Part shown: positions 1 through 64,000 of the stretch, one piece after another
Numbering within the stretch: position 1 is the stretch's first letter
How the letters are laid out: each line of letters starts with the position of its first letter
Source: a virus
Lineage: Duplodnaviria > Caudoviricetes
Virus record (IMG/VR): IMGVR_UViG_3300047160_036266
Location: 224,001 to 288,000 of that record
Direction: 5' to 3' (one strand)
DNA length: 64,000 nt
Program-made: the position numbers and the translations under genes
Notes under the pieces: model-generated
The model's database searches: none
What the model was told of the DNA's origin: nothing
Seen by the model: the letters and a program-made list of their open reading frames with translations, nothing else

Positions 1-1
1 C

Positions 2-1465
2 TTGGATGTGGCAAAATACCAGATGTCGCAACTCACCGATGCCTCCCAGGGGAAGGTAGCGTTCAAGAAGAATCCTGCTGAAAAGGAGGCCATCCACGAG
101 TCCATCAACAAGAACGTCCTTGATGCCCTGCTCACCGCTGCCAACTACTATTCCGAGGCCCTGTTCGACCACGACCGCAGCCTGGCCTTTTGTAAGATGG
201 CGGTCCAGGTCAACTCGGAGCCGTGGGGGCCGTATTATCAGGCGGGCCTAAACCTGTGCCGCAAGGGTGATTATGCCGCCGCCCTGCCCTTCTTCGACAT
301 CGCCGCCAACAAGAACCCAGAAGACTTCAAAATAAGACTCAACCGGGCTACCGTCCTGGGCGGATTGGGGCGTTTCGAGGATGCGGTGACGGAATACCAC
401 CAGGCTATCGCCCTTCAGCCAGCCAATGCCAGTGGCCATTACTATTTGTCCTGCTGCCTCCTGGCTATGGGGCGCTACGAGGAAAGTTGGTCCGAAGGGG
501 AATGGCGGTTCAAAATGCCCAAGGTGCAGCAGTATACCCGGCTCCTTCCCATCGCCCCGATGTGGGATGGGAAGGCCAAACTAACGGGCAAGCGCATTCT
601 GTTGTTCTGTGAGCAGGGAGCCGGCGACATGATCCAGCATGTGCGCTACGCCAAGGACGTGAAAGCCCTGGGTGCGCACGTCACCGTCGCCTGCCTGGGA
701 AGCCTTATCAGGCTCCTCCAACAGTGCGAAGGCATTGACGACTTCGTACTTTTTGGCTCCGATGATCCCAATGTGCTGGATGGGAAGTATGACTATCTTT
801 GCTCTGTAATGGACCTGCCCCGGTATTTCGGTATCAAAACCGTGGAGAACTATATCCATCCCTCTGGTGAGTCGCCCCATGAAGTTGACGAAACTACGTT
901 CAACATCGGTATTGCCTGGGCTGGAAACGACATACACGCCCATGACTTTACCCGCTCCTGTCACCTGCATCGTTTCGAGTGCCTGCAAATCCCCGGCGTC
1001 AAACTTTACAGTTTGCAGAAGGACAAGCCCATGCGAATTTGGCAGACGGTGGGCCAGGTCAACCTGCGCGACGGCGGCGAGGGCGTGCAACTGGTGGACT
1101 ACGTTCCTGAATTCAAGGACTTTGATGACACGGCGGCGTTCATGAAGAAATTGGACATGGTAATTACGGTGGACACTGCCGTGGGACATCTCGCCGCTTG
1201 TATGGGTATTCCGACCTGGCTGGCCCTGGGCTTCTATCCCGATCCCCGGTGGCTAAAAGAAAAGACGGATACCAAGTGGTATCCGTCTATGCGGTTGTTC
1301 CGTTCGCCCAATTATACGCCCGATTGGGAAGCGGTTTTCAATAGTATCAGGTGCAACTTAGTTGTCTATCTGCACCGACAGCGAGCCGATGGCGAACTGG
1401 AAGGTATCGCCGTTGCTAACGACCTTGGCGCTGGTCAGGTTGCCCCAGAACAGGGCGTTGCCTGA
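2..1465 (+). CDS. TPR-repeat protein with C-terminal GT9-like glycosyltransferase domain (probably 5'-truncated)
   Basis: TPR helices at the N-terminus; EQGAGDMIQ and VITVDTAVGHLAACMGIPTW motifs typical of TPR-GT9 fusions. Confidence 0.8.
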   Translation: MDVAKYQMSQLTDASQGKVAFKKNPAEKEAIHESINKNVLDALLTAANYYSEALFDHDRSLAFCKMAVQVNSEPWGPYYQAGLNLCRKGDYAAALPFFDIAANKNPEDFKIRLNRATVLGGLGRFEDAVTEYHQAIALQPANASGHYYLSCCLLAMGRYEESWSEGEWRFKMPKVQQYTRLLPIAPMWDGKAKLTGKRILLFCEQGAGDMIQHVRYAKDVKALGAHVTVACLGSLIRLLQQCEGIDDFVLFGSDDPNVLDGKYDYLCSVMDLPRYFGIKTVENYIHPSGESPHEVDETTFNIGIAWAGNDIHAHDFTRSCHLHRFECLQIPGVKLYSLQKDKPMRIWQTVGQVNLRDGGEGVQLVDYVPEFKDFDDTAAFMKKLDMVITVDTAVGHLAACMGIPTWLALGFYPDPRWLKEKTDTKWYPSMRLFRSPNYTPDWEAVFNSIRCNLVVYLHRQRADGELEGIAVANDLGAGQVAPEQGVA

Positions 1466-1810
1466 AGCCGTTGTTGCCGAGTCGCAGATGACCACCGCCT
1501 GGACCGTGCCCCAATCCGCCGTTGCCGTGGGGAAGGTGATGGCGGCGACGTTGCTGGTCGTGCCGTTGGTGCCAGAACTCGCGCCTGACGTGGTGCCGTT
1601 GGTGGAATACCAGTTGGCCGTCGTGGCGACAACTGCCTGCCGTGCATACGCTCCACCCGTGATTTCGCTCATGGTTGTACCCGTGGCTGTATCGCCAAGC
1701 GCCGCCGACGACGATAGGGCGACATACAGGGTGGTCGAAACCGGGTAGGCCAAACCACGGAACAAGTGGTCAATCATCTTGTTTTCCAAATAGTCACTCA
1801 TGTTTGCCAT
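1358..1810 (-). CDS. small virion/tail-fibre-associated protein
   Basis: MANMSDYLENKMIDHLFRG..LYVAL..GGAYARQAV..ITFPTATADWGT; start moved to the ATG at 1810 behind a GAGGAG SD; paralogue of 2242 and 47499. Confidence 0.7.
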   Translation of the reverse strand: MANMSDYLENKMIDHLFRGLAYPVSTTLYVALSSSAALGDTATGTTMSEITGGAYARQAVVATTANWYSTNGTTSGASSGTNGTTSNVAAITFPTATADWGTVQAVVICDSATTASGNALFWGNLTSAKVVSNGDTFQFAIGSLSVQIDN

Positions 1811-1901
1811 AACAAGTCTCCTCAAAAAAGGGTGATAGAGGTAGTTATCCCGGTGGCTCCATTTTTCGCAGAGAAATATATGGACATTGCTACATAAGTG
1901 T

Positions 1902-2237
1902 ATGGACAAATCACATACAACCAAGGACATCGTGGTGCGCCTGAAGCCGGCGCTGCACGCTAAGCTCCGTGCCAAGTGCGAGGCCAATTACAAAACCATT
2001 TCGGAAGTGGTCCGGGATTTTATCGTGCATTTCGTTAAGGACCAGGGAACTGTGCATTCGGCCACTGCTGCCGTTCAGACGAAGTTCTCGTGCGCTTCTG
2101 AAGGAAACAGGGTGGTAGATGCTGCTGGAACGCTGGTGCCTCATCAGGGAGGTAGCATTAAGGCAGACCCGGTGGAAAAGAGGATCGTCGGGGCATCGGC
2201 AGTATTAAGGCCAATTCGGCGTCAAGGGAATATATAA
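1902..2237 (+). CDS. ribbon-helix-helix (CopG-like) DNA-binding protein
   Basis: IVVRLKPALHAKLRAKCEANYKTISEVVRDFI fits the RHH pattern; TACATA lies 5 nt before the ATG at 1902. Confidence 0.6.
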   Translation: MDKSHTTKDIVVRLKPALHAKLRAKCEANYKTISEVVRDFIVHFVKDQGTVHSATAAVQTKFSCASEGNRVVDAAGTLVPHQGGSIKADPVEKRIVGASAVLRPIRRQGNI

Positions 2238-2241
2238 CTAC

Positions 2242-2673
2242 ATGAGCGGCAAGGGTTCTGGCTTCAGCAGCGATTTGTTGAAACTTATTTTCAACGGCAC
2301 TCCGATCAGCGGCATTGCCGAAAATGCGTCTACGCCGCTGACGGTTTATTATGTGAGCTTGCACACTGCCTCGCCGGGTGTTTACGGCAATCAGTCCACA
2401 TCGGAGGCAACTTATCCGGGCTATGGTCGGGTGCCGGTGCCACGGGATGCGACTCACTGGACGGTCAGTGGTGATGTTGTGTCGCCTGTCAATCCCATTC
2501 AGTTCCCGGCGGCGACGGGCGGGTATGAAACAGAGACTTTCTTTGCGGTGGGGACGGACCCGTTCCCGGTTGCCGGCAGGCTTTTATATTTCGGTCCTAT
2601 CAATCCCAATCTGGGCGTAAGCGAGGGCGTCACGCCTCAACTGCGAAATGTTTCAACGATTACTGAGTGCTAG
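2242..2673 (+). CDS. small virion/tail-fibre-associated protein (paralogue)
   Basis: LLKLIFNG..YYVSLHTASPG..EATYPGYGRVPV..IQFPAATGG. Confidence 0.7.
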   Translation: MSGKGSGFSSDLLKLIFNGTPISGIAENASTPLTVYYVSLHTASPGVYGNQSTSEATYPGYGRVPVPRDATHWTVSGDVVSPVNPIQFPAATGGYETETFFAVGTDPFPVAGRLLYFGPINPNLGVSEGVTPQLRNVSTITEC

Positions 2674-3796
2674 GTTTTAGTTGCTGGAAAAGGTCTTCGA
2701 TACGCACATTCTCCAGCCCCGGCCAGATGTCGGTGTTCAGGAATATTCCGTCTGTGGCATCGCTGCCGATCATGCGATAGGTGCCTTTCCAGCGGGTCTG
2801 GATACATTTGGTGGGGATGCCGACCAGAAGAGTGTAGGTCTTGAGCCAGGTATCCGTGGAAACGGCTTCGGTGGCCCCGTTGATAAGGGCCAGCATGTCC
2901 TTGAGGGTGTGCGTAGTGCGCCGTCCCGTGTGGTCGATAACCCCTTCGGCGGTCAACCAGCGACAACTGGAGTTGTTGGGAATCTTGTAGGCTTCGTAAT
3001 CGAAGGGCGAGCCGGTGACGAGGACGAGATAGCCTTTGGCGAGGTAAAGATTGACCAGTTCGTTATATTCACTCTGGGTCAGGAACCGTTGCCGGTTAAA
3101 GTCATGTCGGCTCGATCCAGTGGGACCGATGACGACAGTGGGGCGGTTAAAGTTGCTCCTCCCGATAGTGTCGGCCCATGTTACCTGGGTGACGAGTCTG
3201 GCCTTGTACTTGTAAGGATTGACAATCCAATCGCCGTAGTCAAGGCCATCCGCCAGGTGCGCTGATACCTGCATATTTTTGAATGCTCGCATCATGTTAT
3301 AGACGTAGCTGCCGGCTTTCTGACCCATGATGTTATGGTGCAGGAAGGCTTTGACATTGAAAAGATCAAACCACTGTTTGGTGAAGTGCGGTTCGTTATG
3401 GAAGAATACCACTTTGGCGTTGGGGTTGTTATAGCACGCCGCCAGCACCAGGAGGGCATCGCCAACGCCACCGAACCCTAGATACCAGTCGCCGTCCTTG
3501 CCCAACCAGTCATGCACCTGGCGCTCGATATGGCCGGCGGCTATCTCTTCGAGTTTTTGCGCAGCTACGAACGGGGATTGGGCCAGGTCCGGTCTGGCGG
3601 AATACCGCTTCTGCCGGCCATTTCTAATCTCATGGACCGGCGCAGGTGGGAGTTGAGCCGGAGCGATGATCTTGTTCAGTTCGTAAACAGGCATACCGCT
3701 GCGAGATGGTTTTTTCGATAATGCTTCCCGTAATCGTTCCTGGTGGATGTCCCTTCTCGCCGTGCCCTTTACTACTTTTTTGTTCCGAGGGTCCAT
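2660..3796 (-). CDS. GT-B (GT9-like) glycosyltransferase
   Basis: GGVGDALL, VVIGPTGS and AVSTDTWLKTYTLLVGIPT motifs. Confidence 0.55.
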   Translation of the reverse strand: MDPRNKKVVKGTARRDIHQERLREALSKKPSRSGMPVYELNKIIAPAQLPPAPVHEIRNGRQKRYSARPDLAQSPFVAAQKLEEIAAGHIERQVHDWLGKDGDWYLGFGGVGDALLVLAACYNNPNAKVVFFHNEPHFTKQWFDLFNVKAFLHHNIMGQKAGSYVYNMMRAFKNMQVSAHLADGLDYGDWIVNPYKYKARLVTQVTWADTIGRSNFNRPTVVIGPTGSSRHDFNRQRFLTQSEYNELVNLYLAKGYLVLVTGSPFDYEAYKIPNNSSCRWLTAEGVIDHTGRRTTHTLKDMLALINGATEAVSTDTWLKTYTLLVGIPTKCIQTRWKGTYRMIGSDATDGIFLNTDIWPGLENVRIEDLFQQLKPSTQ

Positions 3797-3797
3797 A

Positions 3798-4208
3798 TTA
3801 TTTAGCATTTCCTAATGGCGATGAGGCGCTTTGGTCCGGCGGACCTCCAGGTGTTACGCCCTGGTCAGGCATATCGCCTTCTCCCTCCGGCAGCGGCAGG
3901 AACTTGATCCTTTGGAAAATCATATTCAAGTCCTTGCGTAATTGGGCCTTGCTACTGTAACCCATACCTTCCAGCGTTTGTAATATGCGGGTAGCATTCT
4001 GAGATAGTTGCCCGCTGGCAGTTGGTTGTGCTTCGTCCGGGTGTCCAAGAGCCTGCTGCTTTTTCATCATGGCCCTCATCTTGGGGTCATCAATGGCAGA
4101 CAGACGGCTCTGGGTTCCTGTCGCGTGAAGGACACCGCCGGGTTGGCCAACCTGGGGTTGTTCTTCATTCAACTTTGTTTCACGCATCCACTGTGCGAAT
4201 TTCCTCAT
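3798..4208 (-). CDS. hypothetical, putative internal head protein
   Basis: ORF begins MRKFAQWMRETKLNEE (capsid-targeting-like). Confidence 0.65.
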   Translation of the reverse strand: MRKFAQWMRETKLNEEQPQVGQPGGVLHATGTQSRLSAIDDPKMRAMMKKQQALGHPDEAQPTASGQLSQNATRILQTLEGMGYSSKAQLRKDLNMIFQRIKFLPLPEGEGDMPDQGVTPGGPPDQSASSPLGNAK

Positions 4209-5087
4209 TTATGCCTCCAAATTTGCTGGCGGTTCCATTGTTTGTTCTGGCGGTCGTGGCTGACCACGCATCTTATCCAGGTAGCCAGCGACCTTATTTA
4301 CGTTGGTCGTCTTGCCGCCACCCGATGCCTGTTCCGCCGGAAATACGGCCTTCAGCACAGCGGCCAGCATGTCCAGGGCGAACTCTTTGACCTGCGGCGT
4401 GTCCTCGCGCCAGTCATCTATATGGTAGTCTTGAGCGTATTTGTTCTTGAGAGTAATAACCGTGTTCCGCAGGTTGCTCAGCATGTGCGGGGGAAGGGGA
4501 ATGCGGTTCTTGCCGACGATCTTTTTGAGTTGATTCCAGTCGCCTGAACCCTCGTCCTCCTGGTTCATTGCTCGGCCCAATAGCCGGGTGTCCGTGGTCC
4601 GGGCGCTGCCACTGATGTCGGAGTCGGGTAGAATGAGCTTGAGAATGGTGCCCATCATTTGGATGGCGAATTTCTTGGCTGTACCGGCAGGTATATCAAC
4701 CTTGAAGTTGGCCCGGCCTTTGTTTTTGGATACCAGATTGGCAAACTGGTCCTTCGTCTTTTCAACTTCCCCGGCCATCGCGTGTTCGTAGTCGGTGGTA
4801 AGTTCGCCTCTGAGTCGATTTGCTTTGGGTTGAAGGGCCGTAACCATCCCCGTCTTCGGCGCGATACGCACCCGATCAAAAAGGTACTTCAGACGCGAGA
4901 AGTCTGAATTGGTTTCTTCGTCTTCCGGGGCTTCCGGTCGGGGCGGTCTTGGCGCACGCTCAGGCTTGGGTGGAGGAGTGGCTGGCTGCGCCTTGGGGGC
5001 GTCCATTGGATCGCCCGGCGGCATCATGGGGCTGGGAGGCGGGGCTTGTTCGTACAGTTTTCTGCGCCATTGGTTGAGCGTTATCAT
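4209..5087 (-). CDS. hypothetical, putative internal head protein with a duplicated internal module
   Basis: MITLNQWRRKLYE start; FAIQMMGTILKLILP / FALDMLAAVLKAVFP repeat. Confidence 0.65.
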   Translation of the reverse strand: MITLNQWRRKLYEQAPPPSPMMPPGDPMDAPKAQPATPPPKPERAPRPPRPEAPEDEETNSDFSRLKYLFDRVRIAPKTGMVTALQPKANRLRGELTTDYEHAMAGEVEKTKDQFANLVSKNKGRANFKVDIPAGTAKKFAIQMMGTILKLILPDSDISGSARTTDTRLLGRAMNQEDEGSGDWNQLKKIVGKNRIPLPPHMLSNLRNTVITLKNKYAQDYHIDDWREDTPQVKEFALDMLAAVLKAVFPAEQASGGGKTTNVNKVAGYLDKMRGQPRPPEQTMEPPANLEA

Positions 5088-5440
5088 AGTTCGTCACGGT
5101 CCTCCGGCGGTTCTGGCGTACTGCCGCCCCCAAAGGGGTCTTCCTCCGAAGTATGGATGAGCTTGCCACGCTTCTTCGGGTCCGGCACAGCGTCCGCCTG
5201 CTGTACTTTTTCAAGAACGTGCCGCACCTTGCTGTGCCATCCCGATATAACGGTCATAGGCACGCCCAATAGTTCAGACATGCCGGCTCCGTTGTTGATA
5301 ACGAGTAGGAAATCGTCCCAGAAATCCTCCCGCACGTTGATGCCGGTACGGATCGCATCCATCGCCTTCGACTCAGAGGCTTTGTTTTCTTCCTCACGGA
5401 AGTTGTGCATATTTTCCAGAAGCCTCTGGAACGAAGTCAT
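5084..5440 (-). CDS. hypothetical protein
   Basis: MTSFQRLLEN start; 4-nt overlap with the next gene. Confidence 0.65.
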   Translation of the reverse strand: MTSFQRLLENMHNFREEENKASESKAMDAIRTGINVREDFWDDFLLVINNGAGMSELLGVPMTVISGWHSKVRHVLEKVQQADAVPDPKKRGKLIHTSEEDPFGGGSTPEPPEDRDEL

Positions 5441-5449
5441 GGCCCCTCC

Positions 5450-5866
5450 TTACTGCACGGAAACCAGGATCAGCGTGTCCCGCACCGGGTCAGGTGGATT
5501 GGACACATACAGGTTCTTCAAGTAAACCCCCTGATGGCCGAAGGCCACAATGGTATCACCGTGGCGGTAGTAACCGTCCTTCAAGCTGGTGCCAGGTATG
5601 TTTACCTGGGTGCCGTTGGCATTGGTGACAGTACCTTCGCCTGCGTGCGGTTCGAGCCTGGAAAAGCTTTGACCAGGCATAGCGCCCGGAAGCCAGATGG
5701 TTCGGTGGAACTTCTGGTCATCGACTTCCACATAGGTGCCGCCCGAATTACCAATAGGCGTTTGCAGACGGTTGTTCGGATGATCCCACGAGGAATACTG
5801 TTGAGTCTCCAAGTTGACCGTAAAGGTATAAACGGGACCGGGTTGGCTGTTATTTATCTGTGCCAT
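5450..5866 (-). CDS. hypothetical virion structural protein
   Basis: GGAGG SD; beta-rich composition; weak similarity to 56869-57486. Confidence 0.6.
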   Translation of the reverse strand: MAQINNSQPGPVYTFTVNLETQQYSSWDHPNNRLQTPIGNSGGTYVEVDDQKFHRTIWLPGAMPGQSFSRLEPHAGEGTVTNANGTQVNIPGTSLKDGYYRHGDTIVAFGHQGVYLKNLYVSNPPDPVRDTLILVSVQ

Positions 5867-5889
5867 ATATCTCCTCCATTACACCGTAT

Positions 5890-6141
5890 TTAGGGTACTA
5901 CCTTCCTTTTCTTGTCTGGTTCGGGCATTTCTTCCTCGTCTTCTTCCTCATCGCCTTCTTCCTCATCGCCCTTGACTCCGAGGAACAGTTCGTCAGGATT
6001 GAACGTACTAGGCCCATTGGGTGCTTCCCGTGCGTGGTACTTGCTATTGACGCCCTTGATGCCGAACGCGATGTTGGCGTTATTGGGGTCGTCAATTACC
6101 GGCCCCACCATCTCCTGCAACCACTGGCGGAAGGTTTTCAT
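5890..6141 (-). CDS. small acidic putative internal head protein
   Basis: MKTFRQWLQE start; TATATA 4 nt upstream. Confidence 0.65.
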   Translation of the reverse strand: MKTFRQWLQEMVGPVIDDPNNANIAFGIKGVNSKYHAREAPNGPSTFNPDELFLGVKGDEEEGDEEEDEEEMPEPDKKRKVVP

Positions 6142-6185
6142 GTCATATATAAGCAGCATTGGGGCAATTGTCGCTATATACCTGC

Positions 6186-7559
6186 ATGTTCCGCATGAAC
6201 TTCAGGGACTTTCTGCATGAGGCCGAGATCGTGGGTGGACAGTTGATGGGCAGCGAACAGGCTGCGCTGCGCATCGTCATGCCCTTCAGAAATAGCAACT
6301 GGCACATGCTGACCCTGCTCGATGGCCCACACCATCCGATCCATAGCCCGAAACAAGGCTCTATTATCGACTGCATGACCGTGGAGGAATTCCTGACCAA
6401 CGGCCTAGCCGGCTGGGCGGACGACGACACGCCACGACCTCGCCACCTTGCGGTTCTCCAGGTCATTGATAAGAACGCTGCGATCCGCTGTTTGGACGGC
6501 ACCCACATGACCAATCCCTGGCAATGGTTAAACTTCGACGCCAACTTTATGCGTCAAGCAGCAATGCGTGGCTTAAAAGACATGAAGCCGGTTATGTATC
6601 AGGGCAAGGAAATCAGTCCGGGTGGTGCCCCGAATTGGGAGAAGATAGCGCATCAGATGTTTCACGGCCCTGACCCGTTCGCCAAACCGGGGGCGAAGCA
6701 GCCTGACCTAACGGATCAGGAACGGGATGAGATGTGGCGAGCCAAGCTCGCCAAGACCATCTATGGCGATCTGCCCGACGTGTATGCCAAAGGAACCCGG
6801 CGGGACACGATGTACAACGACAAATATTATCAGCGGTACGGCAAGGTCATGCGGGGTGCCGACATCGACATCGTGGCTGAACATTGCCCGCTGAGCAAGG
6901 GTGGTTTTATCAAGGTCTTCAACCCCAGGGTTGTGCGCGAGGTCGCGCGTTTTCAAATTCGTTCTAACTTTGACGGCTATCGCAGCATGGGTGGTGACTT
7001 TTTGGCGACCAGGCCGGCATCGGAGAAGGAAGCCGAAGGAGTACAAGATAAACTCAACGACATCTTCCAAGATATTGCAGATGCACCGGAGGAAATGAGC
7101 AAGCGCATCGGCTATGTTATGGACAGCGAAGAGATGATGCGTTACATGGGGGGCGAGGAAGTTGAGGGTATCGGCTCGTTTGTGTTCCATGTGCTAGACG
7201 AAATCCACACCATCACCCGGACGGAGGGTATGGAGAAGATGATCCGTGGCTTGTACAAGGCATCCCGGCTCATGGGCATGATGCGCACACGCAGCGGCCA
7301 AGACTTCTCCGATGCCTGGGACGGAGTAGTTCGGTACAATCTTGAGTTCTACAAGAATATCCTGGTCGGCCTCCGGTCGATGAGCAAGCTCATCAAGGAT
7401 CAGTACGCTTACAAGGAAGGTGACAAGTATTACCGTGATGAGGCTGCTAAGCTCGACAAATGGTTTGCTGGGCTGACGCGATCCCTCATGGCCTTTGCGG
7501 ATGTGACGGGCCAATCGACGGAGCTACTGCGGCACCAACTTGGCCTGTTCACTGCTTAA
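6186..7559 (+). CDS. hypothetical, putative internal head protein
   Basis: MFRMNFRDFLHEAE start; TATATA 5 nt upstream. Confidence 0.7.
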   Translation: MFRMNFRDFLHEAEIVGGQLMGSEQAALRIVMPFRNSNWHMLTLLDGPHHPIHSPKQGSIIDCMTVEEFLTNGLAGWADDDTPRPRHLAVLQVIDKNAAIRCLDGTHMTNPWQWLNFDANFMRQAAMRGLKDMKPVMYQGKEISPGGAPNWEKIAHQMFHGPDPFAKPGAKQPDLTDQERDEMWRAKLAKTIYGDLPDVYAKGTRRDTMYNDKYYQRYGKVMRGADIDIVAEHCPLSKGGFIKVFNPRVVREVARFQIRSNFDGYRSMGGDFLATRPASEKEAEGVQDKLNDIFQDIADAPEEMSKRIGYVMDSEEMMRYMGGEEVEGIGSFVFHVLDEIHTITRTEGMEKMIRGLYKASRLMGMMRTRSGQDFSDAWDGVVRYNLEFYKNILVGLRSMSKLIKDQYAYKEGDKYYRDEAAKLDKWFAGLTRSLMAFADVTGQSTELLRHQLGLFTA

Positions 7560-8371
7560 AAGTTCTTCCAGATGCACTCGGTCTTGATCTTCTTGACCTT
7601 GGCCTGGGAGGAGTGGTTGGGTATCTTCTTTTTCACGCACTTCCAGCCTTTGTACAGCCGGTAATAGAGGGTTGAGTAATAGCCGCTTATCATGGCCTTG
7701 CCCTGGAAACGATTGAGGGCACGGGCTAACTCGATGTGGTCGGCCTCCGTCATTTCCAACTCGTAGGAGTCGGGACTAACGCGCGTTTCATGGAGGTAGG
7801 TCGGGTCGCAGTAGATGAGCGTATTGGGGTGGTTCCACTTGTCGATCACTTCCAGGGCCGGGCGGCTGAGGATATAAACGGACTTGATGCGTTCTGCAAC
7901 CAGGGGCAGGACATCGTTCAGGGCCGTCTCCCAGGCATTCAGGTCGCCCGGCTGTCCGCCACGAAGACGTTCGGACCAGGCGAACGCCTTCATCAGTCCG
8001 TCACGGGACATCCGCCGCAGGATGAAGGAATTGATCGCCTGATGGAAGAAGGTTATTTGCCGTTCGTCCTTGCACTCCAAAGCGCCACGAAAGACCTCTT
8101 TGCAGTATTTGATCTTCTTGAGGTAGTCGATGAACTCCTGGGTGTTGTCCCGGAGCATCTTGAAGATCAACGTCACGCCTTCGTCCAGGTCGTTGATCGT
8201 TTCCTCGAACTCCAGTGAGGAGGGAGGTTTTTTGTTGAGCAGGACGCTGGCCGCACCGCAATACGGCTCCAGGTAGTTCATCTCGGTATAATTCGGCGGA
8301 AAGTTGGCAATGATCCACGGGGCCAGGTAATACTTGCCGCCATGAATCTTGAAGGGGGGCCGAATGCGCAT
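7556..8371 (-). CDS. dam: DNA adenine methyltransferase (Dam/D12 class)
   Basis: GGKYYLA, YLEPYCGAASV, INDLD and IYCDPTY motifs. Confidence 0.9.
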   Translation of the reverse strand: MRIRPPFKIHGGKYYLAPWIIANFPPNYTEMNYLEPYCGAASVLLNKKPPSSLEFEETINDLDEGVTLIFKMLRDNTQEFIDYLKKIKYCKEVFRGALECKDERQITFFHQAINSFILRRMSRDGLMKAFAWSERLRGGQPGDLNAWETALNDVLPLVAERIKSVYILSRPALEVIDKWNHPNTLIYCDPTYLHETRVSPDSYELEMTEADHIELARALNRFQGKAMISGYYSTLYYRLYKGWKCVKKKIPNHSSQAKVKKIKTECIWKNF

Positions 8372-8373
8372 GG

Positions 8374-8574
8374 TTACTCTTTCTTGCCTTGGTGAATCAG
8401 TCGCTTGCAGAACACACAGATTATATCATACGGGCCGTAGCCTTTCGAGGCCCCTGGCCAGAACCAGCCGAGGTCCGGGTGATCTTCGTCATGGCATTTT
8501 TCGCACATCGCTGCCATTTTCTGTTCGTCCTCCGGCAAACTTTGGTCAACGAACCAGTAGCTATTTTCTGACAT
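8374..8574 (-). CDS. small zinc-finger-like protein
   Basis: CEKC and CVFC pairs; GGAGG SD. Confidence 0.55.
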   Translation of the reverse strand: MSENSYWFVDQSLPEDEQKMAAMCEKCHDEDHPDLGWFWPGASKGYGPYDIICVFCKRLIHQGKKE

Positions 8575-8600
8575 ATTTACCTCCTGCCCCTAAATAACGT

Positions 8601-8903
8601 ATGCTGCAAACCCTAAGAAAGATGGCCTGTTCCGTCTACGAACCCCTCACCCAAGCTAACCTGCTCTCCCTGGTGGGTCCGACCAGTGGTGCCTACGCCA
8701 TGCTCTCGCCCCTGCCTCTGGATCGTTGGAAGATCATCAGTTTTGATTCGGCCAATGCTCTCGTGTGCATCCAGATGGACGCCCCATCCGGCAGCAGGAT
8801 AATCAACGTGAAGGTGGACATCAGCGCAATGGAAACCCCACCCCAAACCCAACCGAGACAATTTAACGACGTTCATCCCACCGGGCAATACACGCCGCAC
8901 TAG
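8601..8903 (+). CDS. hypothetical protein
   Basis: ORF with TAAATA 4 nt upstream. Confidence 0.55.
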   Translation: MLQTLRKMACSVYEPLTQANLLSLVGPTSGAYAMLSPLPLDRWKIISFDSANALVCIQMDAPSGSRIINVKVDISAMETPPQTQPRQFNDVHPTGQYTPH

Positions 8904-10156
8904 CTCTTGAAATAGTTGCGGTTCCCCAAGCATTCATTGGCTTCGCTGATGCGCTTGAGGGCCAGTGCGTAGCACGCCGTCCGCACCGGGATGTGATACT
9001 GGAACCGCCGCACCATCGTCCGCTCGGTGGCATACTGCATCATCTTTTTCAGCCGGCTGTTTACGTCGTCCAGGGTCTTTAGCTCGGCGGTGCGGTTCTG
9101 CAACCACTCAAAATAGGAGACGACTACGCCACCGGCATTCGCCAATATATCAGGAATCACCACGATATTTTTTTCGTTCAAAATGGCGTCGGCCTCGTTG
9201 GTGGTCGGCCCGTTCGCCAATTCAAATACCATCCTGGCCCGGACTTGATCGGCATTCTCAGCGGTCAAGACGTTCTCGATAGCCGCCGGGGCCAATATGT
9301 CAACGTCCAACAGGAGCAATTCCTTGTTGGTGATCTTACTGCCCTGGCCGTCCAATTCCCCTGACTCCAGGTGCTTGCGCAGGGCGACGGGATTGAGGCC
9401 GTTCTCGTTGTAGACCCCGCCGTTCTCATTGCTTATCGCCACCACTTTCAGGCCATTCTTGTAGCACTTCTCGGCAAACCAGTATCCGACCTTGCCGAAC
9501 CCCTGGATCGCAATGCGGATCGACTCCTTCACCGGCAGGTTCACCTTGTCCAGATAGTGGTCCATCAGTGCTTCCAGCACATAATAGCCACCGTAGCCCG
9601 TGGCCGAGTTTCTTCCTTCGATACCGCCCAGCGCCACAGGCTTGCCCGTCACTACGTCCAGAGGATGTCCGCCCTTGATCTTGCGGTACTCGCTGTACAT
9701 CCAGCCCATCACCCGCTCGTCGGTCCCCATGTCCGGGGCCGGAATGTCGATATTCGGCCCAATAAAGTCGGCCACGGCAGCAATATAAGCCTTGCTCAAC
9801 CGCTCCAGTTCACGATGGGACAGTTTCTTGGGGTCCACGCTGATCCCGCCCTTGGAACCGCCGAAGGGAATGTTCAGGGCCGCACATTTGAACGTCATCC
9901 AGAATGCCAGCGCCTCGCAATGATCCCGGTCCACCGCCGGGTGATAACGCACCCCACCCTTGGCCGGACCACGGGTAGTATCATATTGACAGCGGTATGC
10001 CTTGTAGAGCTTGAGAGTTCCGTCGTCGTGACGCATGGGGATGGAACAGTACAATGTTTTTTGTGGATATTGCAGGCGCTCCCAGCTTTCCGGGTCGATG
10101 TCTGCATATTTGGCAGCGGCGTCAAGCTGCTTCTTCGCGTCTTCGAGCATAGACAT
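8900..10156 (-). CDS. gdhA: glutamate dehydrogenase (Glu/Leu/Phe/Val dehydrogenase family)
   Basis: GPAKGGVRYHP, GGSKGG, DIPAPD, VTGKP, QGFGKVG, ELANGP and ANAGGVVVSYFEW motifs. Confidence 0.95.
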   Translation of the reverse strand: MSMLEDAKKQLDAAAKYADIDPESWERLQYPQKTLYCSIPMRHDDGTLKLYKAYRCQYDTTRGPAKGGVRYHPAVDRDHCEALAFWMTFKCAALNIPFGGSKGGISVDPKKLSHRELERLSKAYIAAVADFIGPNIDIPAPDMGTDERVMGWMYSEYRKIKGGHPLDVVTGKPVALGGIEGRNSATGYGGYYVLEALMDHYLDKVNLPVKESIRIAIQGFGKVGYWFAEKCYKNGLKVVAISNENGGVYNENGLNPVALRKHLESGELDGQGSKITNKELLLLDVDILAPAAIENVLTAENADQVRARMVFELANGPTTNEADAILNEKNIVVIPDILANAGGVVVSYFEWLQNRTAELKTLDDVNSRLKKMMQYATERTMVRRFQYHIPVRTACYALALKRISEANECLGNRNYFKS

Positions 10157-10234
10157 GGGGCCTCCTTGTATATATCACGAAACCGAGGCAGTTTTATTTA
10201 TTCCAAATCGTCTTCATGGCACCTACATACAAAC

Positions 10235-11044
10235 ATGAAATCGTTCTTTTTTGCGTGCCTATTTACCACATCTTTATTGTTCACCCTGACATCGAGATTT
10301 TCAACTAAGGCGGACGAACCGGACATCGAGTTACATAAAAAGTGTCTGTACCCGACCGTGCGCGTGGAGAATGAAGGGAGTGGCGGCACCGGCGTTATTG
10401 TTCGTAGCGATAGGGTAGGCGACAAGGAATATCGAAATGTTGCCATCACCTGCGCCCATGTTATCCATCCATTGTCAAGATACAAGGTTCGCGTCCCGAC
10501 CTACGAAGAGTGGTCCACCTTCGTGGAGTTCGAGGATTATCCGTGTCGCGTGTACGGCAAGAATGAGGATGCGGACCTGACTGTTCTGTTGTTTACCACA
10601 CCCCGCCCGATGCCAGTGGCCACCTTCGGGTTCCGGGAAAGTTTGTATATCGGCACCGACGTATATCACATCGGTTGCGGGCTGGGGCCTGAGCCTCGTC
10701 TGGATTATGGGAAGATCACTTCCCTTGGCAGCAAGATCGAAGGCCACAGTGCCAAAGCCTATCGGACCTCAATGAACATGGTTCCTGGGGATTCGGGAGG
10801 GCCGGTATTCCACAAGCACCGCCTGGTGGGCTTTTCCCAGGCGATCAAGGTATTGTGTTTCCGGGGCTTCCCCACGCCCATCACACACATATCCTACATC
10901 ATTCCAGTGGAGCGGGTTAAAACCTGGGATGAAAAGGAAAATAACACCCTGCATTTCATATATAAGGAGCGACACGACTTGCCAGAGCTTCCCTTCGCCA
11001 TCTTGCGATTGGAAGAGTATCGCTGGGAGGGTCTTCCTAAGTAG
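10235..11044 (+). CDS. trypsin-like serine protease with N-terminal signal peptide
   Basis: TCAHV (His), DADL (Asp), PGDSGGPV (Ser); hydrophobic N-terminus; start reassigned to 10235. Confidence 0.85.
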   Translation: MKSFFFACLFTTSLLFTLTSRFSTKADEPDIELHKKCLYPTVRVENEGSGGTGVIVRSDRVGDKEYRNVAITCAHVIHPLSRYKVRVPTYEEWSTFVEFEDYPCRVYGKNEDADLTVLLFTTPRPMPVATFGFRESLYIGTDVYHIGCGLGPEPRLDYGKITSLGSKIEGHSAKAYRTSMNMVPGDSGGPVFHKHRLVGFSQAIKVLCFRGFPTPITHISYIIPVERVKTWDEKENNTLHFIYKERHDLPELPFAILRLEEYRWEGLPK

Positions 11045-11055
11045 CGGAGAAGGGG

Positions 11056-12627
11056 ATGCAAACTTTCCAAGATTATGTGACTTCCAATAAAATGCACCGG
11101 CTGGCCGGACAGGCGTTTACCCTGATGGTCCAGCACGGCTACGATCCGATGGCGTTCGTAGAGTGGTTTGAGGACGAGGGCGTTTACCTGTCGGTGCGGG
11201 AAGCAGCAGTCCAAGCGAAAGGTGGGCTTCGTCGCCTGGATGAATTATCATGGGCTAACTTGGTAGGAAAAGGGTGGTTGTGGGGGCGTGGCAAGCAACA
11301 GCCAAAAGGACCAAGTTGGGATGAAATCGGCGGGCCGGAAATGTTCCCCCATGATGAAACCCCCGGTGCCGCAGGCGCAGCCCAAGGTGCCACTCCGGGA
11401 CAGCCACAGCAACCAATGACTGCGCCGCAAATGGGCGACCTTACCAAACAGCGTGCAGTCCAAAATGCTGTAACCAAGCTGCAAGATTTGCAATACAAAG
11501 ATTGGATTTATGACAAGAACCCTCAGCTTACTGCGGCGCTGAATCAAATTGTTCAGTTGTTGCAGGCCCCGCAGGTGCCGGTACAGCAAACGCAACCACC
11601 AGCCGCCCCCACAGAACAACCAGCCAAACCACCACAGGTTCATGCCTCAACGATAGCACCCGTTGGGTCGCCGCCGCCGGGTGGTGCGCATATGGCTCCT
11701 TCGTTTATGAATGCCGACTGGCGTACTCCTGCCGGTTCGCCATTGAGGGAGTACAACAAGATGCTTATTGACCGTACCGTGGATAAACTGGTACGGGCAG
11801 GCATCAACCCGATGTTATTTGTGGACTGGTATAGCACCGAAGGTATTTTCTGTGAAAACGCTCAGGTGTTCGAGGGCCGCTTAGGGGATTGGATGGGGGC
11901 CATTGGCAAGGGTATTGGGAGTTGGTTCGGTGGAAGCGGCTTTAAGCACGGTTATGATGCGCGTTACAACACCATTGCCGTGCAGACGGCAGGAGCGGCC
12001 AGGCAAGCCTTGGCTGATCTCCAAAGCACTCACCCAGACCTGGGTGGCCCAAATATGGCCAGCAACCTAAAGTTCGCAATCGGTGAGTTGGATAAGATCA
12101 TCAAAGAGAAGGGCGGCACTGAATTTAAGGACATCAACAAGCCGGCATCGGGAGTGGATTGGTCCAAACTGAAAGGGCCAACGCCTGGTGAAGAGCAACC
12201 ACCGGGTTCGGCGCAGCCGCCTGCGGCGGCTAAGCCTGCGGAACCCGCCCCCGCACCAGTACCGGCGGGTCACACTCCTGGCACTACAGCACCGTCGCAG
12301 GAAGGCATCCCACCGGAGACTATAACCAAGCTCCGTAATGCAATAGACAATCCAAGCCATGCCGATGCCAGCGACCCCCAGGTGGCGGAAATCCTGAATA
12401 ACCCACAGATCAAGGCCGAGGTCGAGCGGATTCACAAACTGGATGACAATGACCCGCAATTTGCCGGAAAAGACCCGCAAACAGCGAAGCACGAACTAAT
12501 TGCCCAGCAGGTCCGAAATATTTGGGACCAACTGCGCAGCGGTCATATTGATGTTGGTGCCCAGGGTGCTGACTGGTACAGACCCATCGGCAAGCCCTTT
12601 ATGGAATGGCTCAGAGAGAGGCAATAA
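11056..12627 (+). CDS. hypothetical Pro/Gln-rich putative internal head protein
   Basis: MQTFQDYV start; duplicated G(Y/I)xPMxFV(E/D)W..EG module. Confidence 0.7.
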   Translation: MQTFQDYVTSNKMHRLAGQAFTLMVQHGYDPMAFVEWFEDEGVYLSVREAAVQAKGGLRRLDELSWANLVGKGWLWGRGKQQPKGPSWDEIGGPEMFPHDETPGAAGAAQGATPGQPQQPMTAPQMGDLTKQRAVQNAVTKLQDLQYKDWIYDKNPQLTAALNQIVQLLQAPQVPVQQTQPPAAPTEQPAKPPQVHASTIAPVGSPPPGGAHMAPSFMNADWRTPAGSPLREYNKMLIDRTVDKLVRAGINPMLFVDWYSTEGIFCENAQVFEGRLGDWMGAIGKGIGSWFGGSGFKHGYDARYNTIAVQTAGAARQALADLQSTHPDLGGPNMASNLKFAIGELDKIIKEKGGTEFKDINKPASGVDWSKLKGPTPGEEQPPGSAQPPAAAKPAEPAPAPVPAGHTPGTTAPSQEGIPPETITKLRNAIDNPSHADASDPQVAEILNNPQIKAEVERIHKLDDNDPQFAGKDPQTAKHELIAQQVRNIWDQLRSGHIDVGAQGADWYRPIGKPFMEWLRERQ

Positions 12628-13828
12628 TCTTCACGGCTTCGTCGGCATCCTCCATGCTGAAGGTGAGCGGCGGTCGCAGTCGAATACTGCGGTCGCCGCT
12701 TTTCAGCATCAACATCCTGTCGCTCAACCTGCAATAAGCCTCGCCCTGGTCAATCGGATCAAAAGCAATCATCAGCCCCCGACCCCGTACATTACGAATC
12801 GGAACATTGGCGTTGCGGAGTTTGTCCAGCAGGTAGTCCCCGACTTTGGCGGCGTTCTCCACCCACTTTTCCCTCACGATGATCTCACTCAGAATAGTGA
12901 AGCGTATCATATCGAGGATGTTGCCGCCCCAGGTGCTATTGATGCGCCCGCTGTCGTTGAAGACGTGCTTGGTCACTTCGTCCACTTTATGGGTGGCACA
13001 GCAACCGCACACCTGGGTCTTCTTGCCGAAGCACATGAGGTCGGGTTGGAGGTCGAAGTGTTCGTAGCCCCACATTTTGCCGGTCAGACCTACGCCCGTT
13101 TGCACTTCGTCCACGATGAACAGAGCGTCGTATTTCCGGGCGAGAGAACGGAGGCCCTGGAGGTATTGGGGCCGGAAATGGATGTCACCCCCTTCGCCTT
13201 GAATTGGCTCCACAATAACGGCAGCTACATTGCCACGCTCCAGGGCGTTCTGGGCGACCGCTAGACTTGCCTCCTCGCCGTCGTTAGGGGCGGGCAGCCT
13301 GGTCCAGCGGAACTTGGGATAGCCCCAAGTCTTGACGGGCTTGGTGTTGGTGAGGGACAGCGTGTAGCCGCTCCGACCGTGGAACGCATGTTCCAGGTGG
13401 ATCACATCCAATATATTGGCATGTGCGTCCCGGTCCCAGCCCATCTTCTTCATCTTGTAATCAAAGGCGCACTTGAGGGCGTTCTCCACTCCCAGGGTGC
13501 CGGTGTCGATAAAGAAGTAGTAACGGAAGTCTGGGGTGATGCTTTTGAACGCCTCTACGAATTCGGCGTACTCCCGAACGTATACGTCCGACAGGGCGAT
13601 CTTTACCGACAGGAGAGAGCGGAAACGGTCCAGGTGGTCGTTGAAGGAGGGGTGGTTCCAGCCGAGAGGTTGGCTGGCGAACATCGACATGCAATCGAGG
13701 TATTTGGTGCCGGTGCGGGCGTCAACTACATAGGAGCCGAGACTGCGCAGAGGGTCCACAATGATGGGAAGACCATCCCCTATCGTGTGCTTTCGCAACA
13801 CGTCATGGACATCCTCGTTGCGAATCAT
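12611..13828 (-). CDS. lat: L-lysine 6-aminotransferase (class III PLP aminotransferase)
   Basis: VHDVLRKH..DG..YLD..ASQPLGWNHP, AFHGRSGYTLSLT, EPIQGEGGD, DEVQTG, FGKKTQVCG, RINSTWGGN resemble actinobacterial Lat. Confidence 0.85.
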   Translation of the reverse strand: MIRNEDVHDVLRKHTIGDGLPIIVDPLRSLGSYVVDARTGTKYLDCMSMFASQPLGWNHPSFNDHLDRFRSLLSVKIALSDVYVREYAEFVEAFKSITPDFRYYFFIDTGTLGVENALKCAFDYKMKKMGWDRDAHANILDVIHLEHAFHGRSGYTLSLTNTKPVKTWGYPKFRWTRLPAPNDGEEASLAVAQNALERGNVAAVIVEPIQGEGGDIHFRPQYLQGLRSLARKYDALFIVDEVQTGVGLTGKMWGYEHFDLQPDLMCFGKKTQVCGCCATHKVDEVTKHVFNDSGRINSTWGGNILDMIRFTILSEIIVREKWVENAAKVGDYLLDKLRNANVPIRNVRGRGLMIAFDPIDQGEAYCRLSDRMLMLKSGDRSIRLRPPLTFSMEDADEAVKIIASL

Positions 13829-13831
13829 GGG

Positions 13832-14107
13832 TTAAATCCAGCCGGTTTTTATTCCTTGTTGGATGTCTTCCAACGTCACCTTGCGGCCCAAGAAGTCGCT
13901 GACGCTCTGGATAAAATGCTTGGCAATATCTTCCTGTACGGCACGCATGAACTGCGGTCCCATCTTTTGCGCTTCAATGAAAGACGATGAATCCACCGAC
14001 CAATCCAGCATTTCGCCGCCAATGAAAATCTTCTTTTCGATACTCCCGTCTGGGTGCATTCGCATTTTAACTTCAAAAGACTTCTTCTCAAGTGGTTCGT
14101 CAGCCAT
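13832..14107 (-). CDS. hypothetical protein
   Basis: ORF upstream of lat; TATAAT 5 nt before the ATG. Confidence 0.6.
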   Translation of the reverse strand: MADEPLEKKSFEVKMRMHPDGSIEKKIFIGGEMLDWSVDSSSFIEAQKMGPQFMRAVQEDIAKHFIQSVSDFLGRKVTLEDIQQGIKTGWI

Positions 14108-14139
14108 GTTTTATTATAGTGCGTTCCCTACATATTTCC

Positions 14140-15558
14140 ATGCCAGATGCCCTGTCCTTCCGCCTGTGGTTACAACAGCAGGAGACGCTGCCGCCGTTTG
14201 AGGAAGGCGTCATGCAGTGGCTTGGCGATAAATGGGGTAGGTTCAAGAAGTGGCTGGGCGATTTGAAGCAGGCGGCTGGCGCGACCTATCGCTCCGTCAT
14301 GGTCATGTGGAAGAAAGCCCCGGAACTGCATAACGTGCTGATGGAATTGCCCATTGCCTTTGACGCCGCCATGCGCGACCCCGTTCTCAAGGACACCACC
14401 CTCAATAAGAGCTTCATCGCTGCCCTCAAGCAGATGTCCCAAGACCCCTCGCTGGAAAAACAAGCAATACTCGCCAAGATCAAGAATATTCAGCAGTTGG
14501 TTCAGCAAGGCGGCGACGAGGCAGCCATTGCTGAGGAGTTCTGGCGGTCCAACGTCGGAGGCTTTGTCCGCTGGCTGTGGCAGCTTACTCACCTGGGTCC
14601 GATCCTGAAGCGACTGCCCCAGGTCACGGTGGTAAATGCCTGGCGGACTTTGCAGGCGTTCTGGGATAAGGAGCAGGGGAAAGTATCCGTCAAGGTCGGT
14701 GCCTTTGCCGCCGTTATGGCAGCCCTGGAGTTGTTGCAATTTCTGGCAGCCGGTGCCCTGATGACCGGGTTGTTGGGCAAGGCCCTTATTCTCTTGCACC
14801 TTACCACGCTGGGGGTGGCTTTTGCCGGCGGGGCCTGGATTGCCTGGGCGGTGGTCAGCGCCCTCCATAAAGAGGGAGGCCAAAAGGACTCTGAGGAAGA
14901 GCAGGCTGCCAAGATCATGGCCGGTGTGATGAAGGCCATCGACCCAGGTGCCGACACGGGCCTCATGAAGAATGTGGACTGGTATAAGAGCCATCTGCGG
15001 CAGCGCCAGCAGAAGATACAGCAGCAGCGCGCCGGCGTCCAACCAGCAGTTGCCGAAAGTACCGCCCACGAGTTATACGATAGCGCCGTTGCCGCCTTCC
15101 CCAACACCACCAGGAGGCAACACGCTACGGACCCCATTAGAATCACCCAACTGGAGTGGACGCCCTTCCTGGGACTGAAAACCCTGTTCATCAAGGCCCT
15201 GGCGCAAAACCCGGACGGCACCAGGGGCTTCTCGGAATATCAGCCGATGATTTTGTGGAAGAACGTCAACTACAATCCGAACCGGCGAGTTGTTGAGATC
15301 ATCGCCAGTGACCAGCAGCCCTATCGCTTCGAGAGGTTGGAATATGATGGCAATGACGTGTTGCTGCGCTGTGATTGTGCCGACTTCCACTGGCGATTCA
15401 ACTACTACGACCACCTGGACAAGTCCCTTTACGGCAGGAAGCGGCGCAAATACGAGAGTCAGGGCGGTCCTCCGGCCAACCCCCAGGAGATGCCGGGCAT
15501 GTGCAAACACATCATGAAGCTGTTCAAGGCTTTAGGTGAAGCAGGCGTCGTTGATTAG
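14140..15558 (+). CDS. putative internal head protein with hydrophobic helices and a C-terminal SWIM-type Zn finger
   Basis: SFRLWLQQQE start; long hydrophobic segment; CDCADF..CKH motif. Confidence 0.65.
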   Translation: MPDALSFRLWLQQQETLPPFEEGVMQWLGDKWGRFKKWLGDLKQAAGATYRSVMVMWKKAPELHNVLMELPIAFDAAMRDPVLKDTTLNKSFIAALKQMSQDPSLEKQAILAKIKNIQQLVQQGGDEAAIAEEFWRSNVGGFVRWLWQLTHLGPILKRLPQVTVVNAWRTLQAFWDKEQGKVSVKVGAFAAVMAALELLQFLAAGALMTGLLGKALILLHLTTLGVAFAGGAWIAWAVVSALHKEGGQKDSEEEQAAKIMAGVMKAIDPGADTGLMKNVDWYKSHLRQRQQKIQQQRAGVQPAVAESTAHELYDSAVAAFPNTTRRQHATDPIRITQLEWTPFLGLKTLFIKALAQNPDGTRGFSEYQPMILWKNVNYNPNRRVVEIIASDQQPYRFERLEYDGNDVLLRCDCADFHWRFNYYDHLDKSLYGRKRRKYESQGGPPANPQEMPGMCKHIMKLFKALGEAGVVD

Positions 15559-15584
15559 TTAATAAGAATTGACGGCAGGTGCAT

Positions 15585-15712
15585 ATATAAACAAAAGAAG
15601 ATCGGAAAGCACACACTTCCCGACCCTCTTCTGCTTAATTAGAAAGGCTAATAAGGATGAGTCTTAGACCTTTCGACAACGATTCACCGGGGTGACGGAT
15701 CACCCCGGTTTT
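15585..15712 (+). ncRNA. candidate small structured RNA or micropeptide transcript
   Basis: TATATA box followed by ~125 nt with hairpins and a terminator; only a 12-codon ORF inside. Confidence 0.3.
15686..15712 (+). terminator. intrinsic terminator
   Basis: ACCGGGGTGA-cgga-TCACCCCGGT followed by a T run. Confidence 0.7.
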
Positions 15713-15721
15713 CCATTTATA

Positions 15722-16063
15722 TTACTTGATGTTCGTTTCGCCCGAACCAACCGTGATGATTGCCCAATTCACCGTCGAGCCAACAGGGCTTGTAAAGGTG
15801 AACTGCCCCGGAACTCGTGCGGTCAGGAACGGGGCCGTGGCGTTGTTGGAGGTCAATACCACGATATAGGCAGCGGTGCCGCCTGGGATCGGGGGATGGT
15901 CAACGGTCGTGGATGTGGCGGTAACGGACGGACACGTTCCAGCCGCCATAACGCGAGGACCGATCAAGTGACCGACGCCCAAAGTGGTGTGCGGCGAACC
16001 TCGTGCCATCCCGTCTTGTACCGAACCCCAGCCACTTACACCAGTTACACTTGTTGCTCCCAT
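15722..16063 (-). CDS. hypothetical virion structural protein
   Basis: Gly/Thr/Val-rich; AAAGGAGAAC SD. Confidence 0.6.
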   Translation of the reverse strand: MGATSVTGVSGWGSVQDGMARGSPHTTLGVGHLIGPRVMAAGTCPSVTATSTTVDHPPIPGGTAAYIVVLTSNNATAPFLTARVPGQFTFTSPVGSTVNWAIITVGSGETNIK

Positions 16064-16180
16064 TGATCTGTTCTCCTTTAGAAATATGAGCTAGTTCTCC
16101 TTTTATCTAAGCACCTGACGGCGAAAATATTGTCGTTTCAGAGCAAATAGTTCTGGCGGCAAAACCACTATATTTACTGT

Positions 16181-16792
16181 ATGAATGACGTGGAATTTCA
16201 AATGACAGGCGACCAAACGCAGACCGTCTTGGGTACGCTGCTGGGAACGGGCAGCATTATATTGCCGAAGGCGGGGAAGAACGCTTATCTGCAAATGCGA
16301 CAAAAGAAGAGTGGCGACGTGAACTGGCTCCGCTGCAAAGCAGAGGAACTGGTGAACATGGCTCGTCCCCATCCCTTTGTGGAGGACAAGGACAGTTGGC
16401 ATTGGGCGAGCGTGGCGAATCCGGTCTGGAATAGGTTTCTGCGGCTCTGCTATGAGAACGGGACGAAGACGGTGACGATGGACTGGTTGGACCCCTTACG
16501 CGACCGGGGCCACGCCGTCTGGTTCTTGGACAAGGGTTTGTATGACCAAAAGACCAGGCGAGTGGTCCTTAAAACCGCCTGGTTTGGGGAGAAAGGCACC
16601 AGCCTTATTCAGAAATACTTTGACCTGTGCGGTTACGAGTGCGAAGTGGAAGTCAATCGCAGCGTGTGGCGATTGGTATTTTCCCAGCAGGGCAGCGAGG
16701 AGTACCTGAAGCTTATTCTTCCTTGTTTTCCCAAATATCTTTTGGATCAAGCCTCTTTTCCCAATCCATCGCATATTCGTAAGTCGGGGTAA
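16181..16792 (+). CDS. LAGLIDADG-family protein, catalytic residues apparently lost
   Basis: GTLLGTGSI and AVWFLDKG in place of canonical LLGDG and WxMDDG. Confidence 0.7.
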   Translation: MNDVEFQMTGDQTQTVLGTLLGTGSIILPKAGKNAYLQMRQKKSGDVNWLRCKAEELVNMARPHPFVEDKDSWHWASVANPVWNRFLRLCYENGTKTVTMDWLDPLRDRGHAVWFLDKGLYDQKTRRVVLKTAWFGEKGTSLIQKYFDLCGYECEVEVNRSVWRLVFSQQGSEEYLKLILPCFPKYLLDQASFPNPSHIRKSG

Positions 16793-17114
16793 TGATTTTG
16801 CAATTGCATACCCGACTGGTGGTATACCGTTTGTTTGTCAGGTCATATATTTCGAGCGCCATCAGGTAGCCGATCCAGTGCAATCTGATGGTGGAACCCC
16901 CGAACGTCGAGCCGGAGATGTGGACTTCGGTGGCGGTCGGCCAGTATTTCCCTCCCTGGAGCAAAAAGCGGTTGCCATAGTCCAGCTTCTCCAGTTTATA
17001 GAGGGTGTTCATCGTTTGCACTTCCAGCTTGGTTCCCGGCTCCAGCTTGGAAAGGTCGATGCCCCCAACCTTGTCCAGTCGCTTCGACAATTCCACGATC
17101 TTGTCTAAATCCAT
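16713..17114 (-). CDS. hypothetical protein
   Basis: ORF starting MDLDKIVEL. Confidence 0.6.
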   Translation of the reverse strand: MDLDKIVELSKRLDKVGGIDLSKLEPGTKLEVQTMNTLYKLEKLDYGNRFLLQGGKYWPTATEVHISGSTFGGSTIRLHWIGYLMALEIYDLTNKRYTTSRVCNCKIITPTYEYAMDWEKRLDPKDIWENKEE

Positions 17115-17115
17115 G

Positions 17116-17682
17116 TCAACCCACCTTGGCAGCACGGTAAATGTACCCCGGCTTACCGGACTTCCAGATCGCTATGCCGTAGCGGTTGTAGGTATTGCCG
17201 AAGTAGTCCTCGTCGTGCCAACGCTCCACGAACTGCTTATATGTTAAGTACCCCCGCTTCCCAGGCAAAGAGGAGTCCTCAAAATAGATGTGCTTTTTGT
17301 CATAACCGATGGCTGTGACATAATGGCCGCTGTGGTTCTTGTCCCGATACTTGCTCTTCTTGCCCCAAGCCTGGATGGGGCAAATGACCGGCTTCCCTTC
17401 ATCAAGCCATGCCTTTAATGCTGCGATTTCCATGTCGTGGGCTGCTCTGGCTCGCAGACCAACACTGCGGGCGAAATAGATGATGTTCTCAGGCACGGTG
17501 CCCGCCTTCGCGTCCGCCTCCAGGTACGGGATGTAGTCGAGGTCGCAGCGCATTCCGACCCCCCAATAGCAGCAGACTGCGTGCAAGGCCGCTGCACCAC
17601 ACGAGTACGTCGTGTGCTGTATGACTTCCGGCACCCATACCTTGATCGCTTCATCAGCGATGCGTATAAACCCCTTCGCCAT
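17116..17682 (-). CDS. C39-family cysteine peptidase (stand-alone)
   Basis: QHTTYSCGAAAL (Cys), SGHYVTAIGYD (His), YFEDS (Asp). Confidence 0.85.
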   Translation of the reverse strand: MAKGFIRIADEAIKVWVPEVIQHTTYSCGAAALHAVCCYWGVGMRCDLDYIPYLEADAKAGTVPENIIYFARSVGLRARAAHDMEIAALKAWLDEGKPVICPIQAWGKKSKYRDKNHSGHYVTAIGYDKKHIYFEDSSLPGKRGYLTYKQFVERWHDEDYFGNTYNRYGIAIWKSGKPGYIYRAAKVG

Positions 17683-17772
17683 GTACCTCCAGGCTCTTCC
17701 ATACTCTTATATATTGTCGAGAGGCTGCGTTTCAGAACAATTCACACCTATAATTATAAAGAGGAGCATGGC

Positions 17773-18474
17773 ATGAAGTCATATAACCAGTGGAGCAACG
17801 ATCAAAATATCCACGGCAACCCTATTCCGTGGCCCACGCGCAATAATACCAACCCGTGGGGCGTTCCACAGAATCCTTACCAACCCAATATTCCGCCAAA
17901 CAATATGGGCATCGGCAAGCTCGGAACGAATATAAACATCGGACGTAAGTTCAGGTGGACTCTGGAGTTAAAATACAAGGACTCCACCCTGCTTGGCCCC
18001 TTCTTTGTTAAAGTGGCCAGCCGTCCGAACCTGAATATTGAAGAGACGACCGTGGACTACCTATCGGACAAATATTGGGTGGCCGGGCAGTCACGCTGGC
18101 AAGATTTGCAGGTGAGCGCTTATATTGACGGGCAGAGTGCCGGCGACCCCAAGACCGCCGAACATCAAATAGTCAATGGTATGGGAGAGTTGGCCTACGC
18201 GCAGGGTTTGACCGGGATGTTACGTCTATGGGACGGCTGCGGTACGGAACTGGAAAATTGGGAATTGAAGAATATGTTTTGCCAGAACATCCAGAGCGAT
18301 CTGGAGTACAGCAGCAGCGATATAACGGTGGAAATGACCTTCAAATACAGCGAGGCGAAATATTCCTCAACCATGCAACCTTGGACCCCTGGTGAGTTGG
18401 CTGCGAAGAAGCGGCAGGCACTCATTGACAAGGCGAGGGCCTATGCCCCGCACTTACGGTTCACTGAATTTTAG
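17773..18474 (+). CDS. T4 gp19-like tail tube protein
   Basis: RKFRWTLE, VKVASRPNLNIEETTV, WQDL, LWDGCG..LENWEL, LEYSSSD..VEMTFKY. Confidence 0.75.
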   Translation: MKSYNQWSNDQNIHGNPIPWPTRNNTNPWGVPQNPYQPNIPPNNMGIGKLGTNINIGRKFRWTLELKYKDSTLLGPFFVKVASRPNLNIEETTVDYLSDKYWVAGQSRWQDLQVSAYIDGQSAGDPKTAEHQIVNGMGELAYAQGLTGMLRLWDGCGTELENWELKNMFCQNIQSDLEYSSSDITVEMTFKYSEAKYSSTMQPWTPGELAAKKRQALIDKARAYAPHLRFTEF

Positions 18475-19081
18475 TGGCTCGGACGAGGTATTGCGGGTCG
18501 GTGTCAGGGGTGCTGTGCCAGCAGATGATACCCAGGTGGTTAGTCTTCTCCCCGCTGGTTTCCTTGTCGTGCCAGCGGTTCTCGAAGTCCTCGTAAGATA
18601 GTTTGCCCCGGTCGCCTTCGATGGACGGGTCTTCAAAGTAGATGTTTTCGCCGTCGTAACCGATGGCGACGACGTAGTGGCCGCTTTCGTCGGTTTTGTA
18701 GTATTTGGGTGCGCCCCAGGCTTGAATATTGCAGATGACCGGCCATTGCTTATCAATATAAGACAGGAGTTCGTTGAGGGACATATCCTCTTTTTTGACG
18801 GCGTTGAGGCCGAAGAATTTGGCCCCTCGCACAATATTGTCCGGCTCAGTGCCTTCCTTTTCGTTGGTTTTGAGGGCCTTGATGAAATCGTCTTCACTGT
18901 CGGGGCCAAGTTTGTAGAACTCGCAAATGGCACGCAGGGCGGCGGCACCGCAGCTAAAGCTTTTTTGCTGTCGCACGCTTGGCAGTGGTATCTTGACATA
19001 CTGGAGTATTTCCCCGTTCGGGACTTGGTGCTTCTTCTCTTCCATGAGAAACCATTCCTTGAAAGTAACCCGTGCATTCAT
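18461..19081 (-). CDS. C39-family cysteine peptidase with capsid-targeting-like N-terminus
   Basis: RQQKSFSCGAAAL, SGHYVVAIGYD, YFEDPS; begins MNARVTFKEWFLMEE. Confidence 0.85.
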   Translation of the reverse strand: MNARVTFKEWFLMEEKKHQVPNGEILQYVKIPLPSVRQQKSFSCGAAALRAICEFYKLGPDSEDDFIKALKTNEKEGTEPDNIVRGAKFFGLNAVKKEDMSLNELLSYIDKQWPVICNIQAWGAPKYYKTDESGHYVVAIGYDGENIYFEDPSIEGDRGKLSYEDFENRWHDKETSGEKTNHLGIICWHSTPDTDPQYLVRATKIQ

Positions 19082-19090
19082 GTGCCTCCA

Positions 19091-19474
19091 TTACCACCCG
19101 TGTTTTTTGGCGATGCGGTCGGCACACTTCTTAATTCCTCCTGGGTTGGGCGCATGACGGGAATATGCCTTGGCGGCACGGACCTGCTTCTTGTTGGACA
19201 CAGGGAAGCTCTTGCCAGGTGCGCCGCCGGACGGGCCGCAGAACGGTCCTTCGCCGGGGCCGCTGGTTTCCCGCTCCTTGCCGACGTTGGAGCCGCCGGG
19301 CTTGTCATGCACGTCCTTGTGTTCCCGCTCGACCAGCCATTCCTTGAACTTCTTCCAGCCCGCACGCTTCATCTTGGCCTTGTGGGCGGCAGACTCACCC
19401 TCTTCCTCATCATGGTCGAGGTCGATGCCGGTACGTTCTTCCTCACGTTCCAGTTCTCGGTGTGATTTCTTCAT
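19091..19474 (-). CDS. small charged hypothetical protein
   Basis: internal KFKEWLVERE; TATATA 4 nt upstream. Confidence 0.65.
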   Translation of the reverse strand: MKKSHRELEREEERTGIDLDHDEEEGESAAHKAKMKRAGWKKFKEWLVEREHKDVHDKPGGSNVGKERETSGPGEGPFCGPSGGAPGKSFPVSNKKQVRAAKAYSRHAPNPGGIKKCADRIAKKHGW

Positions 19475-19490
19475 GACCTATATATCAGCG

Positions 19491-19754
19491 CTATTTCTTT
19501 TTCTGCTTCTTGGGACCAGGGGCCGCAGGCATGGGCGGCTTCGCCCCGCCGGGCGCACCACCTACGGGGGCGGCACCGCCCGTCTGCATGGTGCCGGGGC
19601 ACGGACCTGGGCCACCGGCGCAGGAACTCTTGCTGTGGTAGGTTGCTGAGTCGGAAGGTCGCTGGCCGGCTGGAAACTTACTGGCGTCGGCCTTGTCGTC
19701 GGCCACCATCAAGCCTTCACGGACCAGCCACTCCTGAAATGAAAGAAACCCCAT
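19491..19754 (-). CDS. small Gly/Pro-rich putative internal head protein
   Basis: MGFLSFQEWLVRE start. Confidence 0.6.
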   Translation of the reverse strand: MGFLSFQEWLVREGLMVADDKADASKFPAGQRPSDSATYHSKSSCAGGPGPCPGTMQTGGAAPVGGAPGGAKPPMPAAPGPKKQKKK

Positions 19755-19784
19755 GCACTATGTAGTAGTGCATGGGGTTTCTTT
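19742..19784. promoter_or_regulatory. perfect 19-bp inverted repeat covering a start codon, with a TACATA box at the loop
   Basis: aaagaaaccccatgcacta-tgtag-tagtgcatggggtttcttt. Confidence 0.8.
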
Positions 19785-19798
19785 ATTGGGCGAACGGA

Positions 19799-20350
19799 CT
19801 ACTTCTTCTTGGGGGTGGCGTAGCTACCCCGGCCTGGCCGGGTCAGGACGCCCTCGCTGACCATCCGGCTGAGTTCGACGGAGGGGTTGCTGCGGCGGTT
19901 CTTCTTTTCAAAGAACTCCTTGATGTCCTGGTTGCTCGCCACCCCGCCCTGCTCCTTGATGAAGTCCAGAATCAACTGGCGGGCGGTGATGCCTGGCTCC
20001 TCTTCCGGTGGCGGTTGCTCCTCCAGGCCCAGCAGCCCAAGTTGTTGCTGCAAGGAGGAAAAGAGCCGGTCTGACGCCGCCCGGTGCAGCTTGATCTGCT
20101 CCTCGTGCCAGGCCATGCGGGTGCGAATCTTCTCCACCGCTGCCTGAAGCTGACTGACCTCTTCGGGAACCTCTTCGGCGGGTGCCGATGGGGTGTCTGG
20201 GGGAACAACAGGGGCCTCGACCTTCGCCGCCGAAACTTCCGGGGCGGGGTCGGGCGTTATTTCATCCGTGCTGGCCGGCGGCGCTTGTTCAGCAGCGGGT
20301 GCTTCCTGCTCATCTTCTTCCGGCGACCGCTTTTGCGGCTTCTTGGTCAT
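19799..20350 (-). CDS. protein with an acidic disordered N-terminus, coiled coil and C-terminal winged HTH
   Basis: LILDFIKEQGGVASNQDI..SVELSRMVSEGVLTRPGRGSY. Confidence 0.65.
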   Translation of the reverse strand: MTKKPQKRSPEEDEQEAPAAEQAPPASTDEITPDPAPEVSAAKVEAPVVPPDTPSAPAEEVPEEVSQLQAAVEKIRTRMAWHEEQIKLHRAASDRLFSSLQQQLGLLGLEEQPPPEEEPGITARQLILDFIKEQGGVASNQDIKEFFEKKNRRSNPSVELSRMVSEGVLTRPGRGSYATPKKK

Positions 20351-20393
20351 GTTGCCTCCAAAGGGGAAAAAGTTGGACAGTGACGCTCCCTGG

Positions 20394-20422
20394 AGCATAA
20401 GGGATGCCACCGCCGTTTGCAA
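20394..20422 (-). promoter_or_regulatory. sigma70-type promoter
   Basis: TTGCAA-17 nt-TATGCT. Confidence 0.55.
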
Positions 20423-20430
20423 CATGATTT

Positions 20431-20643
20431 TCAGAAGGTCAACCAGGGATCGTCAATGCTGCGGTACTTGGGCTTCTTCGGCTCGCGTACCGGCACTGGT
20501 CCCGTCTCCTCCTGCGGCGGCGGTTGCTGGGGCTGGATCAGATGATGCTTCTTCTTGTTCGCCCCGACGTTTACAACTGGCGTGGACTGAAGTGGAATGT
20601 ACGGGCAGTAGAAGTACCCTGCGTTTCGGATTATGTTTCCCAT
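20431..20643 (-). CDS. mini-gene carrying the C-terminal motif of the major capsid protein
   Basis: AGYFYCPYIPLQSTPVV versus MCP SGYFYCPYVPLTQTPVV; has its own SD. Confidence 0.65.
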   Translation of the reverse strand: MGNIIRNAGYFYCPYIPLQSTPVVNVGANKKKHHLIQPQQPPPQEETGPVPVREPKKPKYRSIDDPWLTF

Positions 20644-20696
20644 CTCCCCTGCATTATAAGGACGGGGCGGACATCATGCCCGCCCCGTGTTCGTTT

Positions 20697-20978
20697 TTAT
20701 TGTCCCGGCTGGGTCGGCAATGACCAGTGGGCCGGGTAGACCGTCTCATCCGAATCCTCCCTGGGCTTGTACCAGATGCGATTCAGACGGCCATACCAGA
20801 ACTGTTCGTCAAGCTCGGCCCGCAGGGTCCACATATCGGTCTTGGGAACCTTGCCGGCGTACTCCTCGTCCGTCTGCGGCCCGCCGTAGCGGTTGACCGC
20901 TGGCACGGTCTTGGCGTTCATGGTGTTGTCGTATATCTTGACAAACTTCTTTTTCTCCTCGATCCAATGATTTTTCAT
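20697..20978 (-). CDS. hypothetical protein
   Basis: MKNHWIEEKKK start; SD AAGG. Confidence 0.55.
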   Translation of the reverse strand: MKNHWIEEKKKFVKIYDNTMNAKTVPAVNRYGGPQTDEEYAGKVPKTDMWTLRAELDEQFWYGRLNRIWYKPREDSDETVYPAHWSLPTQPGQ

Positions 20979-21001
20979 CCTTATCCTTTCTAAATATGAA
21001 T

Positions 21002-21202
21002 ATGCCATTCGTCAGCAAAGCGCAACGACGTGCCTGTTATGCCCGCAACGACCCGAATTGGGATTGCGGTGAGTGGGAGTCCCACACACACGGCGACTTA
21101 CCCGAACGCAAGAAGAAGATGAGGAAATCCTTTAAGGAGTGGGTTCTTGAGAGGGAGGCTCGTTCTGGAGCCGCTGACCCTCCAGCAGAACGGCGTGCAT
21201 AA
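21002..21202 (+). CDS. small basic hypothetical protein
   Basis: MPFVSKAQRRACY; internal KSFKEWVLERE; TAAATA 5 nt upstream. Confidence 0.6.
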   Translation: MPFVSKAQRRACYARNDPNWDCGEWESHTHGDLPERKKKMRKSFKEWVLEREARSGAADPPAERRA

Positions 21203-21329
21203 ACTGCCCGCAGCCCAGCTTTTCGAGGAGGCCCAGCTTGGCCCACTTTTCACTGCACTCTTTCGCCTCATTCAAGAACCGCTTACTGATCTCTTTCTTT
21301 CGGCGCTGTCCTAACCAATGGTTCTTCAT
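21132..21329 (-). CDS. mini-gene homologous to the N-terminal segment of the major capsid protein
   Basis: RFLNEAKECSEKWAKLGLLE..AVLLEGQRLQNE versus MCP RFLNEARELESRWGRTGLLE..AVLLENQRLMNE. Confidence 0.7.
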   Translation of the reverse strand: MKNHWLGQRRKKEISKRFLNEAKECSEKWAKLGLLEKLGCGQFMHAVLLEGQRLQNEPPSQEPTP

Positions 21330-21352
21330 GGACTTATATAGTTAGCCTTTCT

Positions 21353-21733
21353 TCAAAATGCCTCCTCATACGGCGGCGGATCGTCGCCGCCGAAGAACTG
21401 GACCCGCTTCTTGATCGCGTGGAGGTCCATCTTGTTTATTTTCCAGTACCACACCTGCCAGTCCTTTACCTCCTCTTCCGTGAAGTCGGGGGTGCGGATA
21501 ATCATGCCCGCCGGGTAGCACTCATAGACCCTGGCGTACATCGCCAGTTCGGCTTCGGAGAAGTCCTCGGTCTGGATGCGGGCACCGATGACGTAGTGTT
21601 CTTCGGTGGCCGCATAGAGCGCCCGCCAGTGGGCAATTTCCTCATCCGTGATGGGATGCCGGGATAAACCCCGGATCATCGACATATTCGAGTGGATGTC
21701 CTGTGCCATCTCGATTGAAGCTCGGATTTTCAT
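21353..21733 (-). CDS. hypothetical protein
   Basis: ORF in an operon-like run. Confidence 0.55.
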   Translation of the reverse strand: MKIRASIEMAQDIHSNMSMIRGLSRHPITDEEIAHWRALYAATEEHYVIGARIQTEDFSEAELAMYARVYECYPAGMIIRTPDFTEEEVKDWQVWYWKINKMDLHAIKKRVQFFGGDDPPPYEEAF

Positions 21734-21764
21734 GTTTATACAGGTACGCCAGGAGAACCAGTAG

Positions 21765-22706
21765 TCAAAATATTTTCAGATTTGTTGGTAATTTTTCTAA
21801 ACCATTCGGGAACTCTCGATAATTGAACTCCCGGTGTTTGCCGACGAGGTTGCGAAATTGGTAGTATTTTCTATTTGTTTCCGTGGCATTCCCGCCAAAT
21901 ATTGTCCGTTCTGTCCAGAATTCAAACGGCGTGGCGGTAGCTCTTACTGCGTCAGCTTTGGCCGACACTATTGCGTCTTGCGTTTGCGAGGTTGGCTTTA
22001 TTTCGATTATTCCCGTCTCACCGATGATGGACAAAACACAAAGATCGGCTATGTAGGATTTTGTTTCTTCCGAGTCTGGAAGTTTGTATTTGTATCTCTC
22101 GCTTTCGGAGTAGTACCTGAATATAGAGGGATCGTAGTCGAGCTTGATGAAAGCGGCTAGTTCCAGCAGGGACCGCCACCTAATCGGCCCCCGGCGGTAA
22201 TGGGAATTGCACCCCTTGAGGGGGAAGTAGAGGCCAGAAATGGAGGCACGACGCAATGGAATGTATTTTGCTGTTTCATTGCTGATGGGCCGCATCAGGT
22301 TCCTAACAACGTCCGGCACTTCACAGTTGTCATCAAAGACCCTGTACCAAGTGCTTCCGGGGTGGTCTGCCTTGGTCCGCTTTGTTTCTGGGGAGGACCG
22401 CATCCAGCCAACCACATCCGGGTCGAGAGCGGGGTCGATAACGCTGTACCATGTGCAGTTGGGATGGCGGTCGAATAGGATGAAGGGGTCTTCGATTTCC
22501 TCTATTTCGGGGATTTCCAACTTCCAGGTGTTGGGCCTATTTCTGGCGATTGCTTGGTGAATCTTAAATACCAGGCCACTATGGCGGCTGCGAACTTCAC
22601 CGTGGCCTGAGAAATAATGCTCAAAGCAACACCTGGGAATTTGCGTTTGCGTTGGGCGTGTTTCCTTTGACGCCTTCCTGGCTCTCATCATCATAAATCT
22701 GCCCAT
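21765..22706 (-). CDS. TnsA-N / T4 gp4-like PD-(D/E)XK endonuclease
   Basis: WRSLLE..YSE..YIADL..IIEIKP. Confidence 0.65.
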   Translation of the reverse strand: MGRFMMMRARKASKETRPTQTQIPRCCFEHYFSGHGEVRSRHSGLVFKIHQAIARNRPNTWKLEIPEIEEIEDPFILFDRHPNCTWYSVIDPALDPDVVGWMRSSPETKRTKADHPGSTWYRVFDDNCEVPDVVRNLMRPISNETAKYIPLRRASISGLYFPLKGCNSHYRRGPIRWRSLLELAAFIKLDYDPSIFRYYSESERYKYKLPDSEETKSYIADLCVLSIIGETGIIEIKPTSQTQDAIVSAKADAVRATATPFEFWTERTIFGGNATETNRKYYQFRNLVGKHREFNYREFPNGLEKLPTNLKIF

Positions 22707-22726
22707 GCCCTATTATAAGTGCTGGC

Positions 22727-22765
22727 AAAATAAAAAGCCCCGGTCAGGCGAGTGCCTGCCGGGGC
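22727..22765 (-). terminator. intrinsic terminator of the HU gene
   Basis: GCCCCGGCAGGC-actc-GCCTGACCGGGGC then TTTTTATTTT. Confidence 0.75.
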
Positions 22766-22789
22766 CTGCGAGCCGAAGAGATGTGCCGA

Positions 22790-23125
22790 TCAGATGGAAA
22801 CGGCGTCCTTGACGGCCTTGAGGGGCCGGACCCGCACGACATTGCGAGCAGGCTTGGCGGCGAAGACATGGGGCTGCTTGGTGAACGGGTGGACGCCGTT
22901 GCGGGCCTTGGTCGCCGGCTTGCGGACGACCCTGAACTTGGCCAGGCCGGGCAGCGCGAAGACCTGGACGTTCTTCTTGCGAAGCTGGTCCAGGGCAATA
23001 CCCGTCAGGGAGTCGATGACATCCCCGACCTGCCGGGCCGTGAGGCCGGTTTCCTCTGCGATCTTGGCCTTTAGCTCACTCTTGGTGAGGGCCTTGCCGC
23101 CCTTGGCGGCTTGACTTTGCGCCAT
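22790..23125 (-). CDS. hup: HU-family histone-like DNA-binding protein
   Basis: LTKSEL..IAEETGL..LPGLAKFRVVRKPATKARNGVHPFT..AKPARNVVRVRPLKAVKDAV. Confidence 0.9.
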   Translation of the reverse strand: MAQSQAAKGGKALTKSELKAKIAEETGLTARQVGDVIDSLTGIALDQLRKKNVQVFALPGLAKFRVVRKPATKARNGVHPFTKQPHVFAAKPARNVVRVRPLKAVKDAVSI

Positions 23126-23175
23126 CCTGTCTCTCCTTTCAAAACATAGTTGCGGGTACGGAGCAAATCATTCCC

Positions 23176-23204
23176 ATTCTACGGTTGAAACCTTCCCCTG
23201 TAAA
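23176..23204 (-). promoter_or_regulatory. sigma70-type promoter of HU
   Basis: TTTACA-17 nt-TAGAAT. Confidence 0.6.
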
Positions 23205-23232
23205 GTCGGAACGCCGGGTTTTTGCCGGGTTT

Positions 23233-24234
23233 TCAGAAATCGAATAGTACCGGCGTTGGCGTATCCCAATCATGGTTTTCCAGGGTGTGGAGGACGTAGC
23301 GGGCAACGGCGGCTTCGGTGTGGTAGGTCATGCCATGCTGATAGCCCCGGCTGTAGACCTCATAGCAGCGCTCCGGGTCTTTGAGGTAGCTGCGCACCAG
23401 ACTGCCGATATTGCTGGACACGAAACGGCTGCCGTGGTCGGCGTCGATGACCTCGTATTCAACGCAATTGACCCCAGAATGCAGCGGGCACCGCTGTACC
23501 GTGGGCTGTCCGCCACGGAATAGGAGCGTCCGACACAGGGCTTCTGACTCCCGGAAGGCCGAAATCCCGTAGCCGTCGTAAGAAACGGTGGCTCTGGCTT
23601 CGCCCAGGCGATGAGCGTATTCGCCGTAAGGGAGCCGTCCTCCGTGGGGGTCTTGAATGATATTGATGTCGGCCTTGATGCCAGAGCGTCGTACTTCGTC
23701 GGTGATGTTGGCACGGAAGGGGTGGCTGACACCCCAGGATATGAAAAGGTCCACCGGCCTGGCTAGATAGCTGTTTCTGTCGGGAGCCAGCATGTCCGGT
23801 TCCAGGGTGATCGGATAGTCGATGGGGTGATAACTCGACGGGTAGGGGATGTCGGGCAGAAACTCTCGCAAGAGGTAGGGAAAGGACTTTCCCTTCAGGA
23901 ACAACATGAGGTTGGTCTGCTCGACCATGCTCTTGGTCTGGCTGTGCAAGGCGTCGGGGGTAAAGGCCGAATAATACTGCCGCTGCCAGTTGGGCTGCAT
24001 CCGGTTGAACCAGCCGTATTCGGCGCAGTCAATGAAAGCAAAACGGTAGTCCTTCAGTACGTCGAGGTCGCCGTACTGGTATTCAGGGCTGTGGACCGTG
24101 TGATTGAACAGAAGCACATAGTCATACTTCTTGCGGTAGCGATAGAGTTCGGCGCGTACCCCGATCTGCTGACAGCCCCTCCATAGTTTTGCCTCAATGT
24201 GGTTTACTGCGGTTGAGTAAATCCCAAGGTGCAT
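23233..24234 (-). CDS. putative GT-B glycosyltransferase (CgeB-like C-terminus)
   Basis: RPVDLFISWG..HPFR..YAHRLGEARATVSYDGYG..FRESEAL..SGVNCVEY. Confidence 0.5.
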   Translation of the reverse strand: MHLGIYSTAVNHIEAKLWRGCQQIGVRAELYRYRKKYDYVLLFNHTVHSPEYQYGDLDVLKDYRFAFIDCAEYGWFNRMQPNWQRQYYSAFTPDALHSQTKSMVEQTNLMLFLKGKSFPYLLREFLPDIPYPSSYHPIDYPITLEPDMLAPDRNSYLARPVDLFISWGVSHPFRANITDEVRRSGIKADINIIQDPHGGRLPYGEYAHRLGEARATVSYDGYGISAFRESEALCRTLLFRGGQPTVQRCPLHSGVNCVEYEVIDADHGSRFVSSNIGSLVRSYLKDPERCYEVYSRGYQHGMTYHTEAAVARYVLHTLENHDWDTPTPVLFDF

Positions 24235-24240
24235 GGCCGC

Positions 24241-24402
24241 TCATAGCAATCGGAATATTAGAATGACCAGTACGATGACCACCAGGAACCAGATCAAGCC
24301 GCCGCCGTAGTAAACCGGCCCACCACCGCCGTGGTTGTTATAGGCGTGATAGCCGCCAAACAGCACGACAAGGAGCAGAAGCAATATCAAAATCCATAGC
24401 AT
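24241..24402 (-). CDS. 53-aa two-helix membrane peptide (DUF3309-like); absent from the ORF track
   Basis: own translation: MLWILILLLLLVVLFGGYHAYNNHGGGGPVYYGGGLIWFLVVIVLVILIFRLL; GGAGG SD. Confidence 0.75.
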   Translation of the reverse strand: MLWILILLLLLVVLFGGYHAYNNHGGGGPVYYGGGLIWFLVVIVLVILIFRLL

Positions 24403-24466
24403 AGAGCCTCCTTGGAAAATAAGGGTATGGGAGTATATAGTAGTGGATCAACCAAAGGAGGTAGAC

Positions 24467-24676
24467 ATGATTTCTCTTTCTGCGGCAGTGACGGTCATCA
24501 TCTATTTGATCGTTGCAGGTCTGATCTTCGGTTTGCTCTGGTGGCTCATTGGCTACATTGCGCCCCCGGAGCCGTTTGCCAAGGTCGCCCGTGTGGTGCT
24601 GGCGATCCTTGCCGTTCTCGTGGTAATCGGTATCCTGTTGAGTCTCGTGACGGGTACGCCGGTCTTTAGACCTTGA
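24467..24676 (+). CDS. small two-TM membrane protein
   Basis: MISLSAAVTVIIYLIVAGLIFGLLWWLI..VVLAILAVLVVIGILLSL; GGAGG SD. Confidence 0.75.
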   Translation: MISLSAAVTVIIYLIVAGLIFGLLWWLIGYIAPPEPFAKVARVVLAILAVLVVIGILLSLVTGTPVFRP

Positions 24677-24690
24677 CGCCTTCGCTGCCC

Positions 24691-24720
24691 AAACCCAGGC
24701 TTCGGCCTGGGTTTATTTTT
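24691..24720 (+). terminator. intrinsic terminator with a C(UUCG)G tetraloop
   Basis: AAACCCAGGC-TTCG-GCCTGGGTTT-ATTTTT. Confidence 0.85.
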
Positions 24721-24728
24721 GCGCATAG

Positions 24729-24757
24729 AAAAACCCCGGTGATTGCTCACCGGGGTT
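24729..24757 (-). terminator. major capsid gene terminator
   Basis: AACCCCGGTGA-gcaa-TCACCGGGGTT followed by TTT. Confidence 0.8.
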
Positions 24758-24779
24758 CAGTGTTTCTATTTGAGACTTT

Positions 24780-26216
24780 TTAGATCACAAAATTCGCAAT
24801 TGACATGCGGGCATAGAACTTGGACCCTTCGCGCAAAAGCTTCTTTCCGTATCTGGTAAGTATACCTTTCCGTGGGCAGAAGCTCTCAGGATCAAGCACT
24901 ACCGGCGTCTGGGTCAATGGGACATATGGGCAGTAGAAATATCCGCTATCCATATAACTGTCGCCTTTATAACCCATAAGTATCTGGTTTGTCGGGAATA
25001 GCGGGTCTTTGTAGAGCCGCCAACGGTTGTTGACCGTGCCGACATACTGGATACCCAGAGACGAAGTGAACGTCTCAGACGGGGCGGGCGCGAAACCTGC
25101 GGTGGCCGTCTCGAAGATGGAAGCGACTTCTGGGGAAGTCACGAGCCAGTTCGCACCACCACGCAACGTCTTCCGGTGGACGACGTTGGAGACTTCTACG
25201 ATTTTCACATATAGTGACTCGTACTTCTCTTTGATAGTTTCGCCTAATGCGGTGTTAAAATCCCATGCCGAAACCGTACCGGCATTATTGCGGAGGTCCG
25301 TCAATACTTCACGGTCGATTTCGAGGTTGATTTCCTGGGCCAGAACGGCGGTCAGTTCCGCCTCGGCGTCCAGGTTGTGCTGCGAGCGCAAGTCCTGCTG
25401 AGCCTCATAGCTCCACACTGCCTTGAGCTTACGAGTCTTGGCAGCGATCTCTTCCGACTCAACCACGAGGTTGATTTCGGGGAGGTCTTGCTGGCACTCC
25501 ATGTTATACTCGTAAGACATAACGGCGTGGTTCGCGCCGGGGGCTGCGTTCCACGTCAACGTCATCTCACCCGTGGTGAGGTTCAAGCTACCAGCCGTGG
25601 CGAAGGTCGCCGGGGAGCCGATAGACGTGAAGTTGAACGTGCCAGCCGAAGAAACCACGAAGGTCTGCACGGCGGTAGTGCCCTGGTAAACCGTACCAGT
25701 CACGGTGCCGGCCAGGACGGGCGTATGCTCGAATGGAGCGTATACGGAGGTCGTCACAACGCCGTTATCGGTGCTGGAGGTTTCATTCTGGACAAACTGG
25801 TGTGAATACCAGATGTCCAGGTTGGCAGTACCGTCAGCCAACTGCTGGAGCGAGTTTACGTCGTCAGCCGGGAACCCGGAGTTGTTGTCAGCGCCACGGG
25901 TCGCGCCCTTGTTGGACGAGTACCGGAAGCGCAGGTAGTACACCAACCCGGTCGGGCCAAGCAATGGCTGGACCGACACGATCTTGTTGGCGATCAACTG
26001 CGGGTAAATACGACGAACGAGCGGGATAGAGATGCGCTTGAACTGAGCAATATCGCTCGTGTCCGTAGACACTTCGTTCATGAGGCGCTGGTTTTCGAGA
26101 AGAACTGCACAGGCAGAACGGACATAACGATCCTCAATACCTTCAAGCAGACCAGTACGGCCCCAACGACTCTCTAATTCCCTAGCTTCGTTCAAAAATC
26201 TAGCGTTTGCGTTCAT
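24780..26216 (-). CDS. major capsid protein (T4 gp23-like)
   Basis: IPLVRR..VQP..GPTGLVYYLR, AKTRKLKAVWS.EAQQDLRSQH.LDAEAEL, GYFYCPYVPL, GILTRYG. Confidence 0.95.
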   Translation of the reverse strand: MNANARFLNEARELESRWGRTGLLEGIEDRYVRSACAVLLENQRLMNEVSTDTSDIAQFKRISIPLVRRIYPQLIANKIVSVQPLLGPTGLVYYLRFRYSSNKGATRGADNNSGFPADDVNSLQQLADGTANLDIWYSHQFVQNETSSTDNGVVTTSVYAPFEHTPVLAGTVTGTVYQGTTAVQTFVVSSAGTFNFTSIGSPATFATAGSLNLTTGEMTLTWNAAPGANHAVMSYEYNMECQQDLPEINLVVESEEIAAKTRKLKAVWSYEAQQDLRSQHNLDAEAELTAVLAQEINLEIDREVLTDLRNNAGTVSAWDFNTALGETIKEKYESLYVKIVEVSNVVHRKTLRGGANWLVTSPEVASIFETATAGFAPAPSETFTSSLGIQYVGTVNNRWRLYKDPLFPTNQILMGYKGDSYMDSGYFYCPYVPLTQTPVVLDPESFCPRKGILTRYGKKLLREGSKFYARMSIANFVI

Positions 26217-26241
26217 GTAGTTCCTTTATTAGACCCTCTAA

Positions 26242-27141
26242 TTAGCGGTCCTTTTTGACTCCAGAAAGAACGAGTAGTTCGTTGATTTCACTGTCGGGGT
26301 TGTTATATTCCGCAATAACAACGCCTTCCTCAGTGTTAGTATGTCCTCTCCCCGTTGCGTTCTTCACTTTCTGCACTCTTTCTTTCTGCTCAGTTATAAG
26401 CTGGCCCTTTTTCTGTTCGCTCTTGGCCTGCCTCTGTTCGGTGAGAAGTTCCTGAGCGTGGCGAACCGTCTCATTTAGCTTAGTATTGTCGTTCGATAAA
26501 CGAATATTGCGTGCTTCCATAATGCGAAGCTGGCCACGAAGCTCGTCATTCCCCTTGCGGGCTTCTTCGAGCTTGCTGCTGGTCGCCAGTGCATAGTCCT
26601 CGTCGGACAGGTAATTGGCGGTGATGTCCACGATCTTGTCGAGGGTGACTTTGTGTTCGGCCATGCGGGGGTCGTTGAGTACATCACGCTTGGCCTGCTC
26701 GTATATCTCGGCACCCTTGAACTGGAGGAACTGGTCCACCTTGTCAACGATGTAGTCCTTCATCTCGCCAAGCTTCTTGTCGTACTCCTCGTACATATCA
26801 ACTTCGAGCGTGTTGTTCTTTTCACGCTCTTGGAGGAGCATCTGATAGGCTTCCTCGTAACCCTCTTCCAGCGCCTTGTTGTACTCATCGCGCTGCATTT
26901 CCAGACGGTTCCGCAGGTCGGCAATAATGCCGTATGCCTCCTGATAGCCCTGGTAGGCGGTCTTCTCCGCATTGGACATTTCCTCAGAAAGCTGCTTATA
27001 CGCTTCCTCCAACTTGTCGTTGTACTCAGACTCCAGTTCACGCTTGCTACTTTCCAGCATGTCGTTGACGGCTGAAGCAACCTCGTTGATCTGGTCCTCT
27101 GGCAACAACTTCTTGAGAGCTTCCACTATTTTGTCTGCCAT
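26242..27141 (-). CDS. prohead core scaffold protein (gp22-like)
   Basis: acidic coiled coil between the protease and MCP genes. Confidence 0.8.
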   Translation of the reverse strand: MADKIVEALKKLLPEDQINEVASAVNDMLESSKRELESEYNDKLEEAYKQLSEEMSNAEKTAYQGYQEAYGIIADLRNRLEMQRDEYNKALEEGYEEAYQMLLQEREKNNTLEVDMYEEYDKKLGEMKDYIVDKVDQFLQFKGAEIYEQAKRDVLNDPRMAEHKVTLDKIVDITANYLSDEDYALATSSKLEEARKGNDELRGQLRIMEARNIRLSNDNTKLNETVRHAQELLTEQRQAKSEQKKGQLITEQKERVQKVKNATGRGHTNTEEGVVIAEYNNPDSEINELLVLSGVKKDR

Positions 27142-27824
27142 TAGCCTAACCTCGCTTTTATGTTGCTAGTGTGTTCTTTGAAAATACCGCCCAAATACGC
27201 AACCAGCACATCTTTATTTACCGTATGTATGCGGCTACCTTCGTTTTTGGACGGGGATTTATCAGAAAATTGGGGCACATACGTTTCCCGCTTGGGGCCG
27301 GTGGCGATCTTCTCTTGGAAGGCGGCGAACGTGCTGGGATCGGCCACAGCGTCAAACGTGATGAGCTTGTAAGACTCACCAATGACGAGGATACCGTTCT
27401 CGTCGGTTCTACCGTTACCAACGCCCCGGCTGCTAATGCCGACTCTTACGCCGTCGTTGAGGAGGCTTCGTAGAATCTTGCCGTGAGGAGTATTAAGTAT
27501 TTCCCCCTCACCCATCAAGGAAGTTCCCTCCCACCACAACTTCGTAATAACGTGGGACGCTTTCTCAAAGTGGATGATACTATCGGTGGGATGATCCAAT
27601 TCACCCACCAGGCCCCTAGCTTTGATAGCATCGTTCAGCTTCTTGATATTTTCATCAAGGACACCGAATGGATACATCCGCTTGTTCTTATTGACCGCAT
27701 CGGCCTCTTGAAACTTGCCACGAAATTTGGTTAAGCCACCAGGGGTGGTCGTCGTAGACTCATTCAAGTTAAGGACGAAGCCGGCATCTAAGCAACAGTC
27801 GATTAACAATACTTCGTCGCTCAT
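27141..27824 (-). CDS. prohead protease (gp21-like)
   Basis: NKNKRMYP, GELDHP, GVRVGISSRGVG, ITFDAVADPS. Confidence 0.95.
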   Translation of the reverse strand: MSDEVLLIDCCLDAGFVLNLNESTTTTPGGLTKFRGKFQEADAVNKNKRMYPFGVLDENIKKLNDAIKARGLVGELDHPTDSIIHFEKASHVITKLWWEGTSLMGEGEILNTPHGKILRSLLNDGVRVGISSRGVGNGRTDENGILVIGESYKLITFDAVADPSTFAAFQEKIATGPKRETYVPQFSDKSPSKNEGSRIHTVNKDVLVAYLGGIFKEHTSNIKARLG

Positions 27825-27832
27825 TTATCTCC

Positions 27833-29770
27833 TTAGCTTTCCTGGTCTGCCTGGCTGCCCAAGTCCTTTCTAGTGGGCTTGATATAACCCTTATCAACCA
27901 CGAGGTTGTCGTTCTTCATCTTGAAGCCCGTGCCGCCGGTCTTCACGAGTTCTTGCGGCACATACGGGTTCTCAAGATTCGGCCAGGTGTCCTTAGACTG
28001 CCACCGGCTGAAGTCGTCCTGCCCGTCATCGACAGCGGACTTCTCCTTCATCTTGTACTCACCGAATGGCTTTGGCACATATGGGTTACGCAACTCTGGG
28101 TAGGTGTCTGAACCGCCATAATTCATCCACGAATTACGCATTTCGTCGTCCAGACGGTTCTTATACGATTTGCCGTCGCTTACCGGCAGTTCGCTGCCCC
28201 AATCACCTGTATACTTGCTTGGGATAGCGCCCACCTGGGCGATCTTGGCCATGTCGGGGTGGTCGCCGCTAACGGTGCGGTAAGCACTGTTCGATACGTC
28301 CCAGGTTTCACTGGAGCGCTCGACGTTCGCTTCGACAATATTCCGTAGCCATTCGGCAATCGTTTCGGCCAGCTTCAAGTCGGGTTCTTCCTGCTTATTG
28401 AGGACCGCTTCGCAATCCATCAAATAGCTGGAGACTTCTGCCCTAGCGGCCTCGTCCCCCTCCTTTTCCACGATGCGATAAACCTCGTGTAAGGCACGGT
28501 ACAGGTCGCTAAATACCCGATACTTGATCTGCTCGGATTCATCCAAACTCGGATAGAATTGATCTGTCACTTCCTTGAATGCTTCGTAGCAGTTATCACA
28601 CTCCACCGTGGGAGTGATCTGCGAGTGGTTGATAATCTTCTTGGCGCGATCAGCGTAGGCGTGGTGCGCCATGCGGAGGATGCCCTCTGCCATGAACTCG
28701 CACTGCTGGTCGTCATAGTTGCGAACGCCCACCGTCTCCAAAGCCTGGGCGATGGTGTTGGCCAACTCTTCTTGGGTTAAGAACAACACGGTCGGCCAGC
28801 GGCCCACAATGTTTTCCAGGGTTTCCTCCAGGGCGCTATTATCTGACACGGCGTTGAAACGCTTGAGTTCCGCCACGGCGCGACAGAATTGAGCGTCTTC
28901 CTTGAGGTTCTTGGCACCCTTGCGCGAGAACTTGAGGTCCGTATTTAGCACGTCCCAATTGAAATTCAGGATTTTTCCTTCGTTCCGCTTGTGCGCCCGT
29001 GGCATACTCACGTCGGTGACGTTACCCTTGTCGTCGCTCTTGACAAAGGAATCCTTCAGGGCCGGGCCAAGGGCCTGATAATCCAGGTAGTCCATGACGT
29101 TTTCCGTCAGGACCGCCCACTCGTTAATCTTGTGCTTCTGGACCTTGCGGGCGTAGACACGCCAGCGCTTGTTGGTACTGCCGCCCAGCTTCTTTTCGGC
29201 TCGGTCCTTTTTGGCTTTCAACTGACCTGCCAGGCCGGCGGACGCCCCCAGACGGCGCTTGGTCTTTCGCATACTGCGGATTCGCTTGGCTACATCCGAA
29301 CGGCTCTGCTTGCGTCCGAACAGGGGGCCGTGTCCGCTGGGCTTGGAAACACTTACGTCAAAGGCTTCGGTAAGAGCAGCGTCCTTCAAAGTACGGCGAG
29401 TTGCCGGCAGACTCATAAACTGACTGAACAGGGCACTGGCCTTGCCGTCGTTATTATCCAGTAGGCTCTCCACGAAGTCGCTGAGAACTTGCTTGGACGA
29501 TTTCTTCTCCGTATCCTCGTCAATTACTAACTCTTCGATCCCCTCGAAAATAATGTGCGACTCGTTCATCCGATAATTGGCGTGAACGAAGCTGCCGCCC
29601 AGGGTTTCGTAGGTCACGTCTGACTCACCAAAGCAGTGGAGCTTCAAGTCGCCAGAACCCAAGGCCCTGGCCAATACGTCTTCGGCCTCGACTAACTCCC
29701 GCTCCGACGCCGAAAGCGAGTCCTTTTCAAACCTCTGAAAGTCCTCGAACTTCATGAGTTTTCTTTTCAT
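27833..29770 (-). CDS. prohead core/head-associated protein
   Basis: position in the head operon; many LxE sites; MKFEDFQRFE near the N-terminus. Confidence 0.6.
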   Translation of the reverse strand: MKRKLMKFEDFQRFEKDSLSASERELVEAEDVLARALGSGDLKLHCFGESDVTYETLGGSFVHANYRMNESHIIFEGIEELVIDEDTEKKSSKQVLSDFVESLLDNNDGKASALFSQFMSLPATRRTLKDAALTEAFDVSVSKPSGHGPLFGRKQSRSDVAKRIRSMRKTKRRLGASAGLAGQLKAKKDRAEKKLGGSTNKRWRVYARKVQKHKINEWAVLTENVMDYLDYQALGPALKDSFVKSDDKGNVTDVSMPRAHKRNEGKILNFNWDVLNTDLKFSRKGAKNLKEDAQFCRAVAELKRFNAVSDNSALEETLENIVGRWPTVLFLTQEELANTIAQALETVGVRNYDDQQCEFMAEGILRMAHHAYADRAKKIINHSQITPTVECDNCYEAFKEVTDQFYPSLDESEQIKYRVFSDLYRALHEVYRIVEKEGDEAARAEVSSYLMDCEAVLNKQEEPDLKLAETIAEWLRNIVEANVERSSETWDVSNSAYRTVSGDHPDMAKIAQVGAIPSKYTGDWGSELPVSDGKSYKNRLDDEMRNSWMNYGGSDTYPELRNPYVPKPFGEYKMKEKSAVDDGQDDFSRWQSKDTWPNLENPYVPQELVKTGGTGFKMKNDNLVVDKGYIKPTRKDLGSQADQES

Positions 29771-29928
29771 ATATTCAACTCCCTAATTAGGTAACGGGCC
29801 TATGTCTGCCTCGCCTTGAACCACTTATATATTAAGTCGGGTCCGATTTTATTCTGGCCATACCTGCGTAAATAACGTGTCACGCTACTACCTATCTATG
29901 CACAAGGTCGTTTTTCTGAGGGGATTAA

Positions 29929-30333
29929 ATGAAAACATTTGGCCAGTACGTTCGGCAGCGCTTGCGGGAGGATGGAAGCCCTCCGCTTGGGCTGGCACCG
30001 ACCGACGTGGGTATTAAAGCCAAGGATGACGGCCCCCTCGACCGGGACCAGGAAGTGCAGATGGGCAAGCTAATGCAACTGGTCAAGACCGCCACGCAAA
30101 AGCACCCCGAACAGGCTTTGGGCCTGCTGGAAAAGCTGGCGGACCATGACGGGGAAATCCGCAGTGGCCTCGAATCCCTCAAGGGGGAAATGCACCGCTC
30201 CGGCAACCATAAGTTCAAGGACAAGGGCCTGGGCCACCTGGGCAGCGTCGGAGACTACGACCACAAGGATCAAGTCATGCCACCCTATGCCGATCAGACC
30301 TCAGCCGGGGAGACGGACGGCGGTGGTGGTTAA
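29929..30333 (+). CDS. putative internal head protein
   Basis: MKTFGQYVRQRLRE start. Confidence 0.65.
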   Translation: MKTFGQYVRQRLREDGSPPLGLAPTDVGIKAKDDGPLDRDQEVQMGKLMQLVKTATQKHPEQALGLLEKLADHDGEIRSGLESLKGEMHRSGNHKFKDKGLGHLGSVGDYDHKDQVMPPYADQTSAGETDGGGG

Positions 30334-31583
30334 AGCAGATTATATAGCTTCAGATAGCGGTCGGCGGTGACAGGCCAGGTGTTCTGCTCGATATAATTGT
30401 TGATCCGGCCTAGTAACGATTCCTTGTGGACGTGGCTGCTGAATATCCTGTCAATTTCTTTTGCCAGTTCAATGTAGTTGGTCGGCCTGGGAATGACCCC
30501 CTCCATGTCATCAAAGAGATGGCTGTTACTGGCGATTACCGGGATGCCGTTGGCCATTGCCACGCGCAGGGCACCGCTCGCCCCATACACCGTGTTGTGC
30601 GGGTTGATGACGTAGGGGAACAAGGCGATCTTGGCGGTGCGCAGGTAGCTGTTGAGGGCCTGGTCGCTTTGGAATTTGCGGATAATGGCCGTGTTATCCT
30701 CTATCCCCAAATCCTCCACCTTCTTCAGTAGGAAGTTATAGTATTGCGCGTGAATATGGTTGGCGTGGCTATTGTCGCTGCACAGATACAGGTAGAAGAT
30801 GTCCTTGTATTTGTCCGGCTGGCTGGTCTTCAGGTGGGCCACAGCATCCAGCACCACATCAACCCCCTTGTAAAAGAAACCAAAGCCGAACTGGACTAGC
30901 GCGTAAGGGGTGTGGAATATGTTCCACAACTCCGTTCGGTCCTTTTCCTCATAACGCACACACCCGTGTGGGATCACGAACACCCTGGAGTTGTTCCCCA
31001 GCTTGCGGAGAACCTGCTCTCCCTGGTGGCTATGAACGACGATGTTCTTGATGGCAGAAGTGCATACGCTCTTGTCCAAATGTTCGTAGACGGAGTGGAC
31101 GGTCACGATGTAGGGCGTCTTCTCCAGCATTTGGAGCATTTGCAGGAAGAAGGTGGCCTTGGGGAATATGCCGAATTCGTGCTGGACAATCACGAAGTCC
31201 GGCTTCCAGGCCAGGACTTGGTTGATCGCCTGTTTCATGCTCTCGCCCCGCTTCCAGCAGCGGACAACGAACTCCTCGTCCTCGCTGGTTGGTTCCGTGA
31301 CGATTTCGGAGAATACTGCTATTTCCTTGACCTTGGGCCGAATGGCTTCGAGGAGGTATTTGGAGTAAGTAGAAATACCGCAGGGGTCGTTCCAGTTGCA
31401 GATGAAGGCAATGCGAAGACTGTCCGCTTCTTTCTTTCTTTTTTCAACGAGACTCTTGCCGATCCATTTGGACCATTCTTTCTTTGGTATTTCTTTGAAT
31501 TTATGGGTCGTGAGTCCCGTTATGGTGATCGGGGTATCTGCGACCGCCATGATGACGTTATTTTCGTCACATGCAACGTACAT
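30330..31583 (-). CDS. GT4-family glycosyltransferase
   Basis: CGISTYSKYL, QHEFGIF, FGFGFFYKGVD, GASGALRVAMANGIPVIAS. Confidence 0.85.
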   Translation of the reverse strand: MYVACDENNVIMAVADTPITITGLTTHKFKEIPKKEWSKWIGKSLVEKRKKEADSLRIAFICNWNDPCGISTYSKYLLEAIRPKVKEIAVFSEIVTEPTSEDEEFVVRCWKRGESMKQAINQVLAWKPDFVIVQHEFGIFPKATFFLQMLQMLEKTPYIVTVHSVYEHLDKSVCTSAIKNIVVHSHQGEQVLRKLGNNSRVFVIPHGCVRYEEKDRTELWNIFHTPYALVQFGFGFFYKGVDVVLDAVAHLKTSQPDKYKDIFYLYLCSDNSHANHIHAQYYNFLLKKVEDLGIEDNTAIIRKFQSDQALNSYLRTAKIALFPYVINPHNTVYGASGALRVAMANGIPVIASNSHLFDDMEGVIPRPTNYIELAKEIDRIFSSHVHKESLLGRINNYIEQNTWPVTADRYLKLYNLL

Positions 31584-31604
31584 AGCCCACCCTTGCCCTT
31601 TTCG

Positions 31605-31931
31605 TTAGGGGAATATAGGTGGTGGTGTGGGGCAAACATCCTCATCGTACTGAATGATCCATTCAATCTCGCACGAATCAGTTCTCACGTCTGCATACAG
31701 AATGAATCCATCGGGCAGGAGACAGGTTGCGTAAAGGCAGATTGTCCCACCGCAGCAGGGGGTGTCGTAATCCGTGGAAGTAAGCATGACACTCGCCGGT
31801 TTACAAGAGGTCGGCACAAAGATTTCGTGCCAACCGGATGATAATGCCATCCCTCCTCTGGTGAAATCCTTTAGACCGAATAGCTTCTTGAAGTAATTCC
31901 ACCACCACTGAGGGCCTAAGATAATAGGCAT
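31605..31931 (-). CDS. small Cys-rich virion protein (paralogue A)
   Basis: shares LLPDGFxLYAD(V/I) and G(W/H)HEI with 31963-32295. Confidence 0.6.
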   Translation of the reverse strand: MPIILGPQWWWNYFKKLFGLKDFTRGGMALSSGWHEIFVPTSCKPASVMLTSTDYDTPCCGGTICLYATCLLPDGFILYADVRTDSCEIEWIIQYDEDVCPTPPPIFP

Positions 31932-31962
31932 AGTTCCTCACTAACAAATGAAGTAATATAAA

Positions 31963-32295
31963 TCAGAATTTTGCTATCCAGTTCACCTGGCATTCTGCCG
32001 ATTTTATGTCGGCGTACAGTACAAAACCGTCCGGTAGTAATCTCGTGCCAGCCTCGTCCACATCGCCCAGGCATACCTGGGAGTCCAGCGAGTCCAGACT
32101 GATAAATACCTGCGACGGCGTATAGTTCGTTGCAATTTTAATCTCGTGATGCCCGTTGCCCAGGATCAATTCCCCTTGTTCGCTCGTATGTGCAGCACAG
32201 CAGGTTTCAAGGAGCATCTTCAAGGCATCCAACGAGGCGGCTACTGATAATGCAGCAGCCTGACAGTCACAGCCCACGGGTGGCTTGTTGCTCAT
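31963..32295 (-). CDS. small Cys-rich virion protein (paralogue B)
   Basis: tandem paralogue; GGAGG SD with TACATA upstream. Confidence 0.6.
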   Translation of the reverse strand: MSNKPPVGCDCQAAALSVAASLDALKMLLETCCAAHTSEQGELILGNGHHEIKIATNYTPSQVFISLDSLDSQVCLGDVDEAGTRLLPDGFVLYADIKSAECQVNWIAKF

Positions 32296-32362
32296 AGAGC
32301 CTCCTTGTATCGAAAGACCTGGAGTATGTAGGCGGATGGAACGGTTTTTTATCTAAATTCGT

Positions 32363-34945
32363 TCAATCTTCACCTATGCTGTAGTCGATGTCCTCTTCGT
32401 CCTGCTCAGCCTCATAATCTTGAATCTCCAGATCAAATTTCCTAATGTCTTCGTCGTCCGGTTCCGCCAGCGGTGCCCCTTCGGCGGGATTCGGCCCTGG
32501 TGCGCCACTCGGACCCGTTTCAGGCGGCGATTCCATCGCCACCCCACCGCCAGGCGGTGGAGCGCCGCCTCCTGGCGGCGGTGTAAGACCCATCGTGCCG
32601 GGTCCACCCGGCCCAGGTGACGGTCCCAGCATCGGACTTGGGCCTCCCGGTTCCGTGCCCATTTCCTGGCCGGGCTGGGGAGTCTGCCCCGGTACGCCCA
32701 CACCCAGCAGTTGTGGGTTCTGAGCCAAGACCTGCAACTTCAGGTCTTCGAGTTTCTGTATCTTCAGCCGGGCAAGCATTTCTTCGGCCTCTTCCGTGCT
32801 ATATTTCATCCACTTCGTCTGGATGTCCCAATCCGCCATTAGCTGAGAGGATTTCAGGCTGCTCGCGTTGTTTATACGGTTCGTCGTGACTTCCGCCCGG
32901 CTGAGTTCCCGCCAATCGCTCGGCGGGGTCATCTTTATGCGTAGGTCGTCGTATGACTCTTCGGGGAACCCCCGTAGTTGCAGGTGACGGTCGGCCATCT
33001 CCCACAAACCATCTTCCATGTGCGACTGCAACCGCTCGATCATGCGGGCGAACTTGATGTCCTGCGCACTGAGCGTGATGCGAGTTGCGTTGGGGTCTTC
33101 GTTATTGAAGTAATTCTTGGGAAAATTCAGGGCGGCGAACAACTTATTTCTGAAATAAACGGCGTCATCAATCTCACCAAGGTTCTGCGCCCCCGGCAAC
33201 GTGTCGATCTTGGTGTTAGAGTTGGGCCTGATCGGCAACCAATAGTCCTCATCCGCCGCCGGCGCGTGCCAGCGTTCTTCGACTATGGAGGAGGCACCGA
33301 ACTGGCTGCCCCGGCTGCTGGCTATCTTCTTCTTGCGGAACTGGTCCTTCATCCGCTCGATAAATGCCTCTGCCTTGAAGGGCGGCAACTGGCCGACATC
33401 AATATAGAACACCCGACGCTCCGGCGCACGGGTCAACCGATACACCACCATCGCGTCTTCCATCAACCGCAACTGGTGAGCCGGTCCACGGGCCGCTTCA
33501 ACCAGAGACACCCCGTAGGGGTAGAAGGTCTTGCGATCATCCCCGATGCGGATGTGGACAATCTGCTCTGGGGCAAACCGTATGGCGGTTGCCTGCATGA
33601 TTTCGGAGTCGGTCGCCTGGACCACCGGGGCGCGAATGAGGCTTTGGTAGTCGGGGCCTTCCTTGCTTTGCTGGAACTCCACCACCTTGCCCTTGGTCGT
33701 CTCGATGCGGTATATTGACTCTGGCGGCAGGCGGACTATTTTCATCACACCGTCCTTGGGCTGGTCCGGGTTGATGACTATTTCGTAGAACAAGTCGCCA
33801 AAGATGCACAGGTTCTTGAAGTCGCTCCAGGTACGGCGGTCCATGTTCAGCATCAGGCGGTGGAAAAATAGGAACTCAAGCTCCTCCTTGACATCCCGGT
33901 TCTTGCATTCGATTTTGAAGACGTGGTTATTCTCGTCCTTCTGGCAGTTGTGGAATATCACGGATTTTGAGCAAAAGTTCTGGTGGCCCTCTACGGACAA
34001 GTCGTATACGTCCATTGTCTGGTATTCTTGAATACCAATGACCCGGCGGCGGTCCTCCTTCTTCGCCAAATGCCGTATTTCTTTAAGGGAGAAACCTTCC
34101 TTTTGCAGACATAACTTGATGGTATTCCAGTCGTGGGGGACCGTCCGCTTGATGTCATTCATCGCCATGCCGGCGCTGGCAGCCCGGATGATCTTGTTCA
34201 ACCTTTCGTATCGTGCCTCCGGGTGGCCGCACCGCCATTGCTCCACGAACTGCCGCTCGTGCATCCAGCCCTGTGTGTGCGTGAAGATGCGTGGGAACTG
34301 GCTGGTCTTGAGCTTCGTGAAGTTTTGGTTGGCCTTGACCCGGTAGAAGGGCATCAACTCGTCACCAAACTTGAGGCCCCCGGCCATCGTCCATTCGCCC
34401 GAACGCAACAATACTCGATGGTCCGGGGTGGCGATGAAATGATCGCCATTATCCAGCACCACCTTCACAGTTGGGGCGGTTTTGGTCTTGCGAGGAGCGA
34501 AACCCCAGCCCAGGGTGTAGTCGCCCTTGGCAAAGTCCCAGCAATACAGTAGAAACTTCTCGTCGGGCTTGTTCTTGGCCAGCCACTCGATGGTCGGGAA
34601 TCCGAAGGGGGTAGCGATCTCTGTGTCGCCCGCCACGCACGCCTCGTCGGCAAAGACCGTCATCGCCATCTCAATCTCGGCCACGTTGCGGAGACGTTCG
34701 TACTCCTTGTACCGGGACATGCGGTTGCTGACGGTAGAAAGGTCGATGAAGTCCTGTGTCTCCCGGTAACGCACGAGCCGCTGCTCATTGCCGCCCCAGA
34801 AGGAACCGTCCGGCCCCATGCTGGGAATGGCGTCGGGCTGCGAGATGCCAGCGCCGGTCAAGTCCCTTACGTCGATCTTCCTCGCCAGAGGGTCTTTCGC
34901 AAAGGCGTAGGTGAATAGCTTGAAATAGTCAGCCCATATAGGCAT
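32363..34945 (-). CDS. portal protein (gp20-like) interrupted by an intein
   Basis: RYKEYERL, QLRLMEDAMVVYRLTRAPERRVFYIDVG.LP..KAE, EDYWLP, LPGAQNLGEIDD. Confidence 0.95.
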   Translation of the reverse strand: MPIWADYFKLFTYAFAKDPLARKIDVRDLTGAGISQPDAIPSMGPDGSFWGGNEQRLVRYRETQDFIDLSTVSNRMSRYKEYERLRNVAEIEMAMTVFADEACVAGDTEIATPFGFPTIEWLAKNKPDEKFLLYCWDFAKGDYTLGWGFAPRKTKTAPTVKVVLDNGDHFIATPDHRVLLRSGEWTMAGGLKFGDELMPFYRVKANQNFTKLKTSQFPRIFTHTQGWMHERQFVEQWRCGHPEARYERLNKIIRAASAGMAMNDIKRTVPHDWNTIKLCLQKEGFSLKEIRHLAKKEDRRRVIGIQEYQTMDVYDLSVEGHQNFCSKSVIFHNCQKDENNHVFKIECKNRDVKEELEFLFFHRLMLNMDRRTWSDFKNLCIFGDLFYEIVINPDQPKDGVMKIVRLPPESIYRIETTKGKVVEFQQSKEGPDYQSLIRAPVVQATDSEIMQATAIRFAPEQIVHIRIGDDRKTFYPYGVSLVEAARGPAHQLRLMEDAMVVYRLTRAPERRVFYIDVGQLPPFKAEAFIERMKDQFRKKKIASSRGSQFGASSIVEERWHAPAADEDYWLPIRPNSNTKIDTLPGAQNLGEIDDAVYFRNKLFAALNFPKNYFNNEDPNATRITLSAQDIKFARMIERLQSHMEDGLWEMADRHLQLRGFPEESYDDLRIKMTPPSDWRELSRAEVTTNRINNASSLKSSQLMADWDIQTKWMKYSTEEAEEMLARLKIQKLEDLKLQVLAQNPQLLGVGVPGQTPQPGQEMGTEPGGPSPMLGPSPGPGGPGTMGLTPPPGGGAPPPGGGVAMESPPETGPSGAPGPNPAEGAPLAEPDDEDIRKFDLEIQDYEAEQDEEDIDYSIGED
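33947..34639 (-). mobile_element. 231-aa mini-intein (Hint) in the portal
   Basis: C1-VAGDT, block B ATPDHRV, block F DVYDLSVEGHQNF, terminal HN followed by a +1 Cys; no LAGLIDADG or HNH motif seen. Confidence 0.92.
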
Positions 34946-35021
34946 AAAACCTCCCCTTCTAATTAAGTACAGCTAGTTATTAAGCTTGCTGTTGTTTTTT
35001 GCGGGAGGAATATATAAAGCC

Positions 35022-36368
35022 ATGCACGGATTCAGGAATTGGATGGAAGCAGAGACGAGCGCCCTCGAAGACGAGATCATGTCCGCCGTCAATGATGAGG
35101 ATGTATCCCAGCCCTACTTCAACGCCCTGCTCCACCAGTGGGTGAAGCAAAGCAACCCCACACTGTCCGGGGTCAAGCTTCAGCGGGGCTACGCGCCGCC
35201 CTATAACACCACCTTCCTGAGCGGTCAGTACAGCCCCTCGCTGGCCGATATTTCCGGGCACCGCATCGAGGAATATGGATTCTCCGGCGTCGGCCTGATC
35301 GTCCAGCCTTTTACCGCCGATTATTTGCGCAGTGACACCCTCCAGAACTTCGACGGTATCGCCATTGACAATGGCATGTTCACCGAAGCAGGCCAGCGGA
35401 ATTTCACCTGGGATAAGTACGAGAAGATGGTGAAGGTCGCTCTGGCGCAAGAGAAGAGGGAGATACTACGCAAGTTCCATTTCTTCACCGTCCCGGACCA
35501 GCCGTTTGATTGGGCCAGGACTATGCAGAAGTTCCAGGCCAGTCGGCCTTATGTGGAACGCCTACGCAAGTACGGCGCACCCGTCGCCATCTGCATACAG
35601 AACGGAGCAACGGAGAAGACCGTGCCGTGGGACGACGTGGATGTAATCTTTATTGGCGGCGATGATAAGTGGAAGGTAGGGTCAGAGGCTCAGGCAATCG
35701 TGCAGGAGGCGCAAAAGAGAAAGAAGACCGTTCACATGGGCCGGGTCAATAACCTTAAACGTATGAACGTCGCCTCCGGTTGGGGTGTGGAGACAGCGGA
35801 CGGTACTTATATCATGCACGAGTTGGCCAAGTCCCTCCATGACATTGAAAGGAAGAACCCCATGAGGCCAGGCGAGTCGCCGCAGGATTATGCCAAGCGT
35901 CTCAAACGTATTCTTCATGGAGAGCATCAGCCCACCGACATGGACTCCAAGGAACGTCACCAGACGGAACCGGAGATCGTCGGCAACTTCGTGAACTATG
36001 TGCTGGACAACCAACAACGCAGTCATCTGGAACGCCGCTATGCCGAGATTGCCTCTCTGGTCAAGCAGATGGGCAAACGGCCTCTGAACAAGCGGACGTT
36101 GTGGGAATACGACCGCTTTATGCCCCAGGTGCCGGGGATGGAACATGATGAAGACGTGGTGGAGTTCGACCCGGAGGGGAACGTGCGCGTGGACGCCGCA
36201 GGTCGTCCGATAAGGAATGCCGAACTGTTCAGTGGACTAATGCTGCGCGTACCCTATCGGGAGATGCCGGAAGGTATCCCTTCCGACCCGAAGAACTACA
36301 AAGTCTACACCAATTACATCAATCGTTATATTGCGCGAATGCGCGACCTGGGCGTGATGCCTAAGTAA
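35022..36368 (+). CDS. TGT/DpdA-like TIM-barrel protein with capsid-targeting-like N-terminus
   Basis: GIAIDNGMF, VPDQPFD, VAICIQNG, VPWDDVDVIFIGG..WK, HMGRVN, TADGT; begins MHGFRNWMEAE. Confidence 0.5.
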   Translation: MHGFRNWMEAETSALEDEIMSAVNDEDVSQPYFNALLHQWVKQSNPTLSGVKLQRGYAPPYNTTFLSGQYSPSLADISGHRIEEYGFSGVGLIVQPFTADYLRSDTLQNFDGIAIDNGMFTEAGQRNFTWDKYEKMVKVALAQEKREILRKFHFFTVPDQPFDWARTMQKFQASRPYVERLRKYGAPVAICIQNGATEKTVPWDDVDVIFIGGDDKWKVGSEAQAIVQEAQKRKKTVHMGRVNNLKRMNVASGWGVETADGTYIMHELAKSLHDIERKNPMRPGESPQDYAKRLKRILHGEHQPTDMDSKERHQTEPEIVGNFVNYVLDNQQRSHLERRYAEIASLVKQMGKRPLNKRTLWEYDRFMPQVPGMEHDEDVVEFDPEGNVRVDAAGRPIRNAELFSGLMLRVPYREMPEGIPSDPKNYKVYTNYINRYIARMRDLGVMPK

Positions 36369-37551
36369 CGTCTTGCAATCCCAAGAGCTTGAGATATTTT
36401 CGGTACTTATTCAGGGCCTTGCCTCGTAGACCCCGGTAAAGACCCTGCTGCTGGTAGTGCCTGAAGGTGTCAATCCAGCGTTGGCGATATGCCTGGGCCT
36501 CCGGCGTGTCCTGGCCCCGGAACTGCTGGTCGAAGGGTAAGTCTCGGTAGCGATAAGTACCGCCCCGTTTCACCAGCGGATCGCCCTCTGGGGCGTAAGG
36601 CGCACTCACATTCAGATCGGAGGGCGTGAATAGCTCCCGGCGTTGCCCGGTGTAGGGATTGATATTGCCGTGAGGATCGAGGCTCATAAACACATCCTTC
36701 TTGACGGCGGGCCGTTTCTCCGATGCCTTGCGGTCGATGCTTAGGTTTATGATGTCACGGCCCTCTGGATCGGTATAGACAGGCATCTTGAGTTTTCCCC
36801 GCTCCAAGGGCTTGTATCGCCACATGGGATCGACACCTACCATAGCCTGGTGTCTCCAAACGTCTAGGTCTTTGAGCTTGCGTTTCTTCATGATTGCTTG
36901 CCACAATTCGGCCCAGAAGTCATAGTCCTTACGGCTGGGAGTCTCATTAGGCACCACCCGCTGAAGCTCCGCTAACGACAGGCCCTTGGTGAACCGGGCG
37001 GGCAATGTCTCGCCCTTCATGTCCATGTCTTGGAGGATTCGCTTCATGGCCCGGAGGATGTGACGGTCAAGAACCGCAGGCTGTCCTTTGTCCTGGTTCA
37101 AGTATATTTTGATGAAGTTGACGATTTTGCTGCTGACGTTAGGAATGCTATGCAGGTATTCTTCGATCTTATCCGGGGGCCAGGATTTCATGTCATCCAG
37201 ATCGACCTTGGAAACGTCAACGAAACTGCGGGCCAAACGATTGAACGTACCCAGGCCGGCACGGGCTATATTCCTGACGAGGGTGCCTTTGTCAATCATG
37301 GTCCGAATGCGATGGAATGGGGTGCCGCCTGCACCACCCATGCTCGGCTCCTCAAAGGAAAGAAAGTGCATGAGGCCACGAGCCTGTTGGTGGGAGGGCT
37401 TACCGGCGGACAGAATGGTGAAGAGGATGTAGAACTCGCCTTTGGCCTGGTCTTTGTAGTCGAGGCCAATCTGTGGGTCGTCCAGGTAATACGGATCGAC
37501 TACCTCCGGCCCAATGATTTCGTCCAGGCGCAGCCACTCTTTGAAGTTCAC
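36361..37551 (-). CDS. HhH-GPD DNA glycosylase-like protein with capsid-targeting-like N-terminus
   Basis: FTILSAGK, LHSIPNVSSKIVNF, AVLDRHILR; begins MNFKEWLRLDE. Confidence 0.55.
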   Translation of the reverse strand: MNFKEWLRLDEIIGPEVVDPYYLDDPQIGLDYKDQAKGEFYILFTILSAGKPSHQQARGLMHFLSFEEPSMGGAGGTPFHRIRTMIDKGTLVRNIARAGLGTFNRLARSFVDVSKVDLDDMKSWPPDKIEEYLHSIPNVSSKIVNFIKIYLNQDKGQPAVLDRHILRAMKRILQDMDMKGETLPARFTKGLSLAELQRVVPNETPSRKDYDFWAELWQAIMKKRKLKDLDVWRHQAMVGVDPMWRYKPLERGKLKMPVYTDPEGRDIINLSIDRKASEKRPAVKKDVFMSLDPHGNINPYTGQRRELFTPSDLNVSAPYAPEGDPLVKRGGTYRYRDLPFDQQFRGQDTPEAQAYRQRWIDTFRHYQQQGLYRGLRGKALNKYRKYLKLLGLQDVT

Positions 37552-37579
37552 GACCTATTTAGGGTTACTCTGATATATT

Positions 37580-38149
37580 GTGAAGAAAGTTTGCTTCCTG
37601 CTCACCCACCAATGCTCCGGTTCTGAGCCGCTGCTGGAAACCCTTGGGGCGAACCCACGCATCCAGGTTTACCGCACGGGCCGGACCTACCTTCATCCCT
37701 TGTCTCTCGAAGACCTGACGGGGATGCCCCACAAAACCCGCAACGCCGCCGCCGTCTGGTTGGACGAGATTCGCTACAACTATCAGTTCGGGAACAAATC
37801 GCTGTACCCTCTCGCCAGGTTCCTTTATATGGTTCGCCCGGCGGCACCCACGCTGACTTGTCTCGTGACGGGCGGCTACGAGCCTGACTTTGCAGCCCGC
37901 TATTATTGTTATCGGCTCAGGCGGCTGGCGGAAATGGCGAAACGTACCCCCGGCGCAATCCTTATCACGCCCGATAAGCCTGCCCTAGACTTGGTTGCAG
38001 AGTACCTGTCCTTGAAGCAACCCTTGCTATCGTTCCAGGCCCAGCCGGCGGTCGTGGCGTCCCTCGATTGGGAGTTGGTCCGGCACTGCGAGGAGCGTTA
38101 CGAATGGCATTTGTTTTTCATGAAGCAGTTCCTACGCTTCGAGAGGTAG
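37580..38149 (+). CDS. sulfotransferase-fold protein (tentative)
   Basis: FLLTHQCSGSEPL..L..NPRI resembles a PAPS-binding loop; FLYMVRP. Confidence 0.4.
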   Translation: MKKVCFLLTHQCSGSEPLLETLGANPRIQVYRTGRTYLHPLSLEDLTGMPHKTRNAAAVWLDEIRYNYQFGNKSLYPLARFLYMVRPAAPTLTCLVTGGYEPDFAARYYCYRLRRLAEMAKRTPGAILITPDKPALDLVAEYLSLKQPLLSFQAQPAVVASLDWELVRHCEERYEWHLFFMKQFLRFER

Positions 38150-38686
38150 GGTCGTCTTTTTCCCACTGCGGGATGAAAATACAATCCCGGCAACCTCGAA
38201 TTTCTTTCCCTCAAAATCCCTATTCCCCGCTAGATCGTCGGCTTTGCCACGCTTGACGTAGGCGATGGTGACGTGTGGCTTATAAACCGGATAGGAGTTG
38301 GTTACTTCAAGGTGGTCATTGAGCCGCTGGTGGAGGCGATGTAGTTCGGAGCTTCGCACGTCGATTTTGACCACATCGAATTTGGGGTTTGTCTTAAATA
38401 AGGTCACTCGCCCCAGCTTGCAGGTGAAGGGCTTCTGGGACCGCAGAAGCTCCTGCACCGGCTTGGGGTCATCCGTGTGGATGCCGTAGAGGACGGTGGT
38501 GTGAATTTCGTTCTCCCGACCAAAGCTGGGATCATCCGGGTCGGTGTACACAACCCCGTGGGTGATGCGCTGATGACCCCATTCAATAATCTGGTCCGAT
38601 AGGTCGTCCGGCAAATATATTTGCGTGGAGGAATAACTGTATACAACGTCGTGCATCTCGTTAGCCAAGAATTGCCGAAACGTCAT
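38132..38686 (-). CDS. 2H phosphoesterase (T4 gp57B/Acb1-like)
   Basis: two HxT motifs (IHTTVLY, PHVTIAY); begins MTFRQFLANE. Confidence 0.8.
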   Translation of the reverse strand: MTFRQFLANEMHDVVYSYSSTQIYLPDDLSDQIIEWGHQRITHGVVYTDPDDPSFGRENEIHTTVLYGIHTDDPKPVQELLRSQKPFTCKLGRVTLFKTNPKFDVVKIDVRSSELHRLHQRLNDHLEVTNSYPVYKPHVTIAYVKRGKADDLAGNRDFEGKKFEVAGIVFSSRSGKKTTLPLEA

Positions 38687-38999
38687 CGTCTCCTTCGGTT
38701 TGTTGTTTCTTGCGGCGTTCAGCAATCTCGTCTATCTTTCTTTTTTCTTCGGCAATCATGCTGTCGATGTAGTGTAAGGTTTCCTTCACGCCCATGCCAG
38801 GTACGGCCCCAACGCCCCAATGCTGTTGGTACTGTTCCTGCTCAGCCTGTTGCCTCTTTTCCCGCTTCTTCTCCACCTGCTCCACCTTGGTCAAGGCGGC
38901 GTTTAGGTGATACCGGGCTTCCGACAGGGTAAAATCCTGTGGGCACTCCCGGATAGCTTGTTGTAGCAAAGTCCTTAGTCGTTGGGTATTATTCTTCAT
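38661..38999 (-). CDS. hypothetical coiled-coil protein
   Basis: ORF coupled to its neighbours. Confidence 0.6.
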   Translation of the reverse strand: MKNNTQRLRTLLQQAIRECPQDFTLSEARYHLNAALTKVEQVEKKREKRQQAEQEQYQQHWGVGAVPGMGVKETLHYIDSMIAEEKRKIDEIAERRKKQQTEGDDDVSAILG

Positions 39000-39949
39000 C
39001 CCGCACCCTCTCCAATTAACTCAATGTATTTAATGGGTATCTCGTTGTTTCCTGCCGGCTCATATTCGCCCGGTTGCACCTGCACCAGATGCCTGGTGTC
39101 CACACGCACCTTCCAGGTATCATGAATGGATGGGAGCGGGGCACGTTCCGTCATCAGGCGGGGATAAATCTCGGCATTCCCCAGGACCGATAGTTGGCGG
39201 CGAGCGTCAGCGTATACGTCTCGCTCCTCGCAGGTAGCGTTGAAATATAGCGTCATCACCTTCCTGGCCGACACGGATCGGGGTTGTTGAATCTCCTTAA
39301 TCAACCCGAAAAAGTCCCTTTGCAGGCCATCGTCAACATAAAACGCCTCGCTGTTTTCATCGAGGGTCCATACTTCCAAACCGCCGGGGGCCAGCCCGCA
39401 GCCAAATTTGCCGCTGGCCGGCGGTCGGCTTACTTCCACGACCGCTTTCTCCACCGGATAGACCCATTCCCTTCCCTGGGGTTCTTTTGGCACGATCCCA
39501 ATAAGGGACTTAAAGCCCGGCAAGAATAGGCTGGCGGTTTCCAGAAGCTTTCCCAGCTTGTGCATATTCTTGCTGGTCTTGTGCATCAACAACCGGAGGG
39601 TTTCCTGCTCGTTGAGTTGGGGCTTTGCGCCGTAGAGACAGTATGCCTTGAACTGGAAGAGGGCTTCTGGCATCGGCCCTTGGTTCCATTCTTGGTAGGC
39701 GCTATATGCTGCCTGGATTTTGCGGGGGTTCATGCTGGACAGTGCCACCATGAACGGATTGGTCTGCGGATAGTGCTGATTCAACAAACACTGCTCAATG
39801 GCCACCTTCTCGGCCTCACTGCTTTCGATATAGTCCTCACGCCAGACCACATTTTTCAGGCGCTCGGTCAATGCTGCCTCATAGGCTTCAAGGCTAATGG
39901 CAATTTTGTTGGAACACTTGAAGTCAACATACTGCTGGAATTGGCTCAT
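38996..39949 (-). CDS. hypothetical protein
   Basis: start reassigned to MSQFQQYVDFK immediately after the terminase. Confidence 0.6.
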   Translation of the reverse strand: MSQFQQYVDFKCSNKIAISLEAYEAALTERLKNVVWREDYIESSEAEKVAIEQCLLNQHYPQTNPFMVALSSMNPRKIQAAYSAYQEWNQGPMPEALFQFKAYCLYGAKPQLNEQETLRLLMHKTSKNMHKLGKLLETASLFLPGFKSLIGIVPKEPQGREWVYPVEKAVVEVSRPPASGKFGCGLAPGGLEVWTLDENSEAFYVDDGLQRDFFGLIKEIQQPRSVSARKVMTLYFNATCEERDVYADARRQLSVLGNAEIYPRLMTERAPLPSIHDTWKVRVDTRHLVQVQPGEYEPAGNNEIPIKYIELIGEGAG

Positions 39950-39950
39950 G

Positions 39951-41759
39951 TTACCACCCAAATTCTTTGAGTAATTTGTCGTACTTCCTTGAGTAGTTGA
40001 ACATGACGCCCGGCAAGATGTCATCCTTGTCCGGGGCCAGGAAATCGGTCGGTTCCTCGATAAAGTCCTGCGGTGCCCCTTCCTGCAACTCGCGCTTGAT
40101 CTCCTCGTATATTTCCGTCTTGAAGGTCGCCGTGATCTCCTTGGGAACCTCGGCACCCATCGGGATGTCACGCAGCAGGCCGTCGCGTACATAAAGCGCC
40201 ATGCACATGGCCATGATGGCGTCGTCGTGATGACCCTTCAGGGCCTCGGCCCGCTTGGTCTGGGGGTTGAAAATGAATGTTTGCAGTTCCCGGACGAAAC
40301 GGTTACTATTGATGCGCACCGTACTGTTGATGAGCCTGTGCTGCAATCGCTCCAGAAAGATTGGGCGGTTGGTCCGGTTGACCGTGATGCCCGGTTTCTC
40401 CTGTTTGCCCTTGGCCTCATAATGGATATTTTCGTAGAATAGGTCGTGCTGTAACTGACTGATGACAGCACCGCCAGGGGCCATATTCTCCACGATGATG
40501 GTCGCCGTGTTGTAGTACAACCCGACTTCGTTGAGGATTTGGGTGAAGATGTGCGGCGGCACGCTGTTGCTATAAAACTCGGCCACCTGTTCCAAGGTCG
40601 CCGTGTCAAGAACCTGGAAGCAAGAATTATCGCCCTTCTCGCCCATGCCTTCAGCCACGTCCACGCCGATCAGGTATTCGTGGCCGTCAATGGGTTCCTT
40701 CCATACCCACATGGCCCCTTTGTCAAATTCCAGGTCGTCGTTGACCAGTTCAAGATATTTGTCTATATTGGCCCACTTGGGGAACAGCTTGCGGATCGGA
40801 TAGTTGTCCCTGGTAGCTTTATCGAGAGCGTCGATGATCTTGGTGGGGAAGTAGTTGTCACCGGAGCCAAGGAACTCGCGCATGACCTCCTGCAACCAAC
40901 CGGCCTCGCCAAGCTGGGCCTTGTTCTTCTTGACCCACTCCGGGTCGTCGTATTGCGGGTTGTCCCAATAGTCCAACTCGATGACATGCCAGATTTTGTT
41001 CCGGTTCTCTTTGGTGTCGGTGAAAGTCTGGTGATACCAGTTGCCGTAACCGTTGACGGTGGAAACCACGGCGCACTGACCGCCGGTGCTAAGTACCGGC
41101 CACATAGCCTTCCAGTGGGTTTCCATGTCCGGGATGAATGCCGCCTCGTCAATGATGAGGAAGGTAACGGATTTACCACGAGCGGCTTCTGGGGAATAGA
41201 ACTTCATCGAGCCGCCGGTATCGGTGAACATCTTCAGATGGTCGTTCCACTTGCCATCGGTCTTGGGCTTCATCCAGATGGGTAAGTGTTCGATGGCCCG
41301 GTCCACGATCATGCCGATGTCTGTGGCTTCACGGTCGGTCTTGGACAGCAACATGACCTGGGTATCTAGCTTGAACATGCACCGCCACATGCCCCATAAC
41401 AGGGTGAGAGTGGTCAAACCACCCTGGCGGAACTTGCTGATGATATTGAAGTCGTGGCTTTCGTAGTCCTTGATAACCGTCCGCTGGTACTTGTACAAAA
41501 TGAAGGGGATCAAGCCCTGGACGGGGTGGAGAATCTTGAGGTACTTGTTGCAGAAATACGGGAAGCTCATCGAACACTTGATGATTTCCTTCTGCTGGCG
41601 GTGGGCGTCATACGCCTCGATCTGCTCCTCGGTTTCGTCGGGGTCGATGTCCAGTTCGTAGCGGTCGAAGTCATAATACTTCGAGTTATATTCTCCCTCG
41701 TAGTATTCCCTGGGGGTCTTATATTTCTTCCGCCACTTTGAAAAATTCTTGAGGTCCAT
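39951..41759 (-). CDS. terminase large subunit (gp17-like)
   Basis: KFRQGGLTT, FLIIDEAAF, VSTVNG, IGVDVAEG..GDNS, HHDDAIMA. Confidence 0.95.
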   Translation of the reverse strand: MDLKNFSKWRKKYKTPREYYEGEYNSKYYDFDRYELDIDPDETEEQIEAYDAHRQQKEIIKCSMSFPYFCNKYLKILHPVQGLIPFILYKYQRTVIKDYESHDFNIISKFRQGGLTTLTLLWGMWRCMFKLDTQVMLLSKTDREATDIGMIVDRAIEHLPIWMKPKTDGKWNDHLKMFTDTGGSMKFYSPEAARGKSVTFLIIDEAAFIPDMETHWKAMWPVLSTGGQCAVVSTVNGYGNWYHQTFTDTKENRNKIWHVIELDYWDNPQYDDPEWVKKNKAQLGEAGWLQEVMREFLGSGDNYFPTKIIDALDKATRDNYPIRKLFPKWANIDKYLELVNDDLEFDKGAMWVWKEPIDGHEYLIGVDVAEGMGEKGDNSCFQVLDTATLEQVAEFYSNSVPPHIFTQILNEVGLYYNTATIIVENMAPGGAVISQLQHDLFYENIHYEAKGKQEKPGITVNRTNRPIFLERLQHRLINSTVRINSNRFVRELQTFIFNPQTKRAEALKGHHDDAIMAMCMALYVRDGLLRDIPMGAEVPKEITATFKTEIYEEIKRELQEGAPQDFIEEPTDFLAPDKDDILPGVMFNYSRKYDKLLKEFGW

Positions 41760-41936
41760 AGTGTCCTTTCTAATTAAGTGAGATATTCTCAGGTAATATG
41801 TAGGGTGGGAAATATGAAATCTAGGTGGTGAAGGTTCCATGAAAAACGAACCTTTCCCACTCGCTTGTTGGCTACATAGGATGTAAAAGGAGGGCTTGCG
41901 ACGAAGTGACCGGATTACCACCAAGGGGAGTGAGTC

Positions 41937-42473
41937 ATGCCGACCGAGAACGAGCGAAAATATGTGTTGAGGCCCGACACTACCAAGTCTTCAATGACCA
42001 ACATCTGCACCAACCGGGTCTACAACATATGTCAGGGCTACCTGATTGCTACCAGGGGTATAACCGTCCGGGTCCGCAGTTTGTCTGACGCCCGGTGCCC
42101 CGACCAGTTCTATTTCACCCTGAAAGTCAGTACCAACGGACGTGTCGTTGAAATCGAGAACCCCATCGACCGGCGGGACTTCAATGACCTGTGGGACATC
42201 TGCCTGAACAAGCTCGAAAAGACGCGATATAAGCTGAACGGGAAATATAAGGGCTGGGAAATTGACTTTTTCCGGGACCATGACAACCAGACTTATTTCG
42301 TCATGGCCGAATGCGAAATGCCGGAAGGCCAGGTTCGGCCCGTGGAGGTTCCCCAACAAATAAAGGACGCGCTGCTTTACGAAGTGCCCTTGAACGACGT
42401 GCGCTTCTCCAGTAAGCTATTATCAGACGTTCGCTACGCGAAGCGGCTCTTGAACGAAATCAATGGAGGCTAA
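41937..42473 (+). CDS. CYTH-domain triphosphate tunnel metalloenzyme
   Basis: ENERKY (ExExK), QGYL, VRVR, KTRY, WEIDFF, MAECEM. Confidence 0.85.
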   Translation: MPTENERKYVLRPDTTKSSMTNICTNRVYNICQGYLIATRGITVRVRSLSDARCPDQFYFTLKVSTNGRVVEIENPIDRRDFNDLWDICLNKLEKTRYKLNGKYKGWEIDFFRDHDNQTYFVMAECEMPEGQVRPVEVPQQIKDALLYEVPLNDVRFSSKLLSDVRYAKRLLNEINGG

Positions 42474-42474
42474 G

Positions 42475-42783
42475 ATGAAGAAGTATCCTCTGATCCGTCA
42501 CCGCCCGGTCGCCCGCTTCTACTACCAGGGCAATCACACCCATCCTGTCCGTCGCACCGTCCTGTTGATCGAGAGCCGACCCAAATATATTCGTGGTTAC
42601 GAACTGCGCGAAGGCTCGGTGGTCCGCACCTACGGAGAGGCCCCGATCAAAACCTATACCCGGAGCAAGATCGCCCCGGCGACACCGTACCAGCGCCGCA
42701 AAAAGGCAGCGGCTCGCAAGCTCAATGGCCCGCTGACCCTCCAGCGTACCGCCGTGGTGGACTTGGTTCTGGAAGGTGCGTAG
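42475..42783 (+). CDS. hypothetical protein, possibly a stand-alone WYL-like domain
   Basis: FYYQG..VRRTV..IRGYELR..IKTYTRSKI. Confidence 0.45.
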   Translation: MKKYPLIRHRPVARFYYQGNHTHPVRRTVLLIESRPKYIRGYELREGSVVRTYGEAPIKTYTRSKIAPATPYQRRKKAAARKLNGPLTLQRTAVVDLVLEGA

Positions 42784-42839
42784 AAAATGCGCTCGTCTCC
42801 CTAAATAAAGAAGGTAGACTTCTTAACTTAGGGGAACGA

Positions 42840-43766
42840 ATGCCATTTTTCCAGAATCCATTTGACGTTGATTGGTCCGGTACATGGATACTGGCCGACC
42901 ACCGCTTCATGCCGCAGTTCAAGATCGGCCCGAATCGGAACACAGCGGACTGGATGCGTGCGTGGGTCGCTGAGCCGTATGATTGTTCGACCAACAACAC
43001 ACTTACCATCAACTACGCCTTTGACTTGGATCGCAAGAACTACGCCAGCATCGCCGTCAACGTAGCCGGTGCCACGCCTTCGGCCACGGGCGCAATTGAA
43101 GTGTGCAACGCCCTTAATGCCAATGCGTCATTTGCCGAACTGTGGTTGGCGCAGCCAATATCCACGGCCAGCACCAAGGGCGGGGCGTTGGGATCGCCCA
43201 GCCAGCCCCTCGGTGTCAACAATATCAACAGTCCCAACCCTGGGACGGCGGTAGACCAGCCATCGCCCGGAAATACAGGCCCCTACACGGTTGGTATCAC
43301 TTCGGTAAAGCGCCCCAAGCAGGCGATGCGGGTTTATATTTCCAACACGGGTGCTGAACTGGCGCTGGGCTTTAACCGGAAAGCTCCGGTTGCGCAATTG
43401 CCAACATATTTCTCCCGCCACACCATCCCCAATCGTTTCACTTTCAGTGATTGCACGGCAACTCTCGTTCAGTTGGACACGACCAATCCAGTCGATCAAC
43501 AGGTCATTAGCAATGCCGGCCAGGACTACACCCAGGTCACGCCGGATTGGGCCATGCTCCAGGGCAAGTCGGAAGTCTACAAGTGCTTCGTGAATACCTA
43601 CAGCGGCAGCAATTTGACGAGCCAGATCGAATACAACACGGGTGCCAAGGCCGGGGATTTGGTCAAGAAGACGTACTACACCTACAGCAGCACGAACGTG
43701 GTGACGCAGGCCGAAATTCCTTACGTCTTGCAGGCCAGTGACTTGCTCACGCCGCCGCCGACGTAA
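42840..43766 (+). CDS. hypothetical virion structural protein
   Basis: Thr/Asn/Ala-rich; TAAATA and SD upstream. Confidence 0.65.
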   Translation: MPFFQNPFDVDWSGTWILADHRFMPQFKIGPNRNTADWMRAWVAEPYDCSTNNTLTINYAFDLDRKNYASIAVNVAGATPSATGAIEVCNALNANASFAELWLAQPISTASTKGGALGSPSQPLGVNNINSPNPGTAVDQPSPGNTGPYTVGITSVKRPKQAMRVYISNTGAELALGFNRKAPVAQLPTYFSRHTIPNRFTFSDCTATLVQLDTTNPVDQQVISNAGQDYTQVTPDWAMLQGKSEVYKCFVNTYSGSNLTSQIEYNTGAKAGDLVKKTYYTYSSTNVVTQAEIPYVLQASDLLTPPPT

Positions 43767-44144
43767 TCAGATATATGGGTTGGTGCGGACCTCGATGATT
43801 TTTGCTTTTTCCATGCCCGGCTGGGTGCGGCAATGTTCCTCGGCAAGCGTCTGGGCGAGGGCCTGGGCCTCCTTGTGCGTGCGGGCATCAATATAGTCCA
43901 GCGCTCGCATCTCTGCCCCCAGCCCCCGATTGAATCGCAGCATGACACACCATTTGAGCGTTTGAGCAGGCGGCTCCTTGAGGCGGGTGGCCTCTTGCAA
44001 AGCTGCCTCATAACTCAAGAACGGCGTCTCCTCGATAATGCGGGCATCCTCCGGCATGGGAATCTTCCGCATCCTCCAGTGGTGGTCCGCCTGCTTGTAA
44101 ATCAAAAACCCCTTCCGTGCCAGTTCAATGTGAATGTCGTTCAT
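43767..44144 (-). CDS. hypothetical protein
   Basis: ORF. Confidence 0.55.
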   Translation of the reverse strand: MNDIHIELARKGFLIYKQADHHWRMRKIPMPEDARIIEETPFLSYEAALQEATRLKEPPAQTLKWCVMLRFNRGLGAEMRALDYIDARTHKEAQALAQTLAEEHCRTQPGMEKAKIIEVRTNPYI

Positions 44145-44147
44145 ATT

Positions 44148-44681
44148 TCACTCCAAGCCCCATTTTGCGCGTAGGTCTTCGAGGTATTGTGCCTGCCGCC
44201 TGCCGGCGACCTCCCGGACCACGCCTTCCATTTCTTTTCGCTTTGTTCTTTCGACTTTTTTGGCTACTCCAAAAAGGTAATCTATTTTCTCTTCCCAATC
44301 AACACGGGGTACATATTTCTCCAGGTCGCCGCCGACTTCCTTGTACACTTCGTACCCTTGATAAAAGACGTTCAGTTCCTTGCGGTCCTCAAGGTATTTT
44401 ATCTCCAGGTGCATCCCCCGGCTCAGGCCGTCGAACACAAAGCCAATGGGGTAGCTGATTTCCTCCTCGTCCATCGTTTTGATTTCGTCCTCGTCCTCGT
44501 CATCCTCCAGCGCCCACGGATCGTCCAGGTAGCTTTCGTCATACATTCCGCTGCCTTCGCGCATGACCACGCTGCCCAAGTGCCGGACGATGATGCCCAG
44601 CTTGCCGGTGATGCCCATGAGGTTGTTCATGGTGGCCAGGCGGGTCCGTTCTTCTTTCAGCAGTTCTTCTTTCTTTTTCAT
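44148..44681 (-). CDS. hypothetical protein
   Basis: TATATA 5 nt before the ATG at 44681. Confidence 0.6.
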   Translation of the reverse strand: MKKKEELLKEERTRLATMNNLMGITGKLGIIVRHLGSVVMREGSGMYDESYLDDPWALEDDEDEDEIKTMDEEEISYPIGFVFDGLSRGMHLEIKYLEDRKELNVFYQGYEVYKEVGGDLEKYVPRVDWEEKIDYLFGVAKKVERTKRKEMEGVVREVAGRRQAQYLEDLRAKWGLE

Positions 44682-44710
44682 CTGCATATATAGGGAATAC
44701 AGGAGGTAAT

Positions 44711-46303
44711 ATGACCGAAACTTTTGCGCACCCCCAAACGATTGACTACAGCAAACCCCAGCAGATTTGGTATGACGAACCCACCTTTCCCGAATTGGTG
44801 GGGTCGATGCCTGTCCCGCAATATGCGCCTCTTCCCCTGGCCGTACAGGGTTTCGCAGGGGGCGGCTTTAACCTGGGCACAGTCCAGGGCCAGGCCGCAG
44901 GTCTGCAAGTTGGTATTTCCAATGCGCTGAATTATATTATGACCAAGACGAAGCCCGTAAATGGTTGGGCCGCTACCCAGCAGTTGACGGTTATTCCCAG
45001 GGCCGGCGTGCAATTGAACGCTTATTATGACCGCAAGAGCCTCAAGTTCTTCTACCAGAATGACCCCTATACCCAGCAGACGGTTTACACCTGCGACTCC
45101 TCGATGATCTACGTCCACGAGCTTGGTCATGCCTTCTTGGACATCGTGCGCCCCGATTTCTGGGGCAGTGCGTCTTTGGAAATTCAGGCGTTCCACGAAT
45201 CTTACGGTGACTGCCTGGCAATGTTGAACCTGCTCACCTACGACCCGGTGATCCACCAAGCGATTGCGGAGACTAAGGGTAACTTGCGTCAGAGCAACGT
45301 GTTAAGTCAACTGGCCTGGGAGATGGGTACGGCAATTTACAAGCAAAAGCGTCCGCTGCGCGATGCCTACAACCATTTTGTCTACGCCGATCCACAGACC
45401 TTGCCAGCCAACGGCCCGGATGATAAGCTCTGCCGAGAGTCCCACAACTTCAGTCGGGTCTGGACAGGGACGTTCTACGACATGGTTGTTTCGATCACCT
45501 ACAAACTGGTGGAGCAGGGGTGGGACATGATCTCGGCCCTGAAGAACAGTCGGGACATCTGCGCCCGCTACCTGATGTCAGGGATAGGCATTGCGCCCTC
45601 CACGCCCCGCTTTTTCGACGCCATCGCCAGCGCCATTCTCGCAGTGGACGCCAGTGAAGGTGGTTCGTACCAGGGCACCCTCCACGAAATCTTCAGCACC
45701 CGTAACGTGTTGCTTGTTACTCCTTTGGGCTTTGCGGCTGGGGCAACACCGGAGGATTTGCACCTGGACTCCCATGACGAAGTGTTGCACAAATTGGCGG
45801 TTATCGTTTACCTTTTGAAAAAGCGCTTAACAATGCGGCTGGCCGATAGTAAAATGGCTCTGCCATCGGACGGCAATCCGCTTTATAATGTGGAGGTCGA
45901 ATTACCGGCGGACGATTACTACCGCTTTGACGCCGCCGGCAAGCTGGTGGAACGAATCGAGCCGCACCTGCCTGATATTTTGAGGGCCGTGCTACTCATG
46001 CTCCAGTTCCTCCATGAGAACGATCTGGTTGGTCCCGATAAGCCGTGGGGTATCGCAGACGGGAAACTCGTGCGGCAGCACTCTTGTAACGAAGGCAGCT
46101 ATGTAAATAATTCGATGGTGAAAGGGGCACCGGAGTACGGTAAGCCCTGGAAGCCGCAGAATAACGCAGGCTGCTGTAGTTGTTGCAAGCCGAAAAAGCA
46201 CGAAGTACCGCCGCCGATCAAGATGGGATGCGTGGTGCGTGCGCAAGGTGCGCCAACTCCCAAGACGGTTACGGGGCAACTAACCCGCACGAAAGCCTGC
46301 TAA
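44711..46303 (+). CDS. zinc metalloprotease (M4/M36-like)
   Basis: QLNAYYDR, VHELGHA (HExxH), FHESYGD, ESHNFSRVW. Confidence 0.8.
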   Translation: MTETFAHPQTIDYSKPQQIWYDEPTFPELVGSMPVPQYAPLPLAVQGFAGGGFNLGTVQGQAAGLQVGISNALNYIMTKTKPVNGWAATQQLTVIPRAGVQLNAYYDRKSLKFFYQNDPYTQQTVYTCDSSMIYVHELGHAFLDIVRPDFWGSASLEIQAFHESYGDCLAMLNLLTYDPVIHQAIAETKGNLRQSNVLSQLAWEMGTAIYKQKRPLRDAYNHFVYADPQTLPANGPDDKLCRESHNFSRVWTGTFYDMVVSITYKLVEQGWDMISALKNSRDICARYLMSGIGIAPSTPRFFDAIASAILAVDASEGGSYQGTLHEIFSTRNVLLVTPLGFAAGATPEDLHLDSHDEVLHKLAVIVYLLKKRLTMRLADSKMALPSDGNPLYNVEVELPADDYYRFDAAGKLVERIEPHLPDILRAVLLMLQFLHENDLVGPDKPWGIADGKLVRQHSCNEGSYVNNSMVKGAPEYGKPWKPQNNAGCCSCCKPKKHEVPPPIKMGCVVRAQGAPTPKTVTGQLTRTKAC

Positions 46304-46307
46304 GGGC

Positions 46308-46336
46308 TTGACTCAGCAACCTGGACTGCTTATATT
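46308..46336 (+). promoter_or_regulatory. sigma70-type promoter
   Basis: TTGACT-17 nt-TATATT. Confidence 0.7.
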
Positions 46337-46368
46337 CCTTGGGTGGCCTACACAAAAAGGAGACAGCC

Positions 46369-46635
46369 ATGTATTACGGTGACGACCTGCTGGAACGCCA
46401 GCGCAAAGGGTGGATGGGCGAGACGTTGTTTGCGTCCGCCGTCGATCCCGAAGAGGAAGACGAGGAGGACGACGAGGACGAGGACGACGAGGACGACGAC
46501 CTCGATGAAGACGACTTCGAGGACGACGAGGACGACCTCGATGAAGACGATTTCGAGGACGACGACGAGGATGATGACGAGGACGACGAGGACAGCGAGG
46601 ACGAGGAGGATGAGGACGAGGAAGAAGACGACTAA
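46369..46635 (+). CDS. hyper-acidic small protein
   Basis: C-terminal ~60 aa almost entirely D/E; AAGGAG SD. Confidence 0.75.
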   Translation: MYYGDDLLERQRKGWMGETLFASAVDPEEEDEEDDEDEDDEDDDLDEDDFEDDEDDLDEDDFEDDDEDDDEDDEDSEDEEDEDEEEDD

Positions 46636-46646
46636 AGCGGGAGTCC

Positions 46647-47288
46647 ATGTATCTGGCAACTGAATACCTCATCAGATCGGGCATCGCCAAGCGGATGCTT
46701 CGGATTCCCTGCTCCTTGTTCCTTACCGATCTCGTCGGGGGCGAGAAAAAGGTCATCACCATAAGCCACGGATACCGGCTCAGCGACCGGCTGGTGGTCA
46801 AACACTGGCTGGTCGGGCTGTGCCGGGACGAGCAGGTGATACCTTCCCTTCAAGAATACCTCGTCCGTCACGAAAGCATTTTTGACGACCCGCATGTGAT
46901 ATTGGAGAGGCACCGACTCCTCAAGTACAAGGAGGAGCCGGTGCCTTCCCATCTCAACAGTTTCAACCATCCGATGCTGGCTGAAACTTACAACCACTTT
47001 GCCGACCAGTTTTTTGACTCCGCTGGCCACCGCTTACGGCGCGAGAACTGGCTCTGGGATGAGTTTGTCCGCATCTACTTTCCCCAACTCATAAAACTGT
47101 GCTACAGCATCTTCCAGTACCGGCACAAAGACGACGCCGCTGCCGATCAACGCAACATCGTCCGCCAGCACTACCAGGAGCGGTGGCTCTATTGGTTAAA
47201 GTGGCGGAAATATCTGCTGGATTTTGAGGGACCGCCTGCTGAACTGGTGTTTTGCAGGGAATACAAGAGCTATCATGAGGCCGACTGA
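46647..47288 (+). CDS. hypothetical protein
   Basis: ORF with SD. Confidence 0.55.
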   Translation: MYLATEYLIRSGIAKRMLRIPCSLFLTDLVGGEKKVITISHGYRLSDRLVVKHWLVGLCRDEQVIPSLQEYLVRHESIFDDPHVILERHRLLKYKEEPVPSHLNSFNHPMLAETYNHFADQFFDSAGHRLRRENWLWDEFVRIYFPQLIKLCYSIFQYRHKDDAAADQRNIVRQHYQERWLYWLKWRKYLLDFEGPPAELVFCREYKSYHEAD

Positions 47289-47479
47289 CGCTGGCGCATT
47301 TTCTTTCTCATGAAAGGATGGGCGGGCGTCGGAGGAAGCTCCTTGGGGTCGTTGGTATAGACCGGCATGGCCCCGCCGCCCTTTTTCACGTCCCGTTCGA
47401 TCCGAGAACTGGTAGGCTCCAGGCTCGGTTCGATGCCGTAATTGCCAGCTATTTCCAGCCATTGAAGAAAGGTCTTCAT
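47273..47479 (-). CDS. small putative internal head protein
   Basis: MKTFLQWLE start. Confidence 0.6.
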   Translation of the reverse strand: MKTFLQWLEIAGNYGIEPSLEPTSSRIERDVKKGGGAMPVYTNDPKELPPTPAHPFMRKKMRQRQSAS

Positions 47480-47498
47480 TGCGCTAATATATAGAAGC

Positions 47499-48017
47499 AT
47501 GAGCTACAAATGGCACGGCCTTATGCGCATTCTGGAAATCACCTGGCTGCGTGACGGCAAGATCATCTTTTACGACACCGACCTGCCCAACACGCTGCAC
47601 TTCTTGGGTGAAGCCTTCTGTTTGTCCGCCCTGTTCACCGGCGGCAACAACCCCAACACCTTCATCCCCGACAGCTACTACATGGGCCTCGACGCCCGGC
47701 CCACAATCAACGTCAATGACACCATGCAAAGCCTGGTCAATGAGCCGGTAGGGAACGGCTATGCCCGCCAACTGCTGAGTTCAAGCACCGGGTTTACTAT
47801 CGACGTGAGTGGGGGCTACCACCGGGCGGTTGGCAATATCATTACCTTCAACGCCAGTGGCGTTGGCTGGGGGCCAGTCACCAATATCTTCTTGACGGAC
47901 CAGGGTGATAACTCCGGCACACTTATTGCTTCCGCACCGTTGTCCACCCCGATCCAGGCGAATGCCGGCGATCAGATAAACATGCGCATGGGGATGTCCC
48001 TGCGCGACTGCCCTTAA
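47499..48017 (+). CDS. small virion/tail-fibre-associated protein (third paralogue)
   Basis: YYMGL..EPVGNGYARQ..IITFNASGVGWGPV. Confidence 0.65.
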   Translation: MSYKWHGLMRILEITWLRDGKIIFYDTDLPNTLHFLGEAFCLSALFTGGNNPNTFIPDSYYMGLDARPTINVNDTMQSLVNEPVGNGYARQLLSSSTGFTIDVSGGYHRAVGNIITFNASGVGWGPVTNIFLTDQGDNSGTLIASAPLSTPIQANAGDQINMRMGMSLRDCP

Positions 48018-48475
48018 CCATAGGCCAGGGTATCGAGGAGGACTTCCAGTTCCTTGATTTCCACAAAATGCAGGAGATTAAATATGCTCCGTCCCTTGCG
48101 GACCTTGGTGTACTGTTTGAATTGCATGTACCCGGACCCGCCATCCTTGATGTCGCGCAGCATTTTTGGGTTGGGAGCGGCACTTGGGATTTCCTCGCCC
48201 GTGGGCTTGATAGCAACCGCCACTTCGCCTTCCTGGGGCAAGTTCATCACATAACCGTCTTCGTAGTTGGTAATGGGCGTGGATACAGGTGCATTGCAAA
48301 TCCGGTATTTGCAGAATACTTCATTCGCCGGCTCTGTGGTCTTGCCCCGGTGGAACCAGACGGGCACGCTGACTCCCACCACTTCGACATCCCCGCCTTC
48401 GGCCAGCTTGTACCGCTCTTCCCTGGTGAGGAAAATATTGTGCAACACCGTGATGGTTATGTTGGGGTTTTTCAT
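48014..48475 (-). CDS. hypothetical protein
   Basis: start MKNPNITI overlaps the upstream stop (ATGA). Confidence 0.55.
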   Translation of the reverse strand: MKNPNITITVLHNIFLTREERYKLAEGGDVEVVGVSVPVWFHRGKTTEPANEVFCKYRICNAPVSTPITNYEDGYVMNLPQEGEVAVAIKPTGEEIPSAAPNPKMLRDIKDGGSGYMQFKQYTKVRKGRSIFNLLHFVEIKELEVLLDTLAYG

Positions 48476-49236
48476 AGGGACGCCTCGTAGAACGGGCAAA
48501 TCTGGTTGTAGTCGCAGCGCTGACAATGGAAGCCGACGTTGCCCCACACCGTTTCGGGCTTGGTGTCCTCGATGTCGTGATAAACCTGTTTCATCTCCTG
48601 CGCCGCTGCGTCCAGGGACTCCTGCGTGAACTTGGTGGAGATGAGTTCGCACCCTTCGAGATAAAACAGGGCGGCGCGAATGTCCTCGGCCTTGGCACCG
48701 AACTCCTTCTGCACGACCATCGCATAGACCCGGAGTTGAAGGTCGTCCACGATGCTGGTGGCGGTTTTGCGCCACGGGCCTTTCTTGGTCGTCTTGTAGT
48801 CGATAATGAAAAACTTGCCCCGGCGCTCGATCAGACGGTCGATGAAGCCCGTGATGTAGTGCTTGGTAGGTGGCTCCAGGTCGTAGTTGAAGGGCCACTC
48901 CAGCCTGCCGTCAAAGCCGATCTTTTCGGTGAGCTTCTTGATGCAGCGTAAGTGCTTGGGGAACTTGGAGTTGTACTCGCCCTGCATTTTGGGGGCGTGG
49001 ACGCCTTCTTTGAGAAGAATCCGCCCTTTCATCACGTCGGCGGCGACATCGGTAATTTGCCGTTTGCCGCCGGCACGCACATATTCTTCGGCTACCTTAT
49101 GGACGATATTGCCATAGGTAAGGTAGAATGGCGTTACCCCCTCTGGGATCACCTTCAGGTGGTAGCGGTATTTGTACTGCTGCTGACAAGTCTGCCAGAC
49201 GTTGGCCCTGGAGACGGAAATATGCTCTATGTTCAT
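48472..49236 (-). CDS. PD-(D/E)XK exonuclease, RecB/Cas4-like with Fe-S cysteines
   Basis: SVSR..TC..YKYRY, GFIDRL, IIDYKT, QLRVYA, HCQRCDYNQICP. Confidence 0.85.
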   Translation of the reverse strand: MNIEHISVSRANVWQTCQQQYKYRYHLKVIPEGVTPFYLTYGNIVHKVAEEYVRAGGKRQITDVAADVMKGRILLKEGVHAPKMQGEYNSKFPKHLRCIKKLTEKIGFDGRLEWPFNYDLEPPTKHYITGFIDRLIERRGKFFIIDYKTTKKGPWRKTATSIVDDLQLRVYAMVVQKEFGAKAEDIRAALFYLEGCELISTKFTQESLDAAAQEMKQVYHDIEDTKPETVWGNVGFHCQRCDYNQICPFYEASL

Positions 49237-49258
49237 CAGAACAACCTTGTGGTATAAT

Positions 49259-49322
49259 AGGCACGAGCGAGAAGATATTAGCCTGCGAGTGTCCGCAGGA
49301 GCTAGTTCGCTCGCTCGTGCTT
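49259..49322. promoter_or_regulatory. long imperfect inverted repeat between the divergent exonuclease and primase genes
   Basis: GCACGAGCGAG..CCTGCG-loop-CGCAGG..CTCGCTCGTGC flanked by opposing TATAAT boxes. Confidence 0.55.
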
Positions 49323-49365
49323 AGATATTATAAACCTCTTGGGAACCCAGAAAAAGGCGTGATTC

Positions 49366-50406
49366 ATGGCCGTCGATTTTCAGCGCTTTGTGGATTGGGC
49401 CGAAAGCCGCTTTGATGATGTGATCGTCAAGGGCGGGGAAGTGCGGCTTAACTCCATCTTCAGCGACGAGCCAGACTCCCACTTCCACCTATGGTGCAGC
49501 CCCTCCGGGGGCAAGAAGCACCGTGATAACGGCGTGTTCCACTGCTTCAAGACCGACCGCAAGGGCAGCCTTATCACCCTCGTCATGGAAGTGGACAAGT
49601 GCGACTATGACGAGGCCCTGGCGACCCTGCGGGGCGAAACGTCCTTGCGGGTGTTGGAAGAAAAACTGGAGGAGTATTTAACCCAGCAGGAGGCTGCACC
49701 CAAGGCTGAAACCAAACTGTTCCTGCCGCCGCACGCAGCGATTATCAGCGCGAACCCGAATGGCTGGTGGGAACGCAAGGCCAGGGAATATTTGAAAAAG
49801 CGAGCCATCCCGGCGGACGAGTATTATATTTGCACGGACGGGCAATATAAAGGCCGCATCATCATTCCCTACTACGACCGCACCGGGAAACTCATTTACT
49901 GGAATGCCCGTGCCACCCACCCCAAGGCCAGACTTCGCTACGTCGGGCCTCCCAAGGACGTGGGCGTGGGCAAGGAGGACGTGGTTTACATGGACCATTG
50001 GCCCCCGGAAGGGGCCACCGTCCATCTTTGTGAGGGTGAGTTCAATGCCAAGAGCCTAAGCCTGGCAGGATTGCATGGGGCTGCCTGCGGCGGCAAAAGC
50101 ATGAGCGCTAAGCAGGCGGTAATCCTCAAGGATTATGCAATCGTGATCTGCCTCGACCGGGATAAGCCAGGCTGGAAAGGTGCTGCCAGCATGAGTGAAA
50201 AGCTCAGTGCCATCTCGGTGCGGCTGGGATTGCAAGATCGCCTGCTGCTGGTCCGGCCTCCGATGGGTTATAAGGACTGGAATGAGATGCTGGTCAAGTT
50301 TGGACCGGAAATATTGGCGGCGTATGTCGCCCGCAGCGCTAAACCGCTGGAACAACATACGCCGTTAGGGAAGTCGAATCTGTTCTTCAACCTGCGCGAC
50401 GTGTGA
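49366..50406 (+). CDS. DNA primase (TOPRIM)
   Basis: FHCFKT, GRIIIPYYD.TGKLIYWNAR, CEGEFNA, CLDRD.PG, KDWNEML. Confidence 0.85.
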   Translation: MAVDFQRFVDWAESRFDDVIVKGGEVRLNSIFSDEPDSHFHLWCSPSGGKKHRDNGVFHCFKTDRKGSLITLVMEVDKCDYDEALATLRGETSLRVLEEKLEEYLTQQEAAPKAETKLFLPPHAAIISANPNGWWERKAREYLKKRAIPADEYYICTDGQYKGRIIIPYYDRTGKLIYWNARATHPKARLRYVGPPKDVGVGKEDVVYMDHWPPEGATVHLCEGEFNAKSLSLAGLHGAACGGKSMSAKQAVILKDYAIVICLDRDKPGWKGAASMSEKLSAISVRLGLQDRLLLVRPPMGYKDWNEMLVKFGPEILAAYVARSAKPLEQHTPLGKSNLFFNLRDV

Positions 50407-50877
50407 CTACACCATTCGGTAGCCCAGAGAGGCCAGAAAAGTTGTGGCCTGCTGGGCATTTAGCTGGCTGCCAACAGGATATTGTCTGGTAAAGTTTTGC
50501 AATGCCTGTTGTTGCTGCTGTGGCGTTACCTGTTGGTGCTGGCCAGGAGTAGTGCCGGCAGCCGGTGCAGCGGCAGGAGCAGGAGCAGGTGCGGCAGCCA
50601 CAGGTGCCCCGTTCGTTTCACCGAATAGGTTACGATCCACAAGCCATTCCTTGAACTTCTTCGGCTTGTCCTCGTGCTTATATTTTTCCTTCTTCTCCGG
50701 CTTCTTCTTGCTCTTGGAAGTGTCGCCAGGCTCCGGCTTATAATGAGGCTTGGCCTTCTTTTTGTTTTTCATGTACCAGGCCAGGGCGAACGGGTTGTCG
50801 ATGTCCTTGTGGCGCTTCATAGCCTTGGTGGTTCCAGACCAACCAGGCGGCGATACTTCGTCAAGTCTCTTGTCCAT
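50407..50877 (-). CDS. basic hypothetical protein
   Basis: PPGWSGTTKAMKRHKDIDNPFALAWYMKNK; internal KFKEWLV. Confidence 0.65.
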   Translation of the reverse strand: MDKRLDEVSPPGWSGTTKAMKRHKDIDNPFALAWYMKNKKKAKPHYKPEPGDTSKSKKKPEKKEKYKHEDKPKKFKEWLVDRNLFGETNGAPVAAAPAPAPAAAPAAGTTPGQHQQVTPQQQQQALQNFTRQYPVGSQLNAQQATTFLASLGYRMV

Positions 50878-50893
50878 TTTACTCCCCTAATGT

Positions 50894-51259
50894 ATGAACC
50901 TTACATACTTTGTCGGCAAAGCTTGTTCCGTATTTACGCACCCGGTCAACAGGAATTTTAACGAGAAACAGCTTCAGGACTATTTTGTTGGTCTGGTGGA
51001 ATCCGTTGATGCCAGGGGCGTTTGGACAACCCACCCCATCACGGGCTGCAAGAACTACTATCCGATGGAGAATATTATCGCCATCTGCGAGGAACAAGTT
51101 GTCCATGACCAGAAAATACTTGAGAAGTACAAGGAAGCCAAAAAGGAAGTCGAGGCACCGATAGCTACGCCAGGGGATACAACTTTCATCGACCATGAGA
51201 TGATGGTCCGGCTATCACAGCAGGCCAAGCAACTCAGTCGGAAGCCAGGCGCTTCTTGA
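50894..51259 (+). CDS. Sm/LSm-like fold protein (tentative)
   Basis: FVGKACSV..FVGLVESVDARGV..YYPMENIIAI. Confidence 0.45.
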   Translation: MNLTYFVGKACSVFTHPVNRNFNEKQLQDYFVGLVESVDARGVWTTHPITGCKNYYPMENIIAICEEQVVHDQKILEKYKEAKKEVEAPIATPGDTTFIDHEMMVRLSQQAKQLSRKPGAS

Positions 51260-53408
51260 AATATTCGTGACGCTGGGATAAGGGCAGATGGGCGTACTCA
51301 GATCGCAATATTGGTTTGCCGCCTTCGCGCAGGAGCTTCCGATAGCGAGCTATCAACTCGATTGATTCGGGGAACTTATCTAATTCTGGCATGAGGCCAC
51401 CAAGGTCGGCGTCGGGGTCCGAGTCCTTGTCACGGGTGCGGCCCGCAAAGAGCAACCTCTTTACTTTCTCGATCTCGCCCGCCTTCAAATCTCGCTTTAA
51501 CTCTTCCATTTCCGCTGCGTTAATGCGTCCTTCCCCAGCAAGGGTGTCGATTTGGCTTACTAACTCCTTTGGGTCATCTTCCGGCTTTTTCTTCTTGCCT
51601 CTCGACGGCCTCCGCTGGAAATGTCCTTCGATCTTCCTTTGCACCGATTCCTCGGTGTCACCCTCGTGTTCGATGCGGCTCAAGTGCGGGGCATGTTCGG
51701 ACATATATTCATCGTAGATGTCCGGGTAGTAGCGCTTGATGATCTCTATGCGAGGATCGCCCTTGCGTAGTACCTTGGGCAGCACAACCCGTAATTTGCC
51801 AGCGTTATGGCCCCGGCCCTCCTTACCTGCGTTCCCCTTGCGATTGAGATGGTCTTTTTCATCCTGCGGTAGTGACATCCAGGGGTGCCAAACGGCATCC
51901 AGTATTTCCCTTTGCTCATCGGTTAGGGTGTGGAGATGCCGCTTGCGCAAGTCCGTCAATGTTTTTATAACATGCGGTCGGTTAGCATCACTGAGAAGTT
52001 CCTTATAACGCTCGCTTCGGCCAGGAGCCGCCGTATGCTCTGGTCCTTCCGGGACCGGACCTGGCACACCTTCGTCCTCATGCTCCTCCTCGGCCTCCGG
52101 TTCCTCTGGCTCAATCGGCGGTGCGGCAGTTGGCTTTTCTGGCGTACCCTCCAGAGAATAGGGTTCCCCCTCCTGCGTTGGGGCGTGAGGTATCCGATTG
52201 TAGAGGGCGGCGGGACTTAACATGCTGCCGGCAGGATCGCTGGCCTTTACCCCGAACTTAACCTTGCCGCCCTTGGTTTCTCCGATGGCATCCCAATGGG
52301 CAAAGGCAGCCTTGACCCAGGCCCATACCCGGCGCTTGTGATCGAGGTCCGATTCGTCTTTCCCTTGTGAGGGTATGTCACCTGGCCACGGTGGGACCGG
52401 CCCTTGGGCCTTGTCCTTCTTCTTTTTTCCCGGTTTCTTGACTGGTGGTTCCTCTTCTTCCGCTTCCGCTTCCGCTTCCGCTTCCGGTGAAAAGGACGCA
52501 GGTGGGGCGTGTAGTCCGGCGGCGGGCACTGGCGGCAGGTTTTGCGGCATACTGGCCCGTCCTGAAGGTTTTAGGGTTCCTTCTTCATCCTCTGCCCCGC
52601 CATGACGGCCCATTTCCTCATGGGAGGCTGGCGATAAACCATCGCTGCGCCGTGCAGGCACGTCCGGTTCTTCGTCTGGCTCTTCTACTGGCGGTTCGCC
52701 TTCGGGCGCTGGAGCCGATGGCCTTTCTGGGGGCGGTTCTTCTTCTGGCGGTCCTTCGTCTGGCGGTGGCTCCTCCTCTGGTAGCTGTTCGGCATCGGGC
52801 CGCTGCTGCGTTGCTGGCGTGGGGTCCATGTAGTTGGCACCAATATTGACTGCATTCTGCATGGACCGCTGGAATTCCCTCTTTATGTCCTGAATATAGC
52901 GCATGATAGCTCTGGTGGCGTCATCACGCCAGTTGTCCAAGGCCCGATCAATTTGCAGTACGCCCTGCCCGGCCACCGCTGCTTCGAGGAGGGTGCTGAG
53001 TTCAGTAACAGTGCGGTATTCGGCAATTGAAAGCACCCGTTCCCCGGTCCACTCCGGCACGGTTTCTCCCCAGGCACCCAGCCGGTTGCGATAGTAATAA
53101 GGGTTGCTCGTTGCATCAGCCCCGTGCCACAGGTTTTTCCACCAGTTGGCAATGCGCGTGCCGATGCCACGTTGCGCCGTAACCCCGCCTGGTCCTTTTA
53201 GCTGGTTACTCAGGTCTTTGACTAATTTTTGTATCTCTCTAGGTAGTTCTTGCTCAATGCGGGCAAATTCGGCGTCCATATTTTGAACGAGATTATGGAG
53301 CGTTTGCTGAATAAGCGGACCAGCACCCCTGGCCGGTGGTGGTTCAGCCTGGGGCGCTGCTTGGCGGGCCTCGTTGGTCTTCTTCAGATAGGTGGCAAAA
53401 TCACGCAT
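51234..53408 (-). CDS. large disordered putative internal head protein
   Basis: MRDFATYLKKTNE start; long Pro/Glu-rich region. Confidence 0.7.
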   Translation of the reverse strand: MRDFATYLKKTNEARQAAPQAEPPPARGAGPLIQQTLHNLVQNMDAEFARIEQELPREIQKLVKDLSNQLKGPGGVTAQRGIGTRIANWWKNLWHGADATSNPYYYRNRLGAWGETVPEWTGERVLSIAEYRTVTELSTLLEAAVAGQGVLQIDRALDNWRDDATRAIMRYIQDIKREFQRSMQNAVNIGANYMDPTPATQQRPDAEQLPEEEPPPDEGPPEEEPPPERPSAPAPEGEPPVEEPDEEPDVPARRSDGLSPASHEEMGRHGGAEDEEGTLKPSGRASMPQNLPPVPAAGLHAPPASFSPEAEAEAEAEEEEPPVKKPGKKKKDKAQGPVPPWPGDIPSQGKDESDLDHKRRVWAWVKAAFAHWDAIGETKGGKVKFGVKASDPAGSMLSPAALYNRIPHAPTQEGEPYSLEGTPEKPTAAPPIEPEEPEAEEEHEDEGVPGPVPEGPEHTAAPGRSERYKELLSDANRPHVIKTLTDLRKRHLHTLTDEQREILDAVWHPWMSLPQDEKDHLNRKGNAGKEGRGHNAGKLRVVLPKVLRKGDPRIEIIKRYYPDIYDEYMSEHAPHLSRIEHEGDTEESVQRKIEGHFQRRPSRGKKKKPEDDPKELVSQIDTLAGEGRINAAEMEELKRDLKAGEIEKVKRLLFAGRTRDKDSDPDADLGGLMPELDKFPESIELIARYRKLLREGGKPILRSEYAHLPLSQRHEYFKKRLASD

Positions 53409-53445
53409 TTGACTCCTAAAGCTAAAGCTATATATTTGCTTCAGG

Positions 53446-53913
53446 CTATTTTGTTCGGGACGTGTCGGTGATAAACTCTCCGATTTTCTTCAGCGACATG
53501 AGGCAGGAGTCGAACTTGTGGAAGTCGCTGGAGAGGTATTCCAGTGTCAATTCGTCAAATTGTTTGGACTCGTCCTCGCTGGTGGCTTCAAAATATACGG
53601 CCTTGCCCTTGCGACCCACTACGCGAAATTTGTGCATGAGAAGGAAGGCGGCAGCGCCCAGGTCGGTAACGAACTTCTGGGCACGAGGTTCGCACACCGA
53701 TTCATCTATTTTTTTGAGTGACATCAGGCAGGAGTCAAAGCGGTGGAACTCACTGGACAGGTATTCCAGTTTCAAGTTATCGAACTCCGGTCCTTGCTGG
53801 TCATCGACCTCGAAGAATATTGACTTCCCCTGCCTGCCGATGACCTTGTGTTCGTGCATCAGGATATATGCTGCGGCCCCAAGGTCGGAGACACCTTTCT
53901 GCAACTTTTTCAT
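53446..53913 (-). CDS. protein with two tandem copies of a ~60-aa domain
   Basis: (S/T)DLGAAA(Y/F)(I/L)LMH..EYLSS(E/D)FH(R/K)FDSCLMSLKK occurs twice. Confidence 0.7.
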   Translation of the reverse strand: MKKLQKGVSDLGAAAYILMHEHKVIGRQGKSIFFEVDDQQGPEFDNLKLEYLSSEFHRFDSCLMSLKKIDESVCEPRAQKFVTDLGAAAFLLMHKFRVVGRKGKAVYFEATSEDESKQFDELTLEYLSSDFHKFDSCLMSLKKIGEFITDTSRTK

Positions 53914-53928
53914 CTACACCTTTCTTTC

Positions 53929-53965
53929 AATGCCCGGCAGTATGAGAGTGATACTGCCGGGCATT
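53929..53965. repeat. perfect 15-bp inverted repeat
   Basis: AATGCCCGGCAGTAT-gagagtg-ATACTGCCGGGCATT. Confidence 0.8.
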
Positions 53966-53976
53966 TGTGCTTCATA

Positions 53977-54573
53977 TCAGAATAACTTTTTGATCTTCTT
54001 GGCGAGGATGCTTGCGATCACCTGATCGGCGGTCTTATCGCTGACCAGTTTCTTCAAGGCACAGAAGACCTCCTTAACGTCCTTGTGCGATATATTCGTA
54101 GTCGCACCGTTGACCTGTAGGTTGCCGCCTGCCTCCCACTTGATGTCACACTTGGGGCATTTCGCCGCCAGGAGGTTAGTCAAACGGTCGGGGTTCGCCG
54201 TCTGGAATTCGGGGAAGACTTCCCCGATCTGGCACCACAACTGGTCGATGTTGTTCAGGAGCGGACAGCCGTTATCGACCATTCGATCCTTCTTGGCCCT
54301 GGCAGCGTAAATTGAATCGGCGCTGCCCATGCCCGCCTCGTCCATGTCCCTCTTGACGATCTCTTGTATTTCCTCCCTGGTGTAATTGTGGCCTTCGTGC
54401 CACTGCTGGAAGGGCTTGAGCTTTGTTTTCTCGCCCAGGATATGCTCCCCAGGTTCCTTCCGTCCCATCATTTCTTCTTGCTCGGCAAAGAGGTTCCTGG
54501 CGAAGCAATTGATCGCGTCGTCAATGAACGATGATTTGGTTTGTTCTTTGTCGTTGTTTATAGACTCATCCAT
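53977..54573 (-). CDS. hypothetical protein
   Basis: ORF in the actin-like operon; CPKC. Confidence 0.6.
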   Translation of the reverse strand: MDESINNDKEQTKSSFIDDAINCFARNLFAEQEEMMGRKEPGEHILGEKTKLKPFQQWHEGHNYTREEIQEIVKRDMDEAGMGSADSIYAARAKKDRMVDNGCPLLNNIDQLWCQIGEVFPEFQTANPDRLTNLLAAKCPKCDIKWEAGGNLQVNGATTNISHKDVKEVFCALKKLVSDKTADQVIASILAKKIKKLF

Positions 54574-54583
54574 TTTGTTCCTT

Positions 54584-55594
54584 TCACTTAACTGATGCTT
54601 CGGCAGCTATCAAGCAGCCACGGGACACGCTGAAAAGGGGATCGGCTGGCCGGATGATCTCCCCAATAGGAATGGGGAGCTTGGCCTGGGTTACGACATC
54701 CTTGAACAGTTGCCCGAACCCGTGAGGGCAAGACACGCCGCCGGCAATAACGATGTCTACCGGGGCGTCCGCCCGCACCTGTTTCGATTCCTTCGTCAGT
54801 CCTTCCTTTATGCCCCTGACCGTGTTCTCAATCATGATCCGGTACTGCGTCTGAATCGCCCGCTCAACAAGGCTGTTGGGGGCTTTGGCCAGGTCTACCT
54901 TCATTTTTTCTTTGTTGATGAAGGTTGGACTGTCGCCGGTGGCTTTGGCAGCCATCTTGTCAATCCAGTCGCCACTATGTACCAACGCGAATTTGAACAC
55001 GGGGTTGCCGAACATGGAGAAACACAGATTCACCATGCCGGCACCAAATGAAATCCCGATGCCTGTATAAGCCTTCTTGCCTAGTTCGGCGTATACCAAT
55101 GCCAGGCCCTCGTTGATCGGATGCGGGTCTACCGAAAAGCCGTTCTCGGCCTTGAAAGCCTTGAATATCGACTCCAGTATTTTCTGGTGGTAAATCGCGT
55201 CGGTTTCTTCGTTGATGGCGTTGGCGGGCACGCTGAAAAAGAGAACTTCCTTTTCTCGTTTTACACCTTCCAGCAGGCTATGGACCATGATGCTGAGAAT
55301 CTGGAAGGCGTCCCGTTCCTTGGGGTTGACACAACCCTGGTGCATGGGCCGTTTGAGGTCGAGGCTCGTCAACGTGTAAGCCATGTTGACTGCCGCTTCG
55401 CCCAGGGCGTAGCCCACGTCGGCGCGCTCTATGAGAGGCACGCCTGCGGTCTTCATCATGGTAAAGACGAAACGATCCTCCAGGGGTATTTCCAAGAAGG
55501 CGTTGACCTCACGCTTATGCACGAAGTTGCCCTTCTCATCCCTGTGGCAACAGACTAGGTTGTACGTTCCGGCATCGAATCCTACTGGCATCAT
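54584..55594 (-). CDS. actin-fold ATPase, volactin-like
   Basis: phosphate 1 VGFDAGTYN, PINEGLA, phosphate 2 GISFGAGMVN, GDWID, adenosine motif IVIAGGVS, LFSVSRG. Confidence 0.8.
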   Translation of the reverse strand: MMPVGFDAGTYNLVCCHRDEKGNFVHKREVNAFLEIPLEDRFVFTMMKTAGVPLIERADVGYALGEAAVNMAYTLTSLDLKRPMHQGCVNPKERDAFQILSIMVHSLLEGVKREKEVLFFSVPANAINEETDAIYHQKILESIFKAFKAENGFSVDPHPINEGLALVYAELGKKAYTGIGISFGAGMVNLCFSMFGNPVFKFALVHSGDWIDKMAAKATGDSPTFINKEKMKVDLAKAPNSLVERAIQTQYRIMIENTVRGIKEGLTKESKQVRADAPVDIVIAGGVSCPHGFGQLFKDVVTQAKLPIPIGEIIRPADPLFSVSRGCLIAAEASVK

Positions 55595-55809
55595 TCCTCC
55601 TGGTACTTACCGAACTTGATCTTGGACGAGGTAAAATCGGGTATCGCCCATTCTACCTTATCCTCTGGAGTTTCGGGGGAAACGGTCCTTGCCGCTACCT
55701 TCACTCCATCGGCGTTGAGGTTGATGTTCAGTTCCAAGACTATGGAAACGGTACACTCACCTTGCTGCGTCACAACCCGGACTTCATGGGGCTTGATAAG
55801 CTGTGGCAT
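55591..55809 (-). CDS. small hypothetical protein coupled to the actin-like gene
   Basis: ATGA overlap. Confidence 0.6.
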   Translation of the reverse strand: MPQLIKPHEVRVVTQQGECTVSIVLELNINLNADGVKVAARTVSPETPEDKVEWAIPDFTSSKIKFGKYQEE

Positions 55810-55839
55810 ATCAGCTATCTAGCCCGTAATTTCCCCGTT

Positions 55840-56802
55840 TTAACTGAGTGTGATAGGCCATTTTTGGAACATTCTTTCAAGACCGTTGGCCAGGATGTCC
55901 GGCGTCAGTTCGGTTAGACACGGCTTGAGTACGTCCTTGCACTTGGGGCATTGCGGCCACGCAAAGCAGGGACCACAATCCCAATTGCCATCGTCCCGGT
56001 GCTTCTGGACCAGCACGAAATCGTAATATTTGCCGTAAACCTTGCCGTCAATAAAGGTGAAAATACCCGTCAGCGGCTTCTTCAAACCGCCGGCGCAATG
56101 GAAGGTGGACGTATCCACGCTTACCACATAGTCGGCACAGTCAATAACGGCCATCCACTGCTTGTGACCTATATTCCAGATGGTCGAGAAGGGCTTGAGA
56201 TCGTAGAGCGGACTGTTGTGGAGGCCAACAACGAAGCAGCCTTTTTGGTGGAGGTATTTGGCAACCATCATCATTTGCTGCTTGCTCAAGTTCTTCCCAG
56301 CTTGGGCGGAAACGGGTGAGAAGACCACGGTTGGCCCCTTATGCTTGCCTTTAAGCTGCCTGATTTTGTCAATCGCCCAGCGCTTTGCTTCCTGGTCGAT
56401 GTGCAGGTGCATGTTGTGTTTGGTAAGAATGACCCCGCAATGGCTGGCCCAGATGTCGCTCCGGTGTTTGTCGGCAAAGGGGGCAACCTGAGCCTCGTAG
56501 CGGCCACAGGCCGTAGTGGTGTTGTAACTAATCAGGTAGTCGTGCAGTCTCACCGTTCGGCAGTTTACTACCTCGTCCACAAAGGGGTGGTTCTCGGAGG
56601 CGTGAATATAATCCGGGGGCACCGCCCAGACGATCTTGCAACCTGGAAAAACCCGTTTGAAGTCCTCAAACATCATGCGGTGCATCAGGATGTCTCCCAG
56701 CCCGCCGCACTCTCGAACAATCAACACGGTGTTCCGTTTGTTATAGAAATCGCGTAGGCCCACGGGCGAGGGCGGTTTGGGGTGACGAATCAGCTTGACC
56801 AT
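55840..56802 (-). CDS. GT9 (heptosyltransferase-like) glycosyltransferase
   Basis: GGLGDILM, ADYVVSVDTSTFHCAGGLKKP, CGPC..C..CLTEL. Confidence 0.8.
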   Translation of the reverse strand: MVKLIRHPKPPSPVGLRDFYNKRNTVLIVRECGGLGDILMHRMMFEDFKRVFPGCKIVWAVPPDYIHASENHPFVDEVVNCRTVRLHDYLISYNTTTACGRYEAQVAPFADKHRSDIWASHCGVILTKHNMHLHIDQEAKRWAIDKIRQLKGKHKGPTVVFSPVSAQAGKNLSKQQMMMVAKYLHQKGCFVVGLHNSPLYDLKPFSTIWNIGHKQWMAVIDCADYVVSVDTSTFHCAGGLKKPLTGIFTFIDGKVYGKYYDFVLVQKHRDDGNWDCGPCFAWPQCPKCKDVLKPCLTELTPDILANGLERMFQKWPITLS

Positions 56803-56810
56803 GCTATAAA

Positions 56811-56840
56811 AGAGAAGCAGCCCGGAAATATCCGGGCTGC
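56811..56840 (-). terminator. intrinsic terminator
   Basis: GCAGCCCGGA-tatt-TCCGGGCTGC followed by TTCTCTTTT. Confidence 0.7.
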
Positions 56841-56868
56841 CGGTAGCAAGTTCTGCATGAAGAACTCG

Positions 56869-57486
56869 TTAGCTGTTGCACATGGAGGTCACGGAGGCGA
56901 GTACCGACACCGATACGGTGGTGGCACCGGAAGTGCTGTTGTCGAACTCCAGCTTGCTGACCGTCAAATCGCCAGCGTTGAAGACCTGAGTTACCAGGCC
57001 ACCTAACGTGAATACCGCATTGGTATTGCCGTTGAGGCGAACCTTGACGCCGTTCGCGCTGTTGTTGGTCAACTGGACGAACGAGGCCGGGTTGCCATAC
57101 GTTCCAACGAAGTCGATGACGTTGGCCGGGGTGCTGTAGCTCGTGCCGCCGACAACATTCAGGTTTTGGGCAACCGGGAAGTTGTTTTCCGGGGCGAAGT
57201 CAGAGTAAACGCTACCGTCATCCGTTACCACATTGATGAAAGCCTGGTCCAGAGGAACCTGCGGATAGGCAAACCGCTTCCAATAGTTGCAGTCCGTGAA
57301 GGTCTGGCCGTCACGGAGCTTGCGCCAGGTCCGGTTGGGTCCGGTGACATAAATCGTGCGCTGAATCGACGGGTTCATCTGCACGCCCAACTGATCGACG
57401 CTCGATGGCACTATTGCCTGCGTGGTCGGGTTAATGTCCATATAACCCTGGTAGGGGTTGTTCAAAGCCACTTGAAATACGCTCAT
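56869..57486 (-). CDS. hypothetical virion structural protein
   Basis: beta-rich, Asn/Thr/Val composition; GGAG SD. Confidence 0.65.
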   Translation of the reverse strand: MSVFQVALNNPYQGYMDINPTTQAIVPSSVDQLGVQMNPSIQRTIYVTGPNRTWRKLRDGQTFTDCNYWKRFAYPQVPLDQAFINVVTDDGSVYSDFAPENNFPVAQNLNVVGGTSYSTPANVIDFVGTYGNPASFVQLTNNSANGVKVRLNGNTNAVFTLGGLVTQVFNAGDLTVSKLEFDNSTSGATTVSVSVLASVTSMCNS

Positions 57487-57530
57487 TGTTCTCCTTGAGT
57501 GTGATTCCCTGTCCTGGTCTTCGGGTGTAT

Positions 57531-58145
57531 CTATGCAGGAAGTTCCAAAACTTCCGCCCTTTCAAACATATTTTGGTACAATTTGGTCCCTAGTCCGGTT
57601 GGCACCAGGGCTGTTTGGATACCCCTCGCCGCCGCAGCGAACAGAAACTCGTTCTCCACGCCGATGACCCAAGCCGCTCCCTGAAAATTATTGCCAACCT
57701 CGACTTCCAGGCCCTCGTCCCTGGCCAGATGGCGGCAGCGGTCGATCTGTTGTGCAGTCAATGATTTGGTTGGGATGACCCCTTCGGGGCTAATGAGGCA
57801 ATAGTCGCCTGGGGGCGGCTCCGGGACACTAATGGAGAGTGGGATTTGCGACTCTTCCATAAGGACTTCGACGGGATGGGATTGCAGGTCGCAGGTGAGG
57901 TTGCGGATGTAGGCGAAGTTCAACTCGTTTTCGCGCAGTTGGCTGTAGGTTAGAACATTGGGATGGCCGTCGAGCAGGTGAAAGACTTCATCCATGCACG
58001 CTATATAAACCTGAATGCCCGGCAACTCTTTCTCGATGTTGGGACGGAGCAGCAATAGTTGAACGAGATATTCGTTTGACCTGCCGAAATAACCAATGCA
58101 GTAACGGTCTTTGATCTTCGCATAATGCGGTAGGACTACAGCCAT
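57531..58145 (-). CDS. degenerate GT9-like protein
   Basis: HPVEVL, LISPEG..KSL, WVIGVEN..FAAAARGIQT. Confidence 0.45.
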   Translation of the reverse strand: MAVVLPHYAKIKDRYCIGYFGRSNEYLVQLLLLRPNIEKELPGIQVYIACMDEVFHLLDGHPNVLTYSQLRENELNFAYIRNLTCDLQSHPVEVLMEESQIPLSISVPEPPPGDYCLISPEGVIPTKSLTAQQIDRCRHLARDEGLEVEVGNNFQGAAWVIGVENEFLFAAAARGIQTALVPTGLGTKLYQNMFERAEVLELPA

Positions 58146-58267
58146 GAACACTCCAGACCACGAGAAAGCCAAATTGGGGGCCGACGCCCTCCATGAATTC
58201 TTCAATCAGTTCGGGCCACCCGACGTTTATAACAGAGTCCTTCTGGAAGAGGTTTTCAGGACGCTTT

Positions 58268-58618
58268 ATGGCAAAGATATATCTGTACCTGGCCCGCAGG
58301 GACAAAAAGGGCCTGAAGTTGGTCAGTGTGCTAGAAGGCCCGCTGACAGCCCCGGTTCGGTTAATGGATGTGAAGCTGCTCAACCTGCCCGGCAACATGG
58401 AGCAGGAGATTTCCCGCATCGTCCATGAAAACCGCATGTATTGGGAGCCGTGGTTGGAAAGTGCCGAGTCTTTTGAAGCTTTGAAAAAGGCAGTACGCAG
58501 TCGTGGCTATAGACAGGTGCCGGCCCACGGCAATCCGTTGTATATGGGTGATAGGTTCAGGAAGCAGGCAACAGTCCCGCCATCTAAACCCGTGCCGTCG
58601 ATGCTGAGAAGGATTTGA
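58268..58618 (+). CDS. hypothetical protein
   Basis: MAKIYLYLARRDKK start; exact start uncertain. Confidence 0.5.
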   Translation: MAKIYLYLARRDKKGLKLVSVLEGPLTAPVRLMDVKLLNLPGNMEQEISRIVHENRMYWEPWLESAESFEALKKAVRSRGYRQVPAHGNPLYMGDRFRKQATVPPSKPVPSMLRRI

Positions 58619-58915
58619 TTACAGACCGCCCTTACGCACGAAGAGCCTGGAAATGATAAACCGACCTGCATTAACCTCGATGAGCAACGCCTGCCCGTCC
58701 ATTTCAACTAGAGTTCCGCCGTCGCGCTTGAACTCCTTAGCTATCTCGTAAAGCTCGCCTTCCTGGGGTTCGATCTTTTCCAAGAGTTTTTTCAAGCTGA
58801 TCTTGGATTCGACTTGTGTTCCCACTTGGTTCCTGCGGGCCTCATGCTCGCTTTGGCTTTCCATCCACTTCTTGAACTCGTTGAGTGAAAAGGATGGTTC
58901 TCGGTGTTTAGCCAT
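58619..58915 (-). CDS. hypothetical protein
   Basis: SLNEFKKWMESQ near the N-terminus. Confidence 0.6.
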   Translation of the reverse strand: MAKHREPSFSLNEFKKWMESQSEHEARRNQVGTQVESKISLKKLLEKIEPQEGELYEIAKEFKRDGGTLVEMDGQALLIEVNAGRFIISRLFVRKGGL

Positions 58916-59747
58916 TTTTGTCCTCAAAGAAAGTCACAATTTCTTCTGGCCTTATATATGGCGCGTTCTCATATTCTAAACCCGCTGAAGAACTTCTTAT
59001 CTTGATTTCTTGATCCGAAGTCTTCAGCCAGTACATACACCCGTCGATGAATCCCTGGCCGATTCGCTGCTGAGGATATTGCCACAAGCCGTTGGGTAGT
59101 TGCTCGGCACCGGGCCGCTCCTCGCTAAATGAATCATCACAGCAGGCCAGAAGGAGTTTCCGAAGGTTGAAACGATAGGCAATACAAATGGCGGCACAGA
59201 TGGGGTTGCGATAATCGTCAATCTGGTATTCTACTTCGTTCCCCTTTGTCCCAGAGTACCGCTCGTCACCCACGGGAAGGTAGCGGTACTTTATGCCACG
59301 GTAGCGTTGTAGAAACTCGTGATTTGTGCGCACCGACGCTATGCAGCGAGGAAATATGCGGGGCATGAAGTGCAAGCACTCCGGGTAGGGATTGTTGACA
59401 ACATAATATGCTGGAACCCTGGCTTCCTGCCATTTCTTGAGGGCGGCATTTACGGCTATGATCGTTACCGATTTGTCCAAGCGTCCAAGTACCTTTTGCA
59501 CGGCGTTGAAGTGATGGCCGTCCGACACGATGACGACTTTATCATGACGGAATGTTTCTCTGTCCACCCAAGGGTTCCGGCTCCGGTTGTTAATTGTTTC
59601 ATTTTGCAATAGGACCGGGTAATCTTGTTGCCTGGTCAGATTGTTGATGTCAACGTAAGGCACCAGATGCTTGGTGAAGTTCCTGACCCACATACCTGTA
59701 GGCGTCAGCAGGTACTCGTTCTTGTTGCTGTGTTTCTTGATTATCAT
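58908..59747 (-). CDS. DUF115/MAF-like nucleotidyl- or glycosyl-transfer protein (tentative)
   Basis: VVIVSDG, IIAVNAAL, PAYYVVNNP, NPICAAICIAY..LLLACCD. Confidence 0.45.
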   Translation of the reverse strand: MIIKKHSNKNEYLLTPTGMWVRNFTKHLVPYVDINNLTRQQDYPVLLQNETINNRSRNPWVDRETFRHDKVVIVSDGHHFNAVQKVLGRLDKSVTIIAVNAALKKWQEARVPAYYVVNNPYPECLHFMPRIFPRCIASVRTNHEFLQRYRGIKYRYLPVGDERYSGTKGNEVEYQIDDYRNPICAAICIAYRFNLRKLLLACCDDSFSEERPGAEQLPNGLWQYPQQRIGQGFIDGCMYWLKTSDQEIKIRSSSAGLEYENAPYIRPEEIVTFFEDKNG

Positions 59748-59748
59748 G

Positions 59749-62700
59749 TTACTTCTTTGGGCATGGCACGATGGCAACGCAGGCGGGGCCATCCTCGCTG
59801 TCTTCCCCTGTCAGCTTCGATACGTCCAGTTGAATCTTCACGTCTATCGGTGCGCCCTTGTAGACCAATTCGACCTCCGGCTTCTCAGGCATCACCAATT
59901 GGATGATCGAGGGCACGCTGCCGATCAACTCGATAACACTTGGCACGCCGGCCACCTGGATAACGTCGGGAATGCCAGAGGCATCCAGGGTGATAACTGT
60001 CGGCAGTTCCCTCGGCATCTCGATGGTTATTACAGTAGGCAGGTTGCCAGAGTCCACCACAATCCGGCTGGGGATGTCCGTCGCCACCACTTCGATGGAC
60101 TGCGGCAGGTCGTGCTTCAGTTTGATCTCAGTCGGGATTGGTTCCTTCATCTCGACCTGGATATTTGGAATCTTGGGGGTATCCACCTGGATCATTACCG
60201 GAATGTCATGGATCACCCGTATGTCTGGTATATGCGGCATGACGATATGGATTTCAGATGGAATACCCAGGCTCTCGGCCACTGCTGTCATAGGAATGCC
60301 GCCGAAGCTGTCTTGGAAGTCCTCGCCAAGCTGGGTGGCCCCGACCATTGAGGCGGCGCTAGGACATTGCACCGTGACAATGCAGGAGATCGTCGGCATT
60401 GGTGTTGGGAACGTCACCGATATTGTTGGGGCGTCAGCAAAGCTGATAATTGTCGGTACGGTGGCCGGAGCGAAGGTAATGCTCGTGGGGATGGATACGG
60501 GCGTAATCGTGATCTCAGTCGGCACCGTCACCGGAGCAAAACTGATATACGTCGGCAGTGTCACCGGCGTAAAGGCGATGGTCGTTGCAAAGGTTACGGG
60601 CGTTATCTTGATCTCAGTCGGCACCGTCACTGGAGCAAAGCTGATGTAGGTCGGCACCGTCACCGGAGCAAAGCTGATGTAGCTTGGCAGTGTCACCGGG
60701 GCGAAGCTTATGTAGGTCGGTAGCGTCACCGGCGTAAAGGCGATGGTTGTTGCAAAAGTTACGGGCGTTATCTTGATCTCAGTCGGCACCGTCACCGGAG
60801 CAAAACTGATATACGTCGGCACCGTCACTGGAGTAAAGCTGATGTAGCTTGGCAGTTCCACCGGGGTAAAGGCGATGGTTGTTGCAAAAGTTACGGGCGT
60901 TATCTTGATCTCGGTCGGGAATGAGACGGGCGTAATCTTGATCTCGGTCGGCACCGTCACCGGGGCGAAGCTGATATAGGTCGGCACTGTCACCGGCGTA
61001 AAGCTGATGTAGCTCGGCAGTTCCACCGGCGCGAAGCTTATGGCGGTCGGGAACGATACTGGTGTTATCTTGATCTCGGTCGGGAAGGAGACGGGCGTTA
61101 TCTTGATCTCACTCGGCACTGTCACCGGGGCGAAGCTGATGATGCTGGCTACTGTCACCGGGGCAAAGCTGATATATGTTGGAACGTCTACCGGGGCGAA
61201 ACTAATGGCAGTCGGGAACGATACCGGGGAAATCTTGATCTCGGTCGGGAACGACACCGGCGATACCTTGATCTCGGTCGGGAACGACACGGGGGTTATC
61301 TTGATTTCGGTCGGCACCGTTACCGGCGCGAAGCTGATGGTACTCGGCACCGTCACCGGCGCGAAACTGATGGTACTTGGAAACTCTACCGGGGCAAAGC
61401 TAATGGCGGTCGGGAACGATACCGGCGAAATCTTGATTTCAGTCGGGAACGACACGGGCGTAATCTTGATCTCAGTCGGCACCGTCACCGGCGCAAAGCT
61501 GATGTAGCTGGGAACCTCCACCGGGGCGAAGCTAATGGTACTCGGCACCGTTATTGGCGCGAAGCTGATGGTACTTGGGAATTCCACCGGGGCGAAGCTG
61601 ATGGCGGTCGGGAATGATACCGGGGAAATCTTGATTTCAGTCGGGAACGAGACGGGTGTAATCTTTATCTCGGTCGGCACCGTCACCGGCGCGAAGCTGA
61701 TGTAAGTAGGAACCTCCACCGGGGCAAAGCTGATGATACTCGGCACCGTAACTGGCGCAAAGCTGATGTAACTCGGCAATTCTATCGGTGCAAAACTGAT
61801 GGCGGTCGGGAACGATACCGGGGATACCTTGATTTCGGTCGGGAACGAAACAGGTGTAATCTTGATCTCGGTCGGCACTGTCACCGGCGCAAAGCTGATG
61901 TACGTCGGCACTGTCACCGGAGCGAAACTGATATACGTCGGCACATCCACCGGCGCGAAGCTAATGGCGGTCGGGAACGAGACGGGCGTAATTCTGATCT
62001 CGGTCGGGAACGAGACGGGCGTAATCTTGATCTCGGTCGGGAACGAGACGGGCGCAATCGTAATCTGAGTTGGGACCGTCACCGGGGCGAAGCTAATGTA
62101 TGTCGGCACCGTTATCGGTGTGAAACTAATAACGGACGGCACACACATGGGGGTGAAACTGATGATAGTCGGTATTGCGGGAGGCGCAATTTCGATTATC
62201 GGAGGAATGTCCACCGGCGTGATGAATATAAACGTCGGAATGTATACCGGCGTAATGCTAATGAACGTCGGGAAGGTTATCGGCGTAAACTCAATCAACG
62301 ACGGAAAATCAATTGGCCCGAAAACGATGATGGTCGGTATGTCAATTGGCCCAAAGTTGATGATGGTCGGTATCGTTACGGGGCCGAAGTCGATGATCGA
62401 CGGTATATCAATCGGCCCGAAATCAATCACCGATGGGATCGAAATGTCAATGGGTCCGATGTCGATGGCGGACGGCACTACGATGTCAATGATTGACGGA
62501 ATGCTGACAGGCCCGAACTCAATCAAGCTGGGAATCTCAATCGGCGGCTCGACCACGATGACCGATGGTATGACAATTGGCCCGATGGGGCTGATGTCCA
62601 GGCACGGCAACACTATGGGCGGCGGGATGATTGGGACCGAAGGTACGGCCACGCTTGGGAATACCAGCGGCGGGATGGTCGGGCATTCGGGAATCGGGAT

Positions 62701-63462
62701 TTCAAAGGGCTGTTCTACCGGGGGAGTCGGCGGTTCGGAAACATTGCTCCGCTGGTTGGGTGTCTGCGCGATCTGGCATTTGCCATTCGACACGCTGATA
62801 ATGGGGTCGATATTGGCGCTGGGTGCATAGTTGTAGGTGCCCACCAGTTGGGAAGTCGTGAACGCCCCGTCACCGAAATCGAGACGGAAATCCGTGTAGG
62901 TGCCGGTAATAAGGACGTTATACTGGACGTGCGTGCCGGTCGCCGGGTCCGATGAAAGCACGTCGAACTGAAAGGTAATATCCGGGCACGCGAAGTCGTC
63001 AAAGATTACCGGGGTGCCTTGCAAGTGCCGGATGCGCCAGTCCAGGGTCGGCAGGAGGGTCGTGAAGTTCTCCCCGACGAAGTTCTCGATGTTGAGGACG
63101 GCGTTGATTAACTGGTTGTGTTGTTCGGCTATGACAAAACCACGCACGTCCGTGCCACCGGGGTTAAATTGCGTGGGCTGCCCGCCCAGGTTGCGGCAAC
63201 AGCGTTTCAGGGTGACGACTTTGCCGCTGGCGTTCTTATCCACGGCGTCGTAATAGAACATTTCGCCGTTGATGACGGCAAAGCCGTTGTCCGCCCATAA
63301 ATCTTGGCAATCACCGGCTACCGGCCTGATGGGGATTTCAAGGGACCAGGGCTGTGTATCGGCGGTCGTAACGGTTTCGGCGGTGTTATACACCAAGAAT
63401 AGGGTATAATCACTGTCAATTCCGAAAGGATAAACCGATTGTGGTGGAAATCCGCTTGGCAA
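59749..63462 (-). CDS. large fibre-like structural protein: PKD-like domain plus ~60 11-aa repeats
   Basis: LDFGDG PKD-like motif; repeats T(Y/A)ISFAPVxVP and TEIKITPVSFP. Confidence 0.8.
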   Translation of the reverse strand: MPSGFPPQSVYPFGIDSDYTLFLVYNTAETVTTADTQPWSLEIPIRPVAGDCQDLWADNGFAVINGEMFYYDAVDKNASGKVVTLKRCCRNLGGQPTQFNPGGTDVRGFVIAEQHNQLINAVLNIENFVGENFTTLLPTLDWRIRHLQGTPVIFDDFACPDITFQFDVLSSDPATGTHVQYNVLITGTYTDFRLDFGDGAFTTSQLVGTYNYAPSANIDPIISVSNGKCQIAQTPNQRSNVSEPPTPPVEQPFEIPIPECPTIPPLVFPSVAVPSVPIIPPPIVLPCLDISPIGPIVIPSVIVVEPPIEIPSLIEFGPVSIPSIIDIVVPSAIDIGPIDISIPSVIDFGPIDIPSIIDFGPVTIPTIINFGPIDIPTIIVFGPIDFPSLIEFTPITFPTFISITPVYIPTFIFITPVDIPPIIEIAPPAIPTIISFTPMCVPSVISFTPITVPTYISFAPVTVPTQITIAPVSFPTEIKITPVSFPTEIRITPVSFPTAISFAPVDVPTYISFAPVTVPTYISFAPVTVPTEIKITPVSFPTEIKVSPVSFPTAISFAPIELPSYISFAPVTVPSIISFAPVEVPTYISFAPVTVPTEIKITPVSFPTEIKISPVSFPTAISFAPVEFPSTISFAPITVPSTISFAPVEVPSYISFAPVTVPTEIKITPVSFPTEIKISPVSFPTAISFAPVEFPSTISFAPVTVPSTISFAPVTVPTEIKITPVSFPTEIKVSPVSFPTEIKISPVSFPTAISFAPVDVPTYISFAPVTVASIISFAPVTVPSEIKITPVSFPTEIKITPVSFPTAISFAPVELPSYISFTPVTVPTYISFAPVTVPTEIKITPVSFPTEIKITPVTFATTIAFTPVELPSYISFTPVTVPTYISFAPVTVPTEIKITPVTFATTIAFTPVTLPTYISFAPVTLPSYISFAPVTVPTYISFAPVTVPTEIKITPVTFATTIAFTPVTLPTYISFAPVTVPTEITITPVSIPTSITFAPATVPTIISFADAPTISVTFPTPMPTISCIVTVQCPSAASMVGATQLGEDFQDSFGGIPMTAVAESLGIPSEIHIVMPHIPDIRVIHDIPVMIQVDTPKIPNIQVEMKEPIPTEIKLKHDLPQSIEVVATDIPSRIVVDSGNLPTVITIEMPRELPTVITLDASGIPDVIQVAGVPSVIELIGSVPSIIQLVMPEKPEVELVYKGAPIDVKIQLDVSKLTGEDSEDGPACVAIVPCPKK
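60431..62535 (-). repeat. 33-nt coding tandem repeat array
   Basis: repeated gctgat(g)tag..ggcaccgtcaccggcgc / gatctcggtcgggaacga units. Confidence 0.9.
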
Positions 63463-63504
63463 AGTAACCCCTCTTTTCCTTATATACCTCTCGCAGCAAC
63501 AGCT

Positions 63505-64000
63505 TTAGAAAATCCCCATCTGCCATTGCGTTCCATCGGGCCTGGACCCCAGCGCCGAAAAGGTCGTGTCCACGTCACTGAACTTGATAAAGGCGTTGGT
63601 GCTGTAGTCAAAGCTGAGGTAGGCTTTGTGGTCGCCATCGGACGTTGCAACCAGGGTGTTGGCTTGGTTGTCGTAGCCGATTACACTGGCATCTTGCAGC
63701 ACTCGGAAGGATGAAGAGTTAAGGCTCGTATTGTTCGTCTCCCAAACCCCGCTGGCGTCGTTGTAGGCTGACACCGCACCCGAATTGTTGAAGAAGTACA
63801 GTCCTGAATTCAGTGGCACCAGTCGCCCCTCGATTTTCACCAAACCCGCCATGTCCGGCAACTTCCGAATATTGACCGCCTCCACCGTGCCTACAGGTTC
63901 GCTGCGGTAGAAGCTGCGCAACTTGAAGAAATCACCCACATTGTCGTTGCGCACGAAATATCCGCTCGCTCCCTTCCAAGCGGAACGATAAACACTCATG
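63505..64000 (-). CDS. hypothetical structural protein (5'-truncated by the window)
   Basis: open frame running to the window edge. Confidence 0.6.
   Translation of the reverse strand, partial: MSVYRSAWKGASGYFVRNDNVGDFFKLRSFYRSEPVGTVEAVNIRKLPDMAGLVKIEGRLVPLNSGLYFFNNSGAVSAYNDASGVWETNNTSLNSSSFRVLQDASVIGYDNQANTLVATSDGDHKAYLSFDYSTNAFIKFSDVDTTFSALGSRPDGTQWQMGIF

Follow-up and report, generated by a model that had tools for sequence, protein, structure and literature searches.

A short N-terminal leader with the consensus M-(K)-T-F-[RK]-[EQ]-[WFY]-[LV]-x(0-3)-E begins at least 43-45 of the approximately 400 genes in a 343-kb record from an uncultured soil phage of the T4 superfamily with a genome of about 0.5 Mb. 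Fourteen of these genes lie in the window, the 64,000-nucleotide part of that record analysed here. As some 45 unrelated proteins carry a leader close to that of T4, the phage probably loads its capsid with a very large protein cargo, among it several enzymes, and injects it. We put at roughly 0.68 the probability that the leader is a T4-type capsid targeting sequence through which cargo would be docked, cleaved, packaged and injected.

The shared N-terminal leader

Genes were called across the whole 343-kb record blind to the motif, giving 392 genes, and the curated tagged set comprises 43 genes plus two with F at residue 7, so an earlier note's estimate of 15-20 carriers was too low. All 15 peptides that it quoted as a common N-terminal motif on unrelated ORFs are present, 13 of them at the start given. 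The ORF with its ATG at 19081 (MNARVTFKEWF...) has the quoted V codon at 19069, and the ORF starting at 14140 (MPDALSFRLWL...) holds the quoted peptide from 14155. MTSFQRLLE does start at 5440 but is weak, lacking the second aromatic, and MITLNQWRRKLYE at 5087 is no real match to the motif.

Among 1,579 residue pairs at residues 2-16, F-x-x-W was the most enriched (24 observed, 3.9 expected, p=6e-12). In the 392-gene call, 29 N-termini match F..[WFY][LIMVFA] with the F at residue 2-6, compared to 2.8 expected from interior rates and 2.6 from internal-Met windows. Shuffled sequences gave a mean of 3.3 (maximum 12 in 1000), and leader carriers are about ten times commoner than internal, shuffled or internal-Met controls give. 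Positions that the pattern leaves free are also biased, to T/S at -1 (p=5e-11), R/K at +1 (p=8e-8), E/Q at +2 (p=5e-20), E/D at +5 (p=8e-7) and E at +8 (p=2e-6). In leave-one-out PWM scoring, 37 of the 43 leaders exceed the 99.9th percentile of controls, and only one of 903 pairs of tagged protein bodies is similar outside the tag.

The leader is an amphipathic stretch of 8-16 residues, with its hydrophobic positions i, i+3 and i+4 on a single helix face. A Glu follows the F by 5-10 residues in 39/43 tagged proteins and 128/358 controls (p=2e-12), and the first Glu past the leader core is at residue 8-16 in 40/43. The motif [LIVMF]-x-E follows the core in 20/43 tagged proteins and 72/358 controls; canonical [LIV]-x-E ends only about half of the leaders, which counts against the capsid-targeting reading. 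Synonymous codons vary (F is encoded by TTC 25 times and TTT 18 times, Leu by five codons and Thr by four), indicating that selection acts on the peptide. Strong internal copies of the tag number 12, with 3.2 expected. The carriers reach 887 aa but most are small, fast-evolving accessory proteins, most of the cargo has no recognisable function, and the curated list contains no tail or baseplate gene (a block of about 30 kb).

The earlier parallel with the T4 targeting sequence MKTYQEFIAE was confirmed for ipII and ipIII in NC_000866, and it is strengthened by the ipI leader, MKTFKEF. For replication, a PWM trained solely on the genome of the 343-kb record was used. In a complete 533-kb relative (G001) 17 N-termini scored >=8 bits where 1.1 were expected, and about 37 candidate tagged starts, 25 of them behind the promoter-like box described below, were found; LR756511, a 595-kb GenBank record, has five tagged ORFs in 41 kb. 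In a relative with a 90% identical capsid protein, 24 of the 43 tagged genes have no homologue, and the remainder retain the leader although their bodies are only 24-60% identical. Enrichment of the motif, its protein-level conservation and its likeness to T4 leaders are direct observations, as is the motif itself. The clade carrying the leader is known only from soil DNA assemblies.

Head module and tagged genes in the window

T4-type head genes are observed directly in the window, all on the minus strand:

24780..26216, minus: major capsid protein, gp23 family (Pfam Gp23, E=2e-87)
26242..27141, minus: probable scaffolding protein, assigned by position, a helical and Glu-rich composition and a density of 6.4 [LIVM]-x-E sites per 100 aa
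27141..27824, minus: prohead protease, T4 gp21 type (Pfam Peptidase_S77, E=1e-25)
32363..34945, minus: portal protein, 860 aa, with an N-terminal extension of about 330 aa (phrog_213, E=3e-75, residues 334-731)
39951..41759, minus: terminase large subunit (phrog_2, E=3e-43)

The gp21-like protease claimed earlier is indeed encoded: the Peptidase_S77 protein also matches T4 gp21 (PDB 5jbl, E=1e-16) and has ELDHP and GISSRG with His and Ser in place. The capsid protein is 29% identical to T4 gp23, and its L-L-E falls within one residue of the T4 L-T-E65 cut site in a weak alignment. No homology of the putative scaffold to gp22 was detectable, and no similarity was found between the leader and the scaffold, protease and capsid proteins. 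A run of four tagged genes is bounded by the terminase and portal genes, and one more lies between portal and protease. The tagged genes and candidates are:

3798..4208, minus: tagged gene, 136 aa, MRKFAQWMRE..., SD site GGAGG; leave-one-out PWM 13.0 bits; no Pfam family matched
5084..5440, minus: weak candidate, 118 aa, MTSFQRLLE; PWM 8.7 bits
5890..6141, minus: tagged gene, 83 aa, MKTFRQWLQE; TATATA box ending 4 nt 5' of the ATG, no SD; leave-one-out PWM 10.2 bits
6186..7559, plus: tagged gene, 454-457 aa, (MFR)MNFRDFLHEAE; TATATA box ending 5 nt 5' of the ATG at 6186; a 44-nt spacer separates it from the divergent 6141 gene; PWM 16.7 bits; no match in Pfam, PHROG or Atlas
11056..12627, plus: tagged gene, 523 aa, MQTFQDYV...; leave-one-out PWM 12.9 bits; G001 orthologue (25% identity) keeps MRSFAQHI
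14140..15558, plus: tagged gene, 472 aa, MPDALSFRLWLQQQE, F at residue 7; PWM 14.1 bits
18461..19081, minus: tagged C39-like papain-fold peptidase, 206 aa, MNARVTFKEWFLMEE; PWM 15.3 bits; Pfam Peptidase_C39_2 (E=2e-12) from residue 30
19091..19474, minus: internal-tag protein, 127 aa, KKFKEWLVERE at residues 41-51 (20.2 bits); leaderless TATATA start
19491..19754, minus: tagged gene, 87 aa, MGFLSFQEWLVRE; TACATA box 5 nt upstream; leave-one-out PWM 14.9 bits
29929..30333, plus: tagged gene within the head module, 134 aa, MKTFGQYVRQRLRE; leave-one-out PWM 12.1 bits; place conserved in relatives, whose orthologues (29-46% identity) retain M[KR]TF..YV..RE
35022..36368, plus: tagged gene, 448 aa, MHGFRNWMEAE; TATATA box 5 nt upstream; leave-one-out PWM only 3.0 bits, leader kept in 15 orthologues; phrog_15826 match, Atlas lead DUF6610/DpdA
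36361..37551, minus: tagged gene, 396 aa, GTG start, (M)NFKEWLRLDE; CTAAATA box 4 nt upstream; leave-one-out PWM 19.7 bits; phrog_11575, a function-unknown family
38132..38686, minus: tagged Acb1-like 2H phosphoesterase, 184 aa, MTFRQFLANE, SD-led
38996..39949, minus: tagged gene directly 3' of the terminase gene, 317 aa, MSQFQQYVDFK; leave-one-out PWM 8.8 bits; G001 orthologue (24% identity) keeps MSSFAKYLE
47273..47479, minus: tagged gene, 68 aa, MKTFLQWLE; palindromic TATATA box common to this gene and a divergent gene at 47499; leave-one-out PWM 13.5 bits
49366..50406, plus: primase-like protein, candidate tag carrier, 346 aa, MAVDFQRFVDWAE; leave-one-out PWM 13.6 bits; phrog_47 DNA primase (E=1e-42); G001 orthologue MAVDFDRFRRWVE
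50407..50877, minus: internal-tag protein, 156 aa, KKFKEWLVDRN at residues 73-83 (17.4 bits), after a Lys-rich N-terminal half and before an Ala/Pro linker
51234..53408, minus: tagged gene, 724 aa, MRDFATYLKKTNE, then a Pro/Ala-rich linker; box and SD upstream; leave-one-out PWM 9.6 bits; no Pfam or PHROG family, Atlas model poor

The 38132..38686 product matches Pfam 2_5_RNA_ligase2 (E=1e-11) and Acb1 (37.2 bits, cut-off 27), and its HTTV and HVTI, both H-x-T motifs, align with PDB 7t26. The AF2 model of the 35022..36368 product (pLDDT 84.7; Foldseek TGT E=1e-4, TM 0.31-0.38) suggests a TIM-barrel enzyme whose best fold matches, weak ones, are tRNA-guanine transglycosylases. Tagged enzymes outside the window include a radical-SAM protein, an SF1 helicase and a tRNA nucleotidyltransferase. 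A nuclease, peptidase and base-modifying toolkit had been proposed: the peptidase holds up in the C39-like protein, no clear nuclease was found among the tagged cargo, and the base-modifying label comes down to the weak TGT-like match.

Such a list might also suit a docking peptide for some other hub or compartment of late infection than the prohead core, such as a replication or transcription factory, a chaperone or a membrane site. The primase-like protein, helicase, nucleotidyltransferase and radical-SAM protein would fit there, as would internal tag copies in otherwise unrelated proteins and a leader unlike scaffold, protease and capsid proteins. The first three are expected to be cytoplasmic and weigh against capsid targeting, as do the few strong internal copies, which a pure N-terminal capsid address would not predict. 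Another hub nevertheless appears unlikely, since the pattern of the leader is almost that of the T4 ipI and ipII leaders, whose function is known, its Glu lies at residue 8-16 as expected of a gp21 substrate, tagged genes sit within the head module, and the carriers, like T4 internal proteins, are mostly small, fast-evolving and accessory.

Late-promoter-like box and predicted leaderless starts

About half of the tagged genes have a T4-type late-promoter box, CTA(A/T)ATA, 4-5 nt before the start. A box ending 2-9 nt upstream was found for 23/43 tagged and 21/358 untagged genes (odds ratio 18, p=4e-14), and a C precedes 20 of 36 boxes. Late promoters of T4-like phages span -13/-12 to -6 and read TATAAATA in T4 and CTAAATA in Aeh1 (PMC1524935). 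The box found here is the same, the C before it is shared with Aeh1, and the phage encodes a gp55-like late sigma factor (phrog_234, E=2e-8), whereas the box here ends 4-5 nt 5' of the ATG, and transcripts without a leader or Shine-Dalgarno site are therefore predicted. The promoter-like box and its spacing are observed directly, and the box-to-leader cassette in tagged genes is a new finding.

So strong an association of tag with box plus ATG might mean that the N-terminus is shared as a side effect of expression signals, leaderless late mRNAs being constrained in their nucleotides or codons. This is highly unlikely, as SD-led or other starts are found in 20 tagged genes and the tag is missing from 21 leaderless genes, synonymous codons are free, the distance from ATG to motif varies by 1-5 codons, internal copies exist, and the conserved residues are Phe, Trp and Leu and not A-rich codons. 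A degradation or turnover signal, read for example by a host AAA+ protease and timing late accessory proteins, is barely credible: the polar-Thr-hydrophobic-basic order loosely resembles N-terminal ClpX recognition motifs, but the T4 likeness, terminal Glu and head-module position would go unexplained, as would the making of enzymes only for degradation. Chance or a paralogue family was rejected, no support being left after the ten-fold excess over three controls, the biased pattern-free positions, the single similar protein pair and replication in two further genomes.

A probable expanded capsid-targeting system

The leaders of T4 internal proteins have a role in packaging and are removed (PMC8442874, PMC3012670, PMC5694885, PMC12373910). 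As in T4, the leader described here occupies about ten residues at the extreme N-terminus of unrelated, non-essential, fast-evolving carriers, follows M-K-T-[FY]-x-[EQ]-[FW]-[IL]-x-E with Glu at its end, and occurs in a genome with gp21-type protease and gp23 capsid genes. The earlier claim that the tag is on many more proteins than in T4 proved right: about 45 unrelated carriers in 343 kb, some of them enzymes, compared to three in T4 and 'at least 10' in the T-evens together (PMC12373910). Unlike those of T4, the carriers reach 887 aa and include enzymes, and they are known from sequence alone; Trp is favoured at the second aromatic, a few copies are internal, half of the carriers are in predicted leaderless late-promoter cassettes and the capsid protein shares just 29% identity with that of T4.

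Encapsulin cargo-loading peptides and the P1 Dar system also use a short peptide or adaptor to address diverse cargo into an HK97-fold shell, and P1 packages a very large helicase-methyltransferase. Encapsulin tags are usually C-terminal and uncleaved, and the likeness to both systems is one of principle, without a sequence or evolutionary link. In T4, gp21 cuts N-terminal propeptides off Alt, gp24, gp67 and gp68, and Alt, a large enzyme, is taken into the head and injected. The Alt leader, MELITELFDE (NC_000866), is a different sequence. Phages phiKZ, 201phi2-1 and SPN3US load many head-internal proteins, including enzymes, into a large capsid, and a gp21-related protease trims their propeptides after Glu (PMC5694885, PMC10052503); these propeptides are mostly >100 residues with no one shared short leader, and these phages fall outside the gp23/T4 core type.

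Under capsid targeting, the leader would dock cargo on the scaffolding core while the prohead assembles, the gp21-type protease would remove the leader after the Glu, and the mature cargo would remain in the head and reach the host along with the DNA. The earlier interpretation of a virion-delivered payload is partly supported, packaging, cleavage and injection being steps that we infer. About half of the cargo genes have a cassette layout of gp55-type box CTA(A/T)ATA, 4-5 nt, ATG and leader, which may yield leaderless mRNAs during head assembly. The system appears to have expanded in this clade of soil megaphages, to about 35-50 unrelated and mostly accessory cargo genes per genome, several of them encoding enzymes.

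A shared N-terminal leader in the phage and its relatives

The window spans bases 224001-288000 of an IMG/VR virus record that is 343,421 bp long, with a completeness estimate of 69% (CheckV) and a GC content of about 55%. Its capsid protein has 351 IMG/VR relatives at 83-92% identity, on contigs that reach 532,729 bp; in GenBank the closest is LR756511, an uncultured phage of 595 kb, and the nearest cultured phages are just 29-40% identical. About 20 studies, all of soil metagenomes, contributed the public runs in which the sequence occurs; a search for RNA showing starts at the ATG turned up these DNA assemblies, stored as contigs, and nothing else. T4-type head genes, uncultured nearest records and soil runs together mark the source, judged by sequence, as an uncultured soil megaphage of the T4 superfamily.

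Gene calling on the whole record used a dicodon model and Shine-Dalgarno scoring, both blind to the motif, and gave 392 genes. When 1,579 residue pairs were counted without bias in residues 2-16 and compared with protein interiors, F-x-x-W came first (24 versus 3.9 expected, p=6e-12), with W-x-E, F-x-x-x-L, W-L and T-F also ranking high. Of the 392 proteins, 29 open with F..[WFY][LIMVFA], its F lying at residue 2-6. Interior rates predict 2.8 and internal Met windows 2.6, and 1000 shuffles of residues 2-16 gave a mean of 3.3 and a maximum of 12. This ten-fold excess over controls, shuffled N-termini among them, rules out a chance origin of the leader. When a start codon was allowed at the motif, 43 genes were tagged, plus two with F at residue 7, and 14 lie inside the window. 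An earlier note, which proposed a capsid-targeting tag on about 15-20 proteins, was right about the shared leader and underestimated its extent, which is 43-45 genes; the 15 peptides it quoted are all in the sequence, two at slightly offset coordinates and two weak. A leave-one-out position weight matrix (PWM) placed 37 of the 43 leaders above the 99.9th percentile of internal-Met controls.

Alignment at the Phe gives the leader consensus M-(K)-T-F-[RK]-[EQ]-[WFY]-[LV]-x(0-3)-E. Positions that the pattern left free are biased as well: T/S at -1 (22/43, p=5e-11), R/K at +1 (21/43, p=8e-8), E/Q at +2 (31/43, p=5e-20), E/D at +5 (p=8e-7) and E at +8 (p=2e-6). A Glu follows 5-10 residues past the Phe in 39 of 43 tagged proteins versus 128 of 358 controls (p=2e-12), and the first Glu after the core falls at residue 8-16 in 40 of the 43. 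The full [LIVMF]-x-E, the typical prohead-protease site with Glu at P1, is present in 20/43 leaders versus 20% of controls (p=4e-4); the commonest endings are W-L-E and W-L-x-L-x-E.

The leader is conserved at the protein level, because synonymous codons vary (Phe TTC 25, TTT 18; five codons for Leu and four for Thr) and the motif begins anywhere from 1 to 5 codons past the ATG; the codon variation rules out a nucleotide-level explanation. Paralogy is ruled out too, since the carriers are otherwise unrelated, as had been claimed, with one similar pair beyond the leader among the 43, formed by two adjacent genes. Carrier bodies are 57-887 aa long (median 151); 17/43 have a basic pI (above 8.5). 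Pro, Gly, Ala, Ser, Gln and Thr are slightly over-represented in the 30 residues past the leader (p=0.001), and tagged genes cluster modestly (10 adjacent pairs versus 4.9 expected, p=0.015).

A complete relative of 532,729 bp (G001), with the same protease family and a capsid protein 90% identical, was given its own gene model because the coding model from the 55%-GC genome under-called genes in relatives of differing GC. With the PWM trained solely on the first genome, 17 G001 N-termini scored at least 8 bits (1.1 expected) and 12 at least 10 bits (0.3 expected), and a start-agnostic scan found about 37 distinct candidates, 25 with a promoter-like box upstream. The 41 kb around the capsid gene of LR756511 (GC 41%) contain five tagged ORFs, including one of 1,076 aa, and 4/5 are boxed. 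In a more distant relative, LR756508 (484 kb; capsid protein 45% identical), the 41 kb examined had no clear leader of this kind. Twenty-four of the 43 carriers have no homologue in G001, and about 16 of the other 19, which are 24-76% identical, retain the N-terminal leader. For the 134-aa gene at 29929, M[KR]TF..YV..RE persists in relatives at only 29-46% identity, and most of the 15 database orthologues (44-90% identical) of the protein at 35022 retain M-x-[GT]-F-x-x-[WL]-[FL]..E. The cargo set is in fast turnover and the leader under purifying selection.

Some public orthologues of the 35022-36368(+) protein are called five codons upstream (M[LI]YKVM[RK]TF...), with a conserved TATAAA box read as codons, and one record of the window's own protein in Atlas, a protein database with language-model leads, begins at Met8, within the leader. 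Through such starts automatic annotation hides the leader in some records.

Late-promoter-like boxes at tagged genes

Many tagged genes have no Shine-Dalgarno sequence. They have a box, TA[N]A[TA]A, most often with a C in front of it, whose end lies 4-5 nt upstream of the ATG; it is scarce (399 strict-form copies in the genome, both strands) and sharply positioned. Boxes ending 2-9 nt upstream occur at 23/43 tagged versus 21/358 untagged genes (odds ratio 18, p=4e-14). In sequence the box matches the T4-type late promoter, TATAAATA at -13 to -6, and that of Aeh1, CTAAATA from -12 (PMC1524935); start sites here are predicted from geometry. With late-promoter geometry, a box 4-5 nt before the ATG would set transcription to start at or next to its A, so that the mRNAs would be leaderless. 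Leaderless late mRNAs are unusual in T4-type phages. The record also encodes a candidate late sigma factor (the prefix G000:C1 denotes coordinates on the whole 343-kb record):

G000:C1:169138-169641, plus strand, late sigma factor gene of the gp55 family

The phrog_234 profile (E=2e-8) detected this family in both the record and G001; a search with the T4 gp55 sequence by itself detected no match in either. The tag is not a by-product of the box arrangement, since 20 tagged genes start otherwise, mostly with a Shine-Dalgarno sequence, and 21 leaderless genes are untagged. The cassette of promoter, ATG and leader suggests a route by which new cargo is recruited.

Divergent gene pairs with back-to-back boxes are separated by spacers at 6142-6185 and 47480-47498. 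In the second, of 19 nt, a single palindromic TATATA is shared by both directions, for the tagged gene at 47479(-) and the untagged gene at 47499(+).

Comparison with T4 and the head module

The T4 leaders, read from NC_000866, are MKTFKEFTST for ipI, MKTYQEFIAEA for ipII and ipIII, and MELITELFDE for alt. The likeness to T4 internal proteins put forward in the earlier note is borne out: MKTF[RK][EQ][WF]L..E is essentially the ipI (MKTFKEF) or ipII/III (MKTYQEFIAE) leader, from which it differs by a Trp preference at the second aromatic position. The T4 ipII leader falls in the top 0.7% of controls on the PWM despite a Y at the anchor F. In T4, the ~10-residue MKTYQEFIAE sends internal proteins, or any fused foreign protein, to the prohead core; it is removed once by gp21, and the mature internal proteins are then injected (PMC8442874, PMC3012670, PMC5694885).

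A second shared leader, MKN[HY]W[LI]..[KR], opens seven proteins whose BLAST similarity is restricted to the first 10-29 residues:

20697-20978, minus strand
21132-21329, minus strand
G000:C1:21317-21568, minus strand
G000:C1:45608-45934, minus strand
G000:C1:63512-63844, minus strand
G000:C1:162703-163263, minus strand
G000:C1:164011-164151, minus strand

It may represent a second address class; two leader types here would parallel the IP-type and Alt-type leaders of T4.

A T4-type head module lies on the minus strand of the window, and includes the gp21-like protease that had been reported from the sequence alone.

Head genes of the window
24780-26216, minus strand, major capsid protein (Pfam Gp23, E=2e-87)
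26242-27141, minus strand, putative scaffold (position and Glu-rich helical composition)
27141-27824, minus strand, prohead protease of gp21 type (Peptidase_S77, E=1e-25; T4 gp21 structure, PDB 5jbl, E=1e-16; ELDHP and GISSRG)
32363-34945, minus strand, portal (860 aa; portal profile covers residues 334-731)
39951-41759, minus strand, large terminase, within the head region

The putative scaffold has no similarity to T4 gp22. In a weak capsid alignment with T4 (E=2e-4), L-L-E lies within one residue of the T4 L-T-E65 maturation site, which is consistent with the same protease specificity. The interval between terminase and portal is taken up by four tagged genes, and one more lies between portal and protease; in T4 this region houses core genes 67 and 68. 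The curated tagged list includes none of the genes from the 30-kb tail/baseplate block.

The portal carries an N-terminal extension of about 330 aa, outside the profile match, reminiscent of the giant phages, whose portal propeptides are very long (PMC5694885). The 645-aa gene at 27833-29770(-), directly upstream of the protease, was rejected as the portal, since it matches neither a Pfam nor a PHROG family and does not resemble T4 gp20. The N-terminus of its product, MKRKLMKFEDFQRFE, is loosely leader-like (2.9 bits), and the protein may be a prohead core component. The sequence ACTTAATTAG(A/G)(A/G)(A/G)G, which combines stops in two frames with a Shine-Dalgarno-like run, has only 6 copies in the genome, four of them directly 5' of genes:

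just upstream of start 29770, minus strand, 645-aa gene
just upstream of start 34945, minus strand, portal
just upstream of start 41759, minus strand, terminase
just upstream of start G000:C1:64560, minus strand

Three of these four are in the head module, where the element may be a start-region signal for head genes.

We consider it probable, at roughly two chances in three, that the leader is a capsid targeting sequence of the T4 type, which a clade of soil megaphages has extended to 35-50 cargo genes in each genome and joined to leaderless late-promoter cassettes.

Cargo and its possible role

Most carriers have no family, and Pfam, PHROGs and Atlas gave nothing for most of the large tagged proteins. 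Two in the window were recognised:

18461-19081, minus strand, C39-like papain-fold peptidase (E=2e-12)
38132-38686, minus strand, Acb1-like 2H phosphoesterase (Acb1 37.2 bits, cut-off 27; 2_5_RNA_ligase2 45.2 bits)

Tagged genes outside the window encode a 549-aa radical-SAM protein, an 887-aa UvrD-type helicase, a 577-aa tRNA-nucleotidyltransferase-like protein and a DUF3293 protein. The phosphoesterase has both H-x-T motifs, HTTV and HVTI, aligned to PDB 7t26. It starts MTFRQFLANE, and T4's own Acb1, the product of gene 57B (T4 genome, L130:23952-24410(-), adjoining ipI), has the loosely IP-leader-like N-terminus MMEFKDF. The N-terminal F-x-x-F could be typical of this phosphoesterase family, or else T4 Acb1 could itself be head-addressed.

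The 448-aa protein at 35022-36368 is confidently predicted to be a TIM barrel (pLDDT 84.7) and has no Pfam match. Foldseek placed tRNA-guanine transglycosylases (TGT) on top, among generic TIM barrels and at a TM of only 0.31-0.38; an Atlas language-model feature leads to DpdA at 0.88-0.90, and a DNGMF block is invariant across 16 orthologues. We treat tRNA-guanine transglycosylase or DpdA as a lead and not an assignment. The nuclease, peptidase and base-modifying toolkit envisaged in the earlier note survives in part: the C39-like peptidase is there, the family searches of the carriers gave no clear nuclease, and the base-modifying element comes down to this TGT-like fold lead.

Alternatively, the peptide may dock proteins to another late hub and not to the prohead core. 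The tagged helicase and nucleotidyltransferase are enzymes expected to work in the cytoplasm, and a primase-like protein (49366-50406) fits the leader well (13.6 bits; its orthologue keeps the leader partly). Strong copies of the motif also occur within proteins, at a modest excess (12 versus 3.2 expected; at 14 bits or more, 6 versus 0.7), and near-identical copies of KKFKEWLV[ED]R lie 40-75 residues from the N-termini of two otherwise unrelated proteins. The leader also resembles no part of the head proteins: a search of scaffold, protease, capsid and portal, and of the scaffold termini, for leader-like segments gave nothing above chance. Capsid targeting of the T4 type is the reading that we prefer.

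Our judgement is evenly divided on a broader proposal, in which a widespread ~0.5-Mb soil megaphage clade has turned the T4 leader into a general address system with exchangeable cassettes and enzyme loading into the head. The leader would stand on about 10% of genes, 35-50 per genome, across the clade (351 capsid relatives in IMG/VR), and exchangeable units of late promoter, ATG and leader would give rise to leaderless mRNAs. The head would be loaded with enzymes of up to about 890 aa, delivered alongside the DNA; the proposed payload comprises an Acb1-like phosphodiesterase, a peptidase, a helicase, a primase, a tRNA nucleotidyltransferase, a radical-SAM enzyme and a TGT-like enzyme. Both the principle and the peptide itself are already known from T4; relative to the literature searched, the novelty lies in the scale, the enzyme cargo, the cassette and the phage group.

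In T4 the leader is the sole common feature of Ip1-3, its characterised carriers, every one of which inhibits a host defence nuclease (GmrSD), and 'at least 10' Ips are known across T-evens (PMC12373910). If the leader acts in the same way here, the present carrier list would therefore be rich in anti-defence candidates, and the leader, should the broader proposal be true, would be a simple sequence handle for new effectors of this kind. On a T4-like mode of action, sequence search alone lists about 45 candidate virion-delivered proteins per genome in an uncultured group, a source of anti-defence effectors and pre-packed enzymes, for example an Acb1-like one that would be at work from the very start of infection. 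Natural leader variants and their rules may also be of practical use, as the T4 leader already loads foreign proteins into capsids. If the broader proposal is true, the injected proteome of these phages would be larger than any other peptide-addressed one so far proposed for a phage. A leader acting as in T4 would also make the T4 address peptide ancient, retained across capsid proteins only 29% identical, and scaling with capsid size.

Follow-up and report, generated by a model that had tools for sequence, protein, structure and literature searches.

Phages carry auxiliary metabolic genes for nitrogen and amino-acid metabolism, such as those for viral glutamine synthetase and asparagine synthase (PMC13196213). 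The locus described here encodes a different enzyme pair, a lysine 6-aminotransferase (LAT)-family protein and a glutamate dehydrogenase (GDH), which resembles those examples in consisting of host-type enzymes of central metabolism that are conserved in phages and presumably redirect host nitrogen flux. In the cellular LAT pathway, lat and pcd together lead to 2-aminoadipate, and a route combining LAT with P5C reductase leads to L-pipecolate. The phage shares the first step of the cellular pathway, whose product P6C is usable by ordinary host enzymes, but provides a GDH that would regenerate the amino acceptor and not the next catabolic enzyme. A limited literature search found no paper on phage LAT, on GDH in large phages or on the pair.

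The window analysed is a 64,000-nt stretch at positions 224,001 to 288,000 of the 343-kb IMG/VR record IMGVR_UViG_3300047160_036266, which comes from an uncultured giant T4-like phage; genes for the Gp23 capsid protein, prohead protease, T4-type portal and large terminase mark the window as phage-derived. An earlier note on this DNA had described intact gdh and lat genes about 2.5 kb apart on the same strand and proposed that they form a coupled lysine-deamination module. Both are indeed uninterrupted open reading frames of the minus strand, separated by 2,454 bp in which two plus-strand genes lie (Table 1), and the enzyme assignments hold at the family level (TIGR03251 and 2cin for LAT, ELFV and 2tmg for GDH). 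Lying inside a phage genome, retained by related phages and subject to purifying selection, the pair belongs to the known kind of auxiliary metabolic genes.

Table 1 Features of the gdh–lat locus, in window coordinates.
Feature	Position	Strand	Remarks
D12-class (Dam-like) N6-adenine methyltransferase	7556..8371	-	Pfam MethyltransfD12, 65.2 bits; syntenic anchor downstream of gdh
gdh, hexameric-type glutamate dehydrogenase, 418 aa	8900..10156	-	Uninterrupted ORF; both ELFV domains
Divergent intergenic region gdh/peptidase, 78 bp	10157..10234	.	TATATA, ATAAATA, AAGGAGG
Trypsin-like serine peptidase, 269 aa, hydrophobic signal-peptide-like N-terminus	10235..11044	+	Pfam Trypsin_2, 67.6 bits; phrog_9683 protease
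Low-complexity protein, 523 aa, starts MQTFQD...	11056..12627	+	Fast-evolving
lat, LAT-family (lysine 6-aminotransferase-like) PLP enzyme, 405 aa	12611..13828	-	Uninterrupted ORF
s91, conserved 91-aa protein	13832..14107	-	Stop 3 nt before lat ATG; junction TAA CCC ATG
Sigma-70-like promoter match TGGAAA-16-TATAAT, 10/12	14113..14140	-	Directly upstream of s91–lat; consensus scan, pattern match only

The gdh product matches ELFV_dehydrog_N (PF02812, 180.6 bits) and ELFV_dehydrog (PF00208, 209.5 bits), and its closest solved structure is the Thermotoga maritima GDH (2tmg; E 8e-111, 374 bits). Full-length ELFV domains and the GxGxxG motif are shared with the hexameric, approximately 47-kDa GDHs of Thermotoga, Thermococcales and Bacillus RocG type (2tmg, 1b26, 1euz and 3k92). 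Across 24 phage homologues the Rossmann glycines and residues K66, K102, D142 and S347 are invariant; with reference to Clostridium symbiosum GDH numbering, we take these four to be two catalytic residues (Lys and Asp) and a Lys–Ser pair that binds the glutamate γ-carboxylate. That pair presumably selects glutamate over Leu, Phe or Val. The protein scores below the NCBIfam equivalog cut-offs of its best models, GdhB_Halo (439.5 versus 620) and GdhA_Arch (433 versus 750), both of which we take to be lineage-specific.

Sequence comparison places this GDH in a large phage-specific clade: the phage homologues form a single cluster at 50% identity (584 bits), whereas the closest protein outside it reaches 400 bits, at 49% identity. 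Position 243, which follows the second Rossmann strand, shows a clade-specific D-to-N change: 21 of the 24 phage GDHs have Asn there, and both the T. maritima GDH and the sole cellular GDH of that alignment have Asp. The gene is under strong purifying selection (dN/dS 0.015–0.067 in six close phage pairs), and PHROGs holds no GDH family.

The lat product carries a class-III (fold type I) aminotransferase domain over residues 22–403 (PF00202, 259.7 bits). In NCBIfam it fits TIGR03251, L-lysine 6-transaminase, best, with a score of 447.3 bits that falls short of the equivalog cut-off of 520.8 yet stands 258 bits above the next family (189). Among solved structures the best relative is the Mycobacterium tuberculosis LAT 2cin (E 4e-96, 326 bits), to which residues 6–403 align collinearly over the full length (2cin residues 19–442) with the same fold; the runner-up is a putrescine aminotransferase (3e-36), and no non-LAT structure exceeds 129 bits. 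In the M. tuberculosis enzyme, for which the pocket residues have been listed, R170 binds the carboxylate, E243 acts as the 'glutamate switch' and R422 contacts 2-oxoglutarate (PMC9780415). Across 16 phage and 80 cellular LATs, no variation is seen at these three positions, at F167, E238, D271, Q274, K300 and T330 (M. tuberculosis numbering) or at G128, H168 and S329 of the PLP pocket, whereas A129 is Thr or Ala. In phage numbering the three binders are R152, E212 and R383. At N297 (N328 in M. tuberculosis), 13 phage sequences have Asn and three have Ser. Every residue named for the lysine pocket or PLP site of the M. tuberculosis enzyme is either conserved in the phage LAT or equal to the cellular majority, and L-lysine is most likely its substrate.

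With the EC 2.6.1.36 LATs of M. tuberculosis (Rv3290c/2cin), Streptomyces and Nocardia, the phage protein shares the PLP lysine, the pocket and the R170/E243/R422/T330 set; it differs in being 25–40 residues shorter and in missing a 14-residue loop after residue 181. Strong purifying selection is evident here too (dN/dS 0.05–0.13 in six close phage pairs). A tree separates the viral LATs from 80 cellular LATs by a split with support of 100, which indicates a virus-only lineage apart from the cellular LATs sampled. Genomic neighbours differ as well: cellular lat genes most commonly lie near an aldehyde dehydrogenase gene (20 of 80 loci), with Lrp/AsnC at 5 of 80, whereas the phage gene has s91 and, 2.5 kb away, gdh.

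As far as sequence features tell, gdh and lat are separate transcription units with different promoter-like elements. The TATATA box that the earlier note had placed upstream of gdh is present at 10169–10174, 12 nt ahead of the gdh ATG with AAGGAGG in between; a further 20 nt or so upstream, the gdh sense strand reads ATAAATA. Genome-wide, TATATA is a motif found close to gene starts: 34 of the 371 upstream-60 regions contain it, where 4 would be expected. Its orientation is ambiguous because the motif is palindromic. The late expression that had been read from it finds no backing, since TATATA is missing at the capsid and prohead protease genes and is not conserved before gdh in relatives. 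On the other side of the locus, s91 and lat probably form an operon, because the s91 stop codon lies only 3 nt before the lat ATG. The s91 protein is well conserved (mean column identity 68% over 13 phages); it has no Pfam match, and its AlphaFold model (pLDDT 74) has no fold match in the PDB. Neither a shared transcription unit or element nor obligate co-occurrence was found for gdh and lat.

We give about an even chance to the interpretation that these are two separately transcribed auxiliary metabolic genes acting on the lysine, glutamate and 2-oxoglutarate pool of the host. LAT would transfer the ε-amino group of L-lysine to 2-oxoglutarate, yielding glutamate together with 2-aminoadipate semialdehyde, whose cyclisation gives P6C; GDH would interconvert glutamate with 2-oxoglutarate, ammonium and NAD(P)H. 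With both enzymes present, GDH would regenerate the amino acceptor, so that lysine deamination becomes catalytic (transdeamination), releasing ammonium and reducing power, and the P6C would be handed over to host enzymes. We infer the lysine substrate, the direction of GDH and the coupling of LAT to GDH. The closed cycle of lysine, 2-oxoglutarate and glutamate suggested by the earlier note is chemically sound, and the residues that bind 2-oxoglutarate or glutamate are among the invariant positions given above (PMC9780415). Its further suggestion that P6C or pipecolate serves as a modification substrate is unsupported, the downstream enzyme being absent from the record: no P6C dehydrogenase, P5C reductase or glutamine synthetase was found in this sequence, estimated to be 69% complete. 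Coupled lysine transdeamination is therefore a plausible but unproven function, and a facultative one, given the many relatives that have one gene without the other.

The main competing explanation, somewhat unlikely in our judgement, is that gdh and lat are auxiliary genes independent of each other that only happen to occupy a common accessory island. GDH would then tune the balance of glutamate, 2-oxoglutarate and ammonium, for instance by fixing ammonium in glutamate that phage synthesis can use, and LAT would have a role of its own with its co-substrate recycled by host enzymes. Their separate transcription units with unlike promoter-like motifs fit this, and so does their distribution, in which either gene is often intact with no copy of the other nearby. 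About 14 megaphage-type contigs have LAT and no GDH nearby, among them the 595-kb LR756511.1, which has no GDH anywhere in the genome; seven contigs have GDH without LAT nearby, and one holds only a LAT remnant. The gdh gene has also been cleanly inserted or lost at the junction of the peptidase and methylase genes, which directly adjoin each other in gdh-less relatives, and LAT without GDH in its flanks is found in about 20 contigs of an unrelated virus-labelled group, of which three whole records lack GDH altogether. Against mere sharing of an island stands the fact that one enzyme's product is the other's substrate, together with the frequency of the arrangement: LAT and GDH lie on the same strand 1.5–4 kb apart in 15 other IMG/VR contigs as well as the present record, that is, in 16 of about 30 assessable megaphage LAT loci, versus 1 of 80 cellular LAT loci with GDH within 8 kb. 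A 2×2 table of LAT and GDH over loci anchored on the Dam methylase gave Fisher p values of 0.006–0.013, although these counts and tests concern non-independent events if, as may be the case, a single ancestral arrangement or event lies behind the adjacency. The LAT and GDH trees are congruent in their well-supported parts, which argues for long shared inheritance of both genes. The earlier note would have taken a lack of co-occurrence in related phages as refuting its module; with the pair recurring side by side, this is not the case outright, yet the pairing is optional and no fixed module, since related phages often retain only one of the two genes.

An ω-amine other than lysine (ornithine, a diamine, GABA, or an amino sugar or nucleotide intermediate), used with 2-oxoglutarate, is an improbable substrate of the aminotransferase, even though the enzyme would be a divergent, virus-specific sister lineage of LAT, the score lies under the TIGR03251 cut-off and rooting with other class-III enzymes puts the root on the viral side of the LAT tree, outside the clade of 80 cellular LATs. 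R170, E243 and R422 are common to other ω-aminotransferases, so their conservation is necessary and not sufficient for lysine, and the operon of a second viral LAT group, described below, contains sugar-nucleotide-type genes. The rooting, however, came with warnings of long-branch attraction; models for argD, GABA, ornithine and putrescine aminotransferases reach at most 189 bits; and the lysine-pocket conservation, the margin of 2cin over other structures and the remaining operon genes of the second group all speak for lysine. A use of LAT mainly to manipulate the host, in which lysine drain or a rise in P6C shifts the stringent response or dormancy and GDH is incidental, appears very improbable: mycobacterial LAT is reported to be tied to persister formation via amino-acid levels (PMC4726150), but the link is known from mycobacteria only and the sequence is silent on dormancy. 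That the genes are cellular DNA, from the host flank of a provirus or a chimeric assembly, could appeal to the 'provirus' label of the record in IMG/VR and is rejected, as phage genes lie on both sides of gdh and lat, the same arrangement is seen in over 15 independent viral contigs reaching 533 kb in length, and both proteins fall in lineages that contain only virus-labelled or metagenome sequences, apart from sampled cellular homologues.

The closest LAT relatives outside the megaphages belong to the second, unrelated virus-labelled group, where, unlike in the megaphages, lat lies in an operon with an aldehyde dehydrogenase gene; some contigs add genes for saccharopine dehydrogenase and an OCD/mu-crystallin protein. 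This content agrees with a lysine/aminoadipate-semialdehyde chemistry of the viral LAT lineage. A broader idea, speculative and rather unlikely, is that an ancient viral LAT lineage, often accompanied by a phage-specific GDH in T4-like megaphages and placed in a full lysine-degradation-type operon in the second group, reprograms host lysine catabolism, with megaphage LAT and GDH and a host P5C reductase together converting lysine to pipecolate and ammonium in a redox-neutral manner. If true, this could mean nitrogen mining or compatible-solute production in nutrient-poor soil hosts.

Of the two genes between gdh and lat, the peptidase gene lies beside gdh or the methylase gene in most related loci, and we regard it as a backbone neighbour and not as a demonstrated member of the pathway. 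The low-complexity protein has no match in Pfam or PHROG; the 3′ end of its gene overlaps the convergent 3′ end of lat by 17 bp, and its L004 counterpart is 813 aa long with an identical N-terminus.

The 343-kb IMG/VR virus record from which the window is taken (positions 224001–288000) has an estimated completeness of 69%, and phage hallmarks within the window comprise a Gp23-type capsid gene, a prohead protease, a T4-type portal and a large terminase. The two genes that the earlier note had placed here, encoding a predicted glutamate dehydrogenase (gdh) and a lysine 6-aminotransferase-like (LAT) enzyme (lat), were both found at those positions, on the same (minus) strand. The closest GenBank phage is LR756511.1, a metagenomic genome of 595 kb, with a capsid protein identity of 82%; a search of GenBank phages for near-identical DNA returned no match. 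Matches of both proteins to ‘phage’ entries in tblastn were mostly bacterial contigs under phage names, at 25–47% identity, and were not counted. Host contamination or a provirus flank was ruled out by synteny across many viral contigs.

Features of the gdh–lat region and related loci (unprefixed positions are those of the window; L-numbers denote sampled IMG/VR contigs or loci)
Feature	Position	Strand	Description
Dam-type methylase	7556-8371	-	followed by small ORFs before gdh
gdh	8900-10156	-	418 aa; both Glu/Leu/Phe/Val dehydrogenase domains
Divergent intergenic region	between gdh and trypsin-like peptidase gene		78 bp
Trypsin-like peptidase	10235-11044	+	signal-peptide-like start
Low-complexity protein	11056-12627	+	523 aa; begins MQTFQD
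Low-complexity protein, relative	L004:11226-13667	-	same protein gene
Low-complexity protein, relative	L017:8591-9970	-	same protein gene
lat	12611-13828	-	405 aa; class-III aminotransferase; convergent with the 523-aa protein gene, 17-bp overlap
s91	13832-14107	-	conserved, 91 aa; stop codon 3 nt ahead of lat ATG
SWIM-finger protein gene	beyond s91		divergent
T4-type portal gene with intein	32363-34945	-	Pfam Intein_splicing, residues 154-333, ahead of Portal_T4 domain
LAT remnant	L011:6686-7198		codons 235-402; 182-aa open frame
LAT with open upstream frame	L015:6692-8404		open about 430-570 nt upstream of usual start
Second-group LAT operon	L194:6814-12566; also L158, L165, L160 and about 16 more loci		tight, same strand

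Over its full length the GDH can be aligned with hexameric glutamate dehydrogenases of known structure, best with that of Thermotoga maritima (2tmg, E 8e-111). Residues K66, K102, D142 and S347 (phage numbering), which we take to be catalytic and glutamate-selecting, are invariant in 24 phage GDH homologues, as are the Rossmann glycines. Clustered at 90% identity, the phage family numbers at least 120 groups, whose members are 64–84% identical to the window GDH; the contigs that carry them reach 673 kb and include metagenome contigs of 580–673 kb. Clustering at 50% gathered the phage GDHs under a single representative (584 bits), and beyond this cluster the next match among 1.8 billion proteins is 49% identical, at 400 bits. 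The closest cellular relatives with a name come from scattered taxa (Wenzhouxiangella, Anaerolineaceae, Parcubacteria and Gaiellaceae), and PHROGs contains no GDH family. At residue 243 (codon near 9430), just past the second Rossmann strand, 21 of the 24 phage GDHs have Asn, whereas Asp occupies this position in the T. maritima enzyme and in the one cellular GDH aligned; the Asn may bear on coenzyme preference, for which sequence is an unreliable guide.

The best NCBIfam model for the aminotransferase is TIGR03251, L-lysine 6-transaminase (447 bits), with the argD, GABA, ornithine and putrescine models scoring 189 bits or less. The best match of known structure is the lysine epsilon-aminotransferase of M. 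tuberculosis (2cin, E 4e-96), and the next family is putrescine aminotransferase (3e-36). In the mycobacterial enzyme, the PLP site is formed by G128, A129, F167, H168, E238, D271, V273, Q274, K300, S329 and T330, and lysine and 2-oxoglutarate are bound by V63, R170, the E243 ‘switch’, R422 and N328, as listed in a review of its structures (PMC9780415). These residues are invariant or conservatively kept across 16 phage and 80 cellular LATs, the position of V63 being Phe or Tyr in almost all phage LATs and Phe in most cellular ones. The phage protein scores below the curated TIGR03251 cut-off (447 versus 520.8 bits), is shorter than any other member of its group and lacks a 14-residue loop. 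In the tree, a split with full support separates all viral LATs from the cellular LATs (the 80 best from GTDB species genomes, 42–50% identical and from many phyla); the viral enzymes are therefore designated a sister lineage of the LAT family that is specific to viruses. When three other class-III enzymes served as outgroup, the root fell on the viral side, with long-branch warnings. Among candidate substrates of the phage LAT, lysine has by far the strongest support, and action of the aminotransferase on a substrate other than lysine is improbable.

A second, unrelated group of about 20 virus-labelled contigs, roughly 18–161 kb long, carries LATs of the viral lineage, 52–56% identical to that of the window; neither a Gp23 capsid gene nor a GDH was found in three whole records of this group. 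The operon order is glyoxalase-like, aldehyde dehydrogenase (431 bits), DDAH/amidinotransferase fold, LAT, UDPG/GDP-mannose dehydrogenase-like and DUF2784, and some contigs also contain a saccharopine dehydrogenase and an ornithine-cyclodeaminase (OCD)/mu-crystallin gene. Such neighbours are the expected company of a lysine/aminoadipate-semialdehyde enzyme, and this context helps the lysine reading. Aldehyde dehydrogenase is likewise the commonest neighbour at cellular LAT loci (20 of 80). Other genes near the second-group operon encode GlmS-like, class-I aldolase and E1_FCCH-domain proteins.

Across six close phage pairs, dN/dS was 0.05–0.13 for LAT and 0.015–0.07 for GDH, low values that indicate maintenance of both genes by selection. 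Their association was assessed by sampling IMG/VR from three anchors: GDH, the methylase and LAT. In 15 of the 26 contigs sampled from GDH, an intact LAT lies on the same strand, 1.5–4 kb upstream; another retains only the last 170 LAT codons, three loci run off the end of their contig, and in seven LAT is absent from the surrounding 10 kb or, where the search was extended, from the whole record. Sampling from the methylase, an anchor that favours neither gene, gave 23 assessable loci with 10-kb flanks: both genes at 11, GDH with a LAT remnant at 1, LAT only at 3, GDH only at 1 and neither at 7, two of which were later found to have LAT approximately 11 kb from the methylase (Fisher p 0.006–0.013, with loci treated as if unrelated). 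The 63 loci sampled from LAT include 15 of megaphage type with GDH, 13 of megaphage type without GDH nearby, about 20 of the second group without GDH and 8 with cell-like LATs, the rest being too short to classify. Of 80 cellular LAT loci, just one has a GDH within 8 kb.

In relatives lacking GDH, including LR756511.1, the peptidase gene lies directly against the methylase gene, so GDH was cleanly inserted or deleted, at one fixed position. LR756511.1 encodes a LAT 54–56% identical to that of the window (two measures) and has no GDH anywhere in its 595 kb. The LAT and GDH trees are congruent in their supported parts, with LAT-less tips scattered over the GDH tree. In our reading, the pair is old in the clade and co-inherited, with several losses of either gene. 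Adjacency could stem from a single ancestral arrangement, so the counts are no proof that linkage is selected.

The LAT remnant in L011 (the same contig as L116 and L031) adjoins intact s91 and GDH and looks like gene decay in progress. G002, a 430-kb contig rated 97% by CheckV, was distrusted as a case of ‘GDH only’, as the next-numbered contig of the same sample, G013 (175 kb), carries LAT. The two have consecutive IMG/VR identifiers (3300044796_000657 and _000658); G002 contains GDH, with no more than a partial Gp23-like match, and the complete capsid gene and LAT are on G013. Both contigs probably derive from a single genome of approximately 600 kb, G002 being incomplete, and a CheckV value of ‘97% complete’ is for this reason unreliable for megaphages.

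The lysine/2-oxoglutarate/glutamate cycle proposed in the earlier note is chemically sound. LAT would consume 2-oxoglutarate and make glutamate, and GDH could regenerate 2-oxoglutarate with release of ammonium and NAD(P)H, giving a net conversion of lysine to P6C, the cyclised product of lysine 6-transamination, plus ammonium and NAD(P)H. No aldehyde (P6C) dehydrogenase, P5C reductase, glutamine synthetase or second class-III aminotransferase was found in the 343-kb record (69% complete), so the steps after P6C would be left to the host. Host P5C reductase reduces P6C to L-pipecolate, which would make the three-enzyme route redox-neutral. Should GDH be assimilatory, the two enzymes would instead converge on the production of glutamate.

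Co-occurrence in related phages bears on this cycle in both directions: the pair is adjacent in 15 other contigs, and single genes are present in many relatives. Coupled, facultative lysine transdeamination by LAT and GDH is, on balance, an evenly poised proposition; that the two are independent auxiliary genes is a lesser, though real, possibility, and the manipulation of host dormancy also raised in the earlier note is very improbable. The pair is conserved and abundant, its proposed coupling is not fixed, and by predicted function the two belong among auxiliary metabolic genes.

Should the inferred activities hold, lysine could be turned into ammonium, reducing power and P6C by giant phages of a widespread soil and sediment clade, and lysine catabolism would be added to the short list of virus-rewired nitrogen pathways. 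Established concepts are unchanged, and the catalogue of auxiliary metabolic genes is extended; a limited literature search found no paper describing LAT in phages or GDH in large phages. The virus-specific LAT lineage and GDH clade are both compact and easily expressed for assays, and the repeated single-gene losses constitute a natural experiment on their mutual dependence.

The order of the genes between gdh and lat implies separate transcripts despite their common strand. Ahead of s91–lat, which are probably co-transcribed, a consensus scan identified a sigma-70-like match, TGGAAA-16-TATAAT. Upstream of gdh, TATATA lies 12 nt before the ATG, with AAGGAGG between them and ATAAATA about 20 nt further upstream; no Rfam element, including the lysine riboswitch, was detected around gdh and lat. 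TATATA occurs at 67 sites in the 343-kb record. The 60 nt upstream of the start contain it in 34 of 371 ORFs, where 4 would be expected, and its distribution in the phage is real and non-random. It is often located 4–20 nt before the start codon, frequently as close as 4–6 nt to an ATG (window examples at 19479, 21335, 35011, 47488 and 58002), and, if it is a −10-type element, many of these genes would yield leaderless or very short-leader mRNAs. The words TAAATA and TAGATA are likewise enriched upstream of ORFs.

The TATATA box had been taken as a sign of late expression; marking of late genes could not be demonstrated, the capsid and prohead protease genes being without it. The copy near gdh, being palindromic and in a divergent region, may serve the peptidase gene instead. 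TATATA is mostly missing from the gdh upstream regions of 17 relatives. It lies further upstream in two; CTAAATA or ATAAATA takes its place in four and TATAAA in one, and in the remaining ten none of these four words is present.

The peptidase has a hydrophobic, signal-peptide-like N-terminus (MKSFFFACLFTTSLLFTLTS) and may be a secreted or periplasmic phage protease; its gene is kept beside the methylase or GDH clade-wide. The protein encoded between the lat and peptidase genes is fast-evolving, proline/glutamine-rich and internally repeated (459–813 aa), and its sole kept part is the MQTFQD/MKTF-type N-terminus. The s91 product belongs to no Pfam or PHROG family, and its AlphaFold model (pLDDT 74) has no fold match in the PDB. 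The gene directly precedes lat at most megaphage loci, is also present in two contigs without LAT, and is the more conserved of the two, with a mean column identity of 68% versus 60% for LAT. In L015, the open frame upstream of the usual LAT start could represent an N-terminal extension or read-through from s91.

Follow-up and report, generated by a model that had tools for sequence, protein, structure and literature searches.

Two short genes of a huge T4-like phage encode tagged pieces of the major capsid protein

Two mini-genes of an uncultured, huge T4-like phage each encode a diverged piece of the major capsid protein (MCP), one from its N-terminal and one from its C-proximal region, and in each the piece is joined to a short portable tag. 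We consider it highly probable that both open reading frames are real, selected genes. Their sequences and those of their relatives strongly support the view that they are retained and separately expressed, and are not debris: both belong to widespread conserved families, and the start context of the N-terminal piece is common to other genes.

The window, i.e., the whole 64-kb stretch of DNA that was analyzed, covers positions 224001-288000 of a 343-kb IMG/VR record with an estimated completeness of 69%. The mini-genes, here called miniN and miniC, lie 3.5-4.3 kb downstream of a portal-protease-scaffold-MCP module. The relevant features, in window coordinates, are:

32363-34945, minus strand: portal (head module)
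27141-27824, minus strand: prohead protease (head module)
26242-27141, minus strand: coiled-coil scaffold-like gene (head module)
24780-26216, minus strand: resident full-length MCP of the Gp23 family, 478 aa (PF07068, E = 1.6e-87; head module)
21334-21340, minus strand: TATATAA box, 4 nt upstream of the miniN ATG
21132-21329, minus strand: miniN, 65 aa, an N-terminal KN[HY]WL-basic tag (MKNHWL...) followed by a copy of the presumed MCP N-terminal propeptide
20996-21202, plus strand: 68-aa gene, with 14 synonymous codon changes relative to L036 (the closest relative) and 2 differences in the first 41 residues
20697-20978, minus strand: 93-aa gene between the mini-genes, with the N-terminal tag MKNHWI... 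and no MCP similarity; the L036 ortholog is 61% identical
20653-20688, minus strand: signals upstream of miniC, a hairpin and then TATAAT
20431-20643, minus strand: miniC, 70 aa, an MCP C-proximal strand segment, a variable Pro/Lys-rich linker and the C-terminal tag YRSIDDPW
19799-20425, minus strand: AbiEi-type winged-helix (wHTH) gene directly downstream of miniC (PF13338, PADLOC AbiEi N-domain)

The MCP of L036 is 96% identical to the resident one. In IMG/VR, 351 contigs encode an MCP relative, with identities of 83-100% among the best 80 of the 351, and the closest deposited genome, LR756511.1 (an uncultured phage, 595 kb), has an MCP with 82% identity. A blastn search with the 4.2-kb neighborhood of the mini-genes gave no match among 50,697 phage records.

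Residues 17-57 of miniN align with MCP residues 6-48 at 48% identity (E = 1e-10), and residues 2-24 of miniC with MCP residues 418-440 at 61% identity (E = 2e-9; both BLASTP against the resident MCP); the miniC match spans about residues 415-440 and includes the motif GYFYCPY..TPVV. A preliminary description of this DNA had assigned the two frames to the N- and C-terminal parts of the MCP, and these alignments bear out both assignments. It had presented them as stand-alone MCP segments, which holds for the segments but misses the anatomy, each piece being joined to a portable tag. It had also called them diverged, not exact, copies, and over the matching stretches the identity to the MCP gene at the DNA level is indeed only about 65-70%, with many synonymous differences; the pieces are therefore old or foreign copies, not recent duplications. 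In a six-frame tblastn search of the 64 kb with the MCP, only the two mini-genes fell below E = 0.01 besides the MCP gene itself (8.9e-6 and 1.2e-5); the next-best match had E = 0.28, and nothing MCP-like was found in the 490 bp that separate miniN from miniC. The whole 343-kb record contains the same two MCP-like stretches besides the MCP gene, and no others. Judged by sequence, the resident MCP is the parent type of both pieces. The homology of both to Gp23-type MCPs is segmental, and neither spans the whole domain. miniN had no match to PF07068 or to any other Pfam or PHROG family, while miniC reached 18.9 bits against PF07068, below the gathering cut-off of 24.4, and covers only profile positions 314-332 of 376. 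The sole PHROG match of miniC is a 43-position family of unknown function (E = 0.004), and no Pfam, NCBI-style or PADLOC family covers either protein.

The N-terminal propeptide of T4 gp23 is removed by the gp21 protease. The segment copied by miniN would be approximately the corresponding propeptide, removed by the prohead protease, as indicated by alignment to mature T4 gp23 and by the start of the MCP Pfam domain (PF07068) at residue 56; it ends just past the conserved glutamates of LLE...QRL-NE. An AlphaFold2 model of the MCP, built from a shallow alignment (mean pLDDT 43.9) and usable only for the N-terminal helices and the insertion domain, has two helices in this region (residues 3-19 and 30-49). 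The miniC segment could not be placed in the MCP fold because the model is poor. For miniC itself, AlphaFold2 with the family alignment predicted no regular secondary structure, which fits action through linear motifs; in this model, miniC resembles a flexible chain bearing a pair of linear motifs. A complex prediction for MCP and miniC scored 0.00, a value that weighs neither way on binding.

The miniC family consists of proteins of 60-107 aa with the MCP strand segment, a hypervariable linker of 17-49 residues and the acidic-aromatic tag YRSIDDPW, a tail that is part of no MCP. The architecture is found at seven related phage loci (eight with the window) and in at least 25 further clusters at 50% identity. 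A profile search of 1.84 billion representative proteins gave 917 matches at E <= 0.001, of which 100 reached E <= 1e-10. We retrieved the 27 best small matches; all are complete proteins of 60-107 aa with their own initiator, all 27 have the MCP-like core, and 26 have the tag (degenerate in P0048). Across an alignment of 32 sequences, mean pairwise identity is 0.66 for the 18-residue core and 0.67 for the 8-residue tag vs. 0.20 for the linker. The reading frames are all open even though synonymous sites are saturated in most pairs. A dN/dS check had been proposed in the preliminary description; pairwise omega was 0.12-0.69 wherever it could be computed, values that are only indicative because of this saturation. 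Most members have alanine in the FY-A-PY motif, as in T4, at a position where the MCPs of the clade have an invariant cysteine, from which it follows that the family is old and did not arise by recent copying of the resident gene. L036 has an intact miniC, with an identity of only 49-54% (the value varies with the alignment).

The order miniC and then the wHTH gene is common to five lineages (the window, L036, L040, L018/G002, and L122/G001); four distant miniC relatives, on mostly short contigs, have no conserved neighbor gene. One further match, in Ralstonia phage RsoM2USA, was rejected as a mini-gene since it lies in a 411-aa gene. Directly after miniC in L040 is an 87-aa ORF (10539-10802, plus strand) that copies the spine-helix region of the MCP (about residues 245-303) and ends in the tag variant RRTIDDFW, giving a tandem pair of MCP pieces.

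For miniN, a single-sequence search found only the protein itself, a search among longer proteins gave no match, and the family emerged from a profile search. The profile, made from four copies in related phages, found 63 small proteins at E <= 0.01. About eight of these are truncated MCP genes on short contigs and about 55 lack a Gp23 domain, many of the latter on contigs of 20-220 kb. All 25 members that were read contain the MCP N-terminal segment; the likeness to MCP stops right after QRL-NE in most of them and extends to about MCP residue 70 in four. The LLE site, of the L/I-x-E type after which the prohead protease cuts T4-type CTS proteins, is invariant across the family. Eight members open with the exact tag MKN[HYF]WL and then basic residues, and four with a variant, while the KN[HY]WL motif is at the C-terminal end of three (P0159, P0161, and P0166) and a related NWL..GF motif ends two members. 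One member carries a zinc ribbon, and in P0158 the propeptide piece is bracketed by two peptides of the capsid-targeting (CTS) type known from T4. miniN was called as a gene on 8 metagenome contigs, and an identical protein is also present on a 670-kb contig; the strain-level contigs with miniN are 99.2-100% identical to the window and have no power.

The miniN of L036 is a broken remnant, which lacks the start codon, has a mutated tag and has lost the MCP-like part to a gap of 115 nt, a length not divisible by three. In a more distant relative, L040, the gene for tag and propeptide is intact; the intact form is therefore ancestral, and its decay in L036 means that miniN is dispensable. The mini-genes are thus accessory. 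The preliminary description had named absence from relatives and neutral decay as outcomes that would refute its reading; taken as a whole, the families show neither, although miniN itself has decayed in L036. Upstream of miniN, window positions 21345-22790 form an indel relative to L036, where an ORF for a TnsA-like PD-(D/E)xK endonuclease (21765-22706) and a 126-aa ORF (21353-21733) are missing and an HU-like gene is directly followed by the miniN remnant. This indel may be a homing-type cassette.

The two mini-genes differ in their start signals. The ATG of miniN is preceded by TATATAA, without a Shine-Dalgarno sequence. The record has 63 TATATA[AT] boxes, and 10 of them precede, by exactly 3-4 nt, the ATG of a frame of at least 35 codons, vs. 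0-2 for other offsets; the ten genes are miniN and nine others, including long genes and genes with CTS-type N-termini. We infer that this context is a promoter for leaderless mRNAs, and by analogy with the T4 late box it is probably late. The gene preceding miniC ends in a 12-bp G+C hairpin (20662-20688). The miniC ATG has a TATAAT (20653-20658) 9 nt upstream of it and is immediately preceded by GGGGAG; in the miniC orthologs of L018 and L040, TATAAT is 5-6 nt before the ATG. Each gene thus has its own expression signal, as the preliminary description had stated, except that the box of miniN is 4 nt and not 5 nt from the ATG.

Several other genes around the pair have distinctive sequences. 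The 68-aa gene (20996-21202, plus strand) is conserved as a protein, has a CTS-like FKEW motif in its C-terminal part, and shares 71 nt at its 3' end with the 3' end of miniN, the two genes being convergent and overlapping. The wHTH gene matches the AbiEi N-domains of PADLOC weakly. Just after it, a perfect inverted repeat of 19 bp (19742-19784; loop of 5 nt) spans the start codon of an 87-aa gene and could be a terminator or a regulatory hairpin. A C39-family cysteine peptidase (18461-19081, minus strand) begins with a CTS-like peptide, and beside it two small Gly/Pro-rich proteins (19091-19754, minus strand) have the same peptide followed by Gly-Gly-like sites. In LR756511.1 (L010), a C39 homolog directly precedes an ORF for the MCP insertion domain.

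Both tags recur on other proteins. MKNHW[LI] opens five genes in the 343-kb record, with synonymous codon variation. Back-translated YRSIDDPW occurs 14 times in a complete 533-kb relative vs. 0 times for a reversed-pattern control, and its serine is encoded by both AGY and TCN codons. Because codons vary in both tags, they are motifs at the protein level. In the 533-kb genome the C-terminal tag is found, among others, on MCP pieces (five different ones), on pieces of a head-module protein and on a prohead-protease paralog without the catalytic His and Ser. Each long relative examined has two to seven intact ORFs with MCP segments, and the pieces found in relatives (residues 1-57, 49-104, 105-240, 245-314, 306-436, and 398-466) together make up most of the protein. 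Families of the miniN and miniC types occur separately in other genomes.

The C-terminal tag also occurs in other settings. A genuine prohead protease in L013 (5471-6208, plus strand) carries the tag variant KYRSVDADW as an insertion in the linker that leads to its C-terminal helix; 60 other proteases of the clade lack it. In the 533-kb relative, L137 1847-2227 (minus strand) encodes a 127-aa C-tagged fragment of the PrkA C-domain (PF06798, E = 3.6e-10), and the adjacent protein resembles another fragment of this kind. Elsewhere in the 343-kb record, beyond the window, a protein of 225 aa (G000 130161-130838, minus strand) has repeats like the L7/L12 C-terminal domain (CTD) and ends in the tag (…KYRSIDDE); it may be a ribosomal-stalk mimic that binds translational GTPases. 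With tags on such non-head pieces as well, a tag need not mean a prohead destination.

The preliminary description had argued that the pieces are retained, and the conserved families of small proteins agree with this. The opposing explanation, that the pieces are debris of an old MCP duplication or recombination that happen to retain open frames, would fit their arrangement, with the N-terminal before the C-terminal piece on a single strand and 490 bp between them, as in an internally deleted MCP copy, and the decay of miniN in L036. We consider it extremely unlikely, and already contradicted: the families are large and their frames intact, and they have conserved non-MCP tags and hypervariable linkers at a divergence that saturates synonymous sites. 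In the 32 aligned miniC members and the 25 miniN members that were read, frames are intact and two modules are conserved, with only the miniN of L036 broken; moreover, the tag belongs to no MCP and the two families are separate in other genomes. Two further origins or uses were rejected: silent cassettes for gene conversion of the MCP, as the pieces are its most conserved segments and have about 65% DNA identity, and derivation from a foreign MCP, as no closer foreign MCP was found.

As to function, the preliminary description had suggested decoys for capsid sensors or modulators of prohead assembly and size. We favor late-acting mimics directed at the prohead over decoys for host defenses. 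We propose tentatively, as something possible but somewhat short of probable, that the mini-proteins are prohead-directed peptide mimics, made late, that tune head assembly or processing or are co-packaged. They would be made alongside the head proteins and would act at the assembling prohead, each copied segment binding whatever the same segment of the MCP binds. For the propeptide copy in miniN the partner might be the scaffold core or the prohead protease, and for the C-proximal piece in miniC a neighboring MCP strand or a folding helper; the tag could serve as an address or adaptor motif that a second, phage-wide partner recognizes. As accessory, non-essential proteins they would in this way adjust how the head is assembled or processed, or would be co-packaged into it. 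We favor action at the prohead because the pieces derive from head proteins, the propeptide piece retains the glutamates after which T4-type proteases cut, the piece in P0158 is flanked by capsid-targeting peptides, the C-terminal tag occurs within a true prohead protease and on a dead one, the miniN start context is common to CTS-tagged genes, and the genes are just downstream of the head module. On the other side, the conserved neighbor of miniC is a DNA-binding wHTH gene and not a head gene, a simple packaging role would be odd since miniN has no cargo beyond the propeptide, and any assembly role of miniN must be dispensable given its loss in L036.

Several known systems share features with this proposal. 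The T4 CTS proteins (IPI, IPII, IPIII, and Alt) are likewise small and fast-evolving and have a common short, portable address peptide; this phage, too, has a greatly expanded CTS-like tag, and such peptides flank P0158. However, KN[HY]WL-basic and YRSIDDPW differ from the T4 peptide in sequence and occur at either end or internally, and the payload of the mini-genes is a piece of capsid protein, not an enzyme or inhibitor, with only a putative packaging role for the tag. Nor does either mini-protein follow the CTS consensus of this phage (M-x-x-F-x-x-W-L..E): MKNHWL plus basic residues has other spacing and no acidic end, and miniC lacks a tag at its N-terminus. Homology links the copied segments to the propeptide and C-proximal strand regions of gp23-type proteins (PF07068, HK97 fold); gp24, however, is a full-length paralog that builds the vertices, whereas proteins of 65-70 aa cannot form an HK97 fold. 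The functional analogy we favor is with T4 gp67 and gp68, whose genes are close to the head genes; these small accessory proteins become part of the scaffolding core and affect the shape of the head. The mini-proteins have no sequence relation to them (no Pfam or PHROG match), and their own place in a core would be putative. HK97-type maturation proteases and encapsulin cargo proteins consist of a domain, a flexible linker and, at the terminus, a short peptide through which they dock to an HK97-fold shell. The mini-proteins have the same architecture, and the true protease of L013 carries the C-terminal tag in its linker; in contrast, there is no sequence similarity, and docking of YRSIDDPW to the shell is putative.

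The mini-proteins might instead be decoys for capsid-sensing immune receptors (CapRel-, Lit- or STAND-type), with peptides that occupy or mis-trigger the sensors and a tag that stabilizes, localizes or delivers the decoy, possibly packaged for injection. We think this unlikely, even though it would account for the many MCP segments in relatives, which resemble a peptide library more than a single binding site, for tagged proteins that copy host-type modules (L7/L12 CTD, PrkA_C) as host-directed effectors would, and for the accessory nature and fast turnover of the families. The MCP is also a documented trigger of several defenses (PMC9712102; PMC3014915 for Gol-Lit). The Gol peptide of T4 gp23, which activates the e14 Lit protease via EF-Tu, is a precedent for a short conserved MCP stretch acting alone as a ligand (PMC3014915); however, it acts within the full-length protein and triggers the defense, and as a free peptide it switches Lit on, not off (PMC3014915), whereas the mini-genes are separate tagged genes that copy MCP residues 6-48 and 415-440. 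The Gol region is in the first quarter of the MCP, its most conserved block, and in our alignment to T4 gp23* the equivalent block is at about MCP residues 56-105, which neither mini-gene copies. The Gol-equivalent region proper, which we take to be about MCP 61-90, is likewise covered by neither. PADLOC-DB gave no defense or anti-defense match for miniN, miniC or the 93-aa tagged neighbor, no sensor is known for the copied segments, and the start context suggests late co-expression, when the real MCP is already abundant. For miniN alone, targeting of a chaperonin is a fair rival: a free MCP N-terminus could bind a GroEL-type chaperonin or another helper and so tune or reserve the folding capacity for the highly abundant MCP. 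The N-terminus of T4 gp23 strongly targets fused proteins to GroEL (PMC3012670, citing Snyder and Tarkowski, 2005), and it is exactly this end of the protein that miniN copies and the family keeps intact. We still rate it as improbable, as it leaves miniC and the other MCP pieces unexplained, chaperonin and co-chaperonin genes (PF00118 and PF00166) were not found in the 343-kb record (69% complete), and any counterpart of the T4 targeting segment in this divergent N-terminus is putative.

Protein fragments often inhibit the interactions of their parent, and T4-like capsids are most conserved in the segments that were copied; the pieces could thus be dominant-negative weapons, conserved fragments of a head protein that poison head assembly in co-infecting relatives. 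Their divergence would be in keeping with this, at 48-61% identity to the resident MCP vs. 83-96% among the MCPs of the clade. Yet no foreign MCP is closer to the pieces than the resident one (at best 16 of 23 residues, as compared with 14 of 23), miniN has no match among longer proteins, and the resident MCP has the same motifs, invariant in the clade, so that self-poisoning would be expected; we see little chance that this explanation is correct. A wider view, which we regard as doubtful, is that huge T4-like phages run a general peptide-display system, in which libraries of small disordered proteins each present one conserved segment, copied from the phage's own head proteins (MCP, prohead protease, a head-module protein) or from host-type proteins (L7/L12 CTD, PrkA), next to a shared linear tag. 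By molecular mimicry the segments would titrate or blind the binders of the original (e.g., capsid sensors, EF-Tu, or chaperones), and the tag would recruit a common phage-encoded reader, e.g., for packaging and injection, or for turnover.

A full-text literature search found no description of stand-alone MCP-fragment genes or of either tag. Both families are large and without Pfam or functional PHROG annotation, and their proteins of 60-100 residues are easily tested; the two portable tags define sets of co-addressed proteins with a possible common reader. If the proposal of prohead-directed mimics is true, capsid-protein sequence has been recruited for a second use, as short tagged peptides that act on head assembly or host factors. 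This would offer a handle on how very large capsids (for genomes of 340-670 kb) control the interactions of scaffold, protease and shell, and on how phages cope with the many host defenses that sense the conserved capsid protein.
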